From contig CBDDPY010000002.1 in the NCBI GenBank assembly GCA_965232515.1, positions 4,192,001 to 4,256,000 on the forward strand: DNA of 64,000 bases. Direction: 5' to 3'. The position numbers and the translations under genes were made by a program. Shown one piece after another: positions 1-64,000 of this stretch. The DNA is from Alphaproteobacteria bacterium (GTDB taxonomy: Bacteria > Pseudomonadota > Alphaproteobacteria > GCA-2731375). The notes below the pieces were generated by a model, which made no database searches, had not been told where the DNA came from, and saw only the letters and a program-made list of their open reading frames with translations. Position 1 is the stretch's first letter; every line of letters begins with the position of its first letter.

Positions 1-441
1 ATGCAACTCGCCGCCCTGGCCAGGCACCGCGGCCGAAAACAGCACCAAATTCGCCGACCGGCAGATATCGTCCACAAACGACATGGCCCGGCTTGCGCTC
101 AGATGTTCCGCAACCTCGAGCGATATCGCCAGATCGAAGCGTTCATTCACGCTTACCGGCTGTTCCAGCTCCCAGGTCAGCATGTCCTCCGACGGGATAT
201 CCAGGTGCGCCGCGTCGACCCAACTTCCTTCGATCCCGAGAACACGGCCGGCGCCCAGATCGCGCGCAACCGAAAGCCACGTCGCCGATCCGCAACCGAA
301 ATCGACGACGCTGCGAATATCCGCGACCCGATTAAGGATCCCGAGAATAGATCGCGCGGAGTGAAGCGTGTTTTCTCGTCGATCCCGGTAAAAGTCGGCG
401 GCGTAGGTCTGGGCTTTTCGTTCTTGATCGGCTTCAGTCAT
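1..441 (-). CDS. Class I SAM-dependent methyltransferase (3' end runs off window; absent from ORF track)
   Basis: Manual minus-strand translation from ATG at 441: MTEADQERKAQTYAADFY...SVVDFGCGSATWL (SAM motif I)...FDLAISLEVAEHL...LFSAAVPGQGGELH, open to base 1. Confidence 0.85.
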   Translation of the reverse strand, partial: MTEADQERKAQTYAADFYRDRRENTLHSARSILGILNRVADIRSVVDFGCGSATWLSVARDLGAGRVLGIEGSWVDAAHLDIPSEDMLTWELEQPVSVNERFDLAISLEVAEHLSASRAMSFVDDICRSANLVLFSAAVPGQGGELH

Positions 442-731
442 CGTCAACCAGCTTCGAACATCGAGCGGCGGCTCGTCAAAGAAACGCCGTTTCGTTGTGG
501 CATCCTTTCCGGCCGGACGGCAACCACCGGACAGCCCGACACACGTCAATGTCACCAAGGACGGCGGTCGCCGGTCAGTTGACGGGATCGGTTGTCACAC
601 GTTTGCCACGGCCAGCGTCGATGCACGGCTGACCAAAATAGGCCCGATCTTGGTCACTGGAGGAAGGACGAACCTGTTCGCTAGTGTTTGCCGGCCGGAG
701 ACGTTCGCCGCATCCTCAGGTTGGCCAACGA

Positions 732-1709
732 ATGCGAGTGCTGGATCAAAGTTCGACGTCGTCGCCACAGGTATTCGTCGGCGGCTGCGCACGTAGCGGC
801 ACCACGATGCTGGGCTCGATGCTGGGCTCCGAGCCCCACATCCTCTGCCTGCCCGAGGCGCAGTTCATCGCGCAACTGATCACGGATAAGCGGCCGCTGA
901 ATGCGACCGACATCACCCGGCTGGTCGAGCGCATCGGCAGGCATCCGCGCTTCAAACCCTGGGGCGTCGAGATCGCGCCCGAACGGTTCCTGCATCTGGC
1001 GGACAGGGTCGACTATGCGGGCTTCATCGATGCCTTTGCCGCCGACTACGGGCGGACCGTCGGCAAGCCGCAAATTCAGCGCTGGGTCGACCATTCCCCG
1101 ATCAACATCCGCCAGGCAGGCAAGTTGGCCAACGCCTTCCCCAGATCGAAGTTCATTCACATCTACCGCGACGGCCGCGCGGTGGCGAATTCGCTGCTGC
1201 CGCTGGACTGGGGACCGAACGATATCATCGGCATGGCGGGTTACTGGCGCGACTCGCTGAGTATCGGCTTCGGGCTCTCGGTCGTGCTTGCACCGGAACG
1301 GCTGCTGCATGTGAAGTACGAAAATCTGGTCCGGCACCCGGAAACGACGATGCGGCATGTCGCTGCGTTTCTGGGAATTGCCTATTCGGATTCGCTGCTG
1401 GACACCGGCGGGTTGGCGGTACCGGCATACACGCGGGCAAATCACAGCCTGATCGGCGCCGCGCCTTCCGCCGATCGCATCAATGCCTGGCAGAACCGGT
1501 TGAGCAGCCGGGAAATCGAGGTGTTCGAATACCTGGCCGGCGGATTGCTGGCGCATCTGGGCTATGGCCTGGTGGCCGGCGGCAAACCGCGGGCGCCGTC
1601 ACAGCCGGAACGTCTGCGCTGGCGGCTGCACAATGCGTACAAACGGCGGATCAACGCCAGACGCTATCGCGCCCGCGTATCCGATTTCGGCTCGATGCAG
1701 TCCGCCTAG
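732..1709 (+). CDS. PAPS-dependent sulfotransferase
   Basis: 5'-PSB motif VGGCARSGTTML, 3'-PB motif FIHIYRDGRAVANS, KYENLV; start moved to ATG at 732. Confidence 0.88.
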   Translation: MRVLDQSSTSSPQVFVGGCARSGTTMLGSMLGSEPHILCLPEAQFIAQLITDKRPLNATDITRLVERIGRHPRFKPWGVEIAPERFLHLADRVDYAGFIDAFAADYGRTVGKPQIQRWVDHSPINIRQAGKLANAFPRSKFIHIYRDGRAVANSLLPLDWGPNDIIGMAGYWRDSLSIGFGLSVVLAPERLLHVKYENLVRHPETTMRHVAAFLGIAYSDSLLDTGGLAVPAYTRANHSLIGAAPSADRINAWQNRLSSREIEVFEYLAGGLLAHLGYGLVAGGKPRAPSQPERLRWRLHNAYKRRINARRYRARVSDFGSMQSA

Positions 1710-1728
1710 ACGCAGCTTCCGTCAGTTT

Positions 1729-2601
1729 TCAAGACGCGGCCGCGACGGTCATCGGGATTTGCCAGGCCTGCTCGACGTCGATGCCATAGACGTCGCGGAG
1801 GCGAGCCAGATCGGGCATGATTCGCGCTTCCGCCACACGCTTCTGATCGGCCGAGAGGCTGAAATCGCCTTTCGCCTTCGGTGAGACGGCGTGACGGAGC
1901 CGTTGCCGCAGCGACCGGGGCACAACCGACGTCGCCAACTGCTCCAGCGGCCGAATACCTTGCAGGAACGACCAGGCCGGATTCTCGAGATGCCGGCGGC
2001 CGGACTCGTTGTAGGTCCGACTGGTGTCGAATGCGAAGGGCGGCAGATCGAGAAACCGGCAGGTCCGGTCGAGAACGGCGCGGGTATCGTGGCGCAAACC
2101 CTCGGCGGTCAAGATCAGCACGTCCTTCATTTCGACGTGCGCCGCATAGGCGTCCAGCTGCATGGCGTAAAGCGAGGACGTCAATGCCTCCTCGAACAAC
2201 GTGTCTGTCCAAGCGAACGGTGTTCCGGCGTCACTGTTCTGCCGGCTGACGAAATACTTCTGCTCGGCGTAGGACGGCATGCGCTCGAACGGGTGCCGCA
2301 GAATGTAGATGAACCGAAACGACAGATCGGTGAGGGTGGCGATACGCGCCGGCACGCTCGGAAACATGGGCTGGATCGTATAGCTGGGGGAAGCTTCGAG
2401 CGCGATACGATGCAGATCCGGATCCCAATCCCAGTGGCCGAGATAGAAGTCGCGGCCACGGTCCCAGTGCCGCGAGAAGAAGTTGATCTCCTTGCGGTTG
2501 GCAGCGCAGATCCGGGGGTGCTGCGACAAATAGCTGAACAGGCTTGTGGTCCCGGCCTTGCCGGCGCCGATGATCAGGGCAAGATTTTTCGGTTTAGCCA
2601 T
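1729..2601 (-). CDS. Sulfotransferase (heparan-sulfate NST/3-OST-like fold)
   Basis: IIGAGKAGTTSL, HPRI..KEINFF, EASPSYT, FIYILRHPFER. Confidence 0.88.
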   Translation of the reverse strand: MAKPKNLALIIGAGKAGTTSLFSYLSQHPRICAANRKEINFFSRHWDRGRDFYLGHWDWDPDLHRIALEASPSYTIQPMFPSVPARIATLTDLSFRFIYILRHPFERMPSYAEQKYFVSRQNSDAGTPFAWTDTLFEEALTSSLYAMQLDAYAAHVEMKDVLILTAEGLRHDTRAVLDRTCRFLDLPPFAFDTSRTYNESGRRHLENPAWSFLQGIRPLEQLATSVVPRSLRQRLRHAVSPKAKGDFSLSADQKRVAEARIMPDLARLRDVYGIDVEQAWQIPMTVAAAS

Positions 2602-2647
2602 GCGCGCTCGACAATAAATGACAACCTGGACGGCAAATGCATCCGGT

Positions 2648-3775
2648 CTATCGGCCGGTCAATAAGCCGGCCATCTGCCGGGGTGTCTCCGGTTCGTTCC
2701 GCCAAGACAGCGAATGCCGGATCTTGGTGACGACGGACGGCCAAATCAGGCGGCGGATCCGCAGCAGGAACCGCAGCGACAGCAGCGGCCGCTTCGAGAC
2801 CTTGCCGTTTCGGAGGATCAGACTGATGAGCGTGATGCGGGCGCGGTTAAGCAAGGCAACCCTGGCAGCACGCCGCGGCGCGGCGTCCCCGCCGGCCAGC
2901 AGCCGGTCGAGCAGGAGATCGGCGACCCGCAGCAGGTCGCCGACTTCGCCCGCCGAGAGCGGCGCCGGGGCCGGTTGCAGGTGCAACGCGACCAACCGCT
3001 CGAAGGCCTCCAGGTGGGGCGCCAGGTCCGGAAACTGGCGCAGCAAATGCGCCGCCGCGATGCGTTTGTGATTGGCGATCTGGTCGTCCCGCCGCGTCAC
3101 CCCGACGGCGCCGCCATGTCGACGCCAGAAGACCAACGGCCCCTGGAGGACGGCGGCGTCACCGTGCAGCAGCATGCGGGTCCACAGGTCGTAATCCTGG
3201 CTGGTGGTCAGACGCTCGTCGTAGCGCAGGCCGGCGTCGCGGATCAGCTCGGCGCGAAACATCGCGCTTGGATGCAGCAGCGGCGACCAGAAGAACGAGT
3301 GCCAGCGAACCTCGATGGGCCGGAGGGCGCGGATTGCCACGGCCCGCGTCCGCGCATCGTCATCGAGGCGAACATGGCCCGATCCCGCCAGAACGACCTC
3401 GGGATTGGCCTCGAAGAACGCCAACTGTCGGGCGAAACGGTCCGGCACCGCGATGTCGTCGGCATCCATTCGAGCGATGAAACGGCCGCGCGCCGCCGCG
3501 AGGCCAATATTCAGCGACCGGGTCAGGCCCAGGTTATGCGGATTGACGATCAGCCGGATGCGCGGATCGTCAAAGCTGCGCAGGATATCGGCCGTGCGAT
3601 CGGTCGATCCGTCGTCGACGATCAGGAACTCGAAGTCGGTGGCGCTCTGGCCGAGGATGCTCTCGACCGCCTCCGCGAGAAACCGTTCGCCGTTGTAAAC
3701 CGACATCACAACGCTGATCGCCGGCCCGGGGGTCGGTTGCGTTTCCGTGCTGGATGCGCCCGCCGGCATGGCCAT
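2648..3775 (-). CDS. Glycosyltransferase family 2
   Basis: ISVVMSVYNGE, IVDDGSTD, ARMDADD (DxD), SQDYDLW. Confidence 0.92.
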   Translation of the reverse strand: MAMPAGASSTETQPTPGPAISVVMSVYNGERFLAEAVESILGQSATDFEFLIVDDGSTDRTADILRSFDDPRIRLIVNPHNLGLTRSLNIGLAAARGRFIARMDADDIAVPDRFARQLAFFEANPEVVLAGSGHVRLDDDARTRAVAIRALRPIEVRWHSFFWSPLLHPSAMFRAELIRDAGLRYDERLTTSQDYDLWTRMLLHGDAAVLQGPLVFWRRHGGAVGVTRRDDQIANHKRIAAAHLLRQFPDLAPHLEAFERLVALHLQPAPAPLSAGEVGDLLRVADLLLDRLLAGGDAAPRRAARVALLNRARITLISLILRNGKVSKRPLLSLRFLLRIRRLIWPSVVTKIRHSLSWRNEPETPRQMAGLLTGR

Positions 3776-4849
3776 CTATGTCCGCGCGGCCGAGGCCAGA
3801 CGGCGGGCGGCGACGGCCAGCATCGACGGCAGGTAGCGGTAGGCGCGGACGAGAAAACAGGCCGCCAGCAAGGGCCGCTTGTGCAGGCGGCCCTTGCGCA
3901 GCACGGCGCCGAACAGCAGCAGCGCGGCGTTGCGCGTGACAGCGATCCGATCGTCGACCGACAGCGGTCGCGGCGGCTGCGCAACGAAACTCCGCAGCAT
4001 CTGGTTCACGGCGCCGAGGCAGGCGGCGGCGTCGCGCCAGCTGATCGGCGCTTCGGCGCCGAAGCCATGGATCTCGACCAGCCGCGCGATCTTGTCGCGC
4101 TGCGCGCGCAGCGCCGGGAACTGCCGTTCGACATTGGCCCGCGCGATGGCAATGGTCGTCGCCATCTGTTGCCGCCGCCGGGCGACGCCGATGGCGCCGG
4201 CATGCCGCCGCCAGGTCACCAGCGGCCGGCCGAGACGCGCGCCCGCGCCAAACGCAAGCATGCGGACCCACATGTCGTAGTCCTCGGCATCGGCATGCTC
4301 GTCATAGCGCAGGCGGCCCTGGCCGGTCAGGCTGGCGCGAAACATGACGCTGGGATGGATCACCGGCGAATGGAGCAGCGCGGTCCAGCGAAACTCGGCA
4401 TCGGCCATCGGCCGGGCGACCCGCTCGACCTGATGGCCGGCATCGTCGATCGAGACATAGCCGGAACCGAGCAGAACCACGTCCGGGTTGGCCTCCAGGA
4501 ACGCGACCTGTTCGGCCAAACGCTCGGGATGGGCGATGTCATCGGCGTCGAAGCGGGCAACATAGCGGCCTCGAACCGCCTCGAGGCCGACATTCAACGT
4601 CTTCGTCACGCCCATATTGCGTTCGTTCGCGATAACCCTGAGGCGCGGATCGTCGATGCCGGCGAGCACCGCGCGGGTGCCGTCGGTGGACCCGTCGTCG
4701 ACAATCAGAAACTCAAAATCAGTGAAACTCTGTCCAAGGATGCTGTCGACCGCCGCGCGCAGATAACGCTCGCCGTTGTAGACGGGCATCAGGACGCTGA
4801 CCATCGGTGGCGCGCCGGACGGCGTTTCGGTGGCAGCAGGAATACGCAT
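3776..4849 (-). CDS. Glycosyltransferase family 2
   Basis: VSVLMPVYNGE, IVDDGSTD, ARFDADD, AEDYDMW; abuts the next GT2. Confidence 0.92.
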   Translation of the reverse strand: MRIPAATETPSGAPPMVSVLMPVYNGERYLRAAVDSILGQSFTDFEFLIVDDGSTDGTRAVLAGIDDPRLRVIANERNMGVTKTLNVGLEAVRGRYVARFDADDIAHPERLAEQVAFLEANPDVVLLGSGYVSIDDAGHQVERVARPMADAEFRWTALLHSPVIHPSVMFRASLTGQGRLRYDEHADAEDYDMWVRMLAFGAGARLGRPLVTWRRHAGAIGVARRRQQMATTIAIARANVERQFPALRAQRDKIARLVEIHGFGAEAPISWRDAAACLGAVNQMLRSFVAQPPRPLSVDDRIAVTRNAALLLFGAVLRKGRLHKRPLLAACFLVRAYRYLPSMLAVAARRLASAART

Positions 4850-5132
4850 TTACGGAACCTGCCACAACGCCGATAACGAAAACGCAAACAATCCTGAGAC
4901 AATTGTATGGCTTGCGGTGCCGGGCACGAGCACTCTGGAGAGGCGATCCGCATCGCGGATATATCTCAGGTCGATTAAAACTTTAGCGGGTGCGCCGCCA
5001 GTCAGGTGGATGACCCGCCATCGAATTGCTGATACAGATCTCGACGCAAGCTCGCCGGCCGAACCACGCCATCCAGCGAAAACAAACAAGTTGCGAGACG
5101 ACGGCGCGGCCGGCCGTCGATTCGAGGGCACG

Positions 5133-6065
5133 ATGACCGACAGCCGACGCGACCGGCCAGACCAGATCTGCCTGATCATCGGCGCGATGAAGTCGGGCAC
5201 GACGAGCCTGTTCAATTACCTGGCGGACCATCCGCAGATCTGCCCCAGCCGCACGAAAGAGCCGGATTTCTTCGCGCTGGACGAGGTCTATGACCAGGGT
5301 CTGGACTGGTACTTCGACCTCTGGAACTGGCGGCCCGGCGCGCAGGCGGTGGCGCTCGAGGCCTCGACCAACTACACCAAGCGGCCCGTCTTCGAGCACA
5401 CGGCCGATCGGATCGCCGCGGTCACGGGCGTCCGGTTCAAGTTCATCTACGTGATGCGGGACCCGCTGGCGCGGATAGAATCGCAGGCGAAGTATGCGGC
5501 CTATGCCGGCCGCGAGGTGCGGGGCGAAGCGCATGCCCGGATCATGCCGCGCTATTCGCGGTCCTATTCGCTCGACGAGGGCGTCAGCGAGCTCGCGGTC
5601 GCTTTTTCGAAGTACGCCTATCAGCTCGATCCGTTCGCCAAGCTGTTCCCGCGGCAAGACATCAAGCTGGTGTCGTTCGAGGATCTGATCGGCGACCCCG
5701 CGGCGGTGCTGCGCGACATCTGCGGCTTTCTGGCGATCGATCCGACGCACCCGTTCGCCGTCGACGGCAAGGCCTTCAACGAGTCGGCGGGTCTGACCCG
5801 GCCGGCGGACGCCTGGCTCAAGCTGCGCGCGATCGGACCGCTGGAGAAGTTGGCGGTGGGCCTGGTGCCGGCGGCGTTCAGGCGGCGGATGCGGGACATG
5901 GCGACGTCGCGGCCCCGGGGCCGGTTCGAACTGACCGCGGCAGAACGGGCCGCGGTGCTGCAGGCGCTGGCTCCCGATCTCGTCCGGTTGCGGGACGACT
6001 TCGGCTTCGACGCCGAGGCCGCGTGGGGCATCGATCTGGGCCGGGACCATGCCGGCAATCCCTGA
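5133..6065 (+). CDS. Sulfotransferase, paralogue of 1729..2601
   Basis: IIGAMKSGTTSL, HPQI..KEPDFF, EASTNYT, FIYVMRDPLAR; start at ATG 5133 after GAGGG. Confidence 0.88.
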   Translation: MTDSRRDRPDQICLIIGAMKSGTTSLFNYLADHPQICPSRTKEPDFFALDEVYDQGLDWYFDLWNWRPGAQAVALEASTNYTKRPVFEHTADRIAAVTGVRFKFIYVMRDPLARIESQAKYAAYAGREVRGEAHARIMPRYSRSYSLDEGVSELAVAFSKYAYQLDPFAKLFPRQDIKLVSFEDLIGDPAAVLRDICGFLAIDPTHPFAVDGKAFNESAGLTRPADAWLKLRAIGPLEKLAVGLVPAAFRRRMRDMATSRPRGRFELTAAERAAVLQALAPDLVRLRDDFGFDAEAAWGIDLGRDHAGNP

Positions 6066-6086
6066 ACGGCGGCGGGCGGCGACGGC

Positions 6087-7241
6087 GTGACCGACGCGAA
6101 CGGGGCGGCCGACGGTCGGCGCAAACGGTTCACGTTCGTGACGGTCGCGCCCTACTATCCCGAGGCGGTGGGCGGGGCGCAGCTATCGACTCATACCCTG
6201 CTGACGATACTGGCCGGGTTGGGCTGGGATGTCGGCGTGATTTGCGCCAAGGAAGCCTCGACGAACGCGTCCAGCTATCTCGGCCGCCGATGGCGTTCGG
6301 CCATCAACGCGCTGGCGGGGCCCAGTCGCGAGACCGATATGGACTGCGGCTATGCCTGCACGCGGTTCGGGCGGCTGTCGCAGCTTCGCCTGCGCCCGCT
6401 GTTCGCCGAACTTGAACGCCGCGGCCCAACGGTGATCGCCACCGAAATCGGCACGGGCGGCCATACGCCCTCGAAGCTCGCGCTGCTGCGGTCGCTGATC
6501 GCGCGGCCGGCGCCGAGCTTCGTTTTCGTGCGCACGTTGTCGGATCCGGCCTTCGAGCGGATCGACGGCTGGTCGGGACCGCATCTGACCTTCGTCGCCA
6601 ATTCGCCGTTCGTCGCCGGAGAACTGGAACGCCTCTACGGCATCGCCGCCAAGATTCTGCTGCCGGTGATCGAGATCGACGGCTTCGGCATGGACGATGC
6701 CGACAAACGGCCTTTCGTCACCTTCATCAATCCGGTGCCGGAGAAAGGCGCATCGGTGTTCGTCGAGATCGCCGAGCGCATGCCGGACGTGCGGTTTCTG
6801 GTGGTCAAGGGCAAGTGGTCGCAGCGCGACTATGACGGGGCCGGCGATCTCGATGCCATCGCCCGGCTGCCAAATGTCCGCATCGCCGCGTTCACCAATG
6901 ACGTCGTGCAGATCTATCGGCAGACGCGCGTGCTGCTGGTGCCGTCGCAGTTTCCCGAACCGTTCGGCCGCGTCGTTGTCGAGGCGCAGGCGAACGGCAT
7001 TCCCGTGGTCGCGAGCGATCGGGGCGGATTGCGCTATGCGGTCGGCGCCGGCGGCATGCTGGTGTCGCCGGCGGACGCGCCGGGCGGCTATGTCGACGCG
7101 CTGTACGCGCTGCTGAGAAACGACGCGGCGTACCGGGAACATCGCCGCGCGGCGCTGGCAAACGCCGAGGGCTACCGCCACACGCGCGAATCGCAACTGA
7201 ACGATTTTCTTTCCGGCCTGAATGGTCTGTTACGACACTAA
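6087..7241 (+). CDS. Glycosyltransferase family 4
   Basis: GGAQ near N-terminus, NPVPEKG, EPFGRVVVEAQANGIPVV (Ex7E). Confidence 0.9.
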   Translation: MTDANGAADGRRKRFTFVTVAPYYPEAVGGAQLSTHTLLTILAGLGWDVGVICAKEASTNASSYLGRRWRSAINALAGPSRETDMDCGYACTRFGRLSQLRLRPLFAELERRGPTVIATEIGTGGHTPSKLALLRSLIARPAPSFVFVRTLSDPAFERIDGWSGPHLTFVANSPFVAGELERLYGIAAKILLPVIEIDGFGMDDADKRPFVTFINPVPEKGASVFVEIAERMPDVRFLVVKGKWSQRDYDGAGDLDAIARLPNVRIAAFTNDVVQIYRQTRVLLVPSQFPEPFGRVVVEAQANGIPVVASDRGGLRYAVGAGGMLVSPADAPGGYVDALYALLRNDAAYREHRRAALANAEGYRHTRESQLNDFLSGLNGLLRH

Positions 7242-7276
7242 CGTCCCGGCAAGACGGTTGCCGGTTGCCTGGACCA

Positions 7277-8485
7277 TCATCTCGGCGCCATCAGTCTCCG
7301 GATTGGGCGGACGACCTGCGGCAGAAGTGGCACCCGTCGCAACTCGCTTCGCAGCAACATCGCGGCCGCCTTCAACGGCCGCAGTCGCTTCGAACGCGCC
7401 ACACTCCGATCGATGGCGCGAACAATGTCATCGCGGCCGCGTTCCTGCGCCGCGTCACGAATCTCCAACGCGAAATCGACGTCGCTCTGATGCATCAGAT
7501 AGACGTTCGCCACGCGATCCAAACTGTAGTCGATCCAGTCGAACGATCTGCCCAGACGCCGCTTGTCCAGCAGATCGAGCGTCACCATTGTCCGCAGGCA
7601 TTTGCTGCATTGGCTGCAATTCGACGCGCTGCGAGAACGCCAGCACACGCGCAATGTGGCCGCCGCCTCGGGTTCTTCGCAGATCCGCGCCGTCTTTTCG
7701 ACACGCGTGGCGACGCCGCCATGATGAACGAACGCCATATGCGCCGAGCTGTATAGCGGGTCGGCCAGCGGATGCGATCCCCAGGGCGCCAGATGCCCGA
7801 AGTCATGCGTCGATCCGATCAGCATGGTCTTGAACTTGTTCGACAGCAGATGGCCGACGCATGCCAACGCCGCGCCATGTGTCAATTCACCCCACCAGCG
7901 CTGAAATCCAGGCAAATCGCGCAGATTTGTGGCAATCGGAATGAGCGCCTTGTCGAAATGCGCGGCCGTACGTTCGCCGATCGCGCATGCCTGGGCAAAC
8001 TCGTCCGGCGCCTCGAGCGGAATATCGAAGCCCCACATCATCACAAGGCTGGTCACATCGGCGCTGGCGGCATCGTCAACGCCGTCGTCCGCACCCAGCA
8101 ACGAGAAATAGCCATCGACGCCGCCACTGAAGAACAGGCCGGTTTCGGTGCCACGAATTGGATTGGGACACGCCTGTGTCTCGATGTCGACGGGCCGCGT
8201 CCACGGATACCAGCTGTGCCAGAGACGTTGCAGGCCCTTGAGATTGTAAAGAAGCGTCGGATCGACCGGGAGGTCGATGACGAGGTCCTCTTCCGCGCAT
8301 ATCGCCGCCGGCAAAAGCATGACCAGCCAGGGTTCGCCGCGGTCGTTGACACTGGCCTCCAGGCCGGTCGGCAAATCGAACCATATCGTCCGGGGCTGCT
8401 GACGTGCGAACGCGACCTCTGCTGAAATTCGAACGTGGCCGGAACCCGACGGCGATGGGCGCCGATCGACGGCAACGAGCTGCAC
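7277..8485 (-). CDS. Uncharacterised PP-loop (QueC-like) protein with C-terminal Cys cluster
   Basis: FFSGGVDG PP-loop, WGFDI, PWGSHP, LRVCW-x6-NCSQCSKCLRT; GTG start with GAGG RBS. Confidence 0.75.
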   Translation of the reverse strand: MQLVAVDRRPSPSGSGHVRISAEVAFARQQPRTIWFDLPTGLEASVNDRGEPWLVMLLPAAICAEEDLVIDLPVDPTLLYNLKGLQRLWHSWYPWTRPVDIETQACPNPIRGTETGLFFSGGVDGYFSLLGADDGVDDAASADVTSLVMMWGFDIPLEAPDEFAQACAIGERTAAHFDKALIPIATNLRDLPGFQRWWGELTHGAALACVGHLLSNKFKTMLIGSTHDFGHLAPWGSHPLADPLYSSAHMAFVHHGGVATRVEKTARICEEPEAAATLRVCWRSRSASNCSQCSKCLRTMVTLDLLDKRRLGRSFDWIDYSLDRVANVYLMHQSDVDFALEIRDAAQERGRDDIVRAIDRSVARSKRLRPLKAAAMLLRSELRRVPLLPQVVRPIRRLMAPR

Positions 8486-8653
8486 AATTCGACCTCGTGC
8501 AATTGCTCAAATTAGCGAATAGCAATGTAACTCATACGACCTAGTTCCTAAATTGGATTTAACAAGAAGGGGTATTGTCCGGCGGTCACACCTGGACGAT
8601 TGCGAGAGCATCACCGCGTCGACCCGCGTCGGCCTCGGCCGCAGAATCCGGAC

Positions 8654-9454
8654 TTAGTTTTTCGGCAGTTCGAAGTCGGGAAAATATCGCTGCAATAAAT
8701 CGTCGCAGTGCGTTCGCAGTTTTCGGCGAACGAAATCCGCATCCAATTCGGATATCAGATTCCGGTCCTTCCTGGTCGGATGGGAGTGCGACTTCGACGC
8801 GTTCAGCTTTTTCAGCGGGCTTCCGGTGAAGCCGGCGATTTGTTCGAGGCTTGCGGAAATTCGATCTGTTCTCAAGACCAGCAGCCTGTCGGGCGGCACC
8901 ACCGACAACACCCGCCGATTGTGCGCCGCCCAATAGGCGAAGTATCCATCGAGCGTGTAGAACCCGTGATCCTTAAGGATCTTCTCTTCGGCGGAATGAG
9001 TATGGATTTCCGGCTTGAATCTCAGCTCGCTCAATCGCAGCCAAGGATTGTCCGGCGGCGACGGGTTGTTGATGCGGTGGTTGACGAACGAGTTGACCCA
9101 GGAGTAGGGATCGCGGATCGTCAGAATGAACTTGGCCGCCTCGAAGCGGTCGACCAGCGTGTCGATGAAGAAGTAGTTCAGCTGGCTCGAATTCATCTCC
9201 AGATCGAGGCGTCGGTCGGTCGCCACGATAAAGTCGTCAAATGCCTGTCGGGTGATGCGGCCGTTTTCGAACGAGATGATGGCGTCGATCGCCGCCGCGG
9301 CGTCCGGCTCGTGCCCGGCGCGGTACCTCGTGGCGAACAGCTGGGCCAACGATACGGTTCCGGATTTCGCCGTGCCGACGCAATAGATCTGGAAACGCCG
9401 CTTGCGCCCGGGCAATCCGCGCCGGAGCGCCGGGCGCACGAGCTTCATCAGCAT
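8654..9454 (-). CDS. Sulfotransferase
   Basis: CVGTAKSGTVSL, KFILTIRDPYSWVNS, HNRRV..VPPDRLL. Confidence 0.85.
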   Translation of the reverse strand: MLMKLVRPALRRGLPGRKRRFQIYCVGTAKSGTVSLAQLFATRYRAGHEPDAAAAIDAIISFENGRITRQAFDDFIVATDRRLDLEMNSSQLNYFFIDTLVDRFEAAKFILTIRDPYSWVNSFVNHRINNPSPPDNPWLRLSELRFKPEIHTHSAEEKILKDHGFYTLDGYFAYWAAHNRRVLSVVPPDRLLVLRTDRISASLEQIAGFTGSPLKKLNASKSHSHPTRKDRNLISELDADFVRRKLRTHCDDLLQRYFPDFELPKN

Positions 9455-9640
9455 TGGAACGACACGTCCTACTCCCGATCCCGCCGGGGCGATGTGATCC
9501 GCCCGAGCGGGATCTCGACTGCGTCACGGCACCGCGAACGGTATCACAGCGGCCGAACGCTTCCAATTCGGCGGGCCCTGGTGGATAAAGTGCGACAGGT
9601 TCAAGCTGTCATCGACGCTCGGACGTGACGAAAAGCGCTT

Positions 9641-10648
9641 ATGAGTGAAAATCCGACACCGCCTCGCTACACGGCGCAGGCACAGGAGTTGAAAGACAAG
9701 CTGCTGCTCCTGAAAGACCTGATTCCGGTCGGTTCACCGATTTTCTATTTCGATTACGCGGTCTATTCGAATGTCGGCGATCTGCTTATCCACTATGCGA
9801 CACAGAAGTTTCTGGAAGATCACGGCTATGCGATACGAAGCTGGACGTCGCACCAGAACCTGACGCAACGGACGCTGGACTCGATCACCGACGACGCCAC
9901 CATCGTCTTCCAGGGCGGCGGCAATTTTGGCGACCTCTACAGCCTTCATCAGGACATGCGGCTGCGCGTGTTGTCGGCCAAACCCAACGTCCGGTCGGTC
10001 ATTCTGCCGCAAAGCATCTATTTCACGGACGAAGCAAAGACGCGGGAGACGGCACGCATCTTCGCGCGCTGCCGCGACCTGCATTTCGTGACGCGGGACC
10101 GTGTGTCGCTGGCGTTCGCACAGAAGCGCTTTTCCGCCAATCTCTACTGCCTGCCGGATATCGTGCATTATCTTTTTCAAGCCGACCGTCCCGCACCGAC
10201 GGCCGGCGGCACGCTGTATTTCGTCCGCCGCGACCACTTCCGAAGTCCGGATCAGGACCCGGCGGTTCAACATCTGTTGGCGGACGCGCAAGAGGCCGAT
10301 TTCGTCGACTGGTCCGATTTTCTGAGCCGGTCCGACAAACGGATCTTTCGACTTGCAGACCGGCTGCACCGGCTCGACCGGCTGGCCGGCAACCGCATGC
10401 CGGTGCATGCGGGCTGGCTGATCTACCGGGACCGGCTGGTCGACCGCGCGCTGTCGTTCTTCGCTCGACACGACGGTCTGATCACCAACCGCCTGCACGG
10501 CCTGCTGCTGGGACTTCTGTCGGGACACCGTATCTCGGTCTTCGACACGCAGTACGGAAAGCTGACGTCCTACTACGAGAGCTGGCTGTCCGATTTCCCC
10601 GATCTCGATCTGGTCGGCGCGCCGATCCACGAGGGCTATATGACCTGA
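9641..10648 (+). CDS. Polysaccharide pyruvyltransferase (EpsI/YvfF/ExoV-type)
   Basis: NVGDLLI, QGGGNFGDLY, LPQSIYF, TRD, TNRLHG, YGKL. Confidence 0.9.
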   Translation: MSENPTPPRYTAQAQELKDKLLLLKDLIPVGSPIFYFDYAVYSNVGDLLIHYATQKFLEDHGYAIRSWTSHQNLTQRTLDSITDDATIVFQGGGNFGDLYSLHQDMRLRVLSAKPNVRSVILPQSIYFTDEAKTRETARIFARCRDLHFVTRDRVSLAFAQKRFSANLYCLPDIVHYLFQADRPAPTAGGTLYFVRRDHFRSPDQDPAVQHLLADAQEADFVDWSDFLSRSDKRIFRLADRLHRLDRLAGNRMPVHAGWLIYRDRLVDRALSFFARHDGLITNRLHGLLLGLLSGHRISVFDTQYGKLTSYYESWLSDFPDLDLVGAPIHEGYMT

Positions 10649-10669
10649 GGCCGCCCCCTCTCGTGCCGC

Positions 10670-11815
10670 CTATCGGCCGGCCGGCCAGAGCCGGTTGAAG
10701 TCGTCGGCAACGGCAGCGGCTTCGGGCCGTCGCTTGCGCAGCAGGCGCCGGACCATCAGGCCCGCCGCCGCGGGCAGATAGCGCCAGCAACGGAGAACAA
10801 ACCGCACGGCCGAAAGCCGCCGCCGGGACAGTCCGCCCTTCAACAGCATCGTTTGAAACAGCAGGCGGGTCGCGTTCTGCCGGACGGCCAGGCGATCGGC
10901 ATTCGTCAGCGAGGCCGCATAACGACGGAAAAAGCCATCCAGCAACCCATCGACAGCCGCGCGACAGTCCTCCGCCTCGCCAAGCGTGATCGGTTGCGGA
11001 TTGTCGCCCCCATGAATCGCGACCAGGCGTGCGACGCCGAGACGATACGCGGCAAGATCCGGAAACAGTCTTTCCAGATATCCGTGCGCGATCGAGGTCG
11101 TCACCGCGAGCTGCATATCCCGCTTGGCGACACCGATCGCCGCCGAACCGCGATGCCACCGCAGCAGGGGTTCGCCGAGCCGAACGCCCCGGCCCCGATC
11201 GAGAATACGGACCCAAAGCTCGTGATCCTGGGCGATGGGAATGGTTTCGTCATAGCTCAGACCGGCATCGCGGACGAGTTCGCCGCGAAACATCACCGTG
11301 GGGTGGATGACCGGCGAATGGAGCAGCAACGTCCAGCGGAACTCGGCATCATCCATCGGCCGGTTCACGAACTCGACCACATTGCCCGACGGATCGACGG
11401 ATACATAGCCCGTCCCGGCCAGCACGACGTCCGGATGGGCATCCATGTAGGCGACCTGGCGCGCGAGGCGTTCGGGATGGGCGACATCGTCCGCATCGAT
11501 GCGCGCGATATAGCGCCCGCGCGTGGCCTTCAGGCCGACGTTGAGCGCTCTCGTGACCCCGAGATTCCGTGCATTGGTGATGACACGAACGCGGGCATCG
11601 GCAATTTCAGCGAGCAACGTCGACGTCGCGTCGGTCGAGCCGTCGTCGACAATGATGAATTCGAAGTCGGTGAAGCTCTGGGCGAGGATGCTCTCGACCG
11701 CCGTCAGTACATGCGCCTCGCCGTTGTGCACCGGCATCAGGACGCTGACCGATGGCACGGTCGCCTTGGCGCCGGTCGCGCCGTCGCGCATTGCACCGTC
11801 ACTGAGCGAATACAT
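10670..11815 (-). CDS. Glycosyltransferase family 2
   Basis: VSVLMPVHNGE, IVDDGSTD, ARIDADD, AQDHELW; closest to 3776..4849. Confidence 0.92.
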   Translation of the reverse strand: MYSLSDGAMRDGATGAKATVPSVSVLMPVHNGEAHVLTAVESILAQSFTDFEFIIVDDGSTDATSTLLAEIADARVRVITNARNLGVTRALNVGLKATRGRYIARIDADDVAHPERLARQVAYMDAHPDVVLAGTGYVSVDPSGNVVEFVNRPMDDAEFRWTLLLHSPVIHPTVMFRGELVRDAGLSYDETIPIAQDHELWVRILDRGRGVRLGEPLLRWHRGSAAIGVAKRDMQLAVTTSIAHGYLERLFPDLAAYRLGVARLVAIHGGDNPQPITLGEAEDCRAAVDGLLDGFFRRYAASLTNADRLAVRQNATRLLFQTMLLKGGLSRRRLSAVRFVLRCWRYLPAAAGLMVRRLLRKRRPEAAAVADDFNRLWPAGR

Positions 11816-11875
11816 GGCGGCACGTTATGCGGGGCTGATCCAGACAGCGTGTGAGCCCGGCCACAGGACCCCCCG

Positions 11876-12784
11876 TCACCCCTTGATGACGTTGGCCAGA
11901 TGCTTGAGCGAGGGGAGGTGGCCGGAGCGTTGGCGGCGCAAATGATAACGCGCGGGCTGGTAGAGCTGCTCGACGGAACGCACCTCGATGTCGCGTATCT
12001 CGTCGGCCTTCACGAAGAACGCATTTACCCCCGCCAGACCGCAACAGACGAGTTCGTAGCCGCGACCCTTCAGCAGCTCGACGAAACATTGCAACGAGGC
12101 GCCCTGATAATCGTCATCGTGCCACGCGTGCCGGTCATTGTAGTCGATAGTGATTTGCATCGGTGGCGGATACTTGGCGTTGTATTCGACGCAGACCACC
12201 CTGGCATCGAGACGCGTGAGCCGCTCCAGCACATAGACATCGTTGCCGTCGATATCGACCGACAGGAAATCGACCGCAAGCGGAAACGTCGTCTCGCCAA
12301 GCGATCGGAAGGCGTCCTCCAGAACGTCGTCGATATTGTCCCGATCGACAAAGGCGTTCGCGACCACCAGCTTGCGGCTGCGCAGGGGCAGGAACCGGGC
12401 GATGAAGTCGGTCTTCTTCTTCGATCCCTCGACCCAGACGCCGCGCCAGTCCTTGAGCAACAGCGCATGCGTGTTGTTCTCCAAACCATCGGAAGCGCCG
12501 ATCTCGCAGAACAGCTTCGACCTGGTGCCGATACGATCGAAGATCTCGGCGACGATACCGTCCTCGTCGTTTTGCGAGTAAATCTTGTGCCCGGACAGCA
12601 CCAGGGATTTGTCGTCTTGGGCGCGAACCCTCTCTTTCAGCCGGTCATATTCCTGCTCGATGGCGATCTGCAGGTTGACGTCCTCGATGATCTGCAGCGT
12701 GCCCTGCAGGACGAAGCGGAAGAATTTCTGCAGCGGTCGGAAGATACGCTTCAATACGTCGATCACGGCAATCACTTTCGGCAA
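11876..12784 (-). CDS. FkbM-like SAM methyltransferase/conserved hypothetical protein
   Basis: YSQNDEDGI, FCEIGASDG.ENNT, LSVDIDGND, VEYN, GVNAFFV. Confidence 0.72.
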   Translation of the reverse strand: MPKVIAVIDVLKRIFRPLQKFFRFVLQGTLQIIEDVNLQIAIEQEYDRLKERVRAQDDKSLVLSGHKIYSQNDEDGIVAEIFDRIGTRSKLFCEIGASDGLENNTHALLLKDWRGVWVEGSKKKTDFIARFLPLRSRKLVVANAFVDRDNIDDVLEDAFRSLGETTFPLAVDFLSVDIDGNDVYVLERLTRLDARVVCVEYNAKYPPPMQITIDYNDRHAWHDDDYQGASLQCFVELLKGRGYELVCCGLAGVNAFFVKADEIRDIEVRSVEQLYQPARYHLRRQRSGHLPSLKHLANVIKG

Positions 12785-12814
12785 TTTCGATCGGCAATAT
12801 GGCCCGACATCTGG

Positions 12815-13942
12815 TCAGCGACCAGCCGCGGCAGCGAGGAAGCGGGACGCGGGCTCGGCATAGGCATCGGGCGCGAAACGGGCCGAGATCGCCGGCGGCA
12901 CGCTGGCCGCGCGCAGGTCGCGGACCGCCGGCGACGACAGAAATCCGACCCAGTCATCGGCCTCGTCCAACCAGACGACGCCCTCGGTCCCGGGCAGGTC
13001 CAGGCCGCGTCCGGCGAAGCGGGTGGCGACGGTGGGCATGCCGTTGTAGAGCATCTCGGCAAACTTCACGTTGACCCCGGCGCCCGAGAAGATCGGACAG
13101 ATCATGATGTCGCAGGCGGCCCAGACGTCCCGGATCTCGGGCACGAAGCCGTGCCGGACGACACGGTCGTCGTCGAAGCGCATGGCCTCGCTGCCCTGGC
13201 CGAACAGATGCAGGCGCACGTTGCCGGGCAACCGTGGCAGCACCCGAACGACAAACCAGTCGAGCCCTTCGCGGTTCGGCCAATGGCTCCATTTCGACAG
13301 AAAACCGATATCCAGATCCAGCTTCGATGCCGGCGGCACGCGGCGGGCATGGGGCCGGTAGGCAAAGACCGGGGGCAGATGCAGCACGCGCGCGTCCGGC
13401 GCCTGATCGAGGATGTAGGCGCGGTCGTCGCTGGAAATGGTGATGATGCCGTCGGCGCGTCGAAAAACGCGATGCTCGAATTCGGCGAACTTGCCGACGT
13501 CGCGGTCATACCAGCGGCGGTAAAGCGCGTATTCGAGGCCCAGGTTTTCGACACTCAGCGCGTGCAGCCTGCTCTCGATGTTGTGGGATATGAGCACCAC
13601 CGGCGTTTCGGCCGCGAGCTCGTCGATAATCCAGGCCGCCGGCAGATAGTTGACGAGCACGAGGTCGATACCATCGCCGCGGATGTCGGCCCGCACCCGC
13701 TCGGCAAGAGACCGCGAACGATAATACGCCATCGACGCGGGCAGCGCGGGGTCCGCGCCAAGGGTCAGGCGATACAGGCGTTTCAGCTTGCGCAGACCGG
13801 CCGGCGCCTCGCCGCAGCCGAGATAGTCGATCCGAGCGTTGATGGGCGGCGCCCGCAACACGTCCAGCACGCCCTGCGAATAGGCCGCGCCACCGCCCTT
13901 CTGGCCGGCGAGATCGACTGTCGAAAGGCAGAGAATACGCAT
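12815..13942 (-). CDS. Glycosyltransferase family 4
   Basis: True start MRILCLS at 13942 (upstream part of the 785-aa ORF is antisense to the ASST gene); HNIE, WPNREGLDWF, CPIFSGAGVNVKFAE. Confidence 0.85.
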   Translation of the reverse strand: MRILCLSTVDLAGQKGGGAAYSQGVLDVLRAPPINARIDYLGCGEAPAGLRKLKRLYRLTLGADPALPASMAYYRSRSLAERVRADIRGDGIDLVLVNYLPAAWIIDELAAETPVVLISHNIESRLHALSVENLGLEYALYRRWYDRDVGKFAEFEHRVFRRADGIITISSDDRAYILDQAPDARVLHLPPVFAYRPHARRVPPASKLDLDIGFLSKWSHWPNREGLDWFVVRVLPRLPGNVRLHLFGQGSEAMRFDDDRVVRHGFVPEIRDVWAACDIMICPIFSGAGVNVKFAEMLYNGMPTVATRFAGRGLDLPGTEGVVWLDEADDWVGFLSSPAVRDLRAASVPPAISARFAPDAYAEPASRFLAAAAGR

Positions 13943-14329
13943 GCCGAGCACATCCGCCAGCGGATCGAGACACCCTTGGCAAGCCGGCGGACGCCGCCGC
14001 GCCGGGAGGCCGAAAGCCCTGCATAACCGCTTTCGGCGGCACGCGCCAGACCCGCCGGAGCGGGAATAGCGGGTCGCCGTCAGATCAATTTGTGAGATCC
14101 GTGACGCGATGTTGTCACAGTACGGACGCGCAATATCGCGTTCTAATTCACGACATTGACAGGAAAGCCGGGCAGGTCGGCGGTCGAGCGCGCGTGACGT
14201 CTGATCTGGTCGAGGCGGCGTGCCGCCGGACGACGCACCGACGATCGTGCCCGACACGCGTAGGACGCCCGGCTCGACAGTCCCCGTCACGATGACGACC
14301 GGTGCGGACGTCCGGAGAGGGAGACGTGG

Positions 14330-15736
14330 ATGATGGCTGACCGGTTGGCGCGGCTGGCGTTCTGGCTCTCGCTGTGTGTCGCCGCCTTCGCTTATGGCGT
14401 CGCCGTCGTCGGCTTCCAGATCTTTCCCTATGCGTTCGTCCGATCGACGTTCGTTACGCTTGGCGAGATAAAGCAACACGTCACCGCGAAGAATGTCGGC
14501 GCGTTTCTGAAATTCTCTGACATCGAACGGCTGAACGCGGCGTCCGAACGCATTCAGCCGGTGCGTGACGCCGAGACCGACGATGGCTTTCTGTTCTTCG
14601 GCGGCCAGTTTCAGTTCATGGAGCACTGCCCCGAACGGGGCTGCCTCGCGGTCATCTATTCGCGGTCCGGCGAACTGGTCGAGGCCTATCCCTACCGGCC
14701 GCGCGACATCTTCGAGAGCAACGAAGCGACCGGCTTTCCCTACGAGACGATCTTTTTCGACTTCAGCCGGCATTCCAATCCGCTGGGCATCGAACGCTAT
14801 GCCAACGGCGACCTGCTGGCGGTGTTCCAGGGCCAATTCGTCTTTCCGTTCGGCACCGGCGTCGCGCGCGTCGACCGGGACGGCCGCCCCGTCTGGTTCC
14901 GCTGGGACTACAGCCACCACTGGCCGACGCTGAATGCCGACGAGCAGGCGATCGTGCCCGGTACGCAGATCGGCGACGCGCCCGTGGCCGTGAAGATGCC
15001 GGGCTGGGGCTTCCGCCTGCAATGCAAGAGCGGGCATCCCTATCGCGACACGCTGAAGGTCCTCGATCCCGACGGCGAGATGCGCCGCGAGATATTCGTG
15101 CTGGACGCGCTGCTGGCCTCGCCTTACCGCGCCGTGCTGAAGCAGTCGACGGATCCCTGCGATCCGACGCACCTGAACTATGCGCAGCAGGTGTCGGACG
15201 ACCTTGCCGCCAACATCGACGGCGTCGCGGCCGGCGACTTCCTGGTCTCGCTACGGAACATCAGCGCCTTCGGCTTCATCGACGGCGCGGACGGGCGCCT
15301 GAAACGCCTGGTGCGCGGCACCTTCATCCAGCAGCACAGCGTGCAGCACCTGCGGGGCACCCAGTTCCTGATGTTTGACAACCTGGGCGCCGACGCCGAG
15401 GGCGGCCCGTCGCGGCTGCTGCTGGTCGACCTGTCGAGCGGCGCCGAGACGACGATTTTCCCAAACGCGCGCACGCCCGAGGCATTCCGGTCCATGTTCT
15501 CGGCAACCGGCGGACACGTCACGGTGTCGCCGGACCGCCGACGCGCGATCATCGCCTATACGCGCGCCGGCAAGGCGTTCGAGATCCGCCTGTCGGACGG
15601 CGCCGTCCTGACCGCGTTCAACAATCTTCACGACGTCGCCAGGGTCGACGAACTGTCGGACAAACGCGCGCAGTTTGCCGCCGTCTTCCGCACCTACGGC
15701 ATCGATTACGTCCAGATGAGGAGACAAGTGCAATGA
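14330..15736 (+). CDS. Arylsulfotransferase (ASST)-like beta-propeller protein, N-terminally membrane-anchored
   Basis: N-terminal TM; SHH, THLN, SLRN and QQH segments match the ASST His/His-x-Asn/Arg/His catalytic pattern; FDN motif; GGAGAGGGAG RBS. Confidence 0.75.
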   Translation: MMADRLARLAFWLSLCVAAFAYGVAVVGFQIFPYAFVRSTFVTLGEIKQHVTAKNVGAFLKFSDIERLNAASERIQPVRDAETDDGFLFFGGQFQFMEHCPERGCLAVIYSRSGELVEAYPYRPRDIFESNEATGFPYETIFFDFSRHSNPLGIERYANGDLLAVFQGQFVFPFGTGVARVDRDGRPVWFRWDYSHHWPTLNADEQAIVPGTQIGDAPVAVKMPGWGFRLQCKSGHPYRDTLKVLDPDGEMRREIFVLDALLASPYRAVLKQSTDPCDPTHLNYAQQVSDDLAANIDGVAAGDFLVSLRNISAFGFIDGADGRLKRLVRGTFIQQHSVQHLRGTQFLMFDNLGADAEGGPSRLLLVDLSSGAETTIFPNARTPEAFRSMFSATGGHVTVSPDRRRAIIAYTRAGKAFEIRLSDGAVLTAFNNLHDVARVDELSDKRAQFAAVFRTYGIDYVQMRRQVQ

Positions 15737-15978
15737 GATGTCTTTCCGTCCTCGCGCTCACGGCCGGGCTGCTGCTGGCGGCCGCCGAGGCGCAGGCCTA
15801 TATCGGACCCGGCGCCGGGCTGTCGGCGATCGGCGCGGTGATCGCCGTGGTCGCCGCCATGATGCTGGCCGTGGTCGGCTTCGTCTGGTACCCGGTCAAG
15901 CGGCTGATGCGGCGGCGCGGCGCCGCCAAGAGCGACGCGGCCAAGAACGCCCCGCAACAGGCAAACGCTGATCGATGA
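15733..15978 (+). CDS. Small membrane protein: signal peptide + YIGPG motif + TM + basic tail
   Basis: ATGA overlaps on both sides; AQA|YIGPGAGL, hydrophobic stretch, KRLMRRR. Confidence 0.75.
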   Translation: MRCLSVLALTAGLLLAAAEAQAYIGPGAGLSAIGAVIAVVAAMMLAVVGFVWYPVKRLMRRRGAAKSDAAKNAPQQANADR

Positions 15979-16343
15979 TCATTGCGGCCGCGATCCTGGC
16001 CGTGGCGCTGTTCGTCGTCGCCTTCCGCATGGCGGGGATCGTGCCGATCGCGGCCGATGTCGTGAGCGTGTCGCGCCGGGCCGCGGCGGTGATCGCCGAC
16101 AGCAGCCTTGACGACGATGCCAAGGAACGGCAGATCCGGGCGGCCTCGAAGGGCTTGATGGTCAGCTTCCTGCAGATCTGCCTGCGGACGGGGGTCGTTC
16201 TGGCCGTACCGGCGATCTGCCTCTATGCCGCGTCGCTTGCCGGCCTGATCGAACTGACCGCGGTCAGCGAGACGCTGCTTCGGTGGGAGTTTATCCTGCT
16301 CAGCACCGTCGCCATCGTCGTGGTCAGCATCGTCTGGCGATGA
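15975..16343 (+). CDS. Hypothetical membrane protein (about 3 TM)
   Basis: ATGA-coupled on both sides; hydrophobic segments, LDDDAKE loop. Confidence 0.75.
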   Translation: MIIAAAILAVALFVVAFRMAGIVPIAADVVSVSRRAAAVIADSSLDDDAKERQIRAASKGLMVSFLQICLRTGVVLAVPAICLYAASLAGLIELTAVSETLLRWEFILLSTVAIVVVSIVWR

Positions 16344-17428
16344 GCTTCGCCCACGGCTTCTCCGGCCTCGACCGGTTTCTGCACCGGCTGGCGTTCAACG
16401 GCACCGGTTTGCAGATGGCGGTGGCGGATATCGAGGACCGGCTCTATGCCGGGCGCTACGCCGAGATCGCCGTCGACCGGCCGGTCTTCGTTACCTCGCT
16501 GCCGCGCGCCGGCACGACGCTGCTGCTGGAAGTGCTGGCGGCTCACCCTGACTTCGCGACGCATACCTATCGCGAGATGCCGTTCGTGCTCTGCCCGCTA
16601 ATGTGGCATGCGGTGTCGCGGTCGTTTCGACAGGCCGGCGGCGCGCGCGAACGCGCGCACGGCGACGGCATGACCGTGGACTACGACAGCGTCGAGGCCT
16701 TCGAGGAAATTCTCTGGCGCGCGTTCTGGCCGAAAAAATATGCCGCCGACCGGATCGCGCTTTGGGACGGGGACGACATCGCGGCCGACGATGAGTTCGG
16801 CCCGTTCCTCGCCAACCATATCCGCAAGCTGATCGCGCTCAGGCGACGGGACGGCCTTGCGCCCAGCCGCTATGCATCGAAGAACAACGCCAACATCGCC
16901 CGGCTGCCGGCGCTGGCGCGGCTGTTCCCCGACGCGGTGATCCTGATCCCGTTCCGCAATCCCGTCGACCATGCCGGTTCGATGCTGCGTCAGCACCGGA
17001 ACTTCACGAAGATCCACGGCGAGGACGCCTTCGCCCGACGCTACATGCAGGGCATCGGGCATCTGGAGTTCGGCGAGGCGCTGTGCCCGATCGACTTCGG
17101 CGGCTGGCTGGACCGGAGCGACCTGGCGCCGGCGGACAGTGCGGACTACTGGCTGGCCTATTGGTGCGCGGCCTTCGAGCACGTGCTGGAGGCGCGGCCG
17201 GCCGGCGCGCATCTCGTGAGCTACGACGCCACTTGCCGGGCCGCCACGGGCGCGCTCGGCAGGATCGCCGATGAAATCGGGCTCGACGACCCGGCGCCTC
17301 TAATGTGCCAGGCCTGCAGGTTCCGGCCGCCGGTTGGTTATGACGCCGGCGACCTGGGCGGCAGCCGGGCGCTCGTCGAACGGGCCTTTGCCATCCATGA
17401 TCGGTTGCGCGACGCCGCCATCGGCTAG
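16340..17428 (+). CDS. Sulfotransferase
   Basis: PVFVTSLPRAGTTLL, RAHGDG, YASKNN, FRNPVDHA.S; ATG 16340 overlaps the previous TGA. Confidence 0.85.
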   Translation: MSFAHGFSGLDRFLHRLAFNGTGLQMAVADIEDRLYAGRYAEIAVDRPVFVTSLPRAGTTLLLEVLAAHPDFATHTYREMPFVLCPLMWHAVSRSFRQAGGARERAHGDGMTVDYDSVEAFEEILWRAFWPKKYAADRIALWDGDDIAADDEFGPFLANHIRKLIALRRRDGLAPSRYASKNNANIARLPALARLFPDAVILIPFRNPVDHAGSMLRQHRNFTKIHGEDAFARRYMQGIGHLEFGEALCPIDFGGWLDRSDLAPADSADYWLAYWCAAFEHVLEARPAGAHLVSYDATCRAATGALGRIADEIGLDDPAPLMCQACRFRPPVGYDAGDLGGSRALVERAFAIHDRLRDAAIG

Positions 17429-17686
17429 CCGGACTTTCTCGCCCCCATCATCCTCAAACCATCTGACGTCAAGTCCGGACGCTAGAACAAACGGCTGACT
17501 TACCCAACAAATACGCCAGATTTCGCCCGAAGCCGTGGTGTGAAATAGATCATTCCGCGAATAAGTGGAAAGAAATAATACTGAATCGATTCACTTTGTT
17601 CGCGAATTTGTTACACATTCATCACATACATCTTTACCTGAAACAGAGATACTTTTGCAATAGTAACGAACACTGTAAGTTGTAAA

Positions 17687-18793
17687 ATGACGAGTAACAT
17701 CTCCCAACTCAACGGCGCAACAGCCGCCAGCAAGTCATTGCCTCTTCAGGCTGGCGCGCAATATCCATCGCTCCTGCCCCGGCAACTTAAGGTCTGGTTG
17801 CCGTATGTGCATACCGGCAGCGGCAGTGATGTCTATACCGAGCGGCTGGCCGCTGGATTGCAGGCGGCGGGCCACGAGGCCGTGCTGACGCCCGTGGACC
17901 GGCGCTGGCAATATCTGCCCTGGCGCTACATGTCGGTGCCAGAGCCGATCGATGCCGATATTACGGTCGCAAATCTAGATGCCGGATTCGCCTTCCGGCG
18001 CCCTGGCACCAAACTGGTCCTGGTCGATCATCACTGCGTCTTCGATCCGGCCTTCGCGCCTTATCGCAGCCGCAAGCAGGCGTTGGTGCACGAAACGTTG
18101 CTGCGGCACATAGATCGGAAAAGCCTGAGTGTCTGCGACGCCCTGGTGGCCGTGAGCGCCTATACGGCACGCAGCCTGCAGGCCGCGCTGGGCGGACCGG
18201 CGGCGTCGGTGATCTTGAACGGTATCGAGACGGATTACTTCAAGCCGGCCGAACCGCCACGTCGGCGCGCGCCCGACCAACCCTTCGGCCTGCTGTTCGT
18301 CGGCAATCTGAGCCGACGCAAGGGCGCCGATATGCTGCCGGCAATCATGGCGCGGCTGGGGCCGGGCTTCGAGTTGCGGTACACGCTGGGCTTGCGCTCG
18401 GACGATCCATTCGCGGATGTCGCCGGCATGCGCAAGTTGGGCCGGCTATCTCAAGACGAGTTGCTGGCGGCCTATCGGGAGGCCGACCTGTTGCTGTTTC
18501 CGTCGCGCCTCGAGGGATTTGGCTATGCCGCGGCCGAAGCCATGGCCTGCGGCACGCCGGCCGTCGTCGCAGACAGCTCGGCCCTGCCAGAGTTGATTGA
18601 CGACGGCGTTGATGGAGTGCTCTGCCCGGTCGATGACATCGATGCATTCGTCGACGCCGTCAAAAAGCTGGCCGCCGACCCGGACAGGCTGACGGACATG
18701 GGCCGCCGAGCGCGGGTGAAGGCCGTCGACAAGTTCAGCCTCGGCGCCATGACGTCGCAATACGTGAACCTGTTCGAACGGCTGTTGCGCTAA
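17687..18793 (+). CDS. Glycosyltransferase family 4
   Basis: ILNGIE, VGNLSRRKG, EGFGYAAAEAMACGTP; start position uncertain. Confidence 0.9.
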   Translation: MTSNISQLNGATAASKSLPLQAGAQYPSLLPRQLKVWLPYVHTGSGSDVYTERLAAGLQAAGHEAVLTPVDRRWQYLPWRYMSVPEPIDADITVANLDAGFAFRRPGTKLVLVDHHCVFDPAFAPYRSRKQALVHETLLRHIDRKSLSVCDALVAVSAYTARSLQAALGGPAASVILNGIETDYFKPAEPPRRRAPDQPFGLLFVGNLSRRKGADMLPAIMARLGPGFELRYTLGLRSDDPFADVAGMRKLGRLSQDELLAAYREADLLLFPSRLEGFGYAAAEAMACGTPAVVADSSALPELIDDGVDGVLCPVDDIDAFVDAVKKLAADPDRLTDMGRRARVKAVDKFSLGAMTSQYVNLFERLLR

Positions 18794-19119
18794 CCCGGGT
18801 ATCTGACCCCATCGCAGACTGCGCGGCGTCGCCGCCCTCAATCGCAGTCGCAATACGCGTTTCGGCCCGCTGGCGACGGATCTGACGCCCGCGCACCACA
18901 TTTACGGCAAAAATGGGCGATGCCGCAGATGCCGCATCGCCGTGCAGCGGGCGTCCAGATATTGCCCACGCGCCGTATCGCGGATTAACCGCCGCGGAAC
19001 CGAACTCAGAGTAGTGTCGACCATGATCCGGTGGTAAGCATTCAGGCAGCGTCATTCCGGCAACCCGGCGGCAGACCGGCAACTTCCCCGGCTTCTTATC
19101 GCCCCAGTCGAGTTCCAGC

Positions 19120-20451
19120 ATGATCGAACGAGTACGTCGCCGGCTACGCGGTGAGATCGCGCGAGGCGCAGTCGGCACCTTCGGGCTTAAGGGCGTTCAA
19201 ACCGGCCTGATGTTTGTGATCAGCCTGCTGCTCGCGCGACTGCTCGGCGCGGAGGGCTATGGCGCCTACTCCTTCGCGATGTCATGGGCGATGCTGCTGC
19301 TTGTGCCCGCCCTGTTCGGCACTCAGCCGCTTCTTATCCGGTCGATGGCCACCTACCGAAGCACGCAAGAATGGGGCTCGCTCAAAGGAATCCTGAGTTG
19401 GTCCAAGCAATGGGTGCTGGTGGCGTCGCTCGTCATAACAGGCGCAGCATCGCTGACCTTCTGGATCATCGCCGACCGTCTTGAGCCGGGACTGGCGATA
19501 ACCACCGTTGTCGCTTTGGCAATGGTGCCGCTGACGGCGCGGCAGCGTGTCCTGCAAGCGGCAATGCAAGGACTTCAGCATGTCGTCAAAAGCCAGGTTC
19601 CGGAGATGCTCATTCGGCCGACGCTGTTTGCCTTGCTCCTGGCCGTTGGATTTTCGTTCGCCGGCGATTGGATGTCTGCGTCCGTGGCGGCCGCTCTTCG
19701 AACGGCCGCGGCGGCCGTCGCGCTCGTTGTGACCGTTGTCGCCTATCGGCGGGTTTTACCCGCTGACATCCACAACGTCCCGGCGCGGCAGAGGGGGAAG
19801 ACCTGGATAACTACAGCGCTGCCGCTTCTCTGGATCAACGGGATCACCGTGTTCAATGCCCAGATCGGCATTATCCTGGTGGGTATCCTGAAAGGCGTCG
19901 AGTTTACCGGGATCTACAACATCGCTTTCGTGATTTCCGGCTTAATCGGCTTCGCCTTGGTGTCCATAAATGCACCGTTGGGCCCAATGAGCTCGAGGCT
20001 TCACGCCGAGGACAATCTGACGAAGCTTCAGAGCCTGACCACCAAGGGAGCCCGTACCGCTTTCCTGATTGCGGCCGTGCTGACGATTGCTTTTGCCATT
20101 GCCGGTAAGTGGCTGCTGTCGATCGTCGGACCGGAGTTCGTCTCCGGCTACGACGCGCTGCTGGTACTGGCGATCGGACAAATTGTCGTCGCGGGCCTGG
20201 GCTCGGCAGGCGTTCTGCTTGTCATGACCGGCGATCAGGACGGCGTCGCCATCGTCGGTACGGTCGGAATGGCGGTGAGTTTCTCGCTCTATATGCTGCT
20301 GATCCCCCGCTACGGGATCGACGGCGCGGCGATGGCCGCCGTGTCCGGCAGCTGCTTTACCGCCACGATACTTTGCTTTCGCCTGCATCGCCGCCTTGGC
20401 ATCGACTCGACCGTCCTCGGCTTTTATCGCCGCCATCTGCACAGGGCGTAA
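19120..20451 (+). CDS. Wzx-like oligosaccharide flippase (MOP/PST family)
   Basis: About 12 TM; LARLLGAEGYGAYS, GIYNIA, LIPRYGIDGAAMA. Confidence 0.88.
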   Translation: MIERVRRRLRGEIARGAVGTFGLKGVQTGLMFVISLLLARLLGAEGYGAYSFAMSWAMLLLVPALFGTQPLLIRSMATYRSTQEWGSLKGILSWSKQWVLVASLVITGAASLTFWIIADRLEPGLAITTVVALAMVPLTARQRVLQAAMQGLQHVVKSQVPEMLIRPTLFALLLAVGFSFAGDWMSASVAAALRTAAAAVALVVTVVAYRRVLPADIHNVPARQRGKTWITTALPLLWINGITVFNAQIGIILVGILKGVEFTGIYNIAFVISGLIGFALVSINAPLGPMSSRLHAEDNLTKLQSLTTKGARTAFLIAAVLTIAFAIAGKWLLSIVGPEFVSGYDALLVLAIGQIVVAGLGSAGVLLVMTGDQDGVAIVGTVGMAVSFSLYMLLIPRYGIDGAAMAAVSGSCFTATILCFRLHRRLGIDSTVLGFYRRHLHRA

Positions 20452-20567
20452 TCAAGAGTCCAAACGACACGGAAATGCCGACGCATGGATCAAGTCTTGA
20501 CCGGAACAGCGACAGATCTGGTTTGAACGACATATCTGCATGCTAAACCTTAGGGCGTCATACAATT

Positions 20568-21530
20568 ATGCAGAAAAATTCCGCTATAAAATATTTATCC
20601 GACAAACTGAACTCTACGCTTTCGAGCGCCATCTCAAATAATGAAAAGATATTCTATTTCGATTATCCGGTACATGAGAATCTGGGCGATTTATTGATAT
20701 ATCTCGGGACCGTCCGCTGGTTCGAAAAAGTAGAACTCGAAGTTGGCGGAAGTTGGAACTACAAGAACTTCACCTACCCGGAATTACCTAAGAGTCATAC
20801 AATTGTTTGCCATGGCGGCGGCAATTTCGGCGATCTATACGCCTATCAGAATTTTCGCGAGTCGTTGGTAACGTCCTATCCAGACAACAAAATCGTCATG
20901 CTCCCTCAAAGTCTGCATTTCGAAAAACCCGAGAACCTGGCGAAGACATCAGAGATATTGAACGCCCACCGTGATCTGCATTTGTTTTTCCGGGACACGG
21001 AAAGCCTGGACATCGCTCGCAGCCGCTTCGAGGCCCGCACCATCGACCTTGCGCCGGATATGGCATACTTCCTCCAGGATGATCTCGGCGCAATCCGGTC
21101 GGGCGACGGCGGCGCGCGGCGGTACAAGACCGTCTACCTGCTTCGCAAGGACATAGAAGCATCGGGCCAAACCATCGAACCGGATCCCGAACGATCATGG
21201 ACGGGCGACTGGGATGACGCGCTCGGGGGCTACGTGCCGTTCATCCGCGCGATCAGAAGAGTCAACGGCCGCCTCGGAAAGCACATGCCGGCCGGCTTGT
21301 TCGAGCGCGCCTGGCGCGCGACCGCCTGGCGTTTGGCGCTGAGATCCGCCGGATTGTTCAGGGATGCGGAAAGAGTTGTCACGTCAAGACTTCACGGTCA
21401 TATTCTGGCAAACTTGATGGGCGTGCCAAATATGTTGATAGATAACAGCTATGGAAAAAACAGAAAATATTTTGAAACTTGGCACAAAAACATGAATTTG
21501 GGCGAGTTATACGAACGAAAAAATCAATAG
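20568..21530 (+). CDS. Polysaccharide pyruvyltransferase, paralogue of 9641..10648
   Basis: NLGDLLI, HGGGNFGDLY, LPQSLHF, APDMA, TSRLHGHI, DNSYGKN. Confidence 0.9.
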   Translation: MQKNSAIKYLSDKLNSTLSSAISNNEKIFYFDYPVHENLGDLLIYLGTVRWFEKVELEVGGSWNYKNFTYPELPKSHTIVCHGGGNFGDLYAYQNFRESLVTSYPDNKIVMLPQSLHFEKPENLAKTSEILNAHRDLHLFFRDTESLDIARSRFEARTIDLAPDMAYFLQDDLGAIRSGDGGARRYKTVYLLRKDIEASGQTIEPDPERSWTGDWDDALGGYVPFIRAIRRVNGRLGKHMPAGLFERAWRATAWRLALRSAGLFRDAERVVTSRLHGHILANLMGVPNMLIDNSYGKNRKYFETWHKNMNLGELYERKNQ

Positions 21531-21603
21531 AAACAGAAATCGAAAGCCAAAATAACCGCGAACAACATCAATATCCTGCACATGGGCCGCGCCGCGTGGA
21601 AAA

Positions 21604-22314
21604 ATGATCAAAGAGTTAATACGAAAATCCCGGCGTCGTTATCTTTACATGATGTTGCCGCGTATCGCCAAGAACGTCCTGAAAGACAAACTCACATATC
21701 TTTCACCGGCGAAGTTCCACAGCCTTTATTCGACGCTGGACAGCGTGCAGCAGAAAAACGTGGCCGGGGATTTTCTGGAGTTCGGCATCGCGTTGGGCGG
21801 TTCGGCCATCTGTCTCGCATCGGCGCTGGACGGCGACAGACGCTTTCACGGATATGACGTCTTCGACACTATACCGCCGCCAAGCGATCGGGACGACGAC
21901 GATTCGAAAACGCGCTACGACCAGATTCAGGCGGGAAAATCAGAGGGCATCAAAGGCGATCGCTATTACGGCTACGAGGACGATCTCTTCCTCAAGGTCA
22001 GCGACAACTTTCGGAAGTTCGGCCTGTCCGTCGACGGCGAACGGATCGTCCTTCACAAGGGACTGTTTCAGAATACGGTGCGCTTCGCCGACGACGACCG
22101 GATCGCCCTCGCGCACATCGATTGCGACTGGCACGATCCCGTCGCCTTTTGCCTGGACGCGGTATCGGCAAAACTCAGCGCCGGCGGCTTTATGATTATC
22201 GACGACTACAACGACTATCGAGGCTGCAAAACGGCGACCGACAAATTCGTCGAAACGAATGCCGGGTTCGACCTCATCAAAACCGAGCCTCATGCCGTGA
22301 TTCGCAAACGCTAG
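21604..22314 (+). CDS. TylF/MycF/NovP-family O-methyltransferase
   Basis: GDFLEFGIALGGS, YDVF, HKGLF, AHIDCDWH, IDDY. Confidence 0.88.
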   Translation: MIKELIRKSRRRYLYMMLPRIAKNVLKDKLTYLSPAKFHSLYSTLDSVQQKNVAGDFLEFGIALGGSAICLASALDGDRRFHGYDVFDTIPPPSDRDDDDSKTRYDQIQAGKSEGIKGDRYYGYEDDLFLKVSDNFRKFGLSVDGERIVLHKGLFQNTVRFADDDRIALAHIDCDWHDPVAFCLDAVSAKLSAGGFMIIDDYNDYRGCKTATDKFVETNAGFDLIKTEPHAVIRKR

Positions 22315-22652
22315 AGTGACGTCACCAGCCTCTGCGACCGTTCGACCGATGCCCGCGAATTAGACCGATCTGGCGAGCCAGCGACGCCGCACGGCCATGC
22401 ACCGCATGACGCCCGACGTCGAACCGACCGAGCATGGCCGGAAAAACCGTTGGGCGAAAAAGTGTGGACCGGGTTATGTCTAAACGGGTCTAGTGTTTGA
22501 GTGAACTGTATTTCAAGCAATGGCAGATCACCGGCTGTAAGGCGTGTTCTGGCGCTGGAGAAGGAATGCAATCAGCTTGACGGAGGAAGGACATAGTTCT
22601 TTGGCCGAATTATAGGGCCGGCCGCTAACTTTCGATCAACCGACTTCGGGGC

Positions 22653-23594
22653 ATGGATATGAATTTATTGTTGGGTCGCATAGCAAATCTGGTACTCGTT
22701 CTACCCATTCAACACTCAAGGTTATTAAAATGGATGCTTCTTTCCTTATCCAGGCGTGTATTCAGACAAGTTGTAGATCCCTATAGCGCGCTTAAGGCCA
22801 ACTTTATTGAAGACGGTGATCGATCGACGTTCGATCGTGACGTTCGCATGGAAATCGTGAAGCGATTTGAGGCAATCGACAGAGGTGTCAACGTTGCATC
22901 GAATCCTTCAGACGGCTTGTTTCTGGCTCAAGCCATGTTGTCCCTTGATGGTCCTGGCTCGGTGATTGAGTGTGGATGCTTCGCCGGAGGCAGCACGGCC
23001 AAGCTCTCAATTCTTGCAAAGCTGACCGGGCGAGAACTTGTTGTATTCGATAGCTTCGAGGGATTGCCCGAGGTCGACTCATGGAACGAGGACGATCTGC
23101 ACGTCCGTCAGGGGAGCGAAACCGGGTCAAAATGGAAAAGCGGGGAATACAACGCGACGCTCGAACATGTGTCGGGGAATGTGAAGAAATTCGGCGAGAT
23201 CGAGGCATGTCGTTTCGTTCGGGGTTGGTTCAGCGATACGCTTATTGAAGAGAACCTACCGAACCAGATTGCATTTGCATTTACGGATGTTGACCTCGTC
23301 TCTTCCGCCCGCGATTGCTTGTTGGCGATTTGGCCGCGTCTTTCGGACGGCGCCGTCTATTTTACGCATGACGTAGCTTTCCTCAAAGTTTTGCAAGCAC
23401 TTACAGATCCCGAGGTCTGGCAGTCCTTCCGCGAGCCGCAGCCCGTTATTTTTGGCGCAGGCTACGGGCTCAGCGATGCCTCCCCCCATTTGGGCATGAT
23501 GATCAAGGGTGACCTGACGCCGGATTACCTTGAAAAGATCACCCTGAAGGTTTTTACCCACACAGTGGCGTTTGAGAAGCATGTGAACGGTTAG
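22653..23594 (+). CDS. TylF/MycF/NovP-family O-methyltransferase
   Basis: GSVIECGCFAGGS, FDSFEGLP, GWFSDTL, FTDVDL, FTHD. Confidence 0.85.
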   Translation: MDMNLLLGRIANLVLVLPIQHSRLLKWMLLSLSRRVFRQVVDPYSALKANFIEDGDRSTFDRDVRMEIVKRFEAIDRGVNVASNPSDGLFLAQAMLSLDGPGSVIECGCFAGGSTAKLSILAKLTGRELVVFDSFEGLPEVDSWNEDDLHVRQGSETGSKWKSGEYNATLEHVSGNVKKFGEIEACRFVRGWFSDTLIEENLPNQIAFAFTDVDLVSSARDCLLAIWPRLSDGAVYFTHDVAFLKVLQALTDPEVWQSFREPQPVIFGAGYGLSDASPHLGMMIKGDLTPDYLEKITLKVFTHTVAFEKHVNG

Positions 23595-23699
23595 CGCGCG
23601 GACCGCATGTCACCGAAATGCAAGCGTTCACCGGCGTGGGCAGCGTGCCAAAGCCGATCCGGACCGGCCACTTGCCGGCGTCACATGGGCAATCGCATG

Positions 23700-24911
23700 T
23701 CAGCGCCTCGATCGAACGGCGAAACGAACCAGCCGGCGGGCAATACGTCTTAGCGGACCGATAAACCTGTATTTCAACAACAACAGTCGGACCCGCCTGA
23801 ACGCTGGCGCGGACCGGCCATGCGCCTTTGCGTGATCAAGCAGCGACCGCAGCTCTTGGGCCTGGGCGTCCTGCCTGATCTTTATGCGGCTCAGGTCACG
23901 AATATCGAGCGCCGTTTCAAAGCACGGCGCTTCCTGGGCGCCAGCAGCGAGGAAATTCAGTTGCGTGCGCAGGCATTTTTCGCACTTGCCGCAATTTCGG
24001 TCCTGTCGTTTTCCCTCCCAGCAGACCTTGAGACTTCGGCAGGCCTGTTCATCCCGAAGCAACTGTTCGATCTTGTCCGTCCGTGAGAACCCGGCGCCGT
24101 CGTGGACGATGGTAAAGTTGTCTCCGGATAGCAGGTGGTCGGTGGCAGGATTCGAGCCCCATGGGAGGACCAACCCGTCATAGGGTTCTGAACTGCCCGC
24201 CAAACCGAATTCGTAGGCGTGCGCGTACTGATGGAGGCAGGCCGACAATTGCGGCAGAAATGAATCTTCCCACTTCTGCAGCCCTAGCTCTTTTATGTTT
24301 GTGCGAACGACGTGAAGCTCGAGACCCAACCTGTCAATGAGCGGCTCGCAGCGTTTGACTAACGATCTGAAGTCGCTGGCGTTGTCCAACTCGACGTCGA
24401 AGCCATGCACAACCAGCACGGCTGCAAGGTCGTAGGACTGGTTGCCAAGCCATCGACGGGCATGCCGCAGGGCCGTAAACGTTCCGTCGACGCCCCCAGA
24501 AAACGCCGAGATCGCCGTTCGGCTTCGGCGTTCGGGACTCGGATCGACGATTGCGTCGGGGACAACGTCAATCGGCTGATAGACATCCGGACGCCACATA
24601 TGCCAGGCGGCCTGGAACTCGGCGAGGTTCTGCATCGCGCGACGCGACATGGGTCCCCGCACCCGTAATGTGCGCGCCTGTCGCATGGCGTGCAGCACGA
24701 TGCCGAAGACGAAACCATCCAGCACCAGCGGTTCCGGTGCGTCTGGCATGTCAAAGCACTCGAAGTCGATATCCACCCGCCCGCCCGCATTGACGGCACT
24801 CGGGCCTTCGAGCGTCATGCGACGAACGGTTGTCCGTTCGCGCTGCGATTGGGAAACATGCAATGTCAGATCTTGCAACGGCGACTCCACGCTAAACGAT
24901 TGGCACGCCAC
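23700..24911 (-). CDS. Uncharacterised PP-loop (QueC-like) protein, paralogue of 7277..8485
   Basis: AFSGGVDG, HGFDV, PWGSNP, LKVCW-x6-NCGKCEKCLRT; start position uncertain. Confidence 0.75.
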   Translation of the reverse strand: MACQSFSVESPLQDLTLHVSQSQRERTTVRRMTLEGPSAVNAGGRVDIDFECFDMPDAPEPLVLDGFVFGIVLHAMRQARTLRVRGPMSRRAMQNLAEFQAAWHMWRPDVYQPIDVVPDAIVDPSPERRSRTAISAFSGGVDGTFTALRHARRWLGNQSYDLAAVLVVHGFDVELDNASDFRSLVKRCEPLIDRLGLELHVVRTNIKELGLQKWEDSFLPQLSACLHQYAHAYEFGLAGSSEPYDGLVLPWGSNPATDHLLSGDNFTIVHDGAGFSRTDKIEQLLRDEQACRSLKVCWEGKRQDRNCGKCEKCLRTQLNFLAAGAQEAPCFETALDIRDLSRIKIRQDAQAQELRSLLDHAKAHGRSAPAFRRVRLLLLKYRFIGPLRRIARRLVRFAVRSRR

Positions 24912-24981
24912 AGCGGCTCGTGAACAGGAAGAATGCCAGAGGTAAGAACCGGTCGGGCATCCGCCTGCCGCTATGGCGCTC

Positions 24982-26055
24982 CTAAGCCGAACTCCGCAAT
25001 CTCATCCAGGCCGCCGACCAGAGGTACCGCCGCAGCCGAAACAGAACTCGAAGCAATAAAAAGAGCTTCCGCCTGGCCTCGCCGCTTCGCACGATCACGC
25101 TGTAAAGCGTGACGCCGGCCTGCGCGGACACGGCGGCCAGATCGCGCGGACTGAGGCGGTGTCGGCGATCCGAGATGAAGCTTTCATAAAGCAGATCGAC
25201 GGCGGTCGCGCACGTGTCCGCTCCCCGCCAGGACAGGGGCTGTGAACGAGGATTGAGGTGTATGTCGAGCAGCTGCTCGAACTTTTCACGATGTATCTCG
25301 AGCGCCGGAAACTGCCGCTCGATGTTGGCGATGGCCAATCTCTTGTGGGTTTCGGTCTGCTCCGCGCGCCTGGCAACGCCAATGGCATCGTCGTGCCGTC
25401 GCCAAAGCACCAAGGCGCCCGGCAGCCGGGCGGCGGCGCCAAGCTCGGTCATCCGGATCCACATATCGTAATCCTCGGCTGACTTCGCCGAGTCGTCGTA
25501 TCTCAAGCCGTGCTCGCGCACGAGAGCGGCCCGGAACATCGCGCTGGGATGCAAAATGGGCGACCAGAAAAGCAGCTGCCAGCGAAACTGAGCCGGCGAC
25601 AGCGGTCGCGTCGCCTTCGCCAAGCTGCGCGCATCGTGGCCAGACCGCGCATTGCCGGCGCCGACGAGAACGACATCGGGATGGGCATCGAAATAGGCCA
25701 TTTGACGCGCCAGGCGGTCAGGAAGCGCAATATCGTCCGCGTCCATCCGGGCGATAAACCGCCCACGCGCCACCTCCAGGCCGATATTGAGCGTTTGCGT
25801 GAGCCCCAGGTTGCGCGGGTTTGGGAGCAGCCTTATGCGTCGATCGTCATAGCCCCTTAAGATCTCGGCTGTCCGATCTGTCGAGCCGTCGTCAATGATG
25901 ATGAACTCGAAGTCGGAGAAGCTCTGGCCGAGGATGCTCTCGACGGCCTCGGCCAGAAAGCGCTCGCCGTTAAACACCGGCAAGATGACGCTGATGGCCG
26001 GCGGAGCCGGTTTCGCATCCGTCTCTGCAAGCTGTGATCCACGCTGATCCGGCAT
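24982..26055 (-). CDS. Glycosyltransferase family 2
   Basis: ISVILPVFNGE, IIDDGSTD, ARMDADD, AEDYDMW; closest to 2648..3775. Confidence 0.92.
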   Translation of the reverse strand: MPDQRGSQLAETDAKPAPPAISVILPVFNGERFLAEAVESILGQSFSDFEFIIIDDGSTDRTAEILRGYDDRRIRLLPNPRNLGLTQTLNIGLEVARGRFIARMDADDIALPDRLARQMAYFDAHPDVVLVGAGNARSGHDARSLAKATRPLSPAQFRWQLLFWSPILHPSAMFRAALVREHGLRYDDSAKSAEDYDMWIRMTELGAAARLPGALVLWRRHDDAIGVARRAEQTETHKRLAIANIERQFPALEIHREKFEQLLDIHLNPRSQPLSWRGADTCATAVDLLYESFISDRRHRLSPRDLAAVSAQAGVTLYSVIVRSGEARRKLFLLLRVLFRLRRYLWSAAWMRLRSSA

Positions 26056-26159
26056 TCGCTACGACACTCCAAACGACGGGTCTTGCTCACGGGTGGGCAT
26101 GGCCGGTGTCGTGAAACAGCTTCTTATCGGTGACAGTTTCAATCCCGGCAACACAGGGG

Positions 26160-27320
26160 TTATGTCCCGCGCATCACCCCGCGTGGCTGGTTGGCGTCCC
26201 GCGCCATGACCTCGGCGACGAATGCCGCCAAAGCCCGGCGGTGTGATCGCAGATCGAAGTGTGACGCAACGTCGGCCGCGACATGCGACGCGCGCAGCGC
26301 CGTCGCCTTCTCGGACGACAGAAACGATACCCATTCATCCGCTGTATCAAGAAACACAAGGCCGGGCGTTTCCGGCAGCACCAAACCGCGGCCAGCAAAG
26401 CTTGTCGCCAAGGTCGGCATACCGTTAAAGAGCCCCTCGGCGAGTTTCACATTCACGCCCGAACCCGAAAAAATCGGACATATCATGATGTCGGAGATCT
26501 TCCAAACATCCTGAATATCTTCCACGAACCCATGGGCGACAACGCGCCGATCCGAGAATTTCAGCTTGTCGCTGCGCAGACCAAACAGGTGTACTCGGAC
26601 GTTGTCCGGCAAACCAGGCAGAACCTTGTCGACGAACCAGGCCAGACCTTCGCGGTTTGGCCACCAACTAAGCTTCGAAACATAACCAAGGTCCAGCGTC
26701 TGCTTGTCGACGGGTGGTGGCCGCTCGAAAGGAACATAGTCAAACATTGGCGGTACGCAAATAATGGGATATCCGGAAGAGTTCTCTCGAATGAATTTCA
26801 TGTCATCTGTAGAAATCGTTATGACACCGTCGACGTTTTTGAATGCCGAGCATTCGAAGTTCTGAAACTTGCGTAGATTCGATTCAAAATACGAGCCCAG
26901 AATTGGAACTTTCTCCCTAAATTTTTTCGTTCGCTCAGCATAAATATGATGCTCTATGTTGTGCGCGATCAAAATCTTCGGCACTTCTGGCGGCAATTGA
27001 TCCAACAACCAGAGGGTCGCGCCATAGTTGATCAATATTAGATCTATCTCGTTATGAGAAAGAAATTCAGATAATTCTAAAGAGAACTTTTTCGATCTTT
27101 CGTAAAGAACAAATGCCGGAATCTCCGACAACAGCGACCTGCCCGCCGAAAAAATCCTTGTAATTCTTTGAGACCCACAGATCAAACCATCGGATTTCAA
27201 ATACTTAATTTCAGCACACAACGGATTGCCACGAAATGCTTCGAGAACGCCCTTAGAGTACGCGGCACCGCCACCCTTTTGATTATCGAGATCAATTGTC
27301 GATAGACAAAGAACCCTCAT
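26160..27320 (-). CDS. Glycosyltransferase family 4, paralogue of 12815..13942
   Basis: Start MRVLCLSTIDLDNQKGGGAAYS at 27320; HNIE, WPNREGLAWF, CPIFSGSGVNVKLAE. Confidence 0.87.
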   Translation of the reverse strand: MRVLCLSTIDLDNQKGGGAAYSKGVLEAFRGNPLCAEIKYLKSDGLICGSQRITRIFSAGRSLLSEIPAFVLYERSKKFSLELSEFLSHNEIDLILINYGATLWLLDQLPPEVPKILIAHNIEHHIYAERTKKFREKVPILGSYFESNLRKFQNFECSAFKNVDGVITISTDDMKFIRENSSGYPIICVPPMFDYVPFERPPPVDKQTLDLGYVSKLSWWPNREGLAWFVDKVLPGLPDNVRVHLFGLRSDKLKFSDRRVVAHGFVEDIQDVWKISDIMICPIFSGSGVNVKLAEGLFNGMPTLATSFAGRGLVLPETPGLVFLDTADEWVSFLSSEKATALRASHVAADVASHFDLRSHRRALAAFVAEVMARDANQPRGVMRGT

Positions 27321-27592
27321 CCAATACTTCCCCAACTTTCTTGACGATCCAAGATGATGTGAGCTGCAAGCCCCGCACACTCGGACAAATGGTTTGATAT
27401 TTTGTCAACTATCGCGAGCAATGATAAGCCAAGCTCGCAAATGTTCAATCCGTCAAGACTGCGGCCAGCCAATCGTCAGTCGGGATCGTGCAAACTCGGC
27501 GCCCCTAAACGTCATCGACGCCATCGACGCCTTCGCCGCCGGCACAAGGGCGCCGTCCGTCGATCCCGACCGGCGGGCCGAATTGGACCGCG

Positions 27593-28678
27593 TCAGCCGC
27601 GGACGGGCTGTCCCGCGATCAGGTCGTTGAACAGGGTGCGATAGCGTTTGGCGATTTCGCGCCAGTCGTAACGTTCGCGCACGATTGTGGGAATCTGTTG
27701 CGGGTCGCGGACGTGGAGCTTTCCGTCGAGGAAAGCCTCGAGGCGCGCGTGGCATTGCCCGGCGCCGTCATAGACGAGCGCGGTCTCGTCCGGGACCACG
27801 GCGTCGGCGATGCCCTCGATGGCGCTGGTCAGCACCGGCAAACCCCAGGCGCCCGCCTCGATGGCGACGATGCCGAAACCCTCGGCGTCGCCCGGCACGT
27901 GGATGTTCGGCATCACGTAGAGATCGCCGTATTTGTAGAAGGCGTCGCGGTCGGGAAAATCGAGCGGCCCGAGCAAGACGATCCGGTCCCTGGCCGGCGA
28001 TTGCCGGATCGCATCCTCGACCAGGTGCCGTTCCTTACCCGAGCCGATGATGAAATAGCGGTAATCGGTGCGAGCCACCGCCGACAGCACCTCGCGCACG
28101 AACCATTCCACGCCTTTGCGCTTGGTGAAGTTGCCGATGGTAAAGAGCACCCGCTCGCCGGACGCGACGGCATAGCGTTCGCGCCAGGTCGCCTCGTCCA
28201 ACGCCTGGTCGTAGAAGGCCTCGAAATCGATGCCGTTCGGGATCACGTCGATGCGGCTCGGATCAATGCCGCGGGCGATGCAGACGTCGCGCGTGTAGCT
28301 GCTGACGCAAACCACGTGATCGAGCCGGCGTACGGCCGGCGGGATCAGCCGGCGGTAGAGCCAATGCTCGCGCGTCATGTCGAGGCCGTGGATGGTGATC
28401 GAGACCGGCCGGCGCGAGATCCACTTCAGCGCCAGCGCCACGGGCGCCAGCATGCCGTCGCCGAAATGCACCAGCCGGCAGCCCCAGACCGCGCCCAGCG
28501 CCCGGAAAAAGGCAATGACGGCGAAGATCGGGATCTGCTTCTTGCTGCCCTTGTGCGCGATCAGCCGGATCCGGAAGAACGGCGCAATGTTTTGAACCAG
28601 ATCGTGGCAATAGCGCGCCATGCCGCCGGTATGCGGCGGATAGTCCTTGGTGATGAACAGAATGCCGGGCTTGTCCAA
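27593..28678 (-). CDS. Glycosyltransferase family 4 (PimB-like)
   Basis: ITKDYPPHTGGM, IPNGID, KRKG, EGFGIVAIEAGAWGLPV; likely TTG start at 28678 just after the upstream stop. Confidence 0.88.
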   Translation of the reverse strand: MDKPGILFITKDYPPHTGGMARYCHDLVQNIAPFFRIRLIAHKGSKKQIPIFAVIAFFRALGAVWGCRLVHFGDGMLAPVALALKWISRRPVSITIHGLDMTREHWLYRRLIPPAVRRLDHVVCVSSYTRDVCIARGIDPSRIDVIPNGIDFEAFYDQALDEATWRERYAVASGERVLFTIGNFTKRKGVEWFVREVLSAVARTDYRYFIIGSGKERHLVEDAIRQSPARDRIVLLGPLDFPDRDAFYKYGDLYVMPNIHVPGDAEGFGIVAIEAGAWGLPVLTSAIEGIADAVVPDETALVYDGAGQCHARLEAFLDGKLHVRDPQQIPTIVRERYDWREIAKRYRTLFNDLIAGQPVRG

Positions 28679-28682
28679 GACG

Positions 28683-29723
28683 TCAGGCCCCGCCGCCGTG
28701 CATGGCTTCGACGGTCTCGACCATGGCGGCGGTGAGATCGATCTTCTCGGACAGCAGCTTCTCCTGCCGCGCCTTGGCGTCGGCCTTGACGTCGTCGAGC
28801 GCCAGCAGCTCGTCGAGGCGGGCGAGCGCGCGGTCCTCGTCGCTGGCGGTGAAGTAGTGCGCGAGGCCGTAGCGCTGCTCGATCTCGTCGATGACGCCCC
28901 GGCCGGAGCGCGAGACGAAGATCGCGTGGCTGCCGAGCAGGCAGGCCTCCTCGGCCATGGTCGCGCTCTCGCCGACGAACAGCCGGCAATAGGCCAGGAG
29001 GTGATGCATCTTCTCGACCGGCACCTTGGCGCAGTAGTGCTGGAACTCGGCCGGCACCGCGCCCTCAACCGAGAGGATCATCTGGCCCTCGCGCGCCAGC
29101 CGCTCGATCAGGCGGCGCTTGCCGCTGTCCGAGAAGCCGGTCTCGCCGACATCGTGGACGGATTCCCAGGCGACGAAGCGAACGACGAAAAAGGGTTTGT
29201 CCGGGCTCAGATCGAGCTTGGCCAGCACCGCCGGATCGGGCGTGAAGCGGTTGGGATGCAGATAGGCAAGCCCGTGAAAGCCCTCGTAGCGGCGGTGCGC
29301 CCGGCCCATGTCACCCACAAAGGACACCGGCGTCATATAGGCGTCGCAGAGCCGCGAGACCACGGCGTTGACGATGCGCGCGGTCTCGTTGTCGTAGTAG
29401 ACGATGGTCTTGGCCTTCATGAAGCGCCCGGCGATGGCGATCGCCGGGCCCATGCAGCCGATCATGAAATCGGGCTTGAACGACCGTGAGAGGCGCCAGA
29501 CGGCCCAGGCACGCCGCGCCAGCTCGGTCACCATGCTGACGGCGCCCTTGCGCTGCACGCTCAAGGTGCGATGCGGGATGCCGAAGGCCTGCAGCAACTC
29601 GACGGCGATGTCCTTCTCGCGCGCCGTCACCAGCACCTCGTGGCCGCGCGCCTGCATCTCGTCGATGAAGGCGCGAAACAGATGCACATGCGCGGGGTGC
29701 AGGATGTCGACCAGCAAACGCAT
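28683..29723 (-). CDS. DUF354-type GT-B glycosyltransferase-like protein
   Basis: DILHPAHVHLFR, TAREKD, YDNE, AYLHPNRF.PD, RFVAW..HD, GESATMAEEA.LLG. Confidence 0.8.
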   Translation of the reverse strand: MRLLVDILHPAHVHLFRAFIDEMQARGHEVLVTAREKDIAVELLQAFGIPHRTLSVQRKGAVSMVTELARRAWAVWRLSRSFKPDFMIGCMGPAIAIAGRFMKAKTIVYYDNETARIVNAVVSRLCDAYMTPVSFVGDMGRAHRRYEGFHGLAYLHPNRFTPDPAVLAKLDLSPDKPFFVVRFVAWESVHDVGETGFSDSGKRRLIERLAREGQMILSVEGAVPAEFQHYCAKVPVEKMHHLLAYCRLFVGESATMAEEACLLGSHAIFVSRSGRGVIDEIEQRYGLAHYFTASDEDRALARLDELLALDDVKADAKARQEKLLSEKIDLTAAMVETVEAMHGGGA

Positions 29724-29741
29724 TGGATACCGTCGTGTCAG

Positions 29742-30308
29742 CTAAGCGCCGCCGGCGCGCCGCAGAACGACAAGCTGATTGCAGCCCAACTCGAAGGTCG
29801 AATAGCGCTCGACCCGAAGATCGAATTCGTTGGCCAGGATTTCGAACCGCTTGCGGTTGTAGATGACAATATGGTCGTCCGCCGCCGACTTCGCGAACAG
29901 ACCCACCGCGGCGCCAAGACGATGCACGATATCGTTGCCGAACGGCGTCGGCGTGGTGACGACAATGCGGCCCTGCGGCTTCAGGCACTTGATAGCCTGC
30001 TCGAACAGATGACGCTGGTTGAAGATGTGCTCGATCAACGCGATCATCACCACCGTGTCGAACCTGTCATCCAGACCGAACCCCTCGATGTCGACATTCA
30101 GCGCGAAAAACTGCGAGTCGGGAAATTTCTGCTTCAGCTTTTCGACATTCGACGGGTTGTAGTCGATGCCGACATACCGGGAGATATTCTCGCCGCCCCA
30201 GATCTTGGTGTCGCCCGGTCCGCAACCGAGGTCCAGAACATCGCCGCGAATATACGGCCGCGCCTGCTTCATGCGCGCATCGCGAATATAGCCGGATAAC
30301 AAGCCCAT
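29742..30308 (-). CDS. Class I SAM-dependent methyltransferase
   Basis: Start MGLLSG at 30308; VLDLGCGPG, YVGID, FDTVVMIALIEH, LKPQG. Confidence 0.88.
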   Translation of the reverse strand: MGLLSGYIRDARMKQARPYIRGDVLDLGCGPGDTKIWGGENISRYVGIDYNPSNVEKLKQKFPDSQFFALNVDIEGFGLDDRFDTVVMIALIEHIFNQRHLFEQAIKCLKPQGRIVVTTPTPFGNDIVHRLGAAVGLFAKSAADDHIVIYNRKRFEILANEFDLRVERYSTFELGCNQLVVLRRAGGA

Positions 30309-30346
30309 GGGATTACGCGTTCCTGTGGTTGGCCGGACGCGGCGGA

Positions 30347-31918
30347 TCAGCCGGCGCCGCCGGGGACGCGGTAAACCACCGCGGGCGGGTTCGGGCGCGA
30401 CAGGCGCGTGACGATGCCGGGCGGCAACACGCGATCGACCTGCAGCGCCGACAGCAGGATACCCAGCACCCGCGGCGGCGGGTCGATGCGCGCGACCTCC
30501 GGCCAATCGGCCCCGGGCTCGTACAGCGCCGGATCGAAGGCGGCGCGCTGATGCGCCCGGCCGGTCTTGGCGTTCTTGGGATAGTGGAAGAACAGACTGC
30601 CGGCGGGCGGCGGCTCGGGCCGCACCAGCGCCTCGTCGGCCGCCGCCCAGTCCAGGAAACGGTCGGCTTTTCGGGCCGTGCGCGGATCGGTATAGACCGC
30701 CTCGCTGGCACCCGCGACATAGCCGGCGAGCGCGCGTTCGCCAAACAGCGGATCGCGGTTCTCGACCATCAGGCAGAGCACGTTCGTGGCCACCAGGCCG
30801 GCCGCGACCAGACCGGCAAAGATCCGGGAGAAGCCCGGCAGCACCAGCACCAGCCAGACCGTGACCAGGACCACGCTGACGTAGGTCATGGCACTGAAGT
30901 ACCGCGGCAGCGGCCGGATCGACCCGCTGTAACCGATCCAGAGGAACCAGACCAGCGCGAAGCCGGCGAGCAGGCGGACGGTCCGCCGTTGCTGGTCGCT
31001 GAGACGCTGACTGCGGGCGGCCATCCAGGCGGCCGGGACGGCGAGGAAATACAGCAGGCCGAATTCCTGGTTCACGAGCAGCGCCAGCAGCGGCGCGATC
31101 AGGCGGTTGTCGCTGATATTCCCGCTGCCGCCGAGATGCGCGCCCGTGAGCGTGCCGATGTTGGCCACCGACGTGTGGGTGCCGAAGGCCGCCGTCAGCC
31201 GATGCAGCGGATCCCCGGTCATAATCACGTTGTAGAGCGTGTCGACGCCGACCACGACGGCGACGCCGGCGGCCATCACCCAATACAGCCGGCGCGGATG
31301 CAGGCTGCCGAGCAGGAACAGGATGGCGTAGAAGATGATCAGGCCGCCGCTGGTCAGCCGCGTCAGCAGCGCCATGCCGGCGGCGAGACCGGCGACGAAC
31401 AGCCAGGTCTTGGCCTTGGGCGACCCGGCCGCGGCCAGGAACAGCCATAGCGAAGCGGCGCAGAAGAAGACCTCGATGACGTCGACGCCGGCAATGGTCG
31501 CCTGCACCGCGAACAGCGGGGTCAGCAGCAACAGCGCCGTGCCGGCAAGCCCGACGCCCGTACCGAAGAAGCGCCGCAGGAAGACATAGCTGACCAGGAG
31601 CAGGCCCAGGAAATAGGCCGTTGTCACAGCCACGGTGTAAACCTCGGCGGCGCCGAACAGGCCGATCACGCCGGCGAGCGGCAGCACCAGGGTCAGCCGG
31701 TTCGACCAGTGGCTGTTGCCGACGACGGGCGCCTCGGTCAGCCACTTCTCGGCGGCGTTGAGGTAGATCTGGTCGTCGCTGCCGATATGGCCGACCCAGG
31801 CGAAAGACAAAACGGCGAAGCAGAGCAGCGCCAGGAACACTAGATTGGCCGTATCGCGCATGAACTCAATCGCCCCCTGATCGTCGGCCGACCCGCTGGC
31901 CCGGCCGAATCGCATCAC
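30347..31918 (-). CDS. GT-C (ArnT/PMT_2-like) polytopic glycosyltransferase
   Basis: SDDQIY acidic motif after the first TM, many TMs, LLTR, PRY; start may be 31862. Confidence 0.78.
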   Translation of the reverse strand: MMRFGRASGSADDQGAIEFMRDTANLVFLALLCFAVLSFAWVGHIGSDDQIYLNAAEKWLTEAPVVGNSHWSNRLTLVLPLAGVIGLFGAAEVYTVAVTTAYFLGLLLVSYVFLRRFFGTGVGLAGTALLLLTPLFAVQATIAGVDVIEVFFCAASLWLFLAAAGSPKAKTWLFVAGLAAGMALLTRLTSGGLIIFYAILFLLGSLHPRRLYWVMAAGVAVVVGVDTLYNVIMTGDPLHRLTAAFGTHTSVANIGTLTGAHLGGSGNISDNRLIAPLLALLVNQEFGLLYFLAVPAAWMAARSQRLSDQQRRTVRLLAGFALVWFLWIGYSGSIRPLPRYFSAMTYVSVVLVTVWLVLVLPGFSRIFAGLVAAGLVATNVLCLMVENRDPLFGERALAGYVAGASEAVYTDPRTARKADRFLDWAAADEALVRPEPPPAGSLFFHYPKNAKTGRAHQRAAFDPALYEPGADWPEVARIDPPPRVLGILLSALQVDRVLPPGIVTRLSRPNPPAVVYRVPGGAG

Positions 31919-32133
31919 CGGAATCGCCGGATACTTACCAGCCGGCCGACCCGAACGGAAGCGATCAAAGACTGAAGATCTTAACGAAACGTCGCCGCCC
32001 GCCGGCGCAGCGCGGGTTGCGGTTCCGCAGCTCCGTCACTACCAAAAAGCGATCCTTGCACCGCCGCACTGGTATTTTCCGCGCATTCGTGGTTCGCTTA
32101 CAGCTAAGAAGCTTCCGCCAAAGGGAGGCCGAC

Positions 32134-32622
32134 ATGCGAATGCTTATCGTCGCTGTGACATTTTTGGTTGGCTTGACATCGTCGGGCTGGACACAGGAAA
32201 GCCAACCGGCCGAGGAACCACCGCCCGCCGTCATCGCGGACGTGCAGGTGCTGCTGACCGATCTGGGCTTCAAGCCCGGACCGATCGACGGCATCTGCGG
32301 CGATCGCACGGTCGCCGCGATCAAGGCCTATCAGATCGCGGCCGGCGTCTCGGTCAGCGGCAAGATCACCGACGACCTGATCGCCAGGCTGAGAGCCGCG
32401 CGCGAGCGCGCGTCGACGCCGATTCCGGCGACGGTGCGGACAGCATCAAAACACCGATGCGAGTCCTACATCATGCTGATCGCCACCGGCGCCGTGCGCA
32501 TCACGGGCGGGTGCCCGGACGACGCGCCGGCGGCGCTACGCCAGCGTCATCAGGAAGAGATCCGGGCGGCCATGGCGCGCGATCCGGATCCGATCTTCAA
32601 AATCGTGCGCACGGCGCAGTAG
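32134..32622 (+). CDS. Secreted peptidoglycan-binding domain protein (PG_binding_1)
   Basis: Signal peptide from ATG 32134 (GGAGG RBS); VQVLLTDLGFKPGPIDGICGDRTVAAIKAYQ..G. Confidence 0.82.
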   Translation: MRMLIVAVTFLVGLTSSGWTQESQPAEEPPPAVIADVQVLLTDLGFKPGPIDGICGDRTVAAIKAYQIAAGVSVSGKITDDLIARLRAARERASTPIPATVRTASKHRCESYIMLIATGAVRITGGCPDDAPAALRQRHQEEIRAAMARDPDPIFKIVRTAQ

Positions 32623-32715
32623 TCGGCTGTCATTAGTGAGGCAGCGCACAGGCCGGCCGCGAAGCAAAGGACATAATATCGACACACAACCTGGAAGAGG
32701 GGGGCAAGTCCGTCC

Positions 32716-33777
32716 ATGACATCGGTGTCACGGCGGCTGCCGACGACCATGAAACGACCTCAGGCACGCACCAACACCATCACATCGACCCCGGCGAGTC
32801 GGTTCTGGCCGGTCTGGACGGCGGCGCTGATGCTCGCCGGCCTCCTCGGCGCACTGATATCGGCGTCGGCCTTCGCGCAACAGTCGGAGAACCTGGCCGA
32901 CAAGATCAACAAGGGCACGGTCGGCATCATCTCGGGCGGTGTCGACGGCACCTATATCCGCATCGCCACCGATCTCGCCTCGGTGCTGGACAAAGGCGAT
33001 CAATTGCGCGTCGTGCCGATCGTCGGCAAGGGCTCGATCCAGAACATCGCCGATATCCTCTATCTCCGGGGCATCGACATCGGCATCGTGCAGTCCGACG
33101 TGCTGGCGCATATCCGGCGCGAGAACATCTATCCCAACATCGAGCAAAAGGTGAGCTACATCACCAAGCTCTATAACGAGGAGTTCCATCTGCTGGTGTC
33201 GCGGGACGTCCAGTCGGTGCAGGATCTGGCCGGCCGGCAAGTCAACTTCGGCGTTGCCGGCAGCGGCACCTTCATGACGGCGTCGATCGTCTTCGACACG
33301 CTGGGCGTCGACGTGCGGCCGGTCTCGCTCGATCAGGCCCTGGCGCTGGAGCGGCTGAAGACGGGCGAGCTGGCCGGCATGGTCTATGTCGCCGGCAAGC
33401 CGGCGCGGATCTTCTCGGACATCACGGCCGACGACGGCGTGCGGCTGCTCCCCGTACCGCTATCGCCCGAGCTGCTCGACACCTATCTGCCGTCGCGGTT
33501 CTCCAGCGAAGACTATCCACGGCTGCTGTCGTCGGGCGACACGGTCGACACCGTCGCCGTCGGGGCCGTCATGGCCGTCTACGACTGGAAGCCGGGCACC
33601 GCGCGCTATTACAAGGTCGCGCGTTTCGTCGACGAATTCTTCGGCCGGTTCGGCGATTTCCAGATGGCGCCACGCCACCGGAAATGGCTGGAGGTCAGCC
33701 TGACGGCGGAGCTACCGGGCTGGAAGCGCTTCGCCCCCGCCGAGAAGGCGCTGGCAAAGGTGAAGGGCGCGAACTGA
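32716..33777 (+). CDS. TAXI-family TRAP solute-binding protein (orphan)
   Basis: Signal peptide, SGGVDGTY, GKGSIQN, DIGIVQSD, LYNEEFHL, GSGT. Confidence 0.88.
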   Translation: MTSVSRRLPTTMKRPQARTNTITSTPASRFWPVWTAALMLAGLLGALISASAFAQQSENLADKINKGTVGIISGGVDGTYIRIATDLASVLDKGDQLRVVPIVGKGSIQNIADILYLRGIDIGIVQSDVLAHIRRENIYPNIEQKVSYITKLYNEEFHLLVSRDVQSVQDLAGRQVNFGVAGSGTFMTASIVFDTLGVDVRPVSLDQALALERLKTGELAGMVYVAGKPARIFSDITADDGVRLLPVPLSPELLDTYLPSRFSSEDYPRLLSSGDTVDTVAVGAVMAVYDWKPGTARYYKVARFVDEFFGRFGDFQMAPRHRKWLEVSLTAELPGWKRFAPAEKALAKVKGAN

Positions 33778-33812
33778 CGCGAGACGGCGGCGCATCGAAC
33801 CGGTATCGCCTG

Positions 33813-33911
33813 CTTCGAGACGACTCCTTCGGGGTCTCCTCAGCATAAGGATTCTTATTTGATATCAGTGCCTTACCTCATGCGGAGGAGGACCAACGGC
33901 CCGTCTCGAAG
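33813..33911. repeat. REP/RIME-like nested palindrome between convergent genes
   Basis: Outer IR CTTCGAGACG (33813)/CGTCTCGAAG (33911); inner IR CTCCTCAGCATAAGG/CCTCATGCGGAGGAG with 2 mismatches; resembles alphaproteobacterial intergenic repeats. Confidence 0.7.
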
Positions 33912-33941
33912 GATGGGCCATCATGCACTCGCCAGCCGAAG

Positions 33942-36900
33942 TTATTGCACCTTTGCGCCGGCCTGTTCGCGTAGCCAGGTTTTGAGCAACTCGATCTGGG
34001 TGGTGGCGTCGAGGTCGCCGCGTTCGGCGCCGATGGTGTACCACTCGAAGGCCCGCTCGGTATTGGTCGAGGGTCCGCGGATACCGACGCGGTCGAGATA
34101 GGACGGATCGTGGCTTTTGGCGAAGGCAGTGGCGCCCTTGGCACTGCCGCGCTTGGCGGCGAACTCGAACAGCAGGCGGGCGCCGGCGACATCACCCTCC
34201 CGCATCAGCTTGTCGCCCCGCTCCATCATGCGGGCGATCAGCAGTTCGCTCGACTGGCTGCCGCCGCTCAGATCGGGCGCCTTCCCGGCCGCGGCGTCCG
34301 CGACGCCGAGCAGTGCCGGCGCCGTCGACATGGCGACGGCCGGCCGCGTCTCGTCGGCGCGCGGCGGCAGCGGCGTGCGTTCCTCCTGGCCCGCCGTGAC
34401 CGTTGCCGCGTTCAGCGGTCCATCCTGCGCCGGTTCGCTCGATTCGGCCGGTGACGGCGACGGATTTTGTTCGGTCGTCGCCGCCGTCGGCGTCGCCTGC
34501 TCCGCCACCTCCAGCGGGTCGGTCTCTCTCGGCGCCGGCGGCTCGGTGGTCGTCGCCTCGTCGAGGTTTGCCAGTACTTCGAGATCCTCCGGCGGTATCG
34601 GCTCAGGTGCCCGGGCCGGGGTGGCCTGACGCGCCGGAGCCGGCTTTTGGGCGACTTGCGGCTCCGCCTTGGGTTCCTCAACAGGTGGCGGCGCGTCGAC
34701 CGTCACGCTGGCCCAGCTCACGGCGACGTCGGCGCCGTTCCTCTCGGTCGCGGCGGCCGCGACCGTCAACTCGAACGGATCGGACAGGCCGGCCGGCGGC
34801 GTCAGTACCAGGTTCGCGAGATCGGCCGCCGCCAACCGCCAGCGGCCCTCGCCCGCGGCCCGGCCGGCCGACAGGATCGCGCCCGCCGGCAGTCCGGAGA
34901 CGGTGAGCGACAGGCGTTCGGAGCCGTCATCGTCGACCAATGCCGCTTCAATCGGCAGCTCGATGGCGCCGTCCGCCGTCGCCGACGTCGCGCCAATGGA
35001 CAGCGACGGCGCATCGGCAATGGCGGCGATCCGCAGCGGGACGGCGACAGCGGTCGTCGCCGTGTCGCCGTCGGCCTCGGTCGCCGAGGCGGTGACGCTG
35101 AGTTCGAAAGCGCCGCTCGAATGCTCGGGCAGCGTCAGCGCGAGACCGTCGAGGTCGTCGACCGTCAGGCGCCAACGGCCATCGCCTTCATCGCTTCCCG
35201 CCGACGGTCGCGCGCCGTCCGGCAGACCGGCGATCTCGATCGAAAGCTGTTCGGAACCGTCGGTGTCGGCGAGGCCGGCATCGATGGCGAGCGGCGTCGC
35301 CGCGCCCTCGCGGCCGACCGCGTCGGCCACCGCCAGCCCCGGCGCGTCGGCGGCGCCGCGGATGTCGATGCCAACCTCGGTCACGGTCTCGGCGGTGCTC
35401 TCGTCCGCCTCCGTCGCGGTCGCGGTGATGGACAGATCCAGCCTGCCGCTGAAATCGGCGGGCGGGATCAGCGTCAAGTCGGTCAGGTCATCTGCCGACA
35501 GCCGCCAGCGACCGTCCGCGTCGGCCTCGCCAGCGGAAAGCCGGGCATCGTCCGCAAGGCCGGCGACCGTGAGCGTCAAACGCTCCGAGCCGTCGTCGTC
35601 GGCAAGCGTGGCGACGATGACGAGCGGCACGGCCTCGTCCTCGACGCCGGTCGCCGTCTCGGCCGACAGAACCGGTGCATCGGCGACCGGGTTCATGGCG
35701 ACGCGGACGACGCCGGTTGCCGTGGCGCTGTCGCCGTCGCTCTCGTCCGCCGTCGCCGTGACCGACAACGCGATCAGACCGCTGCGGTTCGGCGGCGGCG
35801 TGAGCGCGAGGTTCGCGAGATCGGCCTCGGCGAGCCGCCAGCGGCCGTCGCCCTCGTCCTGGCCGGCGGACAGCGTGGCGTCGGCCGGCACGCCGTCGAC
35901 GATGACGGCCGACAGTTTCTCCGAGCCGTCAGCATCGGCGGGCTCAGCCGCAATCTCGAGCGGGATCGGCTGGTCCTCGAGACCGACGACATTGGTCAGC
36001 ATGAGACGCGGCGTGTCGGCGACGCCCGCGACGCGGACCCGGACGATACCGAGGCTGACGGCGGCGTCGCCGTCGGCCTCGCGCGCGGTGGCGTTAACCG
36101 CGAGCTCGAAGGCGCCGCTGAAATCGGCGGGCGGCGTGAGCGTCAGGCCGTCGAGCGCGCCGGCGTCGAGCCGCCACCGCCCCTCGCCCTCGTCGTCGCC
36201 GGCCGACAGGCGGACGCCGTCGGGAACGCCCTCGAGGACGATGTCGGCGAGCGTTTCGGAGCCGTCCGTATCGGCCGTCGCGACGGCAATGGCGAGCGGC
36301 AGCGGCGCGTCCTCCGCGCCGTCCGCGTCTTTCAGGGTCAGGACGGGCGCGTCGGCGACCGCGGCCACGTCGACCGTGATGGCGCCGTCGCTGCTGGCCG
36401 TGTCGCCGTCCCGCTCCGTCGCCGTGGCGCTGAGCGACAGCTCGATCCGGCCGCTGAAGTCGGGCGGCGGGGTGAGGCTGAGGTCCGCGAGATCCGATGC
36501 CGCCAATTGCCAGCGCCCGTCACCGGCATCCTCGCCTGCGGACAGCGTCGCCCCCGCGGGCAAGCCGGCCAGCAACACACTCAAGCTCTCCGAACCGTCC
36601 GCGTCGGCGGCCGCGACCGCCAGGTCGAGCGGAATGGCACTATCCTCCTGACCGGCAAGCGCGTCGGCGGTCAGCACCGGCGGATCGGCGACGCCGGCGA
36701 GCGCGACCTCGACCCTCGCCGTGGCGCTGGCGTCCAGGCCGGCCTCACTGGCGACGGCCGTCAGGTCGAGCGCGAAGGTTCCGCTGAAATCGGCCGGCGG
36801 CGTCAGTTGCAGGCCGTCGAGATCCTCAAGCGACAGCCGCCAACGGCCGTCATCGCCGGCCTGGCCGGCGGACAAAGCGGCGCCGTCGGGCAGCCCGGCC

Positions 36901-39716
36901 AGGGCGAGGGTCAAACTTTCGGAGCCGTCGGGATCGGCCGACGAGAGCGAAATGGTCAGCGGAACCGCCTCGTCCTCGGCGCCCGTCGCGTCCTCGGCGA
37001 CGAGGATCGGCACATCCGGAACGCCGGTGACCTTGACCTGAACGATATCGGCGATGGTCGCGCTGTCGCCGTCGGCCTCGATCGCCGTCGCGGCAATCGC
37101 CAGCTCGAACACGCCGGCAAAGGACGGCGGCGGCACCAAGGCAAGGTCCGCGAGCTGGTCTGACGACAAGCGCCAGCGGCCGCCCCCGATCTCCTCGCCG
37201 GCCGAGAGCGTGGCGCCCTCGGGCAGGCCGGCGACCGTCACGGTCAGGCGCTCGGAGCCGTCCGCGTCGGCAACATCGGCCGCGATGGCGAGGGCGCCGG
37301 CCTGATCCTCGACGGTTTCGACCGGGGCGACGGCGAGCAAGGGATCGTCGGCGCGGGCCGCGAGCGTGGCGCGCAACGGCCGCGTGGTGGCCGGCGCGTC
37401 GGCGTCGTCCGCGCCGGCGCGCGCGGTGACCTCGAGCTCGATGGCGCCGCTGAAATCAGCCGGCGGGATCAACAGCAGACCGGCAAGCTCGCCGGCCGAC
37501 AAGCGCCAGGCGCCGCCATCGGTCGCGGTTCCGGCCGACAGCGTGGCGCCGGCGGGCAGGCCGGCGATCTCGACGACCACCGGCGTCGCGGGCGTCGCGG
37601 ACGGCAGGGCGATGTCGAGCGGCAGCGGCTGGTCCTCGACGCCGACCGCCGCCGTCACCTCTAACGCCGGCGCCACGGCGGCCTGCGCCACCACAACTTG
37701 CGACGGCGCGGCGTCGGCCAGTCGAGTCTCTCCCGCGTGGGCCGTGGCATCCTCAACGCTGTTCGCCAGGATCAGCGGCGCGACCGGCCGCGGCGGCGGC
37801 GCCATGGGCATGGTCCTGGTGGCGCCGATCCCCGGCACCGGATCGGCCGCAGCCGGATCGACCAACGTACGCCGCAGCGATTCCTCGGCCGAGGCCTGGC
37901 GGTCCTGCATGGCGCGCACGATGGTCAGGTTGTCGGTCACCAGGTCGGTCGCCTCGGGTTGCGCGACGGCGCGACTCAGGAGCGCGACGGCGCCGTCGAG
38001 CCGGCCGGTCCGGGCCAGCGACAGGGCGTAGTTGTTGAGGACCACAGGGTTGTCCGGCGAGAGCCGCAGCGCCTGCCGGTAGCTGTTGGCGGCGTCGGGC
38101 CGCTGCCCCAGGCTGTCATAGGCGGCGCCGAGCAGCGTGAAGATCTGCCAGTCCTCGGGCGCGCGCTCAGCGGCGCGCTCCAGGACCTGGATGGCCCGCG
38201 CGGATGCGCCATCGTCAAGCTCAACCTTGGCCAGCTCGATCAGCAGCGGCGGGTTGTCGCCCCGATCCGTCAACGCGGCCTCGACCAGGCCGCGTGCCTC
38301 GGCCGGGCGGTCGAGCTGGCGCAGACTGCGCGCCAGGCCCAGCAGCGCGTCGAGATCGGACGGCTGACGGTCGTAGAGGGCGCGGTAGCGGTCGACGGCG
38401 GCGGCAAAGTTGGCGTCCTGCTCGGCGTCGAGCGCGGCCGCGCGCAGGTCGGCGTCGGGCCGAATCGGTGCAAGCGGCGCGAACGGCGCGGTCGCGAGCT
38501 CCGGCACCGACGGCGGCGCCGGATCCATGACCCTGACGACGGGCGCCATCACGACCGAATCCTGACGATCGGCACGATCGAGATCGGCGCCGACCGCCGT
38601 CGCGCCGATGCCGATGACCAGGCCGAGCATGACATGGCCCGGCCGCAGCGGTGGCAGCAGACGCGGCAGCCACACCGTGCGTGGCGGCGTTTCGACGTCG
38701 CGGCGCCGTCGGGGCGGTCGGGCTGGCGGCGGCGTGCTCGTCTGGATCGTGACGGCCGGCGCCGGCGATGGCTCGGCTGCCGCCTCGGCCCGCGCGGCGG
38801 ATACCGGTTCCGTTTTCGGCTGTGACACGCTCGACGACGGATTGAGGTCGACGAGGTCGATCAGCCGGGGACGGTTCTCGGCGACGGGCACCGGGACGGG
38901 GTCGTCCGCCACCGGCAGCAGCGTGTCCTGCATGGCCTGCGCCACGTTCTCGGCCGTAACGCGCTCGGCGCGGGCAAGGCCGGCGAACAGCAGCGCATGG
39001 CCGGCGAGCTGCGCAACCAGCCGAAAGCTGCCGCCCGCGCGTTGCATAATCGCCTCGCAGGCATCGTCACCGAACAGATCGGGTCCCTCATAGCCGGCCT
39101 GCGCCAGGTGATGGTCGATGAAAGGGCGGATCTCGTCAGGCGCGATCGGCGCCAGAACGGCGTGCGGCAGGCTCGCGCCGGCGACCTCCTCGCCGGTGAG
39201 CGCGTCCAGCCGCGCCGCGATGTCGGGCATACCGACCAGCACGAACTGGGCGACGCCCTTGTCGGCGGGCGGGCGCGTCGACAGGCGCACCAGGTCGGTC
39301 AGCGTCTCGTCCGACAGATGCTCCGCTTCGTCGACCAGCAGGATCACACGGCCGTCGCCGCCGGCCGCGGCGATGCGGTCGGCCATGGCCTCGACCGACA
39401 GCGGTCCGTCGTCGGCCGACAGATCGATACCAAGATCGAGGCAGCAACGCGACAGCAGGTCGGCCAGGTTTTCGGACGCCCGGTAAGCCAGGAAGACGCG
39501 CCGCGACTGTGCTTCAAGGTCGCGTTGCAGCCGGCGCAGCAGCACGGACTTGCCGGCGCCCGCCGCGCCGGTCAGCAGGACGAGATCGGCGTCGCCCGAA
39601 AGCGCCGCCAGAAGCTGCCGGTGCGCCGCGCGGCCGCTGGACGTGAAGAAAAAGTGGGACGCATCCGGGGAAACCCGGAACGGGTTTTCTGTCAATTTCC
39701 AGTGTTCTGGAAACAT
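33942..39716 (-). CDS. 1924-aa fusion: ExeA-like AAA ATPase + TM + TPR + 9 Ig/cadherin-like repeats + Pro-rich linker + Sel1-like C-terminal domain
   Basis: HWKLTENPF N-terminus, Walker A GAAGAGKS, Walker B LLVDEAE; TM VMLGLVIGIGATAVG; TPRs (YRQALRLSPDNPVVLNNYALSL); 9 repeats with EDxxxPL..DGSE..GLP.GA.LSAG..GRWRL..PPADFSG; GDVAGARLLFEFAAKRG..AFEWY. Confidence 0.88.
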   Translation of the reverse strand: MFPEHWKLTENPFRVSPDASHFFFTSSGRAAHRQLLAALSGDADLVLLTGAAGAGKSVLLRRLQRDLEAQSRRVFLAYRASENLADLLSRCCLDLGIDLSADDGPLSVEAMADRIAAAGGDGRVILLVDEAEHLSDETLTDLVRLSTRPPADKGVAQFVLVGMPDIAARLDALTGEEVAGASLPHAVLAPIAPDEIRPFIDHHLAQAGYEGPDLFGDDACEAIMQRAGGSFRLVAQLAGHALLFAGLARAERVTAENVAQAMQDTLLPVADDPVPVPVAENRPRLIDLVDLNPSSSVSQPKTEPVSAARAEAAAEPSPAPAVTIQTSTPPPARPPRRRRDVETPPRTVWLPRLLPPLRPGHVMLGLVIGIGATAVGADLDRADRQDSVVMAPVVRVMDPAPPSVPELATAPFAPLAPIRPDADLRAAALDAEQDANFAAAVDRYRALYDRQPSDLDALLGLARSLRQLDRPAEARGLVEAALTDRGDNPPLLIELAKVELDDGASARAIQVLERAAERAPEDWQIFTLLGAAYDSLGQRPDAANSYRQALRLSPDNPVVLNNYALSLARTGRLDGAVALLSRAVAQPEATDLVTDNLTIVRAMQDRQASAEESLRRTLVDPAAADPVPGIGATRTMPMAPPPRPVAPLILANSVEDATAHAGETRLADAAPSQVVVAQAAVAPALEVTAAVGVEDQPLPLDIALPSATPATPVVVEIAGLPAGATLSAGTATDGGAWRLSAGELAGLLLIPPADFSGAIELEVTARAGADDADAPATTRPLRATLAARADDPLLAVAPVETVEDQAGALAIAADVADADGSERLTVTVAGLPEGATLSAGEEIGGGRWRLSSDQLADLALVPPPSFAGVFELAIAATAIEADGDSATIADIVQVKVTGVPDVPILVAEDATGAEDEAVPLTISLSSADPDGSESLTLALAGLPDGAALSAGQAGDDGRWRLSLEDLDGLQLTPPADFSGTFALDLTAVASEAGLDASATARVEVALAGVADPPVLTADALAGQEDSAIPLDLAVAAADADGSESLSVLLAGLPAGATLSAGEDAGDGRWQLAASDLADLSLTPPPDFSGRIELSLSATATERDGDTASSDGAITVDVAAVADAPVLTLKDADGAEDAPLPLAIAVATADTDGSETLADIVLEGVPDGVRLSAGDDEGEGRWRLDAGALDGLTLTPPADFSGAFELAVNATAREADGDAAVSLGIVRVRVAGVADTPRLMLTNVVGLEDQPIPLEIAAEPADADGSEKLSAVIVDGVPADATLSAGQDEGDGRWRLAEADLANLALTPPPNRSGLIALSVTATADESDGDSATATGVVRVAMNPVADAPVLSAETATGVEDEAVPLVIVATLADDDGSERLTLTVAGLADDARLSAGEADADGRWRLSADDLTDLTLIPPADFSGRLDLSITATATEADESTAETVTEVGIDIRGAADAPGLAVADAVGREGAATPLAIDAGLADTDGSEQLSIEIAGLPDGARPSAGSDEGDGRWRLTVDDLDGLALTLPEHSSGAFELSVTASATEADGDTATTAVAVPLRIAAIADAPSLSIGATSATADGAIELPIEAALVDDDGSERLSLTVSGLPAGAILSAGRAAGEGRWRLAAADLANLVLTPPAGLSDPFELTVAAAATERNGADVAVSWASVTVDAPPPVEEPKAEPQVAQKPAPARQATPARAPEPIPPEDLEVLANLDEATTTEPPAPRETDPLEVAEQATPTAATTEQNPSPSPAESSEPAQDGPLNAATVTAGQEERTPLPPRADETRPAVAMSTAPALLGVADAAAGKAPDLSGGSQSSELLIARMMERGDKLMREGDVAGARLLFEFAAKRGSAKGATAFAKSHDPSYLDRVGIRGPSTNTERAFEWYTIGAERGDLDATTQIELLKTWLREQAGAKVQ
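34695..37670 (-). repeat. Nine intragenic tandem ~333-nt (111-aa) Ig/cadherin-like repeats
   Basis: W(R/Q)L motif recurs near 37504, 37171, 36838, 36510, 36174, 35837, 35503, 35170 and 34838. Confidence 0.85.
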
Positions 39717-39937
39717 GACGTCATTCAGTCTGCCCTGATGTTGCGCGTACGCAACTGCCCGAGATCAGGTATTGCCATCCGGCACCCCCCGGAACCGGAA
39801 CGCATAAGCACTGATGTCAGATTATCACATCTTAACCAAACCGTCGAAACACGCGTCGGCGAGCGGTCTAAGGCGTTGGCTGTTCGATGGACTCAACGAT
39901 CGGCAACGGTCTTGGCGCCCAGGGCCGCATTGGCGCC

Positions 39938-40381
39938 TCAGGGCGTCGTGTCGGGCCCCCCGCCGAATGTCGACCCGCCCATGGCTTTCAGCATTCGGCC
40001 CATTTCGGCGTGAACCGTCTGAACGGCCTTTAGCGGACGAATCATTACCTTGAAGTCGATGATCTTTCCGTCGCTGTTCCATTCAATTATGTCCACGCCA
40101 TTGACGTAGAAGCCGTTCATTTCCGTCTCGAACTCCAGAACCGCGCGCTGGGCGCAATCGAAGATCCGGGTGTATTTGAACGTGTCGTTTCCAAGGGTCT
40201 CACCGGCCGCAAGCAGGTACGCCATGGTGATCTTCTTGCCCCTCTGCGGGGTATGGACGACGGGACTCAGGAAAACGACATCGTCCGCGAGTTGATCGGC
40301 CAATCCCGCCGCGGAGTGATCGTTTTCGAGCCAGTCCATCCACCGTTGCACGTTGGTTGGTTGCGTCGGCATTGTCGTCAT
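39938..40381 (-). CDS. SnoaL/NTF2-like protein
   Basis: LADDVVFLSPVVHTPQRGK, VNGVDIIEWNSDGKIIDFKVMIRPLKA. Confidence 0.85.
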   Translation of the reverse strand: MTTMPTQPTNVQRWMDWLENDHSAAGLADQLADDVVFLSPVVHTPQRGKKITMAYLLAAGETLGNDTFKYTRIFDCAQRAVLEFETEMNGFYVNGVDIIEWNSDGKIIDFKVMIRPLKAVQTVHAEMGRMLKAMGGSTFGGGPDTTP

Positions 40382-40553
40382 ATCGCCCCATGGTCGATTT
40401 GGCGTCGCCTGCAACGCTAAACCTTTTCGACCCGCGCCGGCACATGTTTGTGCCACGATGCGCCGGCATGATGGCCGGCGCCGTCGCCGTGTCCGGCGTG
40501 GCGAGCCATCACGACAAAATCCGACAATTCGAGATTTCAGAAGTAGAAAAAGA

Positions 40554-40602
40554 TGGAGCGGGCGATGAGATTCGAACTCACGACTTCAACCTTGGCAAGG
40601 TT
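40554..40602 (-). other. 3' half of tRNA-Gly(GCC); att-site duplicate, not an intact tRNA
   Basis: Reverse complement AACCTTGCCAAGGTT-GAAGTC-GTGAG-TTCGAAT-CTCAT-CGCCCGC-TCCA gives anticodon arm, T arm, 3' acceptor strand and CCA; D arm and 5' acceptor strand are absent; 147 bp from the integrase. Confidence 0.88.
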
Positions 40603-40706
40603 AGGGTCGTAGATTCCGCCTCGTTCCCGACTGTGCCTCGTGTGCCCTGTTTCCAAAGGGTTACGCTCCGAAAATCTCCTTAACATTCCTCAGGATGCCG
40701 CTACAT

Positions 40707-40735
40707 TGATTGCTGGTGATTGCTATTTGATTGCT
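40707..40735 (+). repeat. Three TGATTGCT direct repeats; putative integrase arm-type sites
   Basis: Exact copies start at 40707, 40717 and 40728 (10-11 bp period), between the att core and the int start. Confidence 0.65.
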
Positions 40736-40748
40736 GGCCGGCGGTGCC

Positions 40749-42020
40749 ATGAAAGCGAAGATTACAAAGCGGACTGTCGACGCAGCCAAGCCCGGCAAGC
40801 GTGATCAGTTCATATGGGATGCTGAGGTCAAGGGTTTTGGCTTCAAGCTCACACCGGCGGGAAGTCGGGTCTACCTACTGCAAACCCGTGTTGATGGCCG
40901 TGTCCGCAGATACACTATTGGCCGGCACGGCTCGCCCTGGACACCAGACCAAGCCAGGACAGAAGCCCGTCGTTTGCTGGGGATTGTAGCCAGCGGCGAC
41001 GACCCGGCAGCGGAAAGAACACCCGCAGAGCAGAATCTTACGGTTTCGGTATTGTGCGACCGATACCTTGACGCCGCTGAACGCGGTGAGGTGATCACGC
41101 GCTTCGACGTTCCGAAAAAGGCGTCGACGCTGGCGATGGATCGCAGCCGGATAAACCGTCACGTCAAACCGTTGCTCGGCAAGAAGCGCGTTCGTGACCT
41201 GACATCCGACGACATCCGCAAGTTTATGGCCGATGTTGCTGCAGGGAAGACGGCGACCGATGAGAAAACCAAAAGGCGCGGCCGTGCCATAGTTCGCGGG
41301 GGGCGCGGTGCGGCAAGTCGTACAGTTGGCATGCTTGGCGCCATCCTCGATTACGCGGTCACGCAAAAGCTGCGTACTGATAACCCGTGCCGTGGCATCC
41401 GACGCTTCAAAGACGCCAAGAACGAACGCTTCCTATCAGCCAGCGAGCTTACACGGCTCGGTCAGACGCTGACGGTAGCCGAGAGCGATGGCGAGAACAC
41501 TTACGCCATTGCCGCCATTCGGGCGTTGGCGCTTACGGGTTGCCGCAGAAACGAAATTCTGACGCTGCGTCGGGCGTGGATCGACTATGAGCACTCGGCG
41601 CTGCGTCTGCCGGACAGCAAGACAGGCTCAAAGGTCGTGGCGATCGGAGCGGCGGCACTCGAATTGTTCGCGTCAATACCCTCCATCGAGGGATGCCCAT
41701 TCGTCTTCCCCAATGCCAAGGGCGATGGGCACTTTGTCGGCATACAGCGAGTGTGGGAACGCATCCGGGAAAAGGCTGGTTTGGCAGATGTTCGGCTTCA
41801 TGATCTCCGGCACAGCTTTGCCTCCGTCGCGGCAACTGGTGGTGACAGTCTGTTGGTTATCGGTGCGTTGCTTGGACACCGCGATGCAAAGACGACGGGC
41901 CGGTACGCTCATCTGACGCAAGATCCGGTCAAACGCGCCGCTGATCGCATATCCAACCGAATATCCGCCGCCCTGAAGGGCAGCCAGCCCGCAAACGTCG
42001 TCCCAATCAAGAAGGCCTGA
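40749..42020 (+). CDS. Tyrosine integrase with N-terminal arm-binding domain (P4-type)
   Basis: IWDAEVKGFG..TIGRHG arm domain; catalytic TGCRRNE, SKTG, HDLRH, LLGH, RYAH. Confidence 0.93.
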   Translation: MKAKITKRTVDAAKPGKRDQFIWDAEVKGFGFKLTPAGSRVYLLQTRVDGRVRRYTIGRHGSPWTPDQARTEARRLLGIVASGDDPAAERTPAEQNLTVSVLCDRYLDAAERGEVITRFDVPKKASTLAMDRSRINRHVKPLLGKKRVRDLTSDDIRKFMADVAAGKTATDEKTKRRGRAIVRGGRGAASRTVGMLGAILDYAVTQKLRTDNPCRGIRRFKDAKNERFLSASELTRLGQTLTVAESDGENTYAIAAIRALALTGCRRNEILTLRRAWIDYEHSALRLPDSKTGSKVVAIGAAALELFASIPSIEGCPFVFPNAKGDGHFVGIQRVWERIREKAGLADVRLHDLRHSFASVAATGGDSLLVIGALLGHRDAKTTGRYAHLTQDPVKRAADRISNRISAALKGSQPANVVPIKKA

Positions 42021-42023
42021 ACG

Positions 42024-42842
42024 ATGCCCAGGAAGTCTGTCGACGACTTCAGGCCAAGAGGGCTGCGAATTGGCGAGCGAATTTATTCTGACAAAGATAT
42101 CGAACAGATAATTTCAGCGGCTGGCGGTCTGCCTGACAGCAAGATATGGCACCTGCAACCTAACCAAGATGCATCCGACCTGGAGCGCAAGCTTGTGCGT
42201 CGGCATGTTGCGTTGGTCGAGCGAATCGAGTCTGCGGCACAGAATTACCTGATCAATTCGGAGTTCGCGACCCGTCCGACAGGCAAGCAGCTCTCCGACG
42301 AGTTCAAACGAATTGCCGAAGCTGCGGATCGACTTCTTGAGGCGCTTCATGTACCAGAAGACGGAGATGTCGACCAAATGCCGGACGCGCTACGGTTCGG
42401 CGGCTTGCAGGCGTTTGCTGGGAACGAGATTGATGCCCTTGGTGGCGACTACCGAGGACGCGGCGCGGCGGGCGTGCTGCAGGACGCGATTTCCGGTGTT
42501 GTTCAGATACGTCACTGGGCGTCGGCGGCTACAACCCGACACGCATTGAGGCATGCCACACCTCGTAAAGACAGAAATAAGGGCGATCAGTCGCTTGATC
42601 AGTTCATTGGCGATCTCGCCGACATTTGGATTGAGGTTTTCGAGCGCTCAATCGCAACGTCAGTGGGTGCGCCTGGCCGGTCGAACGAGGGCGAGGCCAG
42701 CGGGCCGTTTTTGCATTACATGGCCGCTTGCCTCGATCCTGTCCTTTGTAGCGATACGCCATCAATAGACGCGTTGCGTAGCCGAGTGCGCCGCCACCTG
42801 GTGCCCAAGCCGCTAGGCAAATCAACCTCTGAAAAAAGTTAA
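42024..42842 (+). CDS. Hypothetical protein downstream of the integrase
   Basis: 272-aa ORF starting 3 nt after the int stop, same strand. Confidence 0.7.
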   Translation: MPRKSVDDFRPRGLRIGERIYSDKDIEQIISAAGGLPDSKIWHLQPNQDASDLERKLVRRHVALVERIESAAQNYLINSEFATRPTGKQLSDEFKRIAEAADRLLEALHVPEDGDVDQMPDALRFGGLQAFAGNEIDALGGDYRGRGAAGVLQDAISGVVQIRHWASAATTRHALRHATPRKDRNKGDQSLDQFIGDLADIWIEVFERSIATSVGAPGRSNEGEASGPFLHYMAACLDPVLCSDTPSIDALRSRVRRHLVPKPLGKSTSEKS

Positions 42843-42929
42843 TCTGGCCATTTCGACTGAGCGGTAGCGCTTCAGCATCTTTGCCCCTGCCCGCCGGTTC
42901 GTTCCGGCCGTTAGATGCAGAGGTAATTG

Positions 42930-43163
42930 ATGACCATCACGCATGCGAAGAAGGAAGCCGCAGCCAATGCCCATCTGGGTTGGCTCCGGGCTCCTGACGC
43001 CGCCGCCTATGTTGGGCTGTCGGAATCCACGCTCGCCAAGATGAGGTGTCGCGGCGACGGGCCGCGCTATTCGAAGGCCGGGAAAATCGTCCTTTACGCG
43101 ACAGCCGTACTGGACGACTGGCTTGAGGCCCGTTCTCGTCTCAGCACGTCCGAGGCGGCGTGA
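42930..43163 (+). CDS. AlpA/excisionase-like helix-turn-helix protein
   Basis: LRAPDAAAYVGLSESTLAKMRCRGDGPRYSKAGKIVLY...LDDWL; GAGG RBS. Confidence 0.85.
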   Translation: MTITHAKKEAAANAHLGWLRAPDAAAYVGLSESTLAKMRCRGDGPRYSKAGKIVLYATAVLDDWLEARSRLSTSEAA

Positions 43164-43179
43164 ACCTCTTGAACTCAGG

Positions 43180-43263
43180 AATGCAAAGCCCGCTCCGGCC
43201 AGGAACCGGAAGCGGGCGTATTGCATTGGTGGCTTCGAAACATCGCCCTGACAGCAACAGGGC
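43180..43263 (+). promoter_or_regulatory. Two tandem stem-loops after alpA (attenuator/regulatory RNA candidate)
   Basis: AATGCAA-A-GCCCGCT-CCGG...CCGG-A-AGCGGGC-GTA-TTGCATT (43180-43227) and GCCCTG-ACAGCAA-CAGGGC (43245-43263). Confidence 0.45.
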
Positions 43264-43283
43264 CGACAAAAGGTACATTGGAT

Positions 43284-43490
43284 ATGCAAAATATACACTC
43301 AGTCCACGAGCTTTTCAATTCTAGCCGTCCCTCCTCCGCGGCGACTGAATTAGCCAAAAATCTCTCCGATCTGGGAACCGACGATCTGGCTTTCGTCCGG
43401 GCGATGATCTGTCGTCTACATGTGTCGGCACCGGTTGCCCGGCTGATCGCCGATATGACTCAAATCGAACGCGAAAGGTCGCGGCGATGA
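43284..43490 (+). CDS. Small hypothetical protein
   Basis: ATG 43284; its stop overlaps the next ATG (ATGA). Confidence 0.55.
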   Translation: MQNIHSVHELFNSSRPSSAATELAKNLSDLGTDDLAFVRAMICRLHVSAPVARLIADMTQIERERSRR

Positions 43491-43621
43491 CGCCGGCACA
43501 GAAGCTTCCAGCCGCCGTCGAACAGGCCGTGATCACCACTTTGCGCAAAACCTGGTGGCAATGTCCGCAACGCGATTTTCCACCGCCTCGATATGTCGTC
43601 CTTGAGGGCGGACGAAAATGA
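43487..43621 (+). CDS. 44-aa hypothetical protein (absent from ORF track)
   Basis: MTPAQKLPAAVEQAVITTLRKTWWQCPQRDFPPPRYVVLEGGRK*; ATGA overlaps at both ends. Confidence 0.6.
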   Translation: MTPAQKLPAAVEQAVITTLRKTWWQCPQRDFPPPRYVVLEGGRK

Positions 43622-44205
43622 ACGACAGCTTGCTTGCCGAGTTTCGTAATGCCGAATGGGAATTCGCCCGATCGTCGCCGGCAAAAATTCTGCGCCGCAA
43701 TGATATTGAACCGGCCGCCGCTATCGCTGTTGGCGGCATTGGCATGCAGCAAACCATTTCCTTCGGGGGGCGGCTGTACGAGCCGTCCGAGGATGACGGC
43801 CAGAAGATGCTGGTTCTCTGCGTCCCCCCGCCGTGGCGCTGTGCCGACGGTTGGGAGCTCAACGTCAATGCGGTGGATTTGTGCGCCTTCGATCCGCGAG
43901 CGCCGCGCGACTGGCGTCTGAGACTAGGCGACGCCGACGGCATCGGTTGGTGGTGGCGTCATCAGTGCTGGGAGCTGGATCAGCCTTTGCTGGTGGTGAG
44001 CGACCCGTTGTCGTGGCTGCGCGCCGCTGGCGAAGCCTTCTGCATCTTGAGGCCGGAGGCCGTCAAGCCGGCGCTGGACGGGCTGGGCCGCGTGCTGGTG
44101 CCGGATCTGGAAACTAAGAAGCTGATCGACGACGGCGTGCGGATGCCCGCAATCCCGATGCCGAAAATCAAGTTGTTGGAAAGAGAATATGAACACGCAG
44201 CGTAG
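43618..44205 (+). CDS. Hypothetical protein upstream of the helicase (possibly primase-associated)
   Basis: 195-aa ORF coupled to its neighbours; DLCAFDP..W.LRLG..PLSWL; function inferred from position only. Confidence 0.6.
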   Translation: MNDSLLAEFRNAEWEFARSSPAKILRRNDIEPAAAIAVGGIGMQQTISFGGRLYEPSEDDGQKMLVLCVPPPWRCADGWELNVNAVDLCAFDPRAPRDWRLRLGDADGIGWWWRHQCWELDQPLLVVSDPLSWLRAAGEAFCILRPEAVKPALDGLGRVLVPDLETKKLIDDGVRMPAIPMPKIKLLEREYEHAA

Positions 44206-45148
44206 TCAGGCTGAGCGGCTTTGGGAGGGGGCGACCGAAATCGAACCGGAGCGCCGGCTAAAGGCCGTCAACGTCGGCGATCTGTTGGCGATGGACATCC
44301 CGCCAAGGAAGATGCTTCTCGCGCCCGTCCTGCCGCGTCAGGGACTGGTGATGCTCTACAGCAAGCGCGGTGTTGGAAAGACGAACCTCGGCCTGCGCAT
44401 GGCCTATGCCGTCGCGGCAGGCGGGCCGTGCCTGCGCTGGGAAGCGCCAAAACCGAACCGGGTTCTGTTCATAGACGGGGAGATGCCGCTCATCACACTT
44501 CAGGAACGGCTAGCTTCCATCGTGGCAGGCGCGAGCGAAGAAATAGATCCCGAGTTCCTGCGCATCATTGCCGCCGATCACCAAACTGACGGCATCCCGG
44601 ACCTCAGCACTGAGGACGGGCAATCGGCTATTGAGCCGTATCTGCGTGATGGCGTCGATCTGGTCGTATTGGACAACCTCTCAACGCTCTGTCGTTCGGG
44701 CCGGGAGAACGAGTCCGAGAGTTGGGGTCCGGTGCAGGAATGGGCGCTGTCCCTGCGCCGTCGCGATATCTCGGTGCTCTTGGTCCATCACGCCGGTAAG
44801 GGCGGTCACCAGCGCGGCACCAGCCGACGTGAGGACGTGCTGGACACAATCATCTCCCTTCGCCACCCGGAGGACTACAGCCCGACGGAAGGCGCACGGT
44901 TCGAGGTTCATTTCGAGAAGGCGCGCGGCATCGTCGGCGACGAAGCAAAGCCATTCGAGGCCCGGCTCGAAGTTGTGGACGGTGCCGCACTCTGGTCTAC
45001 CCGTGATCTGGAAGATGCCGAAATCGCCAGAGCCGTTGCGCTGTACGCTGAGGATATGAGCGTCCGGGACGTGGCCTCGGAAATGGGCATCAGCAAAAGC
45101 AAGGCGCAACGTTTGCGTGCAAAAGCCGATGAAGCGGGTTTGTTGTGA
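44189..45148 (+). CDS. AAA_25/RepA-like (SF4-type) helicase with C-terminal HTH
   Basis: Walker A YSKRGVGKT, FIDGEM, Walker B VVLDN, VHHAGK..QRGTS; C-terminal SVRDVASEMGISKSKAQRL. Confidence 0.85.
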   Translation: MNTQRSQAERLWEGATEIEPERRLKAVNVGDLLAMDIPPRKMLLAPVLPRQGLVMLYSKRGVGKTNLGLRMAYAVAAGGPCLRWEAPKPNRVLFIDGEMPLITLQERLASIVAGASEEIDPEFLRIIAADHQTDGIPDLSTEDGQSAIEPYLRDGVDLVVLDNLSTLCRSGRENESESWGPVQEWALSLRRRDISVLLVHHAGKGGHQRGTSRREDVLDTIISLRHPEDYSPTEGARFEVHFEKARGIVGDEAKPFEARLEVVDGAALWSTRDLEDAEIARAVALYAEDMSVRDVASEMGISKSKAQRLRAKADEAGLL

Positions 45149-45882
45149 TGTCCGGCGATATCAACAAAGTATATCAAACCGATATAGGTGTCCCAGTGTC
45201 CCACCCCCTAGGCCATGGGACAGTGGGACACTTGGCCGAAAAGCGGGACAGCGCTCGGGACAGTGATGGGACACCTAGCCTGAAAGCATTAGCTGCTAAG
45301 GTCTTGGCGCGGGACACTGGCCGGGACACCAGTGGGACAGTTGGCGAAAAAGGTGTCCCACCGGGGTCCGAAGGCGTGGGACACCAAAAGCAGCCAGTTT
45401 CCGGCGGCTGGAAAAAAGAACGGCTCGACCACAAGGCGAATACGCCCGCAAGTGACGTTTCAGGCGCTCCCGGCAACATCGTGCTCCTAAGGGTGCCGAA
45501 GGGCTGCCCTGCAGACTGGGTACTAGGTGTCGACCTGCTGCGCCGATCCGCACCGTTGCCGGGCTGGAAGGAAAAGCGCTGGCGGCAGATGCAGGCGGAC
45601 GCGACCGACTTCATTGAAAATTGGGCTGCGAAGGCTCACGGGCTCGGGTGGACGGAAACCGAGCTTTTCGGCACCGACGGCAACTATCAACGCCTGAACG
45701 CCTACGGCCTGCTTCCAGTCGTCAGCGGGAAAACAATCGTCGCGCTGACGGATGAGACCGCGACGCTGCGACCTGCGACATTCTGCGACAATCGAAATGA
45801 TACCCGATTCTACCGCCGGCCGATGCCGGCTTCATCCCAGCTTGTTTGGAAATTCTTGGAGTCACAACGCGATCTCACATAA
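45145..45882 (+). CDS. Hypothetical replication-region protein
   Basis: GTGA overlap with the helicase; N-terminal part spans the GGGACA repeats; C-terminal W..A..LGW...LFG segment. Confidence 0.6.
   Translation: MMSGDINKVYQTDIGVPVSHPLGHGTVGHLAEKRDSARDSDGTPSLKALAAKVLARDTGRDTSGTVGEKGVPPGSEGVGHQKQPVSGGWKKERLDHKANTPASDVSGAPGNIVLLRVPKGCPADWVLGVDLLRRSAPLPGWKEKRWRQMQADATDFIENWAAKAHGLGWTETELFGTDGNYQRLNAYGLLPVVSGKTIVALTDETATLRPATFCDNRNDTRFYRRPMPASSQLVWKFLESQRDLT
45188..45383. repeat. GGGACA/TGTCCC iteron-like cluster (putative origin)
   Basis: 9 GGGACA (45217, 45225, 45245, 45257, 45268, 45311, 45323, 45334, 45378) and 3 TGTCCC (45189, 45197, 45354). Confidence 0.72.
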
Positions 45883-45982
45883 ATCCGCGTGGTTCAGAAC
45901 TCAAGAACCCAATTTCTGATGCGACTTGGAGTGATGGCCCAAAGATAGCGGATATGTTTGATAAAGGACTGACAAGGTGACA

Positions 45983-46663
45983 TCACCGACACTGATACAA
46001 GAAGGAATACACACAGGTTTCGTCGTCGGTGAATGGTCGAGATGCATACAGGGTTATCCAGCAGCTAGATTTCTTAGGGATCCTAAAATTTTCTGCAATA
46101 TTGAGTACGCCATTGGAGCTCGAACCTTCGTTCGATGCGCGAATTTTTGGCTCAGGGCAGACTAGGTCAACTTTTTTGTAGTTTTTGTCATAAGCGGTGA
46201 TAATCCCACCGCCATCTAAACTAATCGTGTCTCCAATACGTAGCGCAAATCGTTGGCCACGTTCCACGCGAGCCAAACTATCAGGCACCAACAGGCGACT
46301 CTCAGATGATGTCTTCGTCTCATCAAGGTCCAGGTTGTAGACGATTTGGAGAGCACCTAACACACACTCATTGTAAACACTACGCGCCTCAAGGCGGAGG
46401 CGTTCGTCGTCGAATGAGTCGAGAAAGTCCGTTTCGCTTTTGGAAATCTCCAACTCGCCTTCACCTTCGAGCACTTTGCCGAACAGGCGCTTGATTCCCC
46501 CTTCGATTTGGCCTCGAAACTCGATACTTGCACCACTCGAACAAACAACGGCGAGCGCTCGTAACTCTTCCGGAAGGTCGCGTTCCTGGCCGGTTGCGTT
46601 GGTGCTAATGGAAACAGAACTAAGACCACAAACTGCCGATACCAAGAACAGGCGCGTCCACAT
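45983..46663 (-). CDS. Secreted hypothetical protein
   Basis: Signal peptide MWTRLFLVSAVCGLSSV.. after GAGG RBS; Cys-containing ectodomain. Confidence 0.6.
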   Translation of the reverse strand: MWTRLFLVSAVCGLSSVSISTNATGQERDLPEELRALAVVCSSGASIEFRGQIEGGIKRLFGKVLEGEGELEISKSETDFLDSFDDERLRLEARSVYNECVLGALQIVYNLDLDETKTSSESRLLVPDSLARVERGQRFALRIGDTISLDGGGIITAYDKNYKKVDLVCPEPKIRASNEGSSSNGVLNIAENFRIPKKSSCWITLYASRPFTDDETCVYSFLYQCR

Positions 46664-48211
46664 ACCTCGTCCCCTTCGACTGCATAGGCGTCCAATGCAA
46701 GTTTTGCAGGCATTGAATGCTAAGGCAAAGCTTCCGAGGGTAGCAACGATTTCTGGTCGAGAGACGACCGATATGGCGCCGCACAGTGCCGATGGCACCT
46801 GCTGCACGGCGAGCGGCCGGACAGCGCCCGCTGTGCCGGTTGCGACGCTGTTCTAAGCGGCACCGAAGTTCGAGATTTGGGCGGCGGTGTTCGCGTGCAT
46901 GACAAGCCGGACAACGGATGCTTGATCGCCTATGGCGAGCGTTGGCGCACAAGAGCTTCGGCGGGATTGAAAAGACTAGGGATCACAAAGCGATCATAGA
47001 GTTCATGACGCAATGTCGTACTTGTTTCCCATCAGATCGCACATGTGCGCTGCGTCGAATAAGACAAGCGCCAACTCAAGCACCAGACTGCCTCTACTAC
47101 ATTCTCGCAAAAATTAGTGTTGCGATTGCACCCCGGAGCGGTTGTTCCAGGGCGCTGATCGCTGTGTGGTTTCTTGTCAAGTCGTTGAATTCACGATTAT
47201 TTCCAGGGCGATGTTGATTTCTGGAATGTAGAAACCCACAACGGTAAATCCCAAGCCCAGAATCCAACGCTTTGGCCGGATCGCCTCTAGCGACTTCTTA
47301 ATACGCATATGCCGTCCCCTTCTAAGTCCGTTACAAGACCTTCTCGAAGATCCTTGCTGATTAGCTCTCGAATTGACGTTGAAGCCGTTCATGACCGTCC
47401 TCCATCAAAGGGTGAACGGGTCGGTTGCCAAACTACGGCCGCGCAAAGCATTGCAGATATGTCCTCTTCAGCCTCTCGTTCCTCGCTCTTCCTCCCCCGG
47501 TGTCCCAAGTTGTGCATTTGCCAGTTCTCGGCTTATGTCACCCTGCTTTCGTTTGACCCTTCTTAGTTGTAGCGTCTCATTGGAACACGGCTACCCTGGT
47601 CCATTCGTGTTTCCATATCCCCTTGAAGATTGGCCGCGCGAAATCAACGGGTTGCTTCGGCGGTCTTGAGGCGGCGTCGAACGCCGGATTGACTCGACCC
47701 TCGTTGCAACGTGCAGGTGACGACGTGTAATCAATTCGTCATCATTGCAAGTATGCAACACACGATCGCGGTGATTCGCCGTCAGGCACTGGGTTTCGTG
47801 AGCGCGCGGCGACGTTTTTGTTGCAATGATCTTGGCTGTGTGGGGATGCGAAACGGCGGTCATATCGCGCCTCGCGCTGCTGTCGGCGTCAAGCCGTGGC
47901 GCGTCATGTCGAGATATGTCGTCTGCGTATCGCATTTTTCCCCTAACCGCTTAAGTGTCGTGCCGGAGAGCCTAAATTACGGTCAGCTATGTCACTAAAT
48001 TCGAGAATATGATCGACAATGCACAAATGTGATGCGGCAACCACCGTCCCAACAATTACGCGAGACAAGAATGTCGATCCGTAGTTGTCAACATCGTCAC
48101 TGAGCGAGACAGGACAGATTGGGAGGTCCGGGCGGCGGCTTCGACGGCAGTCGATAATCTGGTTGGTATTGTCTTTCAATGCCAATTGGCACGGACTAGA
48201 GGCACTCGCCC

Positions 48212-48730
48212 ATGAATAGCGCTCACGAATATGTCGTGACCCGGAAGCACCATGAAGCCTTCGGCATGATCGTTCAGGCGTTCGCACGACATGAACAGTT
48301 GATGACGATGACGGCGGCTTGGCTGTTGGATGCCCAGCTTTGGCCAATTGCCGTGGTCATGGCCGGACTCGGATATGCCGGGAAGCGGGACGCGATAGTG
48401 AGCATCATCAAGCACGTCGAGCCAGCAGATGAAAGGACCGATGCGATATCCGGTTTTTTGAATAAGCTCGATAAGTTTTCCAAGCTACGAAACAACATCG
48501 CGCATAGCACGTGGACAGAGGGCAAGCGGCCGGACTCGATAAAGCCCATGACGGTGATTGTTCGTCACGGATCTGGGCGCTTTATCGGCGCGAACCAGAA
48601 TGAGCCTGACTACACCGTCAAAGAGCTGTTCGAGGCTGCCAACCAATTGAACATCCTCTACAACAGCTTTGCGCAATTCGTGCAGCAATCGGGTATTGGG
48701 GCGGCTGTCCAAGCTAAGACAAACCCTTAG
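48212..48730 (+). CDS. Hypothetical protein with RNxxAH (HEPN-like) motif
   Basis: 172 aa, GAGG RBS; helical; FARHE near N-terminus and LRNNIAHSTW. Confidence 0.65.
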   Translation: MNSAHEYVVTRKHHEAFGMIVQAFARHEQLMTMTAAWLLDAQLWPIAVVMAGLGYAGKRDAIVSIIKHVEPADERTDAISGFLNKLDKFSKLRNNIAHSTWTEGKRPDSIKPMTVIVRHGSGRFIGANQNEPDYTVKELFEAANQLNILYNSFAQFVQQSGIGAAVQAKTNP

Positions 48731-48818
48731 GCAGAGATCGGCCCGCCTACCGCTCAACGATATCAATCTCGATGTGGCCCCTCGACTTGTAGGTCGTGCA
48801 AGTCAGCTTCCGGCGCGT

Positions 48819-49343
48819 CTACGACTTCTGTTTCGTCTTCCTGGCCTTACCTGTCCGGGTTTTCGCCTTCGCGCTTTTGCGGGCACGTTCTACGGCTTCG
48901 TCAGCCCACTTCTTGCGCTCCCGTTCACGAATAGCGCCGATCTCCCTAAGACCGTCATACATCTCTCCGCGCCCGGCTGATTCCTGTGTGCCTTGACCGA
49001 TCAGCCGCGATGCGGCCTGTTGAAGCGAACCACGAATGATTGACTGTTCCGCGTAATAGCGTTCCAGGTGGTCGTCGGTCATGCGGTCAACTAGCTCGGG
49101 GTCGCGTTCAATCGATAGCATCTCGTCAAGATCGAACGCGGGTGGGTAATGACCAAAAGCCTCTCGATAGGCCGTAAGGGCATTGATGAGATCTACGGCT
49201 TGCTGTCCAATCTCATAAGACCTGCCAGCGCCACGTGCTACGCGTATCAGGTTTGTTGTAAGGCTCCGGAGCGCCCAACTGACTTCTTGCTCAGCCCGTT
49301 TGCGAGCTAGATCGCCTTCTGAGTTGTCGCTAACAACACGCAT
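48819..49343 (-). CDS. Hypothetical protein
   Basis: MRVVSDNS start; helical; Lys/Arg-rich tail. Confidence 0.65.
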   Translation of the reverse strand: MRVVSDNSEGDLARKRAEQEVSWALRSLTTNLIRVARGAGRSYEIGQQAVDLINALTAYREAFGHYPPAFDLDEMLSIERDPELVDRMTDDHLERYYAEQSIIRGSLQQAASRLIGQGTQESAGRGEMYDGLREIGAIRERERKKWADEAVERARKSAKAKTRTGKARKTKQKS

Positions 49344-49477
49344 CTGCACCCCCACATCGCCTCCACCGCACTAGCATGAAGGGTTGTTAACGGGCTGTCG
49401 AGATACACCGTCTGCGAGGGGCGAGTTTGACGTCTCTGACCGCCCCTTGATCTAATTTCGGCGGATGGGGTGATTCG

Positions 49478-49684
49478 ATGGTGCGGCAATCAACACGACA
49501 GGGCTTGAGTGATCCAAGGCCGGTGCTTCAGGCACTGCGCCAGATGAAAGAGGCCATGCGGGAATTACAGCGGACGCACCGGGCAACGCATCCCGTTTAT
49601 CGAGCGGCTCGCGATCTGGAAAACCAGATACCCGACATCGGGACGCTGATTACCCGCGACCCGAATTGGCTAGACCTGCGATAG
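49478..49684 (+). CDS. Small hypothetical protein
   Basis: 68 aa, GGGGTG RBS, helical. Confidence 0.45.
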   Translation: MVRQSTRQGLSDPRPVLQALRQMKEAMRELQRTHRATHPVYRAARDLENQIPDIGTLITRDPNWLDLR

Positions 49685-49815
49685 TCGCAATTCAGCCATT
49701 GAGGCCCGCCCCTTTCGTCATTTCTGCTGAAATCTCTCAACCATCCAAGATTGACGCTGCTATCGGCGAAACCACGCGCTTGCATACAGTTGGTTAATGG
49801 CCAACATTTGCACCT

Positions 49816-50222
49816 ATGAGACGTATCATCATCGCAATGCCGCTCCTTGCCGGCTGCCAGACGACGCCGGTTGTCATTGAACCGACGCCGGAGAAAGTGG
49901 CAGCCCAGTTCGAGGTCGCAGCATTCGAAAACGACTTCGGCGACGGCCCTGGCATAATCCACAAATGGCCGAAAGGTCCGCTAATTGCCGGCCTCGATGC
50001 GGGCGATCCATCGCATCACGCGGCTTTCCTCAGACGGCACGCTGCCGATCTCACGGCCGCTATCGCCCGTCGGTGATCTGCGAGGCCGACACCGTGTTCG
50101 AGCTAACCGAAGCCGACAAGATCCTCCTCCGCACCCTATACGACCCGCGCCTCAAGCCCGGCATGACGAAGGCCGAGGCCATGCCGATCGCGCGCCAGAT
50201 CATCGCCGAGCAGATGCAATGA
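49816..50222 (+). pseudogene. DUF2927-like lipoprotein with internal deletion and frameshift
   Basis: One frame gives lipobox LAGC and IHKW; another gives SVIC..LTEADKILLRTLYDPRLKPGMT (typical DUF2927 C-terminus); the middle is missing. Confidence 0.65.
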
Positions 50223-50494
50223 CGCCCGAAGAATGGCACAAGCTCCACGTCACCCGGATATCGCAAAGAAACAAAATTATTAACTGCGCACTCATAGCAA
50301 CGATGGCCTCTTTCTGCGCCCAAGTGTTCGCCGGCGGCACATTCAGCGAGGTCTTCTACGGCTATCTAATCGCTCTCGGCTTTCTGGTCTATGCGTTACT
50401 CCTGCCGCGCAAATGGCACGCCGAAGACTGCAGGCTCCACGGACATGAACGATGGTGGCGCGAACAATACCCAGACGATGAAGACAGCCTATGA
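50219..50494 (+). CDS. Small 2-TM membrane protein
   Basis: MTPEEWHK..; ATGA overlaps on both sides. Confidence 0.6.
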   Translation: MTPEEWHKLHVTRISQRNKIINCALIATMASFCAQVFAGGTFSEVFYGYLIALGFLVYALLLPRKWHAEDCRLHGHERWWREQYPDDEDSL

Positions 50495-50688
50495 CCTCCG
50501 ACCTCGACATCTACCGCACGGCCAACATCGTGCTTAAGCAGTACGGCGACGACGCGGTTGCAGCGGCCAAGAATCGCGCCGTCGAGCTCTACGAACAGGG
50601 CGCAGCGACCGGGGCCGCCACTTGGCTAAGGATCGCGACGGCGATCGAGGAGCTGCAGAAGACCTTGCCCGACAGCACGACGCATTGA
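50491..50688 (+). CDS. Small helical hypothetical protein
   Basis: DLDIYRTANIVLKQYGDDA...W.RIATAIEEL; ATGA-coupled. Confidence 0.65.
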   Translation: MTSDLDIYRTANIVLKQYGDDAVAAAKNRAVELYEQGAATGAATWLRIATAIEELQKTLPDSTTH

Positions 50689-50701
50689 TTGTTCTGTTCG
50701 A

Positions 50702-50935
50702 TCACTCCACGCAATCGTAACGTCGCTCGAACGCCTTTTCCTTCGGCGCCGGCCGAGCATACCGCCCGTATTTCTTGCAATGCTCGTTCGCCATCTCCAG
50801 CGCCTCGCCTTGCGTGAACGTGGTCACGTTGTCGAGCTGGATGAACCGTTCGTTCGCCATCTCGACAAACATCATGTCCGTCAGACAGCCGGTGGTGAGC
50901 ATGGCGACGAAAGCAGCGGCGATGATGCGTGACAT
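50702..50935 (-). CDS. Small lipoprotein
   Basis: Lipobox LTTGC; ANEHCKKYGR...YDC. Confidence 0.6.
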   Translation of the reverse strand: MSRIIAAAFVAMLTTGCLTDMMFVEMANERFIQLDNVTTFTQGEALEMANEHCKKYGRYARPAPKEKAFERRYDCVE

Positions 50936-51175
50936 GAGCGGCCCCCTGTACAATCTGCGGGGAGGCTAGCCCGAATGTCGTACAACCGCAACGCCGCCGG
51001 CCTAAGCCCCGCCAGAACGTCGAACTCGGTCTTGGCCGCCGTCACGTGGTTTGCCCGGCCGGTGGCATCTCCTTGAAACCAACCGCGAAGTACCGGAACG
51101 TACCCACGCGCTGTCGAGCTACCGCAAGGAGTATGACGACCGCCTGAAGATGCACCGCAACAAGCCGCTGCACGA

Positions 51176-51865
51176 CTAGTCGTCATCGGCCGGTCGTATC
51201 CACTCAATGACTGCTGAGCAAGATTCGTTTGCCGGTATGGCGAACCCTTGGTGCTGGTGCGGCTCGGAAAAATCCGGACTGTCTTGGAAAAGGTGCGCGA
51301 CAAGTTCGAGAATCAGCGGCCGGCCGCCCTCGCATTCCTGCCGCAGTTCGCCCAAGATCATCGGCGGCACATAGATCTCTGCGGTCAGCGATGCCGCCAT
51401 GCCGCTGCCAGCGCTTAGATGCAGGATGCGCCCGGCCAGCTCGTTTTCGCCGGCATGGTCAAACAACTCTATATCGATTTGACGGAAACTTTCCCGCCGT
51501 TCGCCATCCTCTAACGGCAAGGAGTCGACGCACCGGTCTTGCACAAACTCGCCCTTGCCGGTCAATCGCAGCGTCATCGGATGTGGTGCGCGCGAAACGC
51601 TGTCCAGGTGAGCCCTTGCATAGCCGGCCCTTTCAAACTCTTTCAGCGCCTCATAGCGCGATTTCTCATGGGCGTAGTCGTGATCCATGGGCGGCTTGTT
51701 TTCGCGCTGTGACCGCATGTCGACGTCAGCCAAATGGAACACGCGAAGGAACCGGTATTCGGTCACGCGGACGCTCAGGCGCAGCCAGCGCTTGACCAAG
51801 AAATGCTCCCAGTCGCCGTCGATGCACTTGATGATGTTCGGAGTCAACATGGTGTAATCGGTCAT
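51176..51865 (-). CDS. Hypothetical protein
   Basis: 229 aa; ATGA-coupled to the thermonuclease gene, GAGG RBS. Confidence 0.65.
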   Translation of the reverse strand: MTDYTMLTPNIIKCIDGDWEHFLVKRWLRLSVRVTEYRFLRVFHLADVDMRSQRENKPPMDHDYAHEKSRYEALKEFERAGYARAHLDSVSRAPHPMTLRLTGKGEFVQDRCVDSLPLEDGERRESFRQIDIELFDHAGENELAGRILHLSAGSGMAASLTAEIYVPPMILGELRQECEGGRPLILELVAHLFQDSPDFSEPHQHQGFAIPANESCSAVIEWIRPADDD

Positions 51866-52392
51866 TGCGTTACCTCACATGGCAGCCGCTCGCCGCGTCG
51901 CCATCTCCACGGCTCGATAAAACGTCCCTTCCAAATACCCCTTTTTGCCTTTCGCGCCCGATCCTGCACAAACAGGTAGTCGGCGCGCAATTCGTCCGGC
52001 AGATAGCGCTCGTAGACGAGGGCGTAACCCTGATCGACCATGTACTTGTTCATATCGACGCCCATCAGAAAGGGCGTTACGACAGGCCGGCCGTAGCGGT
52101 CGATTGACCAGATCTTGAGCTTCAACTCCCGGTACTTGGTATCGCTGCCGGCTGGCTTGCGCAGCATGGCATCAAACACGGCCTTTGCCGCCAAGCCGCA
52201 ATCGTAGCAAGTGCCGTCGGCCTTCTCGCACAACTGCCCTTTCTCGGGCGCGTCGATGCCTTGTGAGCGCAGATGCAGGACAAGGGTATCGCCGTCATCG
52301 ACGCCACGCGGGACGGCTTCAAGGGTGAGTGGTTCGGCATATGCTGTGGCAGCGGCAAGAGCGCAAATGGCGATGATGATCAAGGATTTCAT
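51862..52392 (-). CDS. Secreted thermonuclease (SNase family)
   Basis: Signal peptide, DGDTL, GIDAPE, DRYGR, QGYA, KRGIWKG.F..PW.WR; GGAGG RBS. Confidence 0.85.
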   Translation of the reverse strand: MKSLIIIAICALAAATAYAEPLTLEAVPRGVDDGDTLVLHLRSQGIDAPEKGQLCEKADGTCYDCGLAAKAVFDAMLRKPAGSDTKYRELKLKIWSIDRYGRPVVTPFLMGVDMNKYMVDQGYALVYERYLPDELRADYLFVQDRARKAKRGIWKGRFIEPWRWRRGERLPCEVTQ

Positions 52393-52447
52393 GATGACCC
52401 CTCCAGTACCCGAAGGTTGCATCAGAGGACGTCAAATCACCACCGCA

Positions 52448-52684
52448 TCACTGTGCGATCATCTCTCGACGCCCACGAAAAGACGTGAACAGCCGACAGC
52501 CGATCCCGCCACACTTCCGGCATTCAACTGAATTAGCCAGCTCGTAGAGCGGGATGTTCCGGCTGAACTGCTGTATCAGCTCGTCACTGTCGAAATCGCT
52601 TATCCGCCCGCACCGTGGGCACTTGCCGTGGATTCGAAAGTCTTCGATGTACTCGCCCAGCGTCGCGATCACTGTGCCCGTCAT
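52448..52684 (-). CDS. Small Zn-ribbon protein (CxxC...CxxC)
   Basis: TLGE..GKCPRCGR...ECRKCG; GGGAG RBS; LexA box upstream. Confidence 0.68.
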   Translation of the reverse strand: MTGTVIATLGEYIEDFRIHGKCPRCGRISDFDSDELIQQFSRNIPLYELANSVECRKCGGIGCRLFTSFRGRREMIAQ

Positions 52685-52697
52685 ACCCGTCTCCCAT

Positions 52698-52743
52698 GTT
52701 CTTGTTATGTTCAGATATTGAGAATGGGCGGCGGGAGAGTCAA
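52698..52743 (-). promoter_or_regulatory. Alphaproteobacterial LexA (SOS) box beside a sigma70-like promoter
   Basis: GTTC-TTGTTAT-GTTC at 52698-52712 (GAAC-N7-GAAC on minus); TTGACT (52743-52738)-17 nt-CAATAT (52720-52715). Confidence 0.72.
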
Positions 52744-53241
52744 GAAAGCTCCTTCACGACAATCTCACCATCGTATGGGCGTAGCAAATTCTTGCGGGGC
52801 TCGGTCAGCCAGGCGCCGTATTCGTCCGGCAGCAGGATCGCTGGCATGCGGTCGTGGTAATCGGCCACAACCTCGTTAGGCGGCCCGACGACCATTGAGC
52901 AGGCTAGCGACGGTTCGTCGCCTTCGCCCTTATAGAATTTCCAGACACCAGCAATCCCATACGGCTCGCCGTCGGGCATCGAGAACGCGAACTTCTTCTT
53001 GCCGCCCTTTGGGCCTATCCATTCGACGAAATGGGCTGCCGGCAGGATGCACCGACGCTCGGCGAACGCTTTCCGCCACATCGGTTTCTCATTGATGGTC
53101 TCGGCGCGGACATTGTTGATCGGCCGCTTTGTGAACTGGCGCTCGAACCCCCAACGCATCTCGGAGACGCTTCGCTCGCTGTCCATCTTGTGGACGGCGG
53201 ATGGCTTCGACGTTTGTTGTGTTGTTGTACAAATTGCACGT
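52740..53241 (-). pseudogene. SOS response-associated peptidase (SRAP/YedK family), disrupted
   Basis: Core MRWG..INNVRAET..RCILPA..FVEW..HDRMPAIL; the N-terminus CNLYNNTTNVEAIRR lies in another frame behind ACG instead of ATG, with the linking segment deleted. Confidence 0.78.
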
Positions 53242-53343
53242 CGATACATCTTAGCTGGAGCAGCAAGGCGATGCACAAAGCTGGAGGTACGGCGCCTTAT
53301 CAGTTTCGATGGAAGGGCGCTTACTTGATGGAAAGGGGGGCCC

Positions 53344-54396
53344 ATGGATTACAGAGTTGAGGCATATCAATTCTTCTCAAGACGTTCCATCAACCTCGAA
53401 CCCATCGGGGAATTTCAGGCCAGCTCCGTCAAGCGGCCTGACATAAAATTTCATCTTACTTTCGAATTCGCAGACAAGAGCTTCGATCTAAACTTCGCAC
53501 AATGGTTTCCCGGGCGCCCCACGATTGGCCCCCACCAAATTGTTGATCCCGTCGTTAACGACTACTTTTCAGAAAGGTGGCCCGTATGCATGCTGGCTAA
53601 AGGTACCGTCAAGTTCCCCCTCGGCGAGAGAGCATCTTCAAATGACATTCGCCGCGAACAGCTGACCTTTCTTCGCAGTCTTCTGTGGAACGGGCACAAA
53701 GGACATCCGCATATAGCTATCCCCTCGGATCAAAGAGCATCCGTCTTGAGCTATCGACGCGAGTTTTTTCACACTCAGTTGTTCGATGTATTTGGTCAGA
53801 GGCGACCTAACGATTTTGCTGGGTTTTCTCCAACCGACCTTAATGAACCGATCGGCCCAGGCTTTGCATGGCTGCCAGACGAGCGGGGAATCGACCTGAT
53901 CAACGAGTTTGTCTGGAGCCCAATCCTTCCGTTCAAAAACAGATCAACATTTGAGCAGGATATGCCAATCGTAGGCAGAGTCCTGGGCTCCCTCAGACGC
54001 TACTACAATAGCTACAGTGAGCTGCGGGATGCACGACGTCACCTTGATGCAAACGAGCTGAAGGCCTCAGTTCGCTCCTCCGCATCTGCTTTGGAAGCCT
54101 GTTTGCTTCATCTCAGGCAAGCATGGGACGGCTCCTCACCACCAAGACACCTTCCCTTTGACGAGAAAATCGAGTGCGTGCTTCGATCCATCGGAAAGCC
54201 TTCATATCGAGCCGTCGAACCCGATCTGTCGAAAACCCTTCTCTACTTGTATAGGTCTCGGAACTCGATGCACGAGGGTGATTGCTACTATGACCGCGAT
54301 GACGGAAAGCGAATTCATATAACAAAGAAATCTCAGGCAAAATGTTTCGTCGAGGCAGTCGAATCCTTTGTCATATGGGCAGATGCGATTGTTTGA
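53344..54396 (+). CDS. Hypothetical protein with C-terminal HEPN-like domain
   Basis: 350 aa, lower GC; ASVRSSASALEA...YRSRNSMHEG. Confidence 0.65.
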   Translation: MDYRVEAYQFFSRRSINLEPIGEFQASSVKRPDIKFHLTFEFADKSFDLNFAQWFPGRPTIGPHQIVDPVVNDYFSERWPVCMLAKGTVKFPLGERASSNDIRREQLTFLRSLLWNGHKGHPHIAIPSDQRASVLSYRREFFHTQLFDVFGQRRPNDFAGFSPTDLNEPIGPGFAWLPDERGIDLINEFVWSPILPFKNRSTFEQDMPIVGRVLGSLRRYYNSYSELRDARRHLDANELKASVRSSASALEACLLHLRQAWDGSSPPRHLPFDEKIECVLRSIGKPSYRAVEPDLSKTLLYLYRSRNSMHEGDCYYDRDDGKRIHITKKSQAKCFVEAVESFVIWADAIV

Positions 54397-55073
54397 GTTC
54401 GCCGCGAGCAGCCATCTATTGCAAACGTGAATTCGCCCGAATTGGCGCTGCAATTGTTCGTCATGATCAATCAGTTTCCCAAAGTTCCTCAGCCCACTCC
54501 GGATGATCGATAAAAGGTTCCGGTTGCCCTAACGCTCAAATATCCGATCGTTTCTCCGCCGCTCTCAGTCGCTCACTGGGTCCTATTTGTGCCAAGCCAA
54601 CAGCGAGCAGAGATCACCTAGACGAGGCGACTTTTCCGTCTAAGTGCTTCTGGTAGTGACTGCCACCGAATGCCGTGGCGAGAGCGTACCACTTGCAGGC
54701 CTCCGGATAATCGAACGAACGTAGCGCTTCAGCGCCGCGCGCCAAATAGGCATCCGCATCTTGCCGTGCGGCGGTTAGCTGGTCCCGAGCGCTGGTCGAA
54801 TCGGCGATAGAAATCGCGAGTGCGATGGCTGGAGCAAAAAATCCACTGTCTCAAGGTCATGCCCTCAACTTCCAGGACGGAGATGGCAAGCTTAGTGGAT
54901 AGGCCCGGCTGAGGTTGTGATCCGAAGCACTTCGGTCGCTTCGGCAGTCCTTAGTCAGGCAGTCTGGCCATCTTGGTTCCCTATCTCCAAAATTTTCTAG
55001 CCAAATAGTGGCCTGCAAGCGAGCCCCTATGACATGTCTTCGGGTTGAACACTGATGGCAAAGGGGACAGCTC

Positions 55074-56252
55074 TCAACCGCTGATCATGGATTTTCGAGC
55101 AAGAACTGAACAAGCCGCGATGATCGATATCAGAATGACGATAGATGGAGGCTCGTCTATTGGCCGTGGGCGCGGCCGCCTTAGTTCGGCGTCGCCAAGA
55201 TGCGCAATCCAAGCCTCAATTCGACCATCTGGGTTCCTGCCGTCGCCGACTATCGTTTTTCCATCGTCGGAGATGGCGGTAGCATCAGACAGTCGCCAGC
55301 CAGACAAATCAAGTCCGAGATCGTTTTCGAGCACGCTTTTCAGGTTCAGAAGTCCGGTTCTTTGGCTCCAGACAAATGCTTTGCTTGTTTGTCGCCCAAC
55401 TACAATTGAGCCGTCGGACGATGCATCAAAAGCTACACCGACACCCTCATCCGGACCTAGGCCGATACTGGTAAATCCGGAGCTTTCCTCCCAGGTAAAC
55501 GGCTCGAATATGTCGGCAAGAGTAGTACGCCCACCGCCCACGATGACCTGGCCGTCAGCGGATATCCCGAGCGCCTGACTGTGAAACTGTCCGCCTGGTA
55601 AGTCGCCAATGCCGGTCATCCCGGTTGGCTCTGTCCACCGAAATGCTTCTCGACCGGAGGCCGATGTTGCAGATCCAACTACGATAGAGCCGTCAGCAGA
55701 TACGCTGGCCGTTCCGCTTATGAAATCTCCGCCATCCAAGTCGCCAAGGCCTACCATTCCCGACTGTTCGGTCCATCGAAATGCTTCAAAACCTCTCGCA
55801 GAAAAACTGCTTCCAACTACGACACTACCATCCGCCGAAATATCCGAGCCGCTGCTGCTGAACTGACTTCCCGGCAGACTACCCAATCCTTCAACTCCAG
55901 ACTGCTGGGACCAGCGGATAGCCTCGGCTCCAACTGAGCGGATTTGTCTTGTGCCCACGACAAATGAGCCGTCGGCCGATGCGCCCCTTGCGTTGCTAGA
56001 TATCAGGTCCGGAGTGTTGTCGACGATTTCCGTTATTCCCTCCGCGACGGTCCACTTGAATGCTCGAATGCCCGCATCCGATTTGCTGTTCCCAACGGCC
56101 ACCAAGCCATTTGCCGAAATGCCACCAATCCGGCTTTCAAACTCTCCGCCAGGAAGATCACCCAGTCCCATGAAAAATGGCGCGGCAACTGCTCCGCACT
56201 CGATGTAAGCAGTAAGCGCACCGACCAGCAAAACTGTTCTCAACTGACACAT
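55074..56252 (-). CDS. Extracellular HAF-repeat protein with PEP-CTERM-like sorting tail
   Basis: Signal peptide; about 7 repeats ISADGSVVVG..EAFRWT..GM.GLGDL.GG; C-terminal IDEPPS + TM + RK. Confidence 0.8.
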   Translation of the reverse strand: MCQLRTVLLVGALTAYIECGAVAAPFFMGLGDLPGGEFESRIGGISANGLVAVGNSKSDAGIRAFKWTVAEGITEIVDNTPDLISSNARGASADGSFVVGTRQIRSVGAEAIRWSQQSGVEGLGSLPGSQFSSSGSDISADGSVVVGSSFSARGFEAFRWTEQSGMVGLGDLDGGDFISGTASVSADGSIVVGSATSASGREAFRWTEPTGMTGIGDLPGGQFHSQALGISADGQVIVGGGRTTLADIFEPFTWEESSGFTSIGLGPDEGVGVAFDASSDGSIVVGRQTSKAFVWSQRTGLLNLKSVLENDLGLDLSGWRLSDATAISDDGKTIVGDGRNPDGRIEAWIAHLGDAELRRPRPRPIDEPPSIVILISIIAACSVLARKSMISG

Positions 56253-56520
56253 GACCCCAAAACACTCCCACCGCAAAACGCGTTAACCGACAAGCGATTA
56301 GACCGAAACTCCATTGAGCCATTGCACCATTTTGGTGTGGAAGTGGCAATGGGTTCTCGCGCAACCCAAAACTGCGGAACGAGCAATTTCGCAGATTGGC
56401 GTCCGCTCAGGGACTGTTTGGACGTGGTACCGACATGCCTCTGTTTGGACACCAGAAGGTCGCCGACGAGGACCCAAATTTGCGATGAGAATTGAGCCGG
56501 CAGCTTACATTAAGGAAGTT

Positions 56521-58260
56521 ATGAGAGTCCGACAGCCGGTTTCAGTATATGAGCGCAATCCCTTTGTTGGGCCCAACGAATTGACGTTGGCAGACGTTGC
56601 CCGATGCCTCAAAGACGACCTGCAGATCCCGCCGGCACTTCGCAATGAGATTGCCACCTCAATCGATGCTCTCGCTGCTGCCCTGGAGGTCGCACCGTCA
56701 ATGGTGCCGGCGCGTGGACCGGACATCAAACATGCTCACAATCGCCTATGTCGTATGCCCGATGCTGAGAGCGAGAACGCCGCCATGCGGCACCATCGCA
56801 ATGCTTTGGTTGCCTGCCGTCTTCTAGGTATCGATCTGTCTAACAGGGCGTTTGCAAATTACCTAAGTGCTGATTGGCTGGATCTATGGCGTCAGTTGTC
56901 CGAAAGGCACGATCAGATCGTGCTGACACGCCTCATCCAGTTCTGTAGTGCCAACGAAATCAAGCCAACGCAAGTCAACGATGAAACGGTGAGAACCGTC
57001 AGGGCGGCATGCTTGGTCGGCGCGTTCGGCCAAGAATCCTGTACGCTCGCGAAACGAATCGAAAATGTCTGGAACAGACAGGTCGACGCGAACTCAAGCT
57101 GGCCGCGCCAGCGACTTACCCCACCGGAACGAGGATGGCGGGGAACAGCACTGCCGTTCGATGCCTTTCCTGAACAGTACCGCGAGTCCGTTGCGGCCTA
57201 CCTTTACTGGATCAGTGATCGCGACCCATTGCTCGAGAACCCGCCGCCTCGAATATGCGGACCGGCGACGGTGCGACATCAGCGAACGATGCTGAGACTG
57301 GCGGCGTCAGCATTGGTGAATTCCGGCTGGGCCGCAGCCGACATTAAGACGCTCTCGCATCTCGTCGAACCCGCTTCATTTCGGGCCATCCTTCGGTTCT
57401 ATCTGGCGCGCAATGGCGGCGAGCCGTCGGTCTTCGTCCGTGGTTTGTCGAGACTGCTCTACAACATCGCGCGCCACTGGGTGCGGGCGGACCGGGCGCA
57501 GTTGGATCTCCTTTGGCGGTTGGTGGAACGGCTGGGGCGGGATGACAGGGGACTGTCGATCCGCAACAGAGCGGTGCTGCGAGCATTTGACGATCCGGCC
57601 GAACGGCAAAAACTATTGAGTCTGCCGCAATGCATCGTTGTGTCAGCAAAACGTCGCCGACTGTGCTCGCACCGACGCGCGGTACGGGTGCAGGTCGCTC
57701 TGGCCCTGGAGCTGCTTCTTATGGCGCCAATGCGTATTGGGCAATTGATCCAACTTCAGATCGACAAGCACTTGCGGCTCGCTGAGCAGGGGCAGGATTT
57801 GGCAAAGATCGTCGTGCCGGACAGCGAACGAATCCTCGGCGATCCTCTCGAATACGAGCTGCCGCGGGAATCTGTCCGACTTCTGAGAACGTATCTGCAT
57901 GAACATCGCCCCCATCTCGCTATTCAGGGCGGGCAGTGGCTATTTCCATCGACGAGCGGCGCGCGGAAGGGGGCTACGCATTTGTCGTGCCAGATCCGAC
58001 AAGCCGCCCGCGACCATGTTGGGATTGATTTGGCGCCCAAACACCTCCGGCATTTCGCCGCCAAATTGGTGCTCGAAGCAGATCCGTATAGCCTGGAAAC
58101 AGTGAGGCGGCTTCTCGGGCATAGCACCGTGAGCCTCACCAAGTCGCTTTACGAAGATCTTGCCGCGCCAGCGAGCGCGCTTATGCATGACGAAATTGTC
58201 GCCGCGGGGCTGCGGTCGACAACAGGGGCCCAGAGCCGGCCGCGCCGGAACTGCCAGTGA
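56521..58260 (+). CDS. Large tyrosine recombinase (long N-terminal extension), partly degenerate active site
   Basis: APMRIGQL, PKHLRHFAA, LLGH, SLY; start 56521 with AAGGAAG RBS. Confidence 0.8.
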   Translation: MRVRQPVSVYERNPFVGPNELTLADVARCLKDDLQIPPALRNEIATSIDALAAALEVAPSMVPARGPDIKHAHNRLCRMPDAESENAAMRHHRNALVACRLLGIDLSNRAFANYLSADWLDLWRQLSERHDQIVLTRLIQFCSANEIKPTQVNDETVRTVRAACLVGAFGQESCTLAKRIENVWNRQVDANSSWPRQRLTPPERGWRGTALPFDAFPEQYRESVAAYLYWISDRDPLLENPPPRICGPATVRHQRTMLRLAASALVNSGWAAADIKTLSHLVEPASFRAILRFYLARNGGEPSVFVRGLSRLLYNIARHWVRADRAQLDLLWRLVERLGRDDRGLSIRNRAVLRAFDDPAERQKLLSLPQCIVVSAKRRRLCSHRRAVRVQVALALELLLMAPMRIGQLIQLQIDKHLRLAEQGQDLAKIVVPDSERILGDPLEYELPRESVRLLRTYLHEHRPHLAIQGGQWLFPSTSGARKGATHLSCQIRQAARDHVGIDLAPKHLRHFAAKLVLEADPYSLETVRRLLGHSTVSLTKSLYEDLAAPASALMHDEIVAAGLRSTTGAQSRPRRNCQ

Positions 58261-59279
58261 ATGATTTGCCACGTCAGGATCGGGAAGCGTGGCACCGCGC
58301 ACTTACGCCCGGTGACATTCTTGCCGGCGAGGGGCTGGCGGCGCACTGGTCGGACAGCACTCGAGAATCGATCATGGTCGCCTACAAGCGTTGGCTTGGA
58401 TATCTGAACAAGATGGATCCGACGGCAATGGCTGAGCGACCGGGCGACAGGATCACGCCCTCCCGTGTGCAAGGTTACGTCAGGCAGCTTCAGCAGGAAG
58501 TATCGCTCTGCGCGCAGCGGGACTACATCGGCCATCTTTGCACAGCAACGCGGGCGCTCGCGCCGGACCTTGATCGCACATGGTTGTTGGCGATACGGCG
58601 GCGCCTTACTCAGCTATCACGCCCGACGCCGAAGCGAGATCGCCTTGTCCCAACAGAACAGCTTATCGAGCTCGGCATTTCCCTGATCGAGCGTGGCAAA
58701 TGGGCGACGACGTTGACGCCCCTGTATCGGGCGGTGCTCGTCCGGGACGGCTTGATGATCGCGCTTCTCGCGACGCGACCGATCCGCCGCAGCAACCTGG
58801 TGAACCTTCGGATCGGTCAGCACATCCTGACATCGAGCAACGGTGACTTCGACCTACTAATCCCCGCTGCGGAGACAAAGAATCGGCGTCACATCGATTG
58901 GCGGCTTCCGGAGTTGCTGACGCCACACATGCAGACGTATCTAACAGACTATCGTCCAAAGTTCCGCAATGCTGAAAATCATGAATGGTTATGGGCGTCG
59001 GCTAGGGGCGGCGGGCTCTGCGCCGCGGCAGTCAATCATCAGGTTGCGCGCCGTACGCGTGACGCGTTCGGATTCGCCATCAGCCCTCACATGTTCCGAA
59101 GCTGTGTCGCGACAACGATCGCAGAGCGAGATCCTGCAGCTACGCCCACGGCAACGCACTTGCTGGGCCATCGCAGTGCAGAAACAACCGAACGGTTTTA
59201 CAACAGGGCTGGGGCGACTTTGGTGACTCAAGCGCACCAAGCGCGCTTACTCGCGATCCGACGCAGCAGCGGTGCTTGA
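58257..59279 (+). CDS. Tyrosine recombinase
   Basis: RPIRRSNL, ETKN, PHMFR, LLGH, RFYN; GTGA overlap with the upstream recombinase. Confidence 0.87.
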   Translation: MNDLPRQDREAWHRALTPGDILAGEGLAAHWSDSTRESIMVAYKRWLGYLNKMDPTAMAERPGDRITPSRVQGYVRQLQQEVSLCAQRDYIGHLCTATRALAPDLDRTWLLAIRRRLTQLSRPTPKRDRLVPTEQLIELGISLIERGKWATTLTPLYRAVLVRDGLMIALLATRPIRRSNLVNLRIGQHILTSSNGDFDLLIPAAETKNRRHIDWRLPELLTPHMQTYLTDYRPKFRNAENHEWLWASARGGGLCAAAVNHQVARRTRDAFGFAISPHMFRSCVATTIAERDPAATPTATHLLGHRSAETTERFYNRAGATLVTQAHQARLLAIRRSSGA

Positions 59280-59775
59280 GGTCTCCGGCTCGAGCTTTTC
59301 CGAACAGGTTTCCCGTTGCGAAAGACAGTCAGCCAGCACGGGCCTTTGCTCTGTTTTATACGCGAAACGCAGCTTGTCGCTTTGAAGCAAGAGAAGACGT
59401 TTCCGATGGACAGGCGCGGACGTCGCACGGCCGAAGATTCGACTAAGCAAGGTCGAGATTGCCCTACTGAACGATCGCAGCACATCGAACAGATCCACGG
59501 CGGAACCTCCGAAGTCTTATTGAACTGAATTGGGCAGCACGAATGGCGCCGACACTCGCTGTGGAGCGCGGCGTTCTGCGGCTGGTCGATTTAGGTGTCA
59601 GCCGTCAGCTTCAGGACGAGGCCTGAGGCAACAAGGCAACCGGAAAAGAAAACGCGCCTGACCGAATCAAGCGAGTCGCGAAGCCTAATAGGAATCGCGC
59701 ATTTGGATGTGCATCGTCAAGTGAGCTATCTGCCCGCCTGCCATGAGACCTTGATCGCAAGTTTAAAGTAACGGC

Positions 59776-60024
59776 TTAGTCAGCAAAATCCCGCAGTCGG
59801 GGGCAAACGGCCCGGCCCATGATGTTGTTGGGCGCATACCAGAAATCGACGCTGACAACCGACATACCTGTGAAGTAGGTGCATGTCAGCACGTCCTGAC
59901 CTTGACCAGATGGCTGATGCTGCTTGGAGGCTACTAACAGACCCTGAGTTGTGAGAATCAAGGTCAGCCAAGCAATCAGCCCGATCAGAGCACAAAGGCT
60001 GGCTGCCAGCCCTAACGCTCGCAT
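59776..60024 (-). CDS. Small membrane-anchored protein
   Basis: N-terminal TM; CTYFTG...CPR; overlaps the end of the SNase fragment. Confidence 0.55.
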   Translation of the reverse strand: MRALGLAASLCALIGLIAWLTLILTTQGLLVASKQHQPSGQGQDVLTCTYFTGMSVVSVDFWYAPNNIMGRAVCPRLRDFAD

Positions 60025-60290
60025 GGAAGCCGCTCACCACGCCGCCATAAACGCGGCTCGACAAATTCGCCTCGCCAAATTCCGAGGCCGTTCTCTCGGG
60101 CTTTGTCTTCCGCCACGATGTACTCGGTGCGCAGCTCATCAGGCAGGTATTGCCGGTATGCAGCGGCCCAGCCTTGGCGGATAAGCTCTAGGTGTAGATC
60201 AAGGTCATCGGCATACGCAGTGACAATCGGGCTGCCATAGCGGCCGACCGCCGCAACGACATTGACTGTCATAATCAAAGAATCTGCCAT
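60012..60290 (-). pseudogene. 5'-truncated thermonuclease, paralogue of 51862..52392
   Basis: RYG..QGWA..YLPDELR..GIWRGEFVEP..WRRGERLPCE retained; signal peptide, DGDT and GIDAPE missing. Confidence 0.7.
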
Positions 60291-60370
60291 AGCAACTTAA
60301 GATCTTCACATGTAATCTTTTTCAACCAATGATAATTATTCCTGTCCGACTTACCAGGGAGACGACGCTA

Positions 60371-61321
60371 ATGTTGATAAGGATGTCGGGCGTATTTTCG
60401 GTCATGTTGTTGGCAAGCGCGCCAGCAAGTGCGTTGACATTGGACGACTGCATTCCGCTTAACAACGATCTGAAGGCGGCCAGTCTCGAGGAACATCTTT
60501 TCGGCGGCGCACCGGATACTGGCGATTTGATTGTCCGACGTGGCTTTGTATTGGGGTACGACGAAGATAGGCGGGTGCCGGCATGGGCGGCTTGGAGGGC
60601 GATCAAGGATTATCGCGATACCCCCTCTCGTAAGAGCCGCTGGAAAACCTTTAGAACCGATGACTTGGTGTCAGATGTGACGACCGACGACTATATCGGT
60701 TGGTTCGACTCTGACGACAACTTCGCCCGCGGCCATATCGTTCCCTACTATATCTCCGGCGGCGATCGAGACCACGACGGTGAGGACGCCGAGATTGAAA
60801 GCACGCTTGCTGTCGAAGACGACCACGATGCCTGTGTGGTGTTCGAGATCAATTCAATGATCAACATCGCGCCGCAGTACCACGATAGGTTCAATGGGCA
60901 GCCGGGCGTGTGGTGGAAACTTGAAACCGACGTGAGGCAGATGATCGATGATGGTCGGTCCTTTAATGTCCTAGCGGGATCAGTGTTCAAAAACGATCAG
61001 GCTATTCAAAAAATCGGCCCCATAAACGATGACACCCAGTGGGATATCTCAGTGCCGCATGGGTATTTCAAGATCGTCGTGGATGTCGAGAATCTGTCCG
61101 CAGTTGGCTTCCTCTTTGACCACCAGGGCGATCTGGCCAAGGGCTGCGATATCGATCAGATCAACTGGCCATCGGAATGCGTCAGGCCGATCAATGACAT
61201 CGAAGAGGCAACTGGCCTTAGGTTCTTTCCCAATCTCACCAATCCCGAAAACGAGTTGCTTCGCGCGACAAGCAATAAAGGTACGTGGTTTCGTTGGCTT
61301 AAGGCTGCCGGAGTCATTTAG
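60371..61321 (+). CDS. Secreted DNA/RNA non-specific endonuclease (NucA/EndoG family)
   Basis: Signal peptide, FARGHIVP, NIAPQ..FN..W..LE, VPHGYFKIV; AGGGAG RBS before 60371. Confidence 0.85.
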   Translation: MLIRMSGVFSVMLLASAPASALTLDDCIPLNNDLKAASLEEHLFGGAPDTGDLIVRRGFVLGYDEDRRVPAWAAWRAIKDYRDTPSRKSRWKTFRTDDLVSDVTTDDYIGWFDSDDNFARGHIVPYYISGGDRDHDGEDAEIESTLAVEDDHDACVVFEINSMINIAPQYHDRFNGQPGVWWKLETDVRQMIDDGRSFNVLAGSVFKNDQAIQKIGPINDDTQWDISVPHGYFKIVVDVENLSAVGFLFDHQGDLAKGCDIDQINWPSECVRPINDIEEATGLRFFPNLTNPENELLRATSNKGTWFRWLKAAGVI

Positions 61322-61381
61322 GTCCTGGATATTACAGGTGCCAGCCCGCTTCCGATTGGCCAGTTGAGCAAACTGCTAACG

Positions 61382-61756
61382 ATGACAAATGAACAAGAAT
61401 CTGGCGATAGGGCACGAAGGTCTCGCCATCAACGTCGTCGTGATGAAATGCTTCGGCTAGGCGTTCAAAGCGCCTTTCTGCTCAACGGCGGAGGAGCGGT
61501 TGCACTACTCGCCTATTTGGCTCAGACGGCTTCGACTTCAGATCCGCTACGGCAATTCATTGTCGTTGGCCTCATTCCGCTGGCATTCGGAGTGGCCATG
61601 GCTGGCGCGATACATTTTTTTCGGTTGTGGACCTGGGAGAAATGGGAAGAGTCAGAACGGCTCCGAAAACTCTCCGGCATGATTTATTTTTTCGGATTTC
61701 TCAGTATCGCGTGTTTCTTGGTCGGTGTTGGTATCATTGTCGTTGGAGCTCTCTAG
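61382..61756 (+). CDS. Small 3-TM membrane protein
   Basis: FLLNGGGAVALLAYL and two further hydrophobic helices. Confidence 0.6.
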   Translation: MTNEQESGDRARRSRHQRRRDEMLRLGVQSAFLLNGGGAVALLAYLAQTASTSDPLRQFIVVGLIPLAFGVAMAGAIHFFRLWTWEKWEESERLRKLSGMIYFFGFLSIACFLVGVGIIVVGAL

Positions 61757-61959
61757 GCTTAATGCGTCAGCCTGCCTAGCCTGACGCACTAGGTGCGTTC
61801 GTCGTCCGTTCAAAATGGCCTACGGCAACAAATCGAGTGGACTTACGAGGCAATGCCCCAGGTCCGATTACCGAGGAAGATATCGAGATGCAGCGCAGCC
61901 TGGTCCGGATGCGCGAGGGCTGAGGATGTCGGCAGAACGTCGACGGACGAGCTGCGGCT

Positions 61960-62658
61960 TCAATTAAAACCTGCCTTTGAGGCTTGGTCATCCCTCCAAA
62001 CTTCGTAACTGATTGTCATGTCATGACACACTGTGGGTAGCCGAATCCAATCACTTTCCTTTCCCGCAGTCTGAATATCAATACTCACCTTACATTTAAA
62101 AATCCATGGTGCCGACAAATTAGGTTTGCGCCCTACTGTTCTGAATAAAGAGCTTGACCAAACTATAAAGGGTCGTTTTATAGTTCTTTCGGTTAAATCA
62201 TAAGTAACTATCTTTGCATTTCCTGGATTTATAATTAAGTCACTAATATTTTTTTTAGATATTCTGTAAGACATGTTATATGAATCAGAAATACCTGTTC
62301 TTCCTTCCACATAAACACTTACGAAATCTGGCAGAGCACCCGGCAGCTTTCCAACGTTGTAGTACGAAATAGAAATTTGGTCTGTACGACTTCCGAATAC
62401 CTCAGGATAGATCTTAAATTCTTTTGTTATAAGATGATTGATAATAATAGATACGAGCAAAGTTGAAATTGAGGCTAGGGCAATTAGCAGCGAAAGAGAT
62501 GAATTTCCTATATCCAAAAACCTCCGAAAGTTCTGAAAGGAACCACAATTACTGCACTTATTTGCGGTAATGGGGATCCTCCCCATGCAGGCAACGCACT
62601 CCTTCGTTTTTGTCTTATCGCCGACAGCATTGCTATTATGTGTTGTGCAAGCGATCAT
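61960..62658 (-). CDS. AT-rich membrane protein with N-terminal Zn ribbon
   Basis: CVAC..I...A.KCSNCGSFQ followed by a TM and a soluble domain. Confidence 0.68.
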   Translation of the reverse strand: MIACTTHNSNAVGDKTKTKECVACMGRIPITANKCSNCGSFQNFRRFLDIGNSSLSLLIALASISTLLVSIIINHLITKEFKIYPEVFGSRTDQISISYYNVGKLPGALPDFVSVYVEGRTGISDSYNMSYRISKKNISDLIINPGNAKIVTYDLTERTIKRPFIVWSSSLFRTVGRKPNLSAPWIFKCKVSIDIQTAGKESDWIRLPTVCHDMTISYEVWRDDQASKAGFN

Positions 62659-62765
62659 GCCCTAACCGCATAGTTGTCTACGGTCGATGTGTCAAGAATT
62701 AGCCGCTCAAATCCATAGAGAAAGCCCGGCCGATGCTGGGCGAGTTGACCACACACCAGAGATTG

Positions 62766-63050
62766 CTATATCTGAGACCCGACACGGGCCAGCCGTTGAA
62801 TACCGATCTTGAGCGCCGCGTCGGCTAGCTTGGGATCGACCTGACACCACGCCAACAACAGCCATGAAGCCATGATCTTGTCGCCACCTGCCGCCGCGGC
62901 AGCCTGAGCCGCCCGCTTAGAGGCGATGGCATCGGCTTGCTGCATGACGTGCCGGTGTAGTCTGTCGCGCCTGTTGGGATCGCTGCCGGCGCTGCCGGAT
63001 GTGGTTTCGGCAACGGCTTGGCTTTCGTCCATCATGTGGTGCCCTGCCAC
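62766..63050 (-). CDS. Small hypothetical protein
   Basis: Co-oriented with upstream ORFs; start uncertain. Confidence 0.4.
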   Translation of the reverse strand: MAGHHMMDESQAVAETTSGSAGSDPNRRDRLHRHVMQQADAIASKRAAQAAAAAGGDKIMASWLLLAWCQVDPKLADAALKIGIQRLARVGSQI

Positions 63051-63183
63051 TCGACGGCATAGGCACAGGCGACGCGAACGAGGCTCTCCCGGAAATCGCT
63101 ATCGTGCCTGGATCGCGCCCACAACAGGCGGCCACGTGCCCGCTTGGCGACAGCCTCGCGGGACTGGGCCAGTTTCTCGGGCG

Positions 63184-63513
63184 TCATGGCTGCCTCCCGA
63201 AATCGACGGTGACGACATTGCCAGTTGCCACCCTGCCCTGCCGGGACCGCCGACGCTTCCGCTTGGGCTTGGCAGGCTTGACACCTTCATAGGCCGCGCT
63301 GATCCGATTGGCGATATTGGCCACCTCGTCACTCACCGGATAGTCCGGGTCGCAATAGACGCGCTTCAGGTGGCCCAACGTCATGCCGATGCGGGACGGG
63401 TCTTTGAGACGGCAGGCAAAGTCGATCAGCGTCAAGCTTTGGCGCAGTCGCTCGGTTGCGAAGTTGCGCAACTCGTCAGCGCATTCTTCGATGATCTGGC
63501 GAGGGTCGGTCAT
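63184..63513 (-). CDS. Hypothetical phage-like protein
   Basis: ATGA-coupled; basic tail ending NVVTVDFGRQ. Confidence 0.6.
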   Translation of the reverse strand: MTDPRQIIEECADELRNFATERLRQSLTLIDFACRLKDPSRIGMTLGHLKRVYCDPDYPVSDEVANIANRISAAYEGVKPAKPKRKRRRSRQGRVATGNVVTVDFGRQP

Positions 63514-64000
63514 GACTGCACCCCCATCAGTCGCTCTAACTCATTGGGCAACGTAGCGAGCAGCGGATCATCGAACGGCTCGATGTCCGCGTTGATCGTG
63601 ACGAGCGTCCGATACTTGGCCAACAGTCCCCCGAGTGTCGTCGGCTTGGCCGCGATCAGATCGGCCTCTGCCGCATAGAGCTTGTCGCTAGCCGTCTTGC
63701 ACGCGGCTTCTGCTTGTTCGAAGCCCAGTTCGCGGCAGCGCCGTTTGTAGGCGTTCTTGTGATCGGAAAGGGATTCCAGCAGCGGCGCAAACCGTTCCTC
63801 TACCGCCTGCCGTTCCGCGTCGGTTGCCGCCGCGTCGTATTCCTTGCGCAGTTGCTTCCAAGTCCGCACGTCGAACATGCGCGGATCAGTGCTGGCGAGC
63901 TCGCGCATCTCGGGCGTGAGGTGTTCCGCAACCTCGTCCGGGAGACACAGCGGCGTTTCACTGTGCGCACGATCGGAAATGGCCGCTTCGATATCGGCCA
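63510..64000 (-). CDS. Hypothetical protein (5' end probably outside window)
   Basis: Frame stays open upstream of 63908 to the window edge; PTTLGGLLAK motif. Confidence 0.55.
   Translation of the reverse strand, partial: ADIEAAISDRAHSETPLCLPDEVAEHLTPEMRELASTDPRMFDVRTWKQLRKEYDAAATDAERQAVEERFAPLLESLSDHKNAYKRRCRELGFEQAEAACKTASDKLYAAEADLIAAKPTTLGGLLAKYRTLVTINADIEPFDDPLLATLPNELERLMGVQS

Follow-up and report, generated by a model that had tools for sequence, protein, structure and literature searches.

The window, meaning the whole 64-kb stretch of DNA that was analysed, contains a glycan locus in which two stop-free open reading frames (ORFs), here FAM1 and FAM2, encode predicted PP-loop ATP-pyrophosphatases of one unnamed family.

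7277..8485, (-) strand: FAM1 (P0001), 402 aa; stop-free ORF; predicted QatC/QueC-like PP-loop ATP-pyrophosphatase, P0001-type branch of the family
8111..8128, (-) strand: P-loop sequence motif SGGVDG of FAM1, aa 120-125
7589..7654, (-) strand: Cys4 (zinc-type) motif of FAM1, LRVCW-x6-NCSQCSKCLRT, aa 278-299; Cys1-Cys2 spacing 8
23700..24911, (-) strand: FAM2 (P0002), 403 aa; stop-free ORF; second paralogue, P0002-type branch
24483..24500, (-) strand: P-loop sequence motif SGGVDG of FAM2, aa 138-143
23964..24032, (-) strand: Cys4 motif of FAM2, LKVCW-x7-NCGKCEKCLRT, aa 294-316; Cys1-Cys2 spacing 9

On sequence comparison, the two proteins are paralogues, with a similarity far above chance (30% identity over 274 residues, BLASTP E value 6e-33). 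Beyond the P-loop, they have in common WGFD (FAM1) or HGFD (FAM2), PWGS in each, TRVEK or SRTDK, and LxVCW...NCxxCxKCLRT in each. An earlier note on this DNA had placed the ORFs at these coordinates and listed these motifs for both, and every one of them was found. The spacer of six residues that it gave between VCW and NC is right for FAM1, but FAM2 has seven. The note had also singled out SGGVDG in place of the usual SGGxDS; the variant is indeed present in both proteins, yet it is a minority form within the family rather than a peculiarity of this pair. Among the 336 members that have both motifs, the residue ending the SGGxD[x] loop is S in 255, A in 49, and G in 32; 183 have a spacing of 8 between the first two cysteines, and 132 have a spacing of 9. 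F-S-G-G-x-D and the four cysteines are invariant across 40 aligned members (alignment A1); a second alignment of 25 members (A3) again shows no variation at the cysteines and little or none at F-S-G-G-x-D.

FAM2 appears in the database as P0123, a shorter gene call of 372 aa that starts at Met32. The longer ORF appears to be the better call because the family profile matches it from residue 15, before that methionine. At the other end of the protein, the last 35 residues carry a median net charge of +7, as against -3.5 for the remainder (40 family sequences). FAM1 and FAM2 are soluble and probably membrane-peripheral proteins, and the basic C-terminal tail may mediate the membrane association.

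The surrounding locus was characterized by a Pfam scan of 29 ORFs.

684..31745, no strand assigned: whole glycan locus
8654..9454, (-) strand: sulfotransferase (Sulfotransfer_4, Pfam 5.3e-12), between FAM1 and PYR1 and on the strand of FAM1
9641..10648, (+) strand: PYR1, polysaccharide ketal-pyruvyl transferase (PF04230; Pfam 9.9e-30, 104.8 bits), 1.2 kb from FAM1
19120-20451: Wzx-type flippase
20568..21530, (+) strand: PYR2, polysaccharide ketal-pyruvyl transferase (PF04230; Pfam 3.6e-26, 93.1 bits), 2.2 kb from FAM2
21604..22314, (+) strand: TylF-family SAM methyltransferase (Pfam TylF 6.4e-27), between PYR2 and FAM2
22653..23594, (+) strand: second TylF-family methyltransferase (Pfam TylF 3.8e-17), adjoining FAM2

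The locus also encodes five GT4 and two GT2 glycosyltransferases, further methyltransferases, and, counting the gene listed above, five Pfam sulfotransferase-family proteins together with one arylsulfotransferase-like ORF. Each of the two genes lies among glycosyltransferases with a pyruvyl transferase nearby, as the earlier note had described. FAM1 and FAM2 are not co-transcribed with PYR1 and PYR2, since the pairs lie on opposite strands. The trio of family gene, TylF gene, and pyruvyl transferase gene recurs in other genomes (loci L003, L005, L010, L022, and L048).

Fold and nearest relatives

The predicted fold of both proteins is that of a PP-loop ATP-pyrophosphatase, with the SGGxD-type phosphate-binding loop and the Rossmann-like alpha/beta/alpha core of QueC, LarE, TilS, MnmA, and NAD synthetase. 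The AF2 models have a pLDDT of 91.5 (pTM 0.90) for FAM2 and 89.6 for FAM1. The best structural match is QatC (9y02_B) in both cases, with Z 16.4 for FAM2 (291 aligned residues, rmsd 4.3, model residues 1-346) and Z 13.4 for FAM1 (292 aligned, rmsd 4.6, model residues 1-368); both alignments cover QatC residues 6-457 (VIA-align). QueC 3bl5 follows at Z 14.5 (FAM2) and 11.7 (FAM1), a second set of QueC figures being 14.0 and 11.4, and Cap9 at 13.2 and 11.0. All matches with Z of at least 8 in a wide PDB search are PP-loop-type enzymes, those behind QatC, QueC, and Cap9 standing at Z 8-10; they include LarE, MnmA, ThiI, and TtuA (8.6-10.4) and the nitrile synthetase ArtA (8.1-8.4). AsnB-type enzymes reach only about 6. 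The earlier note had made its proposal depend on a PP-loop fold, and this ranking leaves that part of it intact.

According to the models, the family shares with QatC, a component of the QatABCD anti-phage system (PDB 9y01 and 9y02), an N-terminal domain, a QueC-type PP-loop core, a putative zinc site of the Cys4 kind, and a portion of the C-terminal extension, at a similar length of about 400 aa. Sequence identity to QatC is nevertheless only about 10%, and the spacing between the first two cysteines, 8-9 in the family, is 19 in QatC according to the available text of PMC13329287. The setting differs as well, being glycan synthesis rather than defense. The NCBIfam QatC model (NF041925) scores 10.7 bits where 280 would be needed, PADLOC yields no family up to an E value of 1, and none of qatA (KAP NTPase), qatB, or qatD (TatD nuclease) lies beside FAM1 or FAM2, whose neighbors are instead glycosyltransferases, sulfotransferases, pyruvyl transferases, and methyltransferases. 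Cap9, the QueC-like ligase of type IV CBASS (PDB 9nto), has the core fold in common with the family; at about 185 aa, it is a minimal protein and retains the QueC substrate motifs, whereas family members are twice as long, lack those motifs, and occur in glycan loci. The partial account available describes Cap9 as an ATP-dependent ligase that turns a carboxylate into an amide and has a protein N-terminus as its target.

The resemblance to QueC itself lies in the PP-loop core, the SGGxD[S/A/G] loop, and a C-x8/9-C-x2-C-x2-C-x-R motif whose first cysteine is followed by an aromatic residue. The similarity to the QueC C-x8-CxxCxxC site remarked on earlier is real, at a spacing of 8 in FAM1 and 9 in FAM2; the available text of PMC13329287 gives the QueC zinc motif as C(x)8CxxCxxC and the substrate and catalytic motifs as YxQxHxxE, VPxRN, and YPDC. 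All four canonical QueC controls contain these last three, which are found in 1, 0, and 0 of 348 family members, respectively, and are absent from both window proteins. The family differs from QueC further in an additional N-terminal domain of about 100-125 aa, in the basic C-terminal tail, and in a genomic context without queuosine genes. Pfam QueC (PF06508) reaches 14.3 bits with FAM2 (cut-off 22), over the Cys motif only, and does not match FAM1; hhalign against four canonical QueC sequences aligns the P-loop only (24 columns, probability 14.8%). The claim that no queuosine genes are nearby was borne out: none of the queuosine/7-deazaguanine genes occurs in the window, and the genome (96% complete) shows neither QueD nor a canonical (full-match) QueC. 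It has TGT.

No curated family threshold is reached by FAM1 or FAM2. The sole Pfam model touching the window proteins is DUF6395 (PF19932), with scores of 20.5 and 16.8 bits that fall short of its cut-off of 25; it covers about 45 residues of the Cys-rich C-terminal region, misses the PP-loop module, and has no function attached. Several relatives of FAM2 at 45-54% identity carry it as a precomputed domain. The family is very large: an E-value limit of 0.001 gives 9,720 representative clusters, and one of 1e-30 gives 4,952. Searches retrieved 547 homologues for FAM1 and 882 for FAM2. Nearly all members are annotated as hypothetical, a few as DUF6395. Literature searches returned no paper on the family and none using the term DUF6395, and the family is absent from the available part of a 2026 survey on QueC proteins.

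Linkage to pyruvyl transferases

The commonest neighbor of family genes is a pyruvyl transferase gene. Among 80 genome loci, 42 have PF04230 in the examined flank, with the same orientation as the family gene in 40 and abutting it (within 300 nt) in 16; among 79 metagenome loci, 27 have it, with the same orientation in 25 and abutting in 23. The two sets together hold 39 abutting same-strand pairs; GT2 glycosyltransferases come behind at 34 of the 80 genome loci. Every clade of the P0002-type branch shows the link, which occurs in the P0001-type branch too. Natural fusions point the same way: 16 of the 150 best representatives are at least 488 aa long, and five of these are fused to PF04230, one to a GT2 domain, and one to a methyltransferase domain, with PF04230 C-terminal to the PP-loop module in all five cases. 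The source genome has exactly two family genes and exactly two PF04230 genes, all of them inside the window. Such a 2:2 co-occurrence is unlikely by chance because a sample of 401 genomes from the phylum holds only 117 PF04230 matches. An absence of enrichment in glycan loci had been named earlier as evidence that would count against the proposal; homologues proved to be enriched there, and linked specifically to pyruvyl transferases.

The link is frequent, not obligatory, and some members lie outside glycan loci. A glycan or pyruvyl connection is seen in between about one half and two thirds of the examined loci. No pyruvyl transferase lies in the flank of 38 of 80 genome loci and 52 of 79 metagenome loci, many of these contigs being short, and even among metagenome loci of at least 8 kb only 13 of 33 have one. 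Eight actinomycete loci have a non-glycan context (MFS transporter, AMP-binding enzyme, MmyB-like regulator), and about twenty more are orphans amid housekeeping genes or too short to judge. Within the phylum sample, three of the eight family-bearing genomes have no PF04230 match, and the two kinds of gene lie within 3 kb of each other only in G000. Pyruvylation as such does without the family enzyme, since only 4 of the 117 PF04230 matches have a family gene within 20 kb.

Another recurrent neighbor is a Cys-less AsnB-like protein, whose gene lies immediately upstream at 28 of the 80 genome loci; most of 31 such ORFs begin with "MANF...", and none has a cysteine at position 2. It would be a second adenylating enzyme, and in those loci a given step may fall to either of the two, which counts against a simple assignment of the reaction to the family enzyme. 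The asparagine synthetase B superfamily, including its Cys-less, beta-lactam synthetase type and the glycan amidotransferases, uses a PP-loop for carboxylate adenylation followed by amide formation, the chemistry proposed below for the family, but it is another branch without the zinc site, and no such partner is encoded in the window.

Candidate function and its alternatives

We propose, at about an even chance of being right, that FAM1 and FAM2 serve polysaccharide synthesis as accessory tailoring enzymes and adenylate a sugar carboxylate, most probably that of a pyruvate ketal, for attack by ammonia or an amine. A pyruvyl transferase, working on the cytoplasmic side of the membrane, would use PEP to attach a 1-carboxyethylidene group (the pyruvate ketal) to a lipid-PP-linked repeat unit; according to the available text of PMC6801904, pyruvyl transferases do work on lipid-PP-linked intermediates. 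The PP-loop enzyme would then convert ATP and the ketal carboxylate to acyl-AMP and PPi, and ammonia or another amine would oust AMP to leave an amide, with loss of the negative charge. Carboxylate adenylation is suggested by analogy with QueC, Cap9, and AsnB-type enzymes, and both the particular carboxylate and the nucleophile are our suggestion. The two enzyme/pyruvyl-transferase pairs in the locus would imply two such modifications, beside sulfation and methylation.

More broadly, and with belief and doubt about equally balanced, the family may install across many phyla a hitherto undescribed modification of pyruvylated polysaccharides, in which the ketal carboxylate becomes an amide, a conjugate with an amino acid or an amine, or, in the most extreme case, a nitrile formed by the complete two-step QueC-type reaction. 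A search found no amidated pyruvate ketal in glycans, and the available part of a 2019 review of pyruvate substitution does not contain the string "amidat."

Several alternatives concern a different chemistry or a different acceptor. Possible, if unlikely, is action on another group of the glycan, with a uronic or other sugar-acid carboxylate amidated, or an N-acetyl carbonyl converted to an acetamidino group, and the pyruvyl transferase a mere companion. PP-loop N-acetyl-sugar amidotransferases are said to activate an N-acetyl carbonyl in this way, and the loci and phylum-sample genomes without a pyruvyl transferase, among them glycan loci (L021, L023, L051, L064, and L073), fit such a role. 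The five PF04230 fusions, the abutting pairs, the 2:2 count, and the precedence of pyruvyl transferase over GT2 as a neighbor argue against it. The NCBIfam and Pfam hits of the two proteins, taken up to an E value of 1, include no model of an N-acetyl-sugar or AsnB-type glycan amidotransferase, which weighs against it to the extent that the libraries hold the specific model. The frequent adjacency to one particular protein could instead suggest a protein modifier like QatC or Cap9, which would ligate a carboxylate such as a deazaguanine acid to the N-terminus of its partner and so regulate glycan synthesis. We consider this improbable: the pyruvyl transferase domain has no free N-terminus in the fusions, the N-termini of linked pyruvyl transferases are unconserved (consensus of alignment A4), the genome shows no canonical QueC and no QueD to supply 7-carboxy-7-deazaguanine, and the QatC models and qat neighbors are missing as described above.

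Two further readings concern a different product. QueC takes the carboxylate of its own substrate to an amide and then a nitrile with two ATP (available text of PMC13329287 and PMC13279940), and the same full reaction on a sugar acid would yield a cyano-bearing ketal. The core fold and zinc motif are nearest to those of QueC, ArtA is among the structural matches, and the AsnB-like partner could share out the two steps; that partner is absent from the window, however, and the catalytic and substrate motifs of QueC are missing. We also know of no nitrile-bearing polysaccharide, and this outcome is decidedly improbable. Sulfur insertion of the LarE, TtuA, or ThiI type, giving a thiocarboxylate or a thio-sugar, would suit the sulfur-rich locus with its many sulfotransferases as well as the matches to LarE, MnmA, ThiI, and TtuA. 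Those matches nevertheless score well under QatC, QueC, and Cap9; the sole conserved cysteines are four in a QueC-zinc-like arrangement, with no extra catalytic cysteine and no three-Cys cluster motif; and in other loci sulfotransferases are no more than occasional companions of the family (L041, L051, and L054). Sulfur insertion accordingly has very little probability in our estimate.

Pyruvate ketals supply much of the negative charge of bacterial capsules, exopolysaccharides, O-antigens, and cell-wall polymers and serve as anchoring and recognition sites for proteins. If ketal carboxylates are indeed amidated, such a carboxylate-rewriting enzyme would alter charge, antigenicity, recognition by phages and lectins, and polymer rheology, and would account for structural features possibly erased by acid-based analytical work-ups. 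Glycan tailoring would then be a third job for a scaffold so far tied to nucleobase synthesis and to protein modification in phage defense. Given the size of the family, characterization of one enzyme/pyruvyl-transferase pair could bring annotation to thousands of genes. In many genomes, family genes stand directly behind Wzm/Wzt exporter genes, the usual place of genes for chain-end capping enzymes.

Two paralogous genes in a polysaccharide locus

A Pfam scan places the two genes of interest in a single glycan locus, whose contents are as follows.

684-31745: glycan locus
7277-8485 (-): copy 1 of the family, 402 aa
23700-24911 (-): copy 2 of the family, 403 aa
9641-10648 (+): pyruvyl transferase, PYR1
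20568-21530 (+): pyruvyl transferase, PYR2
21604-22314: TylF-type methyltransferase
22653-23594: TylF-type methyltransferase
elsewhere in the locus: one further methyltransferase-domain protein, one Wzx-type flippase, five GT4 and two GT2 glycosyltransferases
684-17428: five Pfam sulfotransferase-family genes and one arylsulfotransferase-like ORF

Both open reading frames singled out in the earlier note are stop-free, and every motif read in them is present; copy 1 has 6 residues between VCW and NC, copy 2 has 7. The SGGVDG ending of the P-loop had been regarded as unusual but is an ordinary variant: of 336 members, 255 end the loop with S, 49 with A and 32 with G. The copies are paralogues (BLASTP, 30% identity over 274 residues, E 6e-33) that fall in two deep branches of the family by alignment and tree. 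For copy 2, the database gene model has 372 aa and starts 31 residues downstream of the long-ORF start; the long ORF is preferable because the family profile matches from its residue 15.

A pyruvyl transferase is indeed found near each copy, among glycosyltransferases, at 1.2 kb between copy 1 and PYR1 and 2.2 kb between copy 2 and PYR2, with both TylF genes lying between the latter two. Each family gene is on the strand opposite to that of its nearby pyruvyl transferase. The window genome (7.39 Mb, 96% complete) holds exactly two family genes and exactly two genes with PF04230, the polysaccharide ketal-pyruvyl transferase domain, and all four are in this locus. PYR1 and PYR2 are 32% identical. 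Both match the same set of pyruvyl transferases in other loci at 27-34% identity, so that pairing with the paralogues is indecisive by BLAST.

Assembled RNA-seq contigs (one study, four libraries) span window positions 6000-25999, both family genes included; their 95-99% identity means that a close relative of the window organism was present in those samples. Transcription of the locus is possible, as is DNA carry-over, the contigs giving neither strand nor level.

Other features of the locus merit separate mention. The sulfotransferase genes are unusually dense, six including the arylsulfotransferase-like ORF within 17 kb, which suggests a heavily sulfated polysaccharide. The ORFs 12815-15172 (-) and 14330-15736 (+) overlap by ~840 nt on opposite strands, with Pfam matches in both: the former has a GT4 match in its C-terminal half, and an internal start codon is probable for its glycosyltransferase gene; the latter is arylsulfotransferase-like. 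Two further ORFs, 2714-4876 (+) of 720 aa and 11876-12784 (-) of 302 aa, are without Pfam or NCBIfam match.

A large family resembling QatC and QueC

Homologue searches brought 547 (copy 1) and 882 (copy 2) proteins among the candidates scored, nearly all of them annotated as "hypothetical" and a few labeled DUF6395. Clustered at 50% identity, the family counts 9,720 representatives that a 40-member profile matches at E <=0.001; 4,952 of these match at 1e-30 or better. The window copies score below the Pfam cut-offs for DUF6395 (20.5 and 16.8 bits vs 25) and, copy 2 only, for QueC (14.3 bits vs 22), in each case on the Cys-rich stretch. For the window proteins, NCBIfam gave no match near any cut-off and PADLOC none at all; PDB sequence searches with a single protein and with the family profile returned chance-level matches only (E 0.2 or worse), and the ESM Atlas matches were "hypothetical" clusters and one DUF6395 cluster, nothing else. 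A search of the open literature found no publication on DUF6395, nor on pyruvyl transferases together with QueC or PP-loop. The accessible portions of a 2026 survey of the QueC family PF06508 (PMC13329287) make no mention of polysaccharide, pyruvyl or glycosyltransferase, and those of a 2019 review of pyruvate substitutions (PMC6801904) contain no occurrence of "amidat". It is well supported that the window pair are genuine genes of a large unstudied enzyme family, for which a functional hypothesis can be framed that is specific and testable.

The 40-member alignment shows full conservation of the P-loop (F-S-G-G-x-D), of G-F and T-N following strands 2 and 3, respectively, of the P-W-G-S region, of an R...K pair and of the block C...N-C-x-x-C-x-K-C-x-R-T. 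The PP-loop fold proposed earlier is predicted for both copies by AlphaFold2 (copy 2, pLDDT 91.5, pTM 0.90; copy 1, pLDDT 89.6, pTM 0.86), and the best structural matches of the models are PP-loop enzymes. In an all-against-representatives search, the copy-2 core (372-aa form, residues ~99-297) has as its best matches QueC (Z 14.2, rmsd 3.2 over 174 aligned residues) and Cap9 (Z 13.2), followed by LarE, ThiI, TilS, MnmA, TtuA and NAD synthetases at Z 8-10. When Foldseek's top 1,000 chains were re-aligned, QatC was the top whole-length match of both copy 2 (Z 16.4, rmsd 4.3 over 291 aligned residues, spanning model residues 1-346) and copy 1 (Z 13.4, 292 aligned). Because QatC ranks first across the whole length, the family is predicted to share its architecture, in which a QueC core and a Cys4 site are flanked by N- and C-terminal extensions.

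Likeness to QueC extends to the cysteines, with a family spacing of 8 or 9. The QueC substrate motifs YxQxHxxE, VPxRN and YPDC, as described in the available text of PMC13329287, occur in only 1, 0 and 0 of 348 family members, whereas all four canonical QueC proteins taken from related genomes as a control have them. In profile-profile comparison with canonical QueC the P-loop alone aligns, and for this reason the residue-by-residue equivalence of motifs is read from their order along the fold. The family has a PP-loop fold with an intact P-loop and a QueC-type Cys4 site, and has lost the QueC deazaguanine motifs.

Coupling to ketal-pyruvyl transferases and its extent

Linkage enrichment was judged against the genome-wide frequency of PF04230 and against other neighbor families in the same loci. 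The genome set, drawn from species-representative genomes in order of similarity to copy 2, comprised 80 loci (Pseudomonadota, Acidobacteriota, Cyanobacteriota, Actinomycetota, Chloroflexota, Planctomycetota, Nitrospirota, Desulfobacterota and others). In 42 of them the retrieved flank contains a pyruvyl transferase (41 via a local HMM and 1 via Pfam), 40 on the same strand as the family gene and 16 within 300 nt. In the metagenome set (79 loci, ordered by similarity to copy 1), where many contigs span only 1-3 kb, 27 loci have one (25 same strand, 23 abutting); for metagenome loci of at least 8 kb the count is 13/33. On the tree, the link reaches across all clades of the copy-2 branch bar one actinomycete clade. 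By our own reading, a glycan context is clear for roughly 50 of the 80 loci in the genome set.

Fusions point the same way. Of the 150 best representatives, 16 have at least 488 aa, and five of these (P0247, P0299, P0316, P0365, P0371) carry PF04230 C-terminal to the PP-loop module; among the 16, one has a GT2 domain and one a methyltransferase domain. In eight of the 16 the family profile matches twice along the protein, suggesting that the module is present in tandem.

The tie to ketal-pyruvyl transferases, through gene neighborhood and through fusion, is strong but not obligatory. Of 401 genomes sampled evenly from the window's phylum, 8 carry the family and 88 carry PF04230 (117 matches); PF04230 is present in five of the eight family genomes and wholly absent from three. 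Only one genome (G000) has the two within 3 kb; in two others they are 13 and 16 kb apart. Eight actinomycete loci of the genome set, a Streptomyces/Kitasatospora clade (L027, L031, L037, L039, L044, L045, L061, L071), lack a pyruvyl transferase and share a conserved setting unrelated to glycans (MFS transporter, AMP-binding enzyme, MmyB-like regulator, glyoxalase and AhpC-like protein); the scaffold may serve another purpose there. About 20 of the 80 loci are orphans among housekeeping genes or too short for judgement.

Recurrent neighbors in the 80 genome loci include GT2 (34), the Wzt ABC-transporter ATPase with a Wzt_C domain (21) and GT4 (15). An AsnB-like protein of ~600 aa is encoded directly upstream of the family gene in 28 (L005, L010, L020, L024, L058 and others). 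Genes are typically arranged Wzm-Wzt-(AsnB-like)-FAM-(TylF)-pyruvyl transferase-GT2, for example in L005, L006, L010, L018, L029, L059 and L077. Against the asparagine synthase model the AsnB-like protein scores no more than 63.6 bits, the cut-off being 267. Most of 31 such ORFs start "MANF..." and none has Cys at position 2, which we take to be the site of the AsnB glutaminase cysteine. Two distinct adenylating PP-loop enzymes can thus be seen to co-occur, often right behind Wzm/Wzt exporter genes; a local HMM found no AsnB-like partner in the window.

Candidate chemistry and its alternatives

According to PMC13329287 and PMC13279940, QueC, Cap9 and PP-loop enzymes of the AsnB type activate a carboxylate by adenylation for reaction with ammonia or an amine; ketal-pyruvyl transferases, in the available text of PMC6801904, use PEP as donor and lipid-PP-linked intermediates as substrates. 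By analogy, the family enzyme would adenylate the pyruvate-ketal carboxylate that has just been added to a lipid-linked glycan, and this carboxylate would then become an amide. The C-terminal tail is strongly basic and partly hydrophobic (median net charge +7 over the last 35 residues vs -3.5 elsewhere) and would keep the enzyme at the membrane. The window locus would modify two different pyruvylated residues, because it has two enzyme/transferase pairs (30% identity between the two enzymes, 32% between the two transferases). We consider it probable that the family tailors glycans by adenylation, in partnership with pyruvyl transferases; the narrower proposal, adenylation of the ketal-pyruvate carboxylate and amide formation, may hold with about even likelihood.

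Several alternatives can be envisioned. Another group on the glycan may be the target, or the reaction may run to a nitrile, as in complete QueC-type conversion. A QatC-like modification of protein is a further alternative, against which stand three results: the pyruvyl transferase domain is C-terminal in 5/5 fusions, the Qat partners are absent, and the window genome (96% complete) lacks the deazaguanine pathway. Neither canonical QueC nor QueD was found in it, TGT being present, and it is therefore unlikely to make 7-carboxy-7-deazaguanine de novo. Sulfur insertion would also be a candidate, but the family has no conserved Cys other than the zinc-type four.

Beyond the glycan locus, a 1,924-aa ORF at 33942-39716 (-), in surroundings of 70-74% GC, combines an N-terminal AAA_22/STAND-like NTPase with TPR repeats and cadherin-like/Big_9 domains. 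A tRNA scan found no tRNA genes in the window. From 40731 to 63678 GC is lower (53-60%), and this region, with three tyrosine-recombinase genes (40731-42020, 56314-58260, 58257-59279), an AAA_25 protein, SNase, SRAP peptidase, a non-specific endonuclease and numerous ORFs that belong to no family, is probably an integrated mobile element.

What the first reader, a model, noticed from the sequence alone, without database searches (positions are those of the whole stretch)
33942..39716. Giant ExeA-ATPase/TPR/9x Ig-repeat/Sel1 fusion: candidate energised, envelope-spanning scaffold
Seen: one uninterrupted 1924-aa ORF with an intact cytoplasmic ExeA-like ATPase (GAAGAGKS, LLVDEAE), one TM helix, TadD-like TPRs, nine acidic ~111-aa repeats (DxDGSE, GRWRL, PPADFSG), a Pro/Glu linker and a Sel1-like cap. 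Established: Aeromonas ExeA is an ATPase-TM-periplasmic PG-binding protein that helps assemble the secretin, and such Ig/cadherin-like repeats usually sit in T1SS-secreted adhesins. Inference: here the repeats are tethered to an inner-membrane ATPase and no RTX nonapeptides are visible. That suggests a periplasm-spanning rod that positions the Sel1 domain, possibly to organise export of the neighbouring glycan. I know of no characterised protein with this architecture.
Basis: partly seen in the sequence, partly recalled or inferred. Interest (0 to 1): 0.82.

Follow-up and report, generated by a model that had tools for sequence, protein, structure and literature searches.

The report
Giant ATPase-headed periplasmic tether protein
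A real 1924-residue membrane protein that is an oversized member of an unstudied alphaproteobacterial family, in which a cytoplasmic ATPase head is joined through the inner membrane to a small helical tail that is usually encoded next to an orphan solute-binding protein.

Summary
One 1924-aa ORF on the minus strand (39716 to 33942) has an ExeA-like AAA_22 head, one weak TM helix, TPRs, nine ~111-aa cadherin-like repeats, a Pro/Glu linker and a Sel1-like tail. It is not a mis-join: a collinear 91%-identical 1932-aa relative exists, and contigs from three other runs tile or span it.

The architecture is not isolated. The same head plus tail occurs in six shorter proteins (715-1118 aa), and one of them, P0070, also carries two of the same repeats. 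The tail defines a large family: 887 proteins, and 24 of 400 other class genomes.

The conserved neighbour is not the glycan cluster. It is an orphan TAXI solute-binding protein, adjacent in 9 of the 11 strongest tail loci plus the window, though in only 4 of 12 further loci. A congener keeps the TAXI block, not the glycan genes.

Best reading: a lineage-specific spacer expansion of a head-TM-spacer-tail tether that works with the TAXI protein. Its output is unknown. It is a new variant of a known kind, of moderate interest.

The parts
33942..39716 (-). Whole CDS, 1924 aa plus stop
   Evidence: A collinear 91% relative, P0002, exists. Contigs span or tile the gene.
38907..39716 (-). Cytoplasmic ExeA-like AAA_22 P-loop head (residues 1-270)
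   Evidence: Pfam AAA_22 E 9.1e-19. TIGR03015 scores 96.1 bits, below the cut-off of 324.5. Motif check against 29 sequences. 93.3% identical to P0002.
38637..38906 (-). Pro/Arg-rich cytoplasmic linker (residues 271-360)
   Evidence: Composition P 23%, R 12%.
38580..38636 (-). Predicted single TM helix (residues 361-379)
   Evidence: KD 1.65; 8 K/R before and 3 after. Family members have a TM at the equivalent place with KD 1.6-2.3.
37842..38441 (-). TPR module (residues ~426-625)
   Evidence: Pfam TPR families. 44% identical to the genome's own 579-aa TPR+SPOR protein, which lies in a Tad/Flp pilus locus.
34683..37688 (-). Nine cadherin-like / tandem-95 repeats (residues 677-1678)
   Evidence: AF2 of repeats 4-5 gives pLDDT 95.8 and two beta-sandwiches. 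Foldseek hits SraP, cadherins and an RTX adhesin. Profile hit to 9cse_A at 7.6e-9.
34245..34682 (-). Ala/Pro/Thr/Glu-rich linker (residues 1679-1824)
   Evidence: Composition. 87% identical to P0002, among the least conserved segments.
33945..34244 (-). Sel1-like (SLR) tail, residues 1825-1924
   Evidence: 98% identical to P0002, the most conserved segment.
32716..33777 (+). Orphan TAXI-family solute-binding protein, convergent with the giant gene; proposed partner
   Evidence: TIGR02122 scores 99.9 bits against a cut-off of 84.35. Signal-peptide-like N-terminus. Adjacency to the tail gene is conserved. No DctM gene lies in the window.
32017..32622 (+). Small PG_binding_1 protein upstream of TAXI on the same strand (true start uncertain)
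   Evidence: Pfam PF01471 E 8.9e-10. Conserved with TAXI in the congener at 78% aa, but not found in other tail loci.

Best explanation
The gene encodes a bitopic inner-membrane protein. It is an oversized member of an uncharacterised alphaproteobacterial family built as: cytoplasmic P-loop head, one TM helix, periplasmic spacer, C-terminal Sel1-like tail.

In most members the spacer is a Pro/Ala-rich low-complexity stretch with no cadherin-like repeat, or with one or two. In this lineage it has been enlarged by a TadD-like TPR module and nine Ca-type cadherin-like domains of the sort used in RTX adhesins.

Proposed mechanism (inferred): the tail is a peptide- or protein-binding helical repeat held far from the inner membrane. 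It docks the periplasmic TAXI protein encoded next door, or a target that this protein presents. The ExeA-like head then couples that contact to ATP-dependent multimerisation in the inner membrane, as ExeA does when its periplasmic domain binds peptidoglycan.

Shown: the gene, its domains, the family, and the conserved adjacency. Inferred: topology, tail-TAXI contact, ATPase activity, and the physiological output (an envelope or exopolysaccharide-related process is only a guess).
For: Real gene:
- P0002 is collinear at 91% identity with only in-frame indels.
- The segments are unevenly conserved: tail 98%, head 93.3%, repeats 92.5%, linkers 83-87%. This fits selection on the folded parts.

Family:
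- The tail profile finds 24 of 400 other class genomes and 887 proteins at E<=1e-6.
- AAA_22 head plus tail occurs in G190 (832 aa), G329a (1118 aa), G329b (715 aa), P0033, P0070 and P0097.
- P0070 has the head (30% id), a TM, two repeats (34-39% id) and the tail.
- In a FastTree of 155 heads, 7 of 8 tail-bearing heads fall in one 14-row group (SH-like 81). The label needs 3 changes against 7.9 when shuffled, and 0 of 500 shuffles were as low.

Partner:
- TAXI lies beside the tail gene in the window and in 9 of the 11 strongest class-sample loci, at 35-60% identity and in varied orientation.
- It is the only other family shared by those loci.
- The nearest DctM genes are about 60 and 77 kb away.

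Background:
- ExeA is a bitopic AAA ATPase whose periplasmic binding to peptidoglycan drives multimerisation with the TonB-like ExeB (passages of PMC4098917).
- Solute-binding proteins commonly stimulate membrane receptors (passages of PMC9602780).
Against: - The TM score is borderline (1.65) and topology was not tested.
- The head has lost several family-conserved residues: R203 to H, P231 to F, N235 to A, C238 to A, G44 to D. It also sits on a long branch of 1.31, so ATPase activity may be altered.
- TAXI adjacency is not universal. It is 0 of 10 for weaker tail hits in the class sample and 4 of 12 new loci in a second sample, or 4 of the 8 with E<=1e-25. Two of those misses are at apparent contig ends, and only about 1.5 kb of flank was held.
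- In the window the two genes are convergent, not co-transcribed.
- No binding test could be run.
- The tree is FastTree only, with long branches and weak support.
- RNA-library contigs do not prove transcription.
Confidence: 0.5

Rival explanations
1. One reading: an ExeA-like, energised, periplasm-spanning rod that positions the Sel1 domain to organise export of the neighbouring sulfated or pyruvylated polysaccharide.
For: - The gene sits at the edge of a ~33-kb glycan cluster holding 6 sulfotransferases, an arylsulfotransferase-like gene, 2 pyruvyl transferases, GT2/GT4 genes and a Wzx-like flippase.
- The head's best NCBIfam match is the PEP-CTERM EPS-locus ATPase.
- One tail-bearing protein, P0242, is a Wzz+AAA_31 polysaccharide co-polymerase.
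- A V. cholerae TAXI protein affects exopolysaccharide production independently of its transporter (abstract of PMC12718363).
Against: - No Poly_export or secretin gene lies near.
- The congener keeps the TAXI, PG_binding_1 and PMT_2 genes but none of the other glycan genes on its contig.
- No glycan gene is shared among the other tail loci.
- The genome has a separate PEP-CTERM-type locus with its own ATPase and Wza-like gene.
- The giant gene is convergent with its left neighbours.
Confidence: 0.15
2. A purely structural envelope tether or spacer, like TonB/TolA or an adhesin stalk. The long rod and tail bind peptidoglycan or an outer-membrane component, and the TAXI neighbour plays no direct part.
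For: - Pro-rich spacers in the shorter members resemble TonB/ExeB-type periplasm-spanning segments (PMC4098917 passage).
- A PG_binding_1 gene lies two genes away and is kept in the congener.
- TAXI is missing from many tail loci.
Against: - The strong, orientation-independent TAXI adjacency at the best tail loci is left unexplained.
- PG_binding_1 was not found in other tail loci.
Confidence: 0.2
3. A surface adhesin: the repeat region is released or exported and acts outside the cell like RTX adhesins.
For: The repeats are 37-49% identical to those of RTX/cadherin giants in sister genera, and their fold matches adhesin stalks.
Against: - No RTX nonapeptides.
- The C-terminus is a conserved Sel1-like domain, not a T1SS signal.
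- No ABC/MFP exporter was found among the window ORFs scanned.
- The N-terminus is a cytoplasmic ATPase with an internal TM, not a signal or retention module.
Confidence: 0.05
4. Assembly artefact or decaying fusion without function.
For: Only one close relative is known. The head is fast-evolving. The gene lies next to an integrase island.
Against: - A 50-kb contig spans the gene, and an independent 8325-nt contig of a 91% relative also spans it.
- 517 substitutions have accumulated with only in-frame indels.
- The frame is open over 5.8 kb in both.
- The tail is 98% conserved.
Confidence: 0.03

Closest known systems
ExeA/GspA of Aeromonas and Vibrio (T2SS secretin-assembly ATPase)
   Same: N-terminal cytoplasmic AAA_22 P-loop domain with the family's N-terminal PF...PD motif and Walker A/B, a single TM, and a large periplasmic part (PMC4098917 passages).
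   Different: There is no PG_binding_1 domain in the protein, and no ExeB-like partner or secretin gene nearby. Identity to any family member is only 25-36%. In the tree it falls in the opposite half from a PG_binding-bearing ExeA-like protein.
P0070 (916 aa, metagenomic, unnamed) and the other head+tail proteins P0033, P0097, G190, G329a, G329b
   Same: Same head subgroup, TM and Sel1-like tail. P0070 also has two of the same repeats. TAXI is adjacent in G190 and G329b.
   Different: These proteins are 715-1118 aa. They have no TPR module and 0-2 repeats instead of nine, and their spacers are mostly low-complexity. None is characterised; the only source name is 'predicted ATPase ExeA'.
T1SS RTX adhesins (Lap-type 'Large adhesion protein', 9cse_A; Aeromonas RTX adhesin repeats, 6xi1)
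   Same: Repeat sequence motifs (D.DGSE, LSAG, G.W.L) and a tandem beta-sandwich fold. Arrays of 5-11 such repeats occur in RTX giants of sister genera.
   Different: No RTX nonapeptides, no T1SS genes nearby, an N-terminal ATPase and TM, and a Sel1-like C-terminus.
XrtA/PEP-CTERM system-associated ATPase (TIGR03015)
   Same: Full-length alignment to the model, positions 1-265 of 269.
   Different: The score is 96.1 bits against a cut-off of 324.5. The genome's own, better match (394 aa, 28% identical to the head) lies in a typical PEP-CTERM-type EPS locus 2.3 Mb away.

Membership tests
ExeA/GspA | Cytoplasmic AAA_22 ATPase with Walker A and B | tested here: met
ExeA/GspA | Single TM, N-in bitopic topology | tested here: inconclusive
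   KD 1.65 and charge bias only; there is no topology predictor or experiment.
ExeA/GspA | Periplasmic peptidoglycan-binding domain (PF01471) | tested here: not met
   Not among the protein's Pfam hits: the best 25 of 30 were shown, and the regions were re-scanned. A separate PF01471 gene lies at 32017-32622.
ExeA/GspA | Encoded with ExeB/GspB and serving a T2SS secretin | tested here: not met
   No secretin in the window; the genome's 3 are at 0.43, 2.18 and 6.51 Mb. GspB itself was not searched.
XrtA/PEP-CTERM ATPase TIGR03015 | Score above the curated cut-off | tested here: not met
   96.1 vs 324.5 bits
T1SS RTX adhesin | RTX nonapeptide block and C-terminal secretion signal with ABC/MFP genes | tested here: not met
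   0 motif matches; no ABC/HlyD genes among the window ORFs scanned.
tandem-95 repeat protein (NF012211) | Score above the curated cut-off | tested here: met
   92.1 vs 90 bits
Sel1-like repeat (SLR) domain | Recognisable SLR sequence and helical-repeat fold | tested here: met
   Pfam is sub-threshold, but the family profile hits Sel1 structures at 2.2e-22. The AF2 model has pLDDT 96.3. TPR/SLR folds match at TMq 0.56-0.70, Foldseek E about 0.08.
Unnamed head-TM-spacer-tail family with TAXI neighbour | C-terminal tail matching the family profile | tested here: met
Unnamed head-TM-spacer-tail family with TAXI neighbour | Adjacent orphan TAXI gene | tested here: met
   Window 32716-33777, 164 bp from the giant's stop.
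Unnamed head-TM-spacer-tail family with TAXI neighbour | Physical tail-TAXI interaction | not testable with these tools

The most novel reading that the evidence does not exclude
The tail-TAXI pair is a so far undescribed binding-protein-gated trans-envelope switch. The ligand-loaded TAXI protein docks on the Sel1-like tail and controls ATP-dependent assembly of interchangeable cytoplasmic NTPase heads (ExeA-like, STAND-like or Wzc-like). In this organism that would tune production of the adjacent sulfated exopolysaccharide. The nine Ca-stiffened domains would act as a ruler or fishing line that places the sensor beyond the peptidoglycan.
Probability: 0.15. Interest if true: 0.8.

Novelty: new variant of a known kind. 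Interest (0 to 1): 0.5.

Why it matters
ExeA-like ATPases are widespread: 16781 relatives at E<=1e-3. Their periplasmic parts are highly modular, including SPOR, SH3, PG_binding, ankyrin, TPR and Ig-like modules. Even so, only the T2SS member has been studied.

This gene points to a sizeable, unnamed alphaproteobacterial family. In it a small Sel1-like tail is combined with different cytoplasmic NTPase heads and is often encoded beside an orphan TAXI binding protein. That would give TAXI proteins a partner other than a TRAP permease, which is topical because a V. cholerae TAXI protein acts on biofilm independently of its permease (abstract of PMC12718363).

The giant form is a natural experiment on spacer length. 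It re-uses adhesin stalk domains inside the envelope.

Tried and rejected
Searches and scans that gave nothing useful:
- Tandem Repeats Finder found no DNA repeat.
- No tRNA in the window.
- The promoter/terminator scan was uninformative: 1 promoter-like and 3 terminator-like sites, at or below shuffle expectation.
- The genome-contig scan gave only two weak TPR matches.
- The search of earlier findings gave nothing.
- PADLOC gave only P-loop-local matches at E>3e-4.

Literature:
- Search listings for TAXI/Sel1/ExeA, PEP-CTERM/ExeA and TAXI family/Sel1/signalling showed no paper on a tail-TAXI pair or on this architecture. Subscription journals are not covered.

Rejected or qualified leads:
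- A cluster of ORFs shared by 4 tail loci proved to be unrelated ABC ATPases.
- The first ML tree run timed out, so FastTree was used.
- The whole-protein search over 40 relatives used a stricter first look and may have missed weak matches.
- G001 (81% complete) lacks the giant gene in its contigs, but its TAXI contig ends 123 nt past the TAXI stop. Absence there is therefore not shown.

Sequencing runs:
- Parts of the gene without cover in X3 and X4 are not evidence of anything.
Full report
**1. The observation**

The frame 33942..39716 is open only on the minus strand. It encodes 1924 residues from an ATG that aligns with the start of the ExeA-like family.

- AAA_22 at 43-170, E 9.1e-19.
- Walker A GAAGAGKS and Walker B LLVDEAE.
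- TPRs at about 436-590.
- Nine repeats with a period of 110-112 residues, with eight D.DGSE motifs; repeat 1 lacks the motif.
- An Ala/Pro/Thr/Glu linker.
- A helical tail.

The repeats are 35-58% identical to each other, and there is no DNA-level tandem repeat. The array is therefore old, not a recent amplification.

An AF2 model of repeats 4-5 (26-row alignment, pLDDT 95.8) shows two tandem beta-sandwiches. These match SraP cadherin-like modules, cadherin ectodomains and an RTX adhesin stalk. By sequence profile the nearest solved chain is a 'Large adhesion protein' (9cse_A, 7.6e-9).

The tail is below the Pfam Sel1 threshold on its own. A profile of 11 family tails nevertheless hits solved Sel1 proteins at 2.2e-22. 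The model (pLDDT 96.3, six helices) superposes on TPR/SLR domains at TMq 0.56-0.70, with weak Foldseek E-values for this 100-residue query.

The TM helix is the weakest element. Its KD score is 1.65, with 8 K/R before it and 3 after. A second hydrophobic peak at 674 is the first strand region of repeat 1 and does not pass the threshold in the 91% relative.

**2. It is not a mis-join**

A 1932-aa protein from another assembly is collinear at 91% identity. Four runs were laid on the gene:
- One run holds an identical 50-kb contig. This may be the source of the window.
- A second sample of the same study holds identical small contigs.
- One RNA-library run holds about 98% identical contigs in 26 of 30 bins.
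- Another RNA-library run holds a single 8325-nt contig across 33801-39898 with 517 differences and 26 gapped positions.

The listed indels are in frame: 3 nt, and 21 nt in total. The 21-nt insertion matches the 7-residue insertion in the relative. RNA-library contigs do not prove transcription.

Conservation between the two proteins is uneven: tail 98%, head 93.3%, repeats 92.5%, TPR 88%, linkers 83-87%.

**3. Where the parts come from**

None of 40 related genomes has a full-length match. That search used a stricter first look. The parts match separately:
- The repeats are 37-49% identical to open frames of up to about 3300 aa in a sister genus. The two examined are RTX/cadherin proteins, one next to ABC exporters, and they contain arrays of the same unit.
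- The TPR module is 44% identical to the genome's own 579-aa TPR+SPOR protein in a Tad/Flp pilus locus.
- The head is only 28% identical to the genome's own AAA_22 protein. That protein sits in a typical PEP-CTERM-type polysaccharide locus, with Wzz/GNVR, AAA_31, a beta-barrel, a DUF3473 deacetylase, a FemAB-like gene and a GT, and has a Poly_export gene nearby.

Against 1.84 billion representatives the head has 16781 relatives at E<=1e-3, but none above 36% identity. The 149 listed non-self hits are 296-1115 aa.

I scanned 51 of those 149. Their C-terminal parts are very varied: SPOR, DUF2914, SH3_3, PG_binding_1, TPR, ankyrin, Big_9 and Ig_3. ExeA-like heads with swapped periplasmic modules are thus a common theme.

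**4. The family it belongs to**

Searching with the tail was decisive.

Two proteins of about 540 aa have a cytoplasmic N-terminus, a hydrophobic TM-like stretch seen by eye (though P0159 does not pass the Kyte-Doolittle threshold), one copy of the same repeat (BLAST 6e-9) and the same tail (46% identity, 6e-17).

A three-row tail profile found the tail in 24 of 400 other genomes of the class. An 11-row profile found 887 proteins at E<=1e-6 among 8000 scored candidates. Most are 180-600 aa 'hypothetical proteins', and in the 120 listed only P0001 and P0002 exceed 1100 aa.

Heads vary:
- none recognised (most);
- nSTAND1+AAA_16;
- a Wzz+AAA_31 co-polymerase (P0242);
- AAA_22.

AAA_22 head plus tail occurs in three genomic proteins of 715, 832 and 1118 aa. 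It also occurs in 3 of the 149 nearest head relatives: P0033, P0070 and P0097. P0070 (916 aa) has the head, a TM, two repeats and the tail, so it is the closest architecture.

In a FastTree of 155 head domains, 7 of the 8 tail-bearing heads lie in one 14-row group (SH-like 81) and the eighth lies in its sister group. The label needs 3 changes against 7.9 in shuffles (0 of 500 as low). A PG_binding-bearing ExeA-like protein and the genome's PEP-CTERM ATPase lie in the other half. Long branches, the giant's among them (1.31), make this tentative.

The simplest history is an ancestral head-TM-spacer-tail protein into which a TPR module and an expanded repeat array were inserted.

**5. The conserved neighbour**

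The gene that ends 164 bp from the giant's stop, on the other strand, is a TAXI-family solute-binding protein. It scores 99.9 bits on TIGR02122 against a cut-off of 84.35. It has a signal-peptide-like N-terminus and its family profile hits solved TAXI proteins.

From the class sample I fetched 21 tail loci:
- A TAXI orthologue (35-60% identity) lies beside the tail gene in 9. All 9 are among the 11 loci with tail E<=2e-11.
- None of the 10 weaker loci has one. Those weaker loci may be generic Sel1 proteins.

From the ORF coordinates, the two genes are on the same strand in seven of the nine loci and convergent in two, as in the window. All-against-all clustering of ORFs from 11 loci found no other shared family, apart from shadow ORFs and unrelated ABC ATPases.

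A second sample (50 genomes of one order) gave 12 new tail loci held with about 1.5-kb flanks:
- TAXI is present in 4. That is 4 of the 8 with E<=1e-25 and 0 of the 4 weaker.
- Two misses lie at what appear to be contig ends.

The link is strong but not universal.

The genome has 53 DctM matches. The nearest are about 60 and 77 kb from this TAXI gene, so it is an orphan.

**6. The glycan cluster**

The left 33 kb of the window is a large polysaccharide cluster. It holds 6 sulfotransferase-family genes, an arylsulfotransferase-like gene, 2 pyruvyl transferases, methyltransferases, GT2/GT4 genes and a Wzx-like flippase. The right 23 kb carries integrases and nucleases.

Four results argue against a functional link to the giant gene:
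- The giant gene is convergent with its left neighbours.
- No Poly_export or secretin gene is nearby.
- In the same-genus genome G001, the TAXI (87% aa), PG_binding_1 (78%) and PMT_2 (79%) genes are syntenic, at 81.6% nucleotide identity over 3459 nt. The remaining 4 kb of that contig has no homologue of the window's glycan genes.
- That contig stops 123 nt past the TAXI stop, so the giant gene's presence there is unknown.

The glycan link is therefore proximity only. It is not excluded: one tail-bearing protein is a Wzz-type co-polymerase, and a V. cholerae TAXI protein influences exopolysaccharide production independently of its permease (abstract of PMC12718363).

**7. Mechanism**

What is established for ExeA comes from passages of PMC4098917:
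- It is a bitopic AAA ATPase.
- Its periplasmic domain binds peptidoglycan.
- That binding drives multimerisation with ExeB, a TonB-like protein with a proline-rich region.

The family described here looks like a single-chain version of that logic: head, TM, proline-rich or folded spacer, and a protein-binding tail.

I propose that the tail contacts the TAXI protein, or a target that this protein presents, and that this contact is coupled to head multimerisation. This is inference. The head keeps Walker A/B, Q157 and the sensor-2-like R232, but has lost R203, P231, N235 and C238, which are conserved in 86-93% of 29 relatives.

By recalled domain sizes, nine cadherin-type domains would be longer than the periplasm is wide. 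A tilted or laterally sweeping tether fits better than an upright strut.

**8. Verdict**

- The artefact reading is refuted.
- The 'ExeA-like' and 'Sel1-like' labels hold at the domain level.
- Membership of ExeA proper, of the PEP-CTERM ATPase equivalog and of the RTX adhesins fails on defining features.
- The protein is an extreme, lineage-restricted variant of a recurrent but unstudied family, whose best-conserved partner is an orphan TAXI protein.

Noticed in passing
window 684-31918: Very large polysaccharide cluster with six sulfotransferase-family genes, an arylsulfotransferase-like gene, two pyruvyl transferases, two TylF-type and one class-I methyltransferase, several GT2/GT4 genes and a Wzx-like flippase. 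No Wza/Wzc was seen in the window. This suggests a sulfated, pyruvylated, methylated exopolysaccharide.
   Followed up: partly
window 30347-31918 (-): A PMT_2 (GT-C, protein-mannosyltransferase-like) gene is kept next to the PG_binding_1 and TAXI genes in the congener at 79% aa. It could glycosylate a periplasmic target such as the Thr/Pro-rich linker of the giant protein. This is pure speculation.
   Followed up: no
window 40731-64000: Mobile-element-like region starting 1 kb from the giant gene. It holds three phage-integrase-family genes (40731-42020, 56314-58260, 58257-59279), an AAA_25+HTH gene, and SNase, SRAP and DNA/RNA non-specific endonuclease genes. GC is lower (0.53-0.60 against 0.70-0.74 in the giant gene). 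No tRNA was found at its edge.
   Followed up: no
G000:C2:6564000-6574000 (L012): Canonical PEP-CTERM/exosortase-type EPS locus with its own AAA_22 ATPase, Wzz/GNVR, AAA_31, beta-barrel, DUF3473 deacetylase and FemAB-like genes, and a Poly_export gene just upstream.
   Followed up: partly
P0169, P0180, P0182 and similar: A subgroup of proteins of about 500-580 aa joins an nSTAND1/AAA_16 head (one is named 'conflict system STAND superfamily ATPase' by its source) through a strongly hydrophobic TM to the same Sel1-like tail. This would be a membrane-spanning STAND-like architecture.
   Followed up: partly
own genome: There are 53 DctM matches, so this is a TRAP-transporter-rich genome. Three secretins are present, one near the Tad locus that also holds the TPR+SPOR paralogue.
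   Followed up: no
P0035, P0133, P0086: Other ExeA-like proteins carry one or two copies of the same cadherin-like repeat without the tail. P0035 combines them with SPOR and DUF2914. This repeat has therefore been recruited into ExeA-like periplasmic parts more than once.
   Followed up: no
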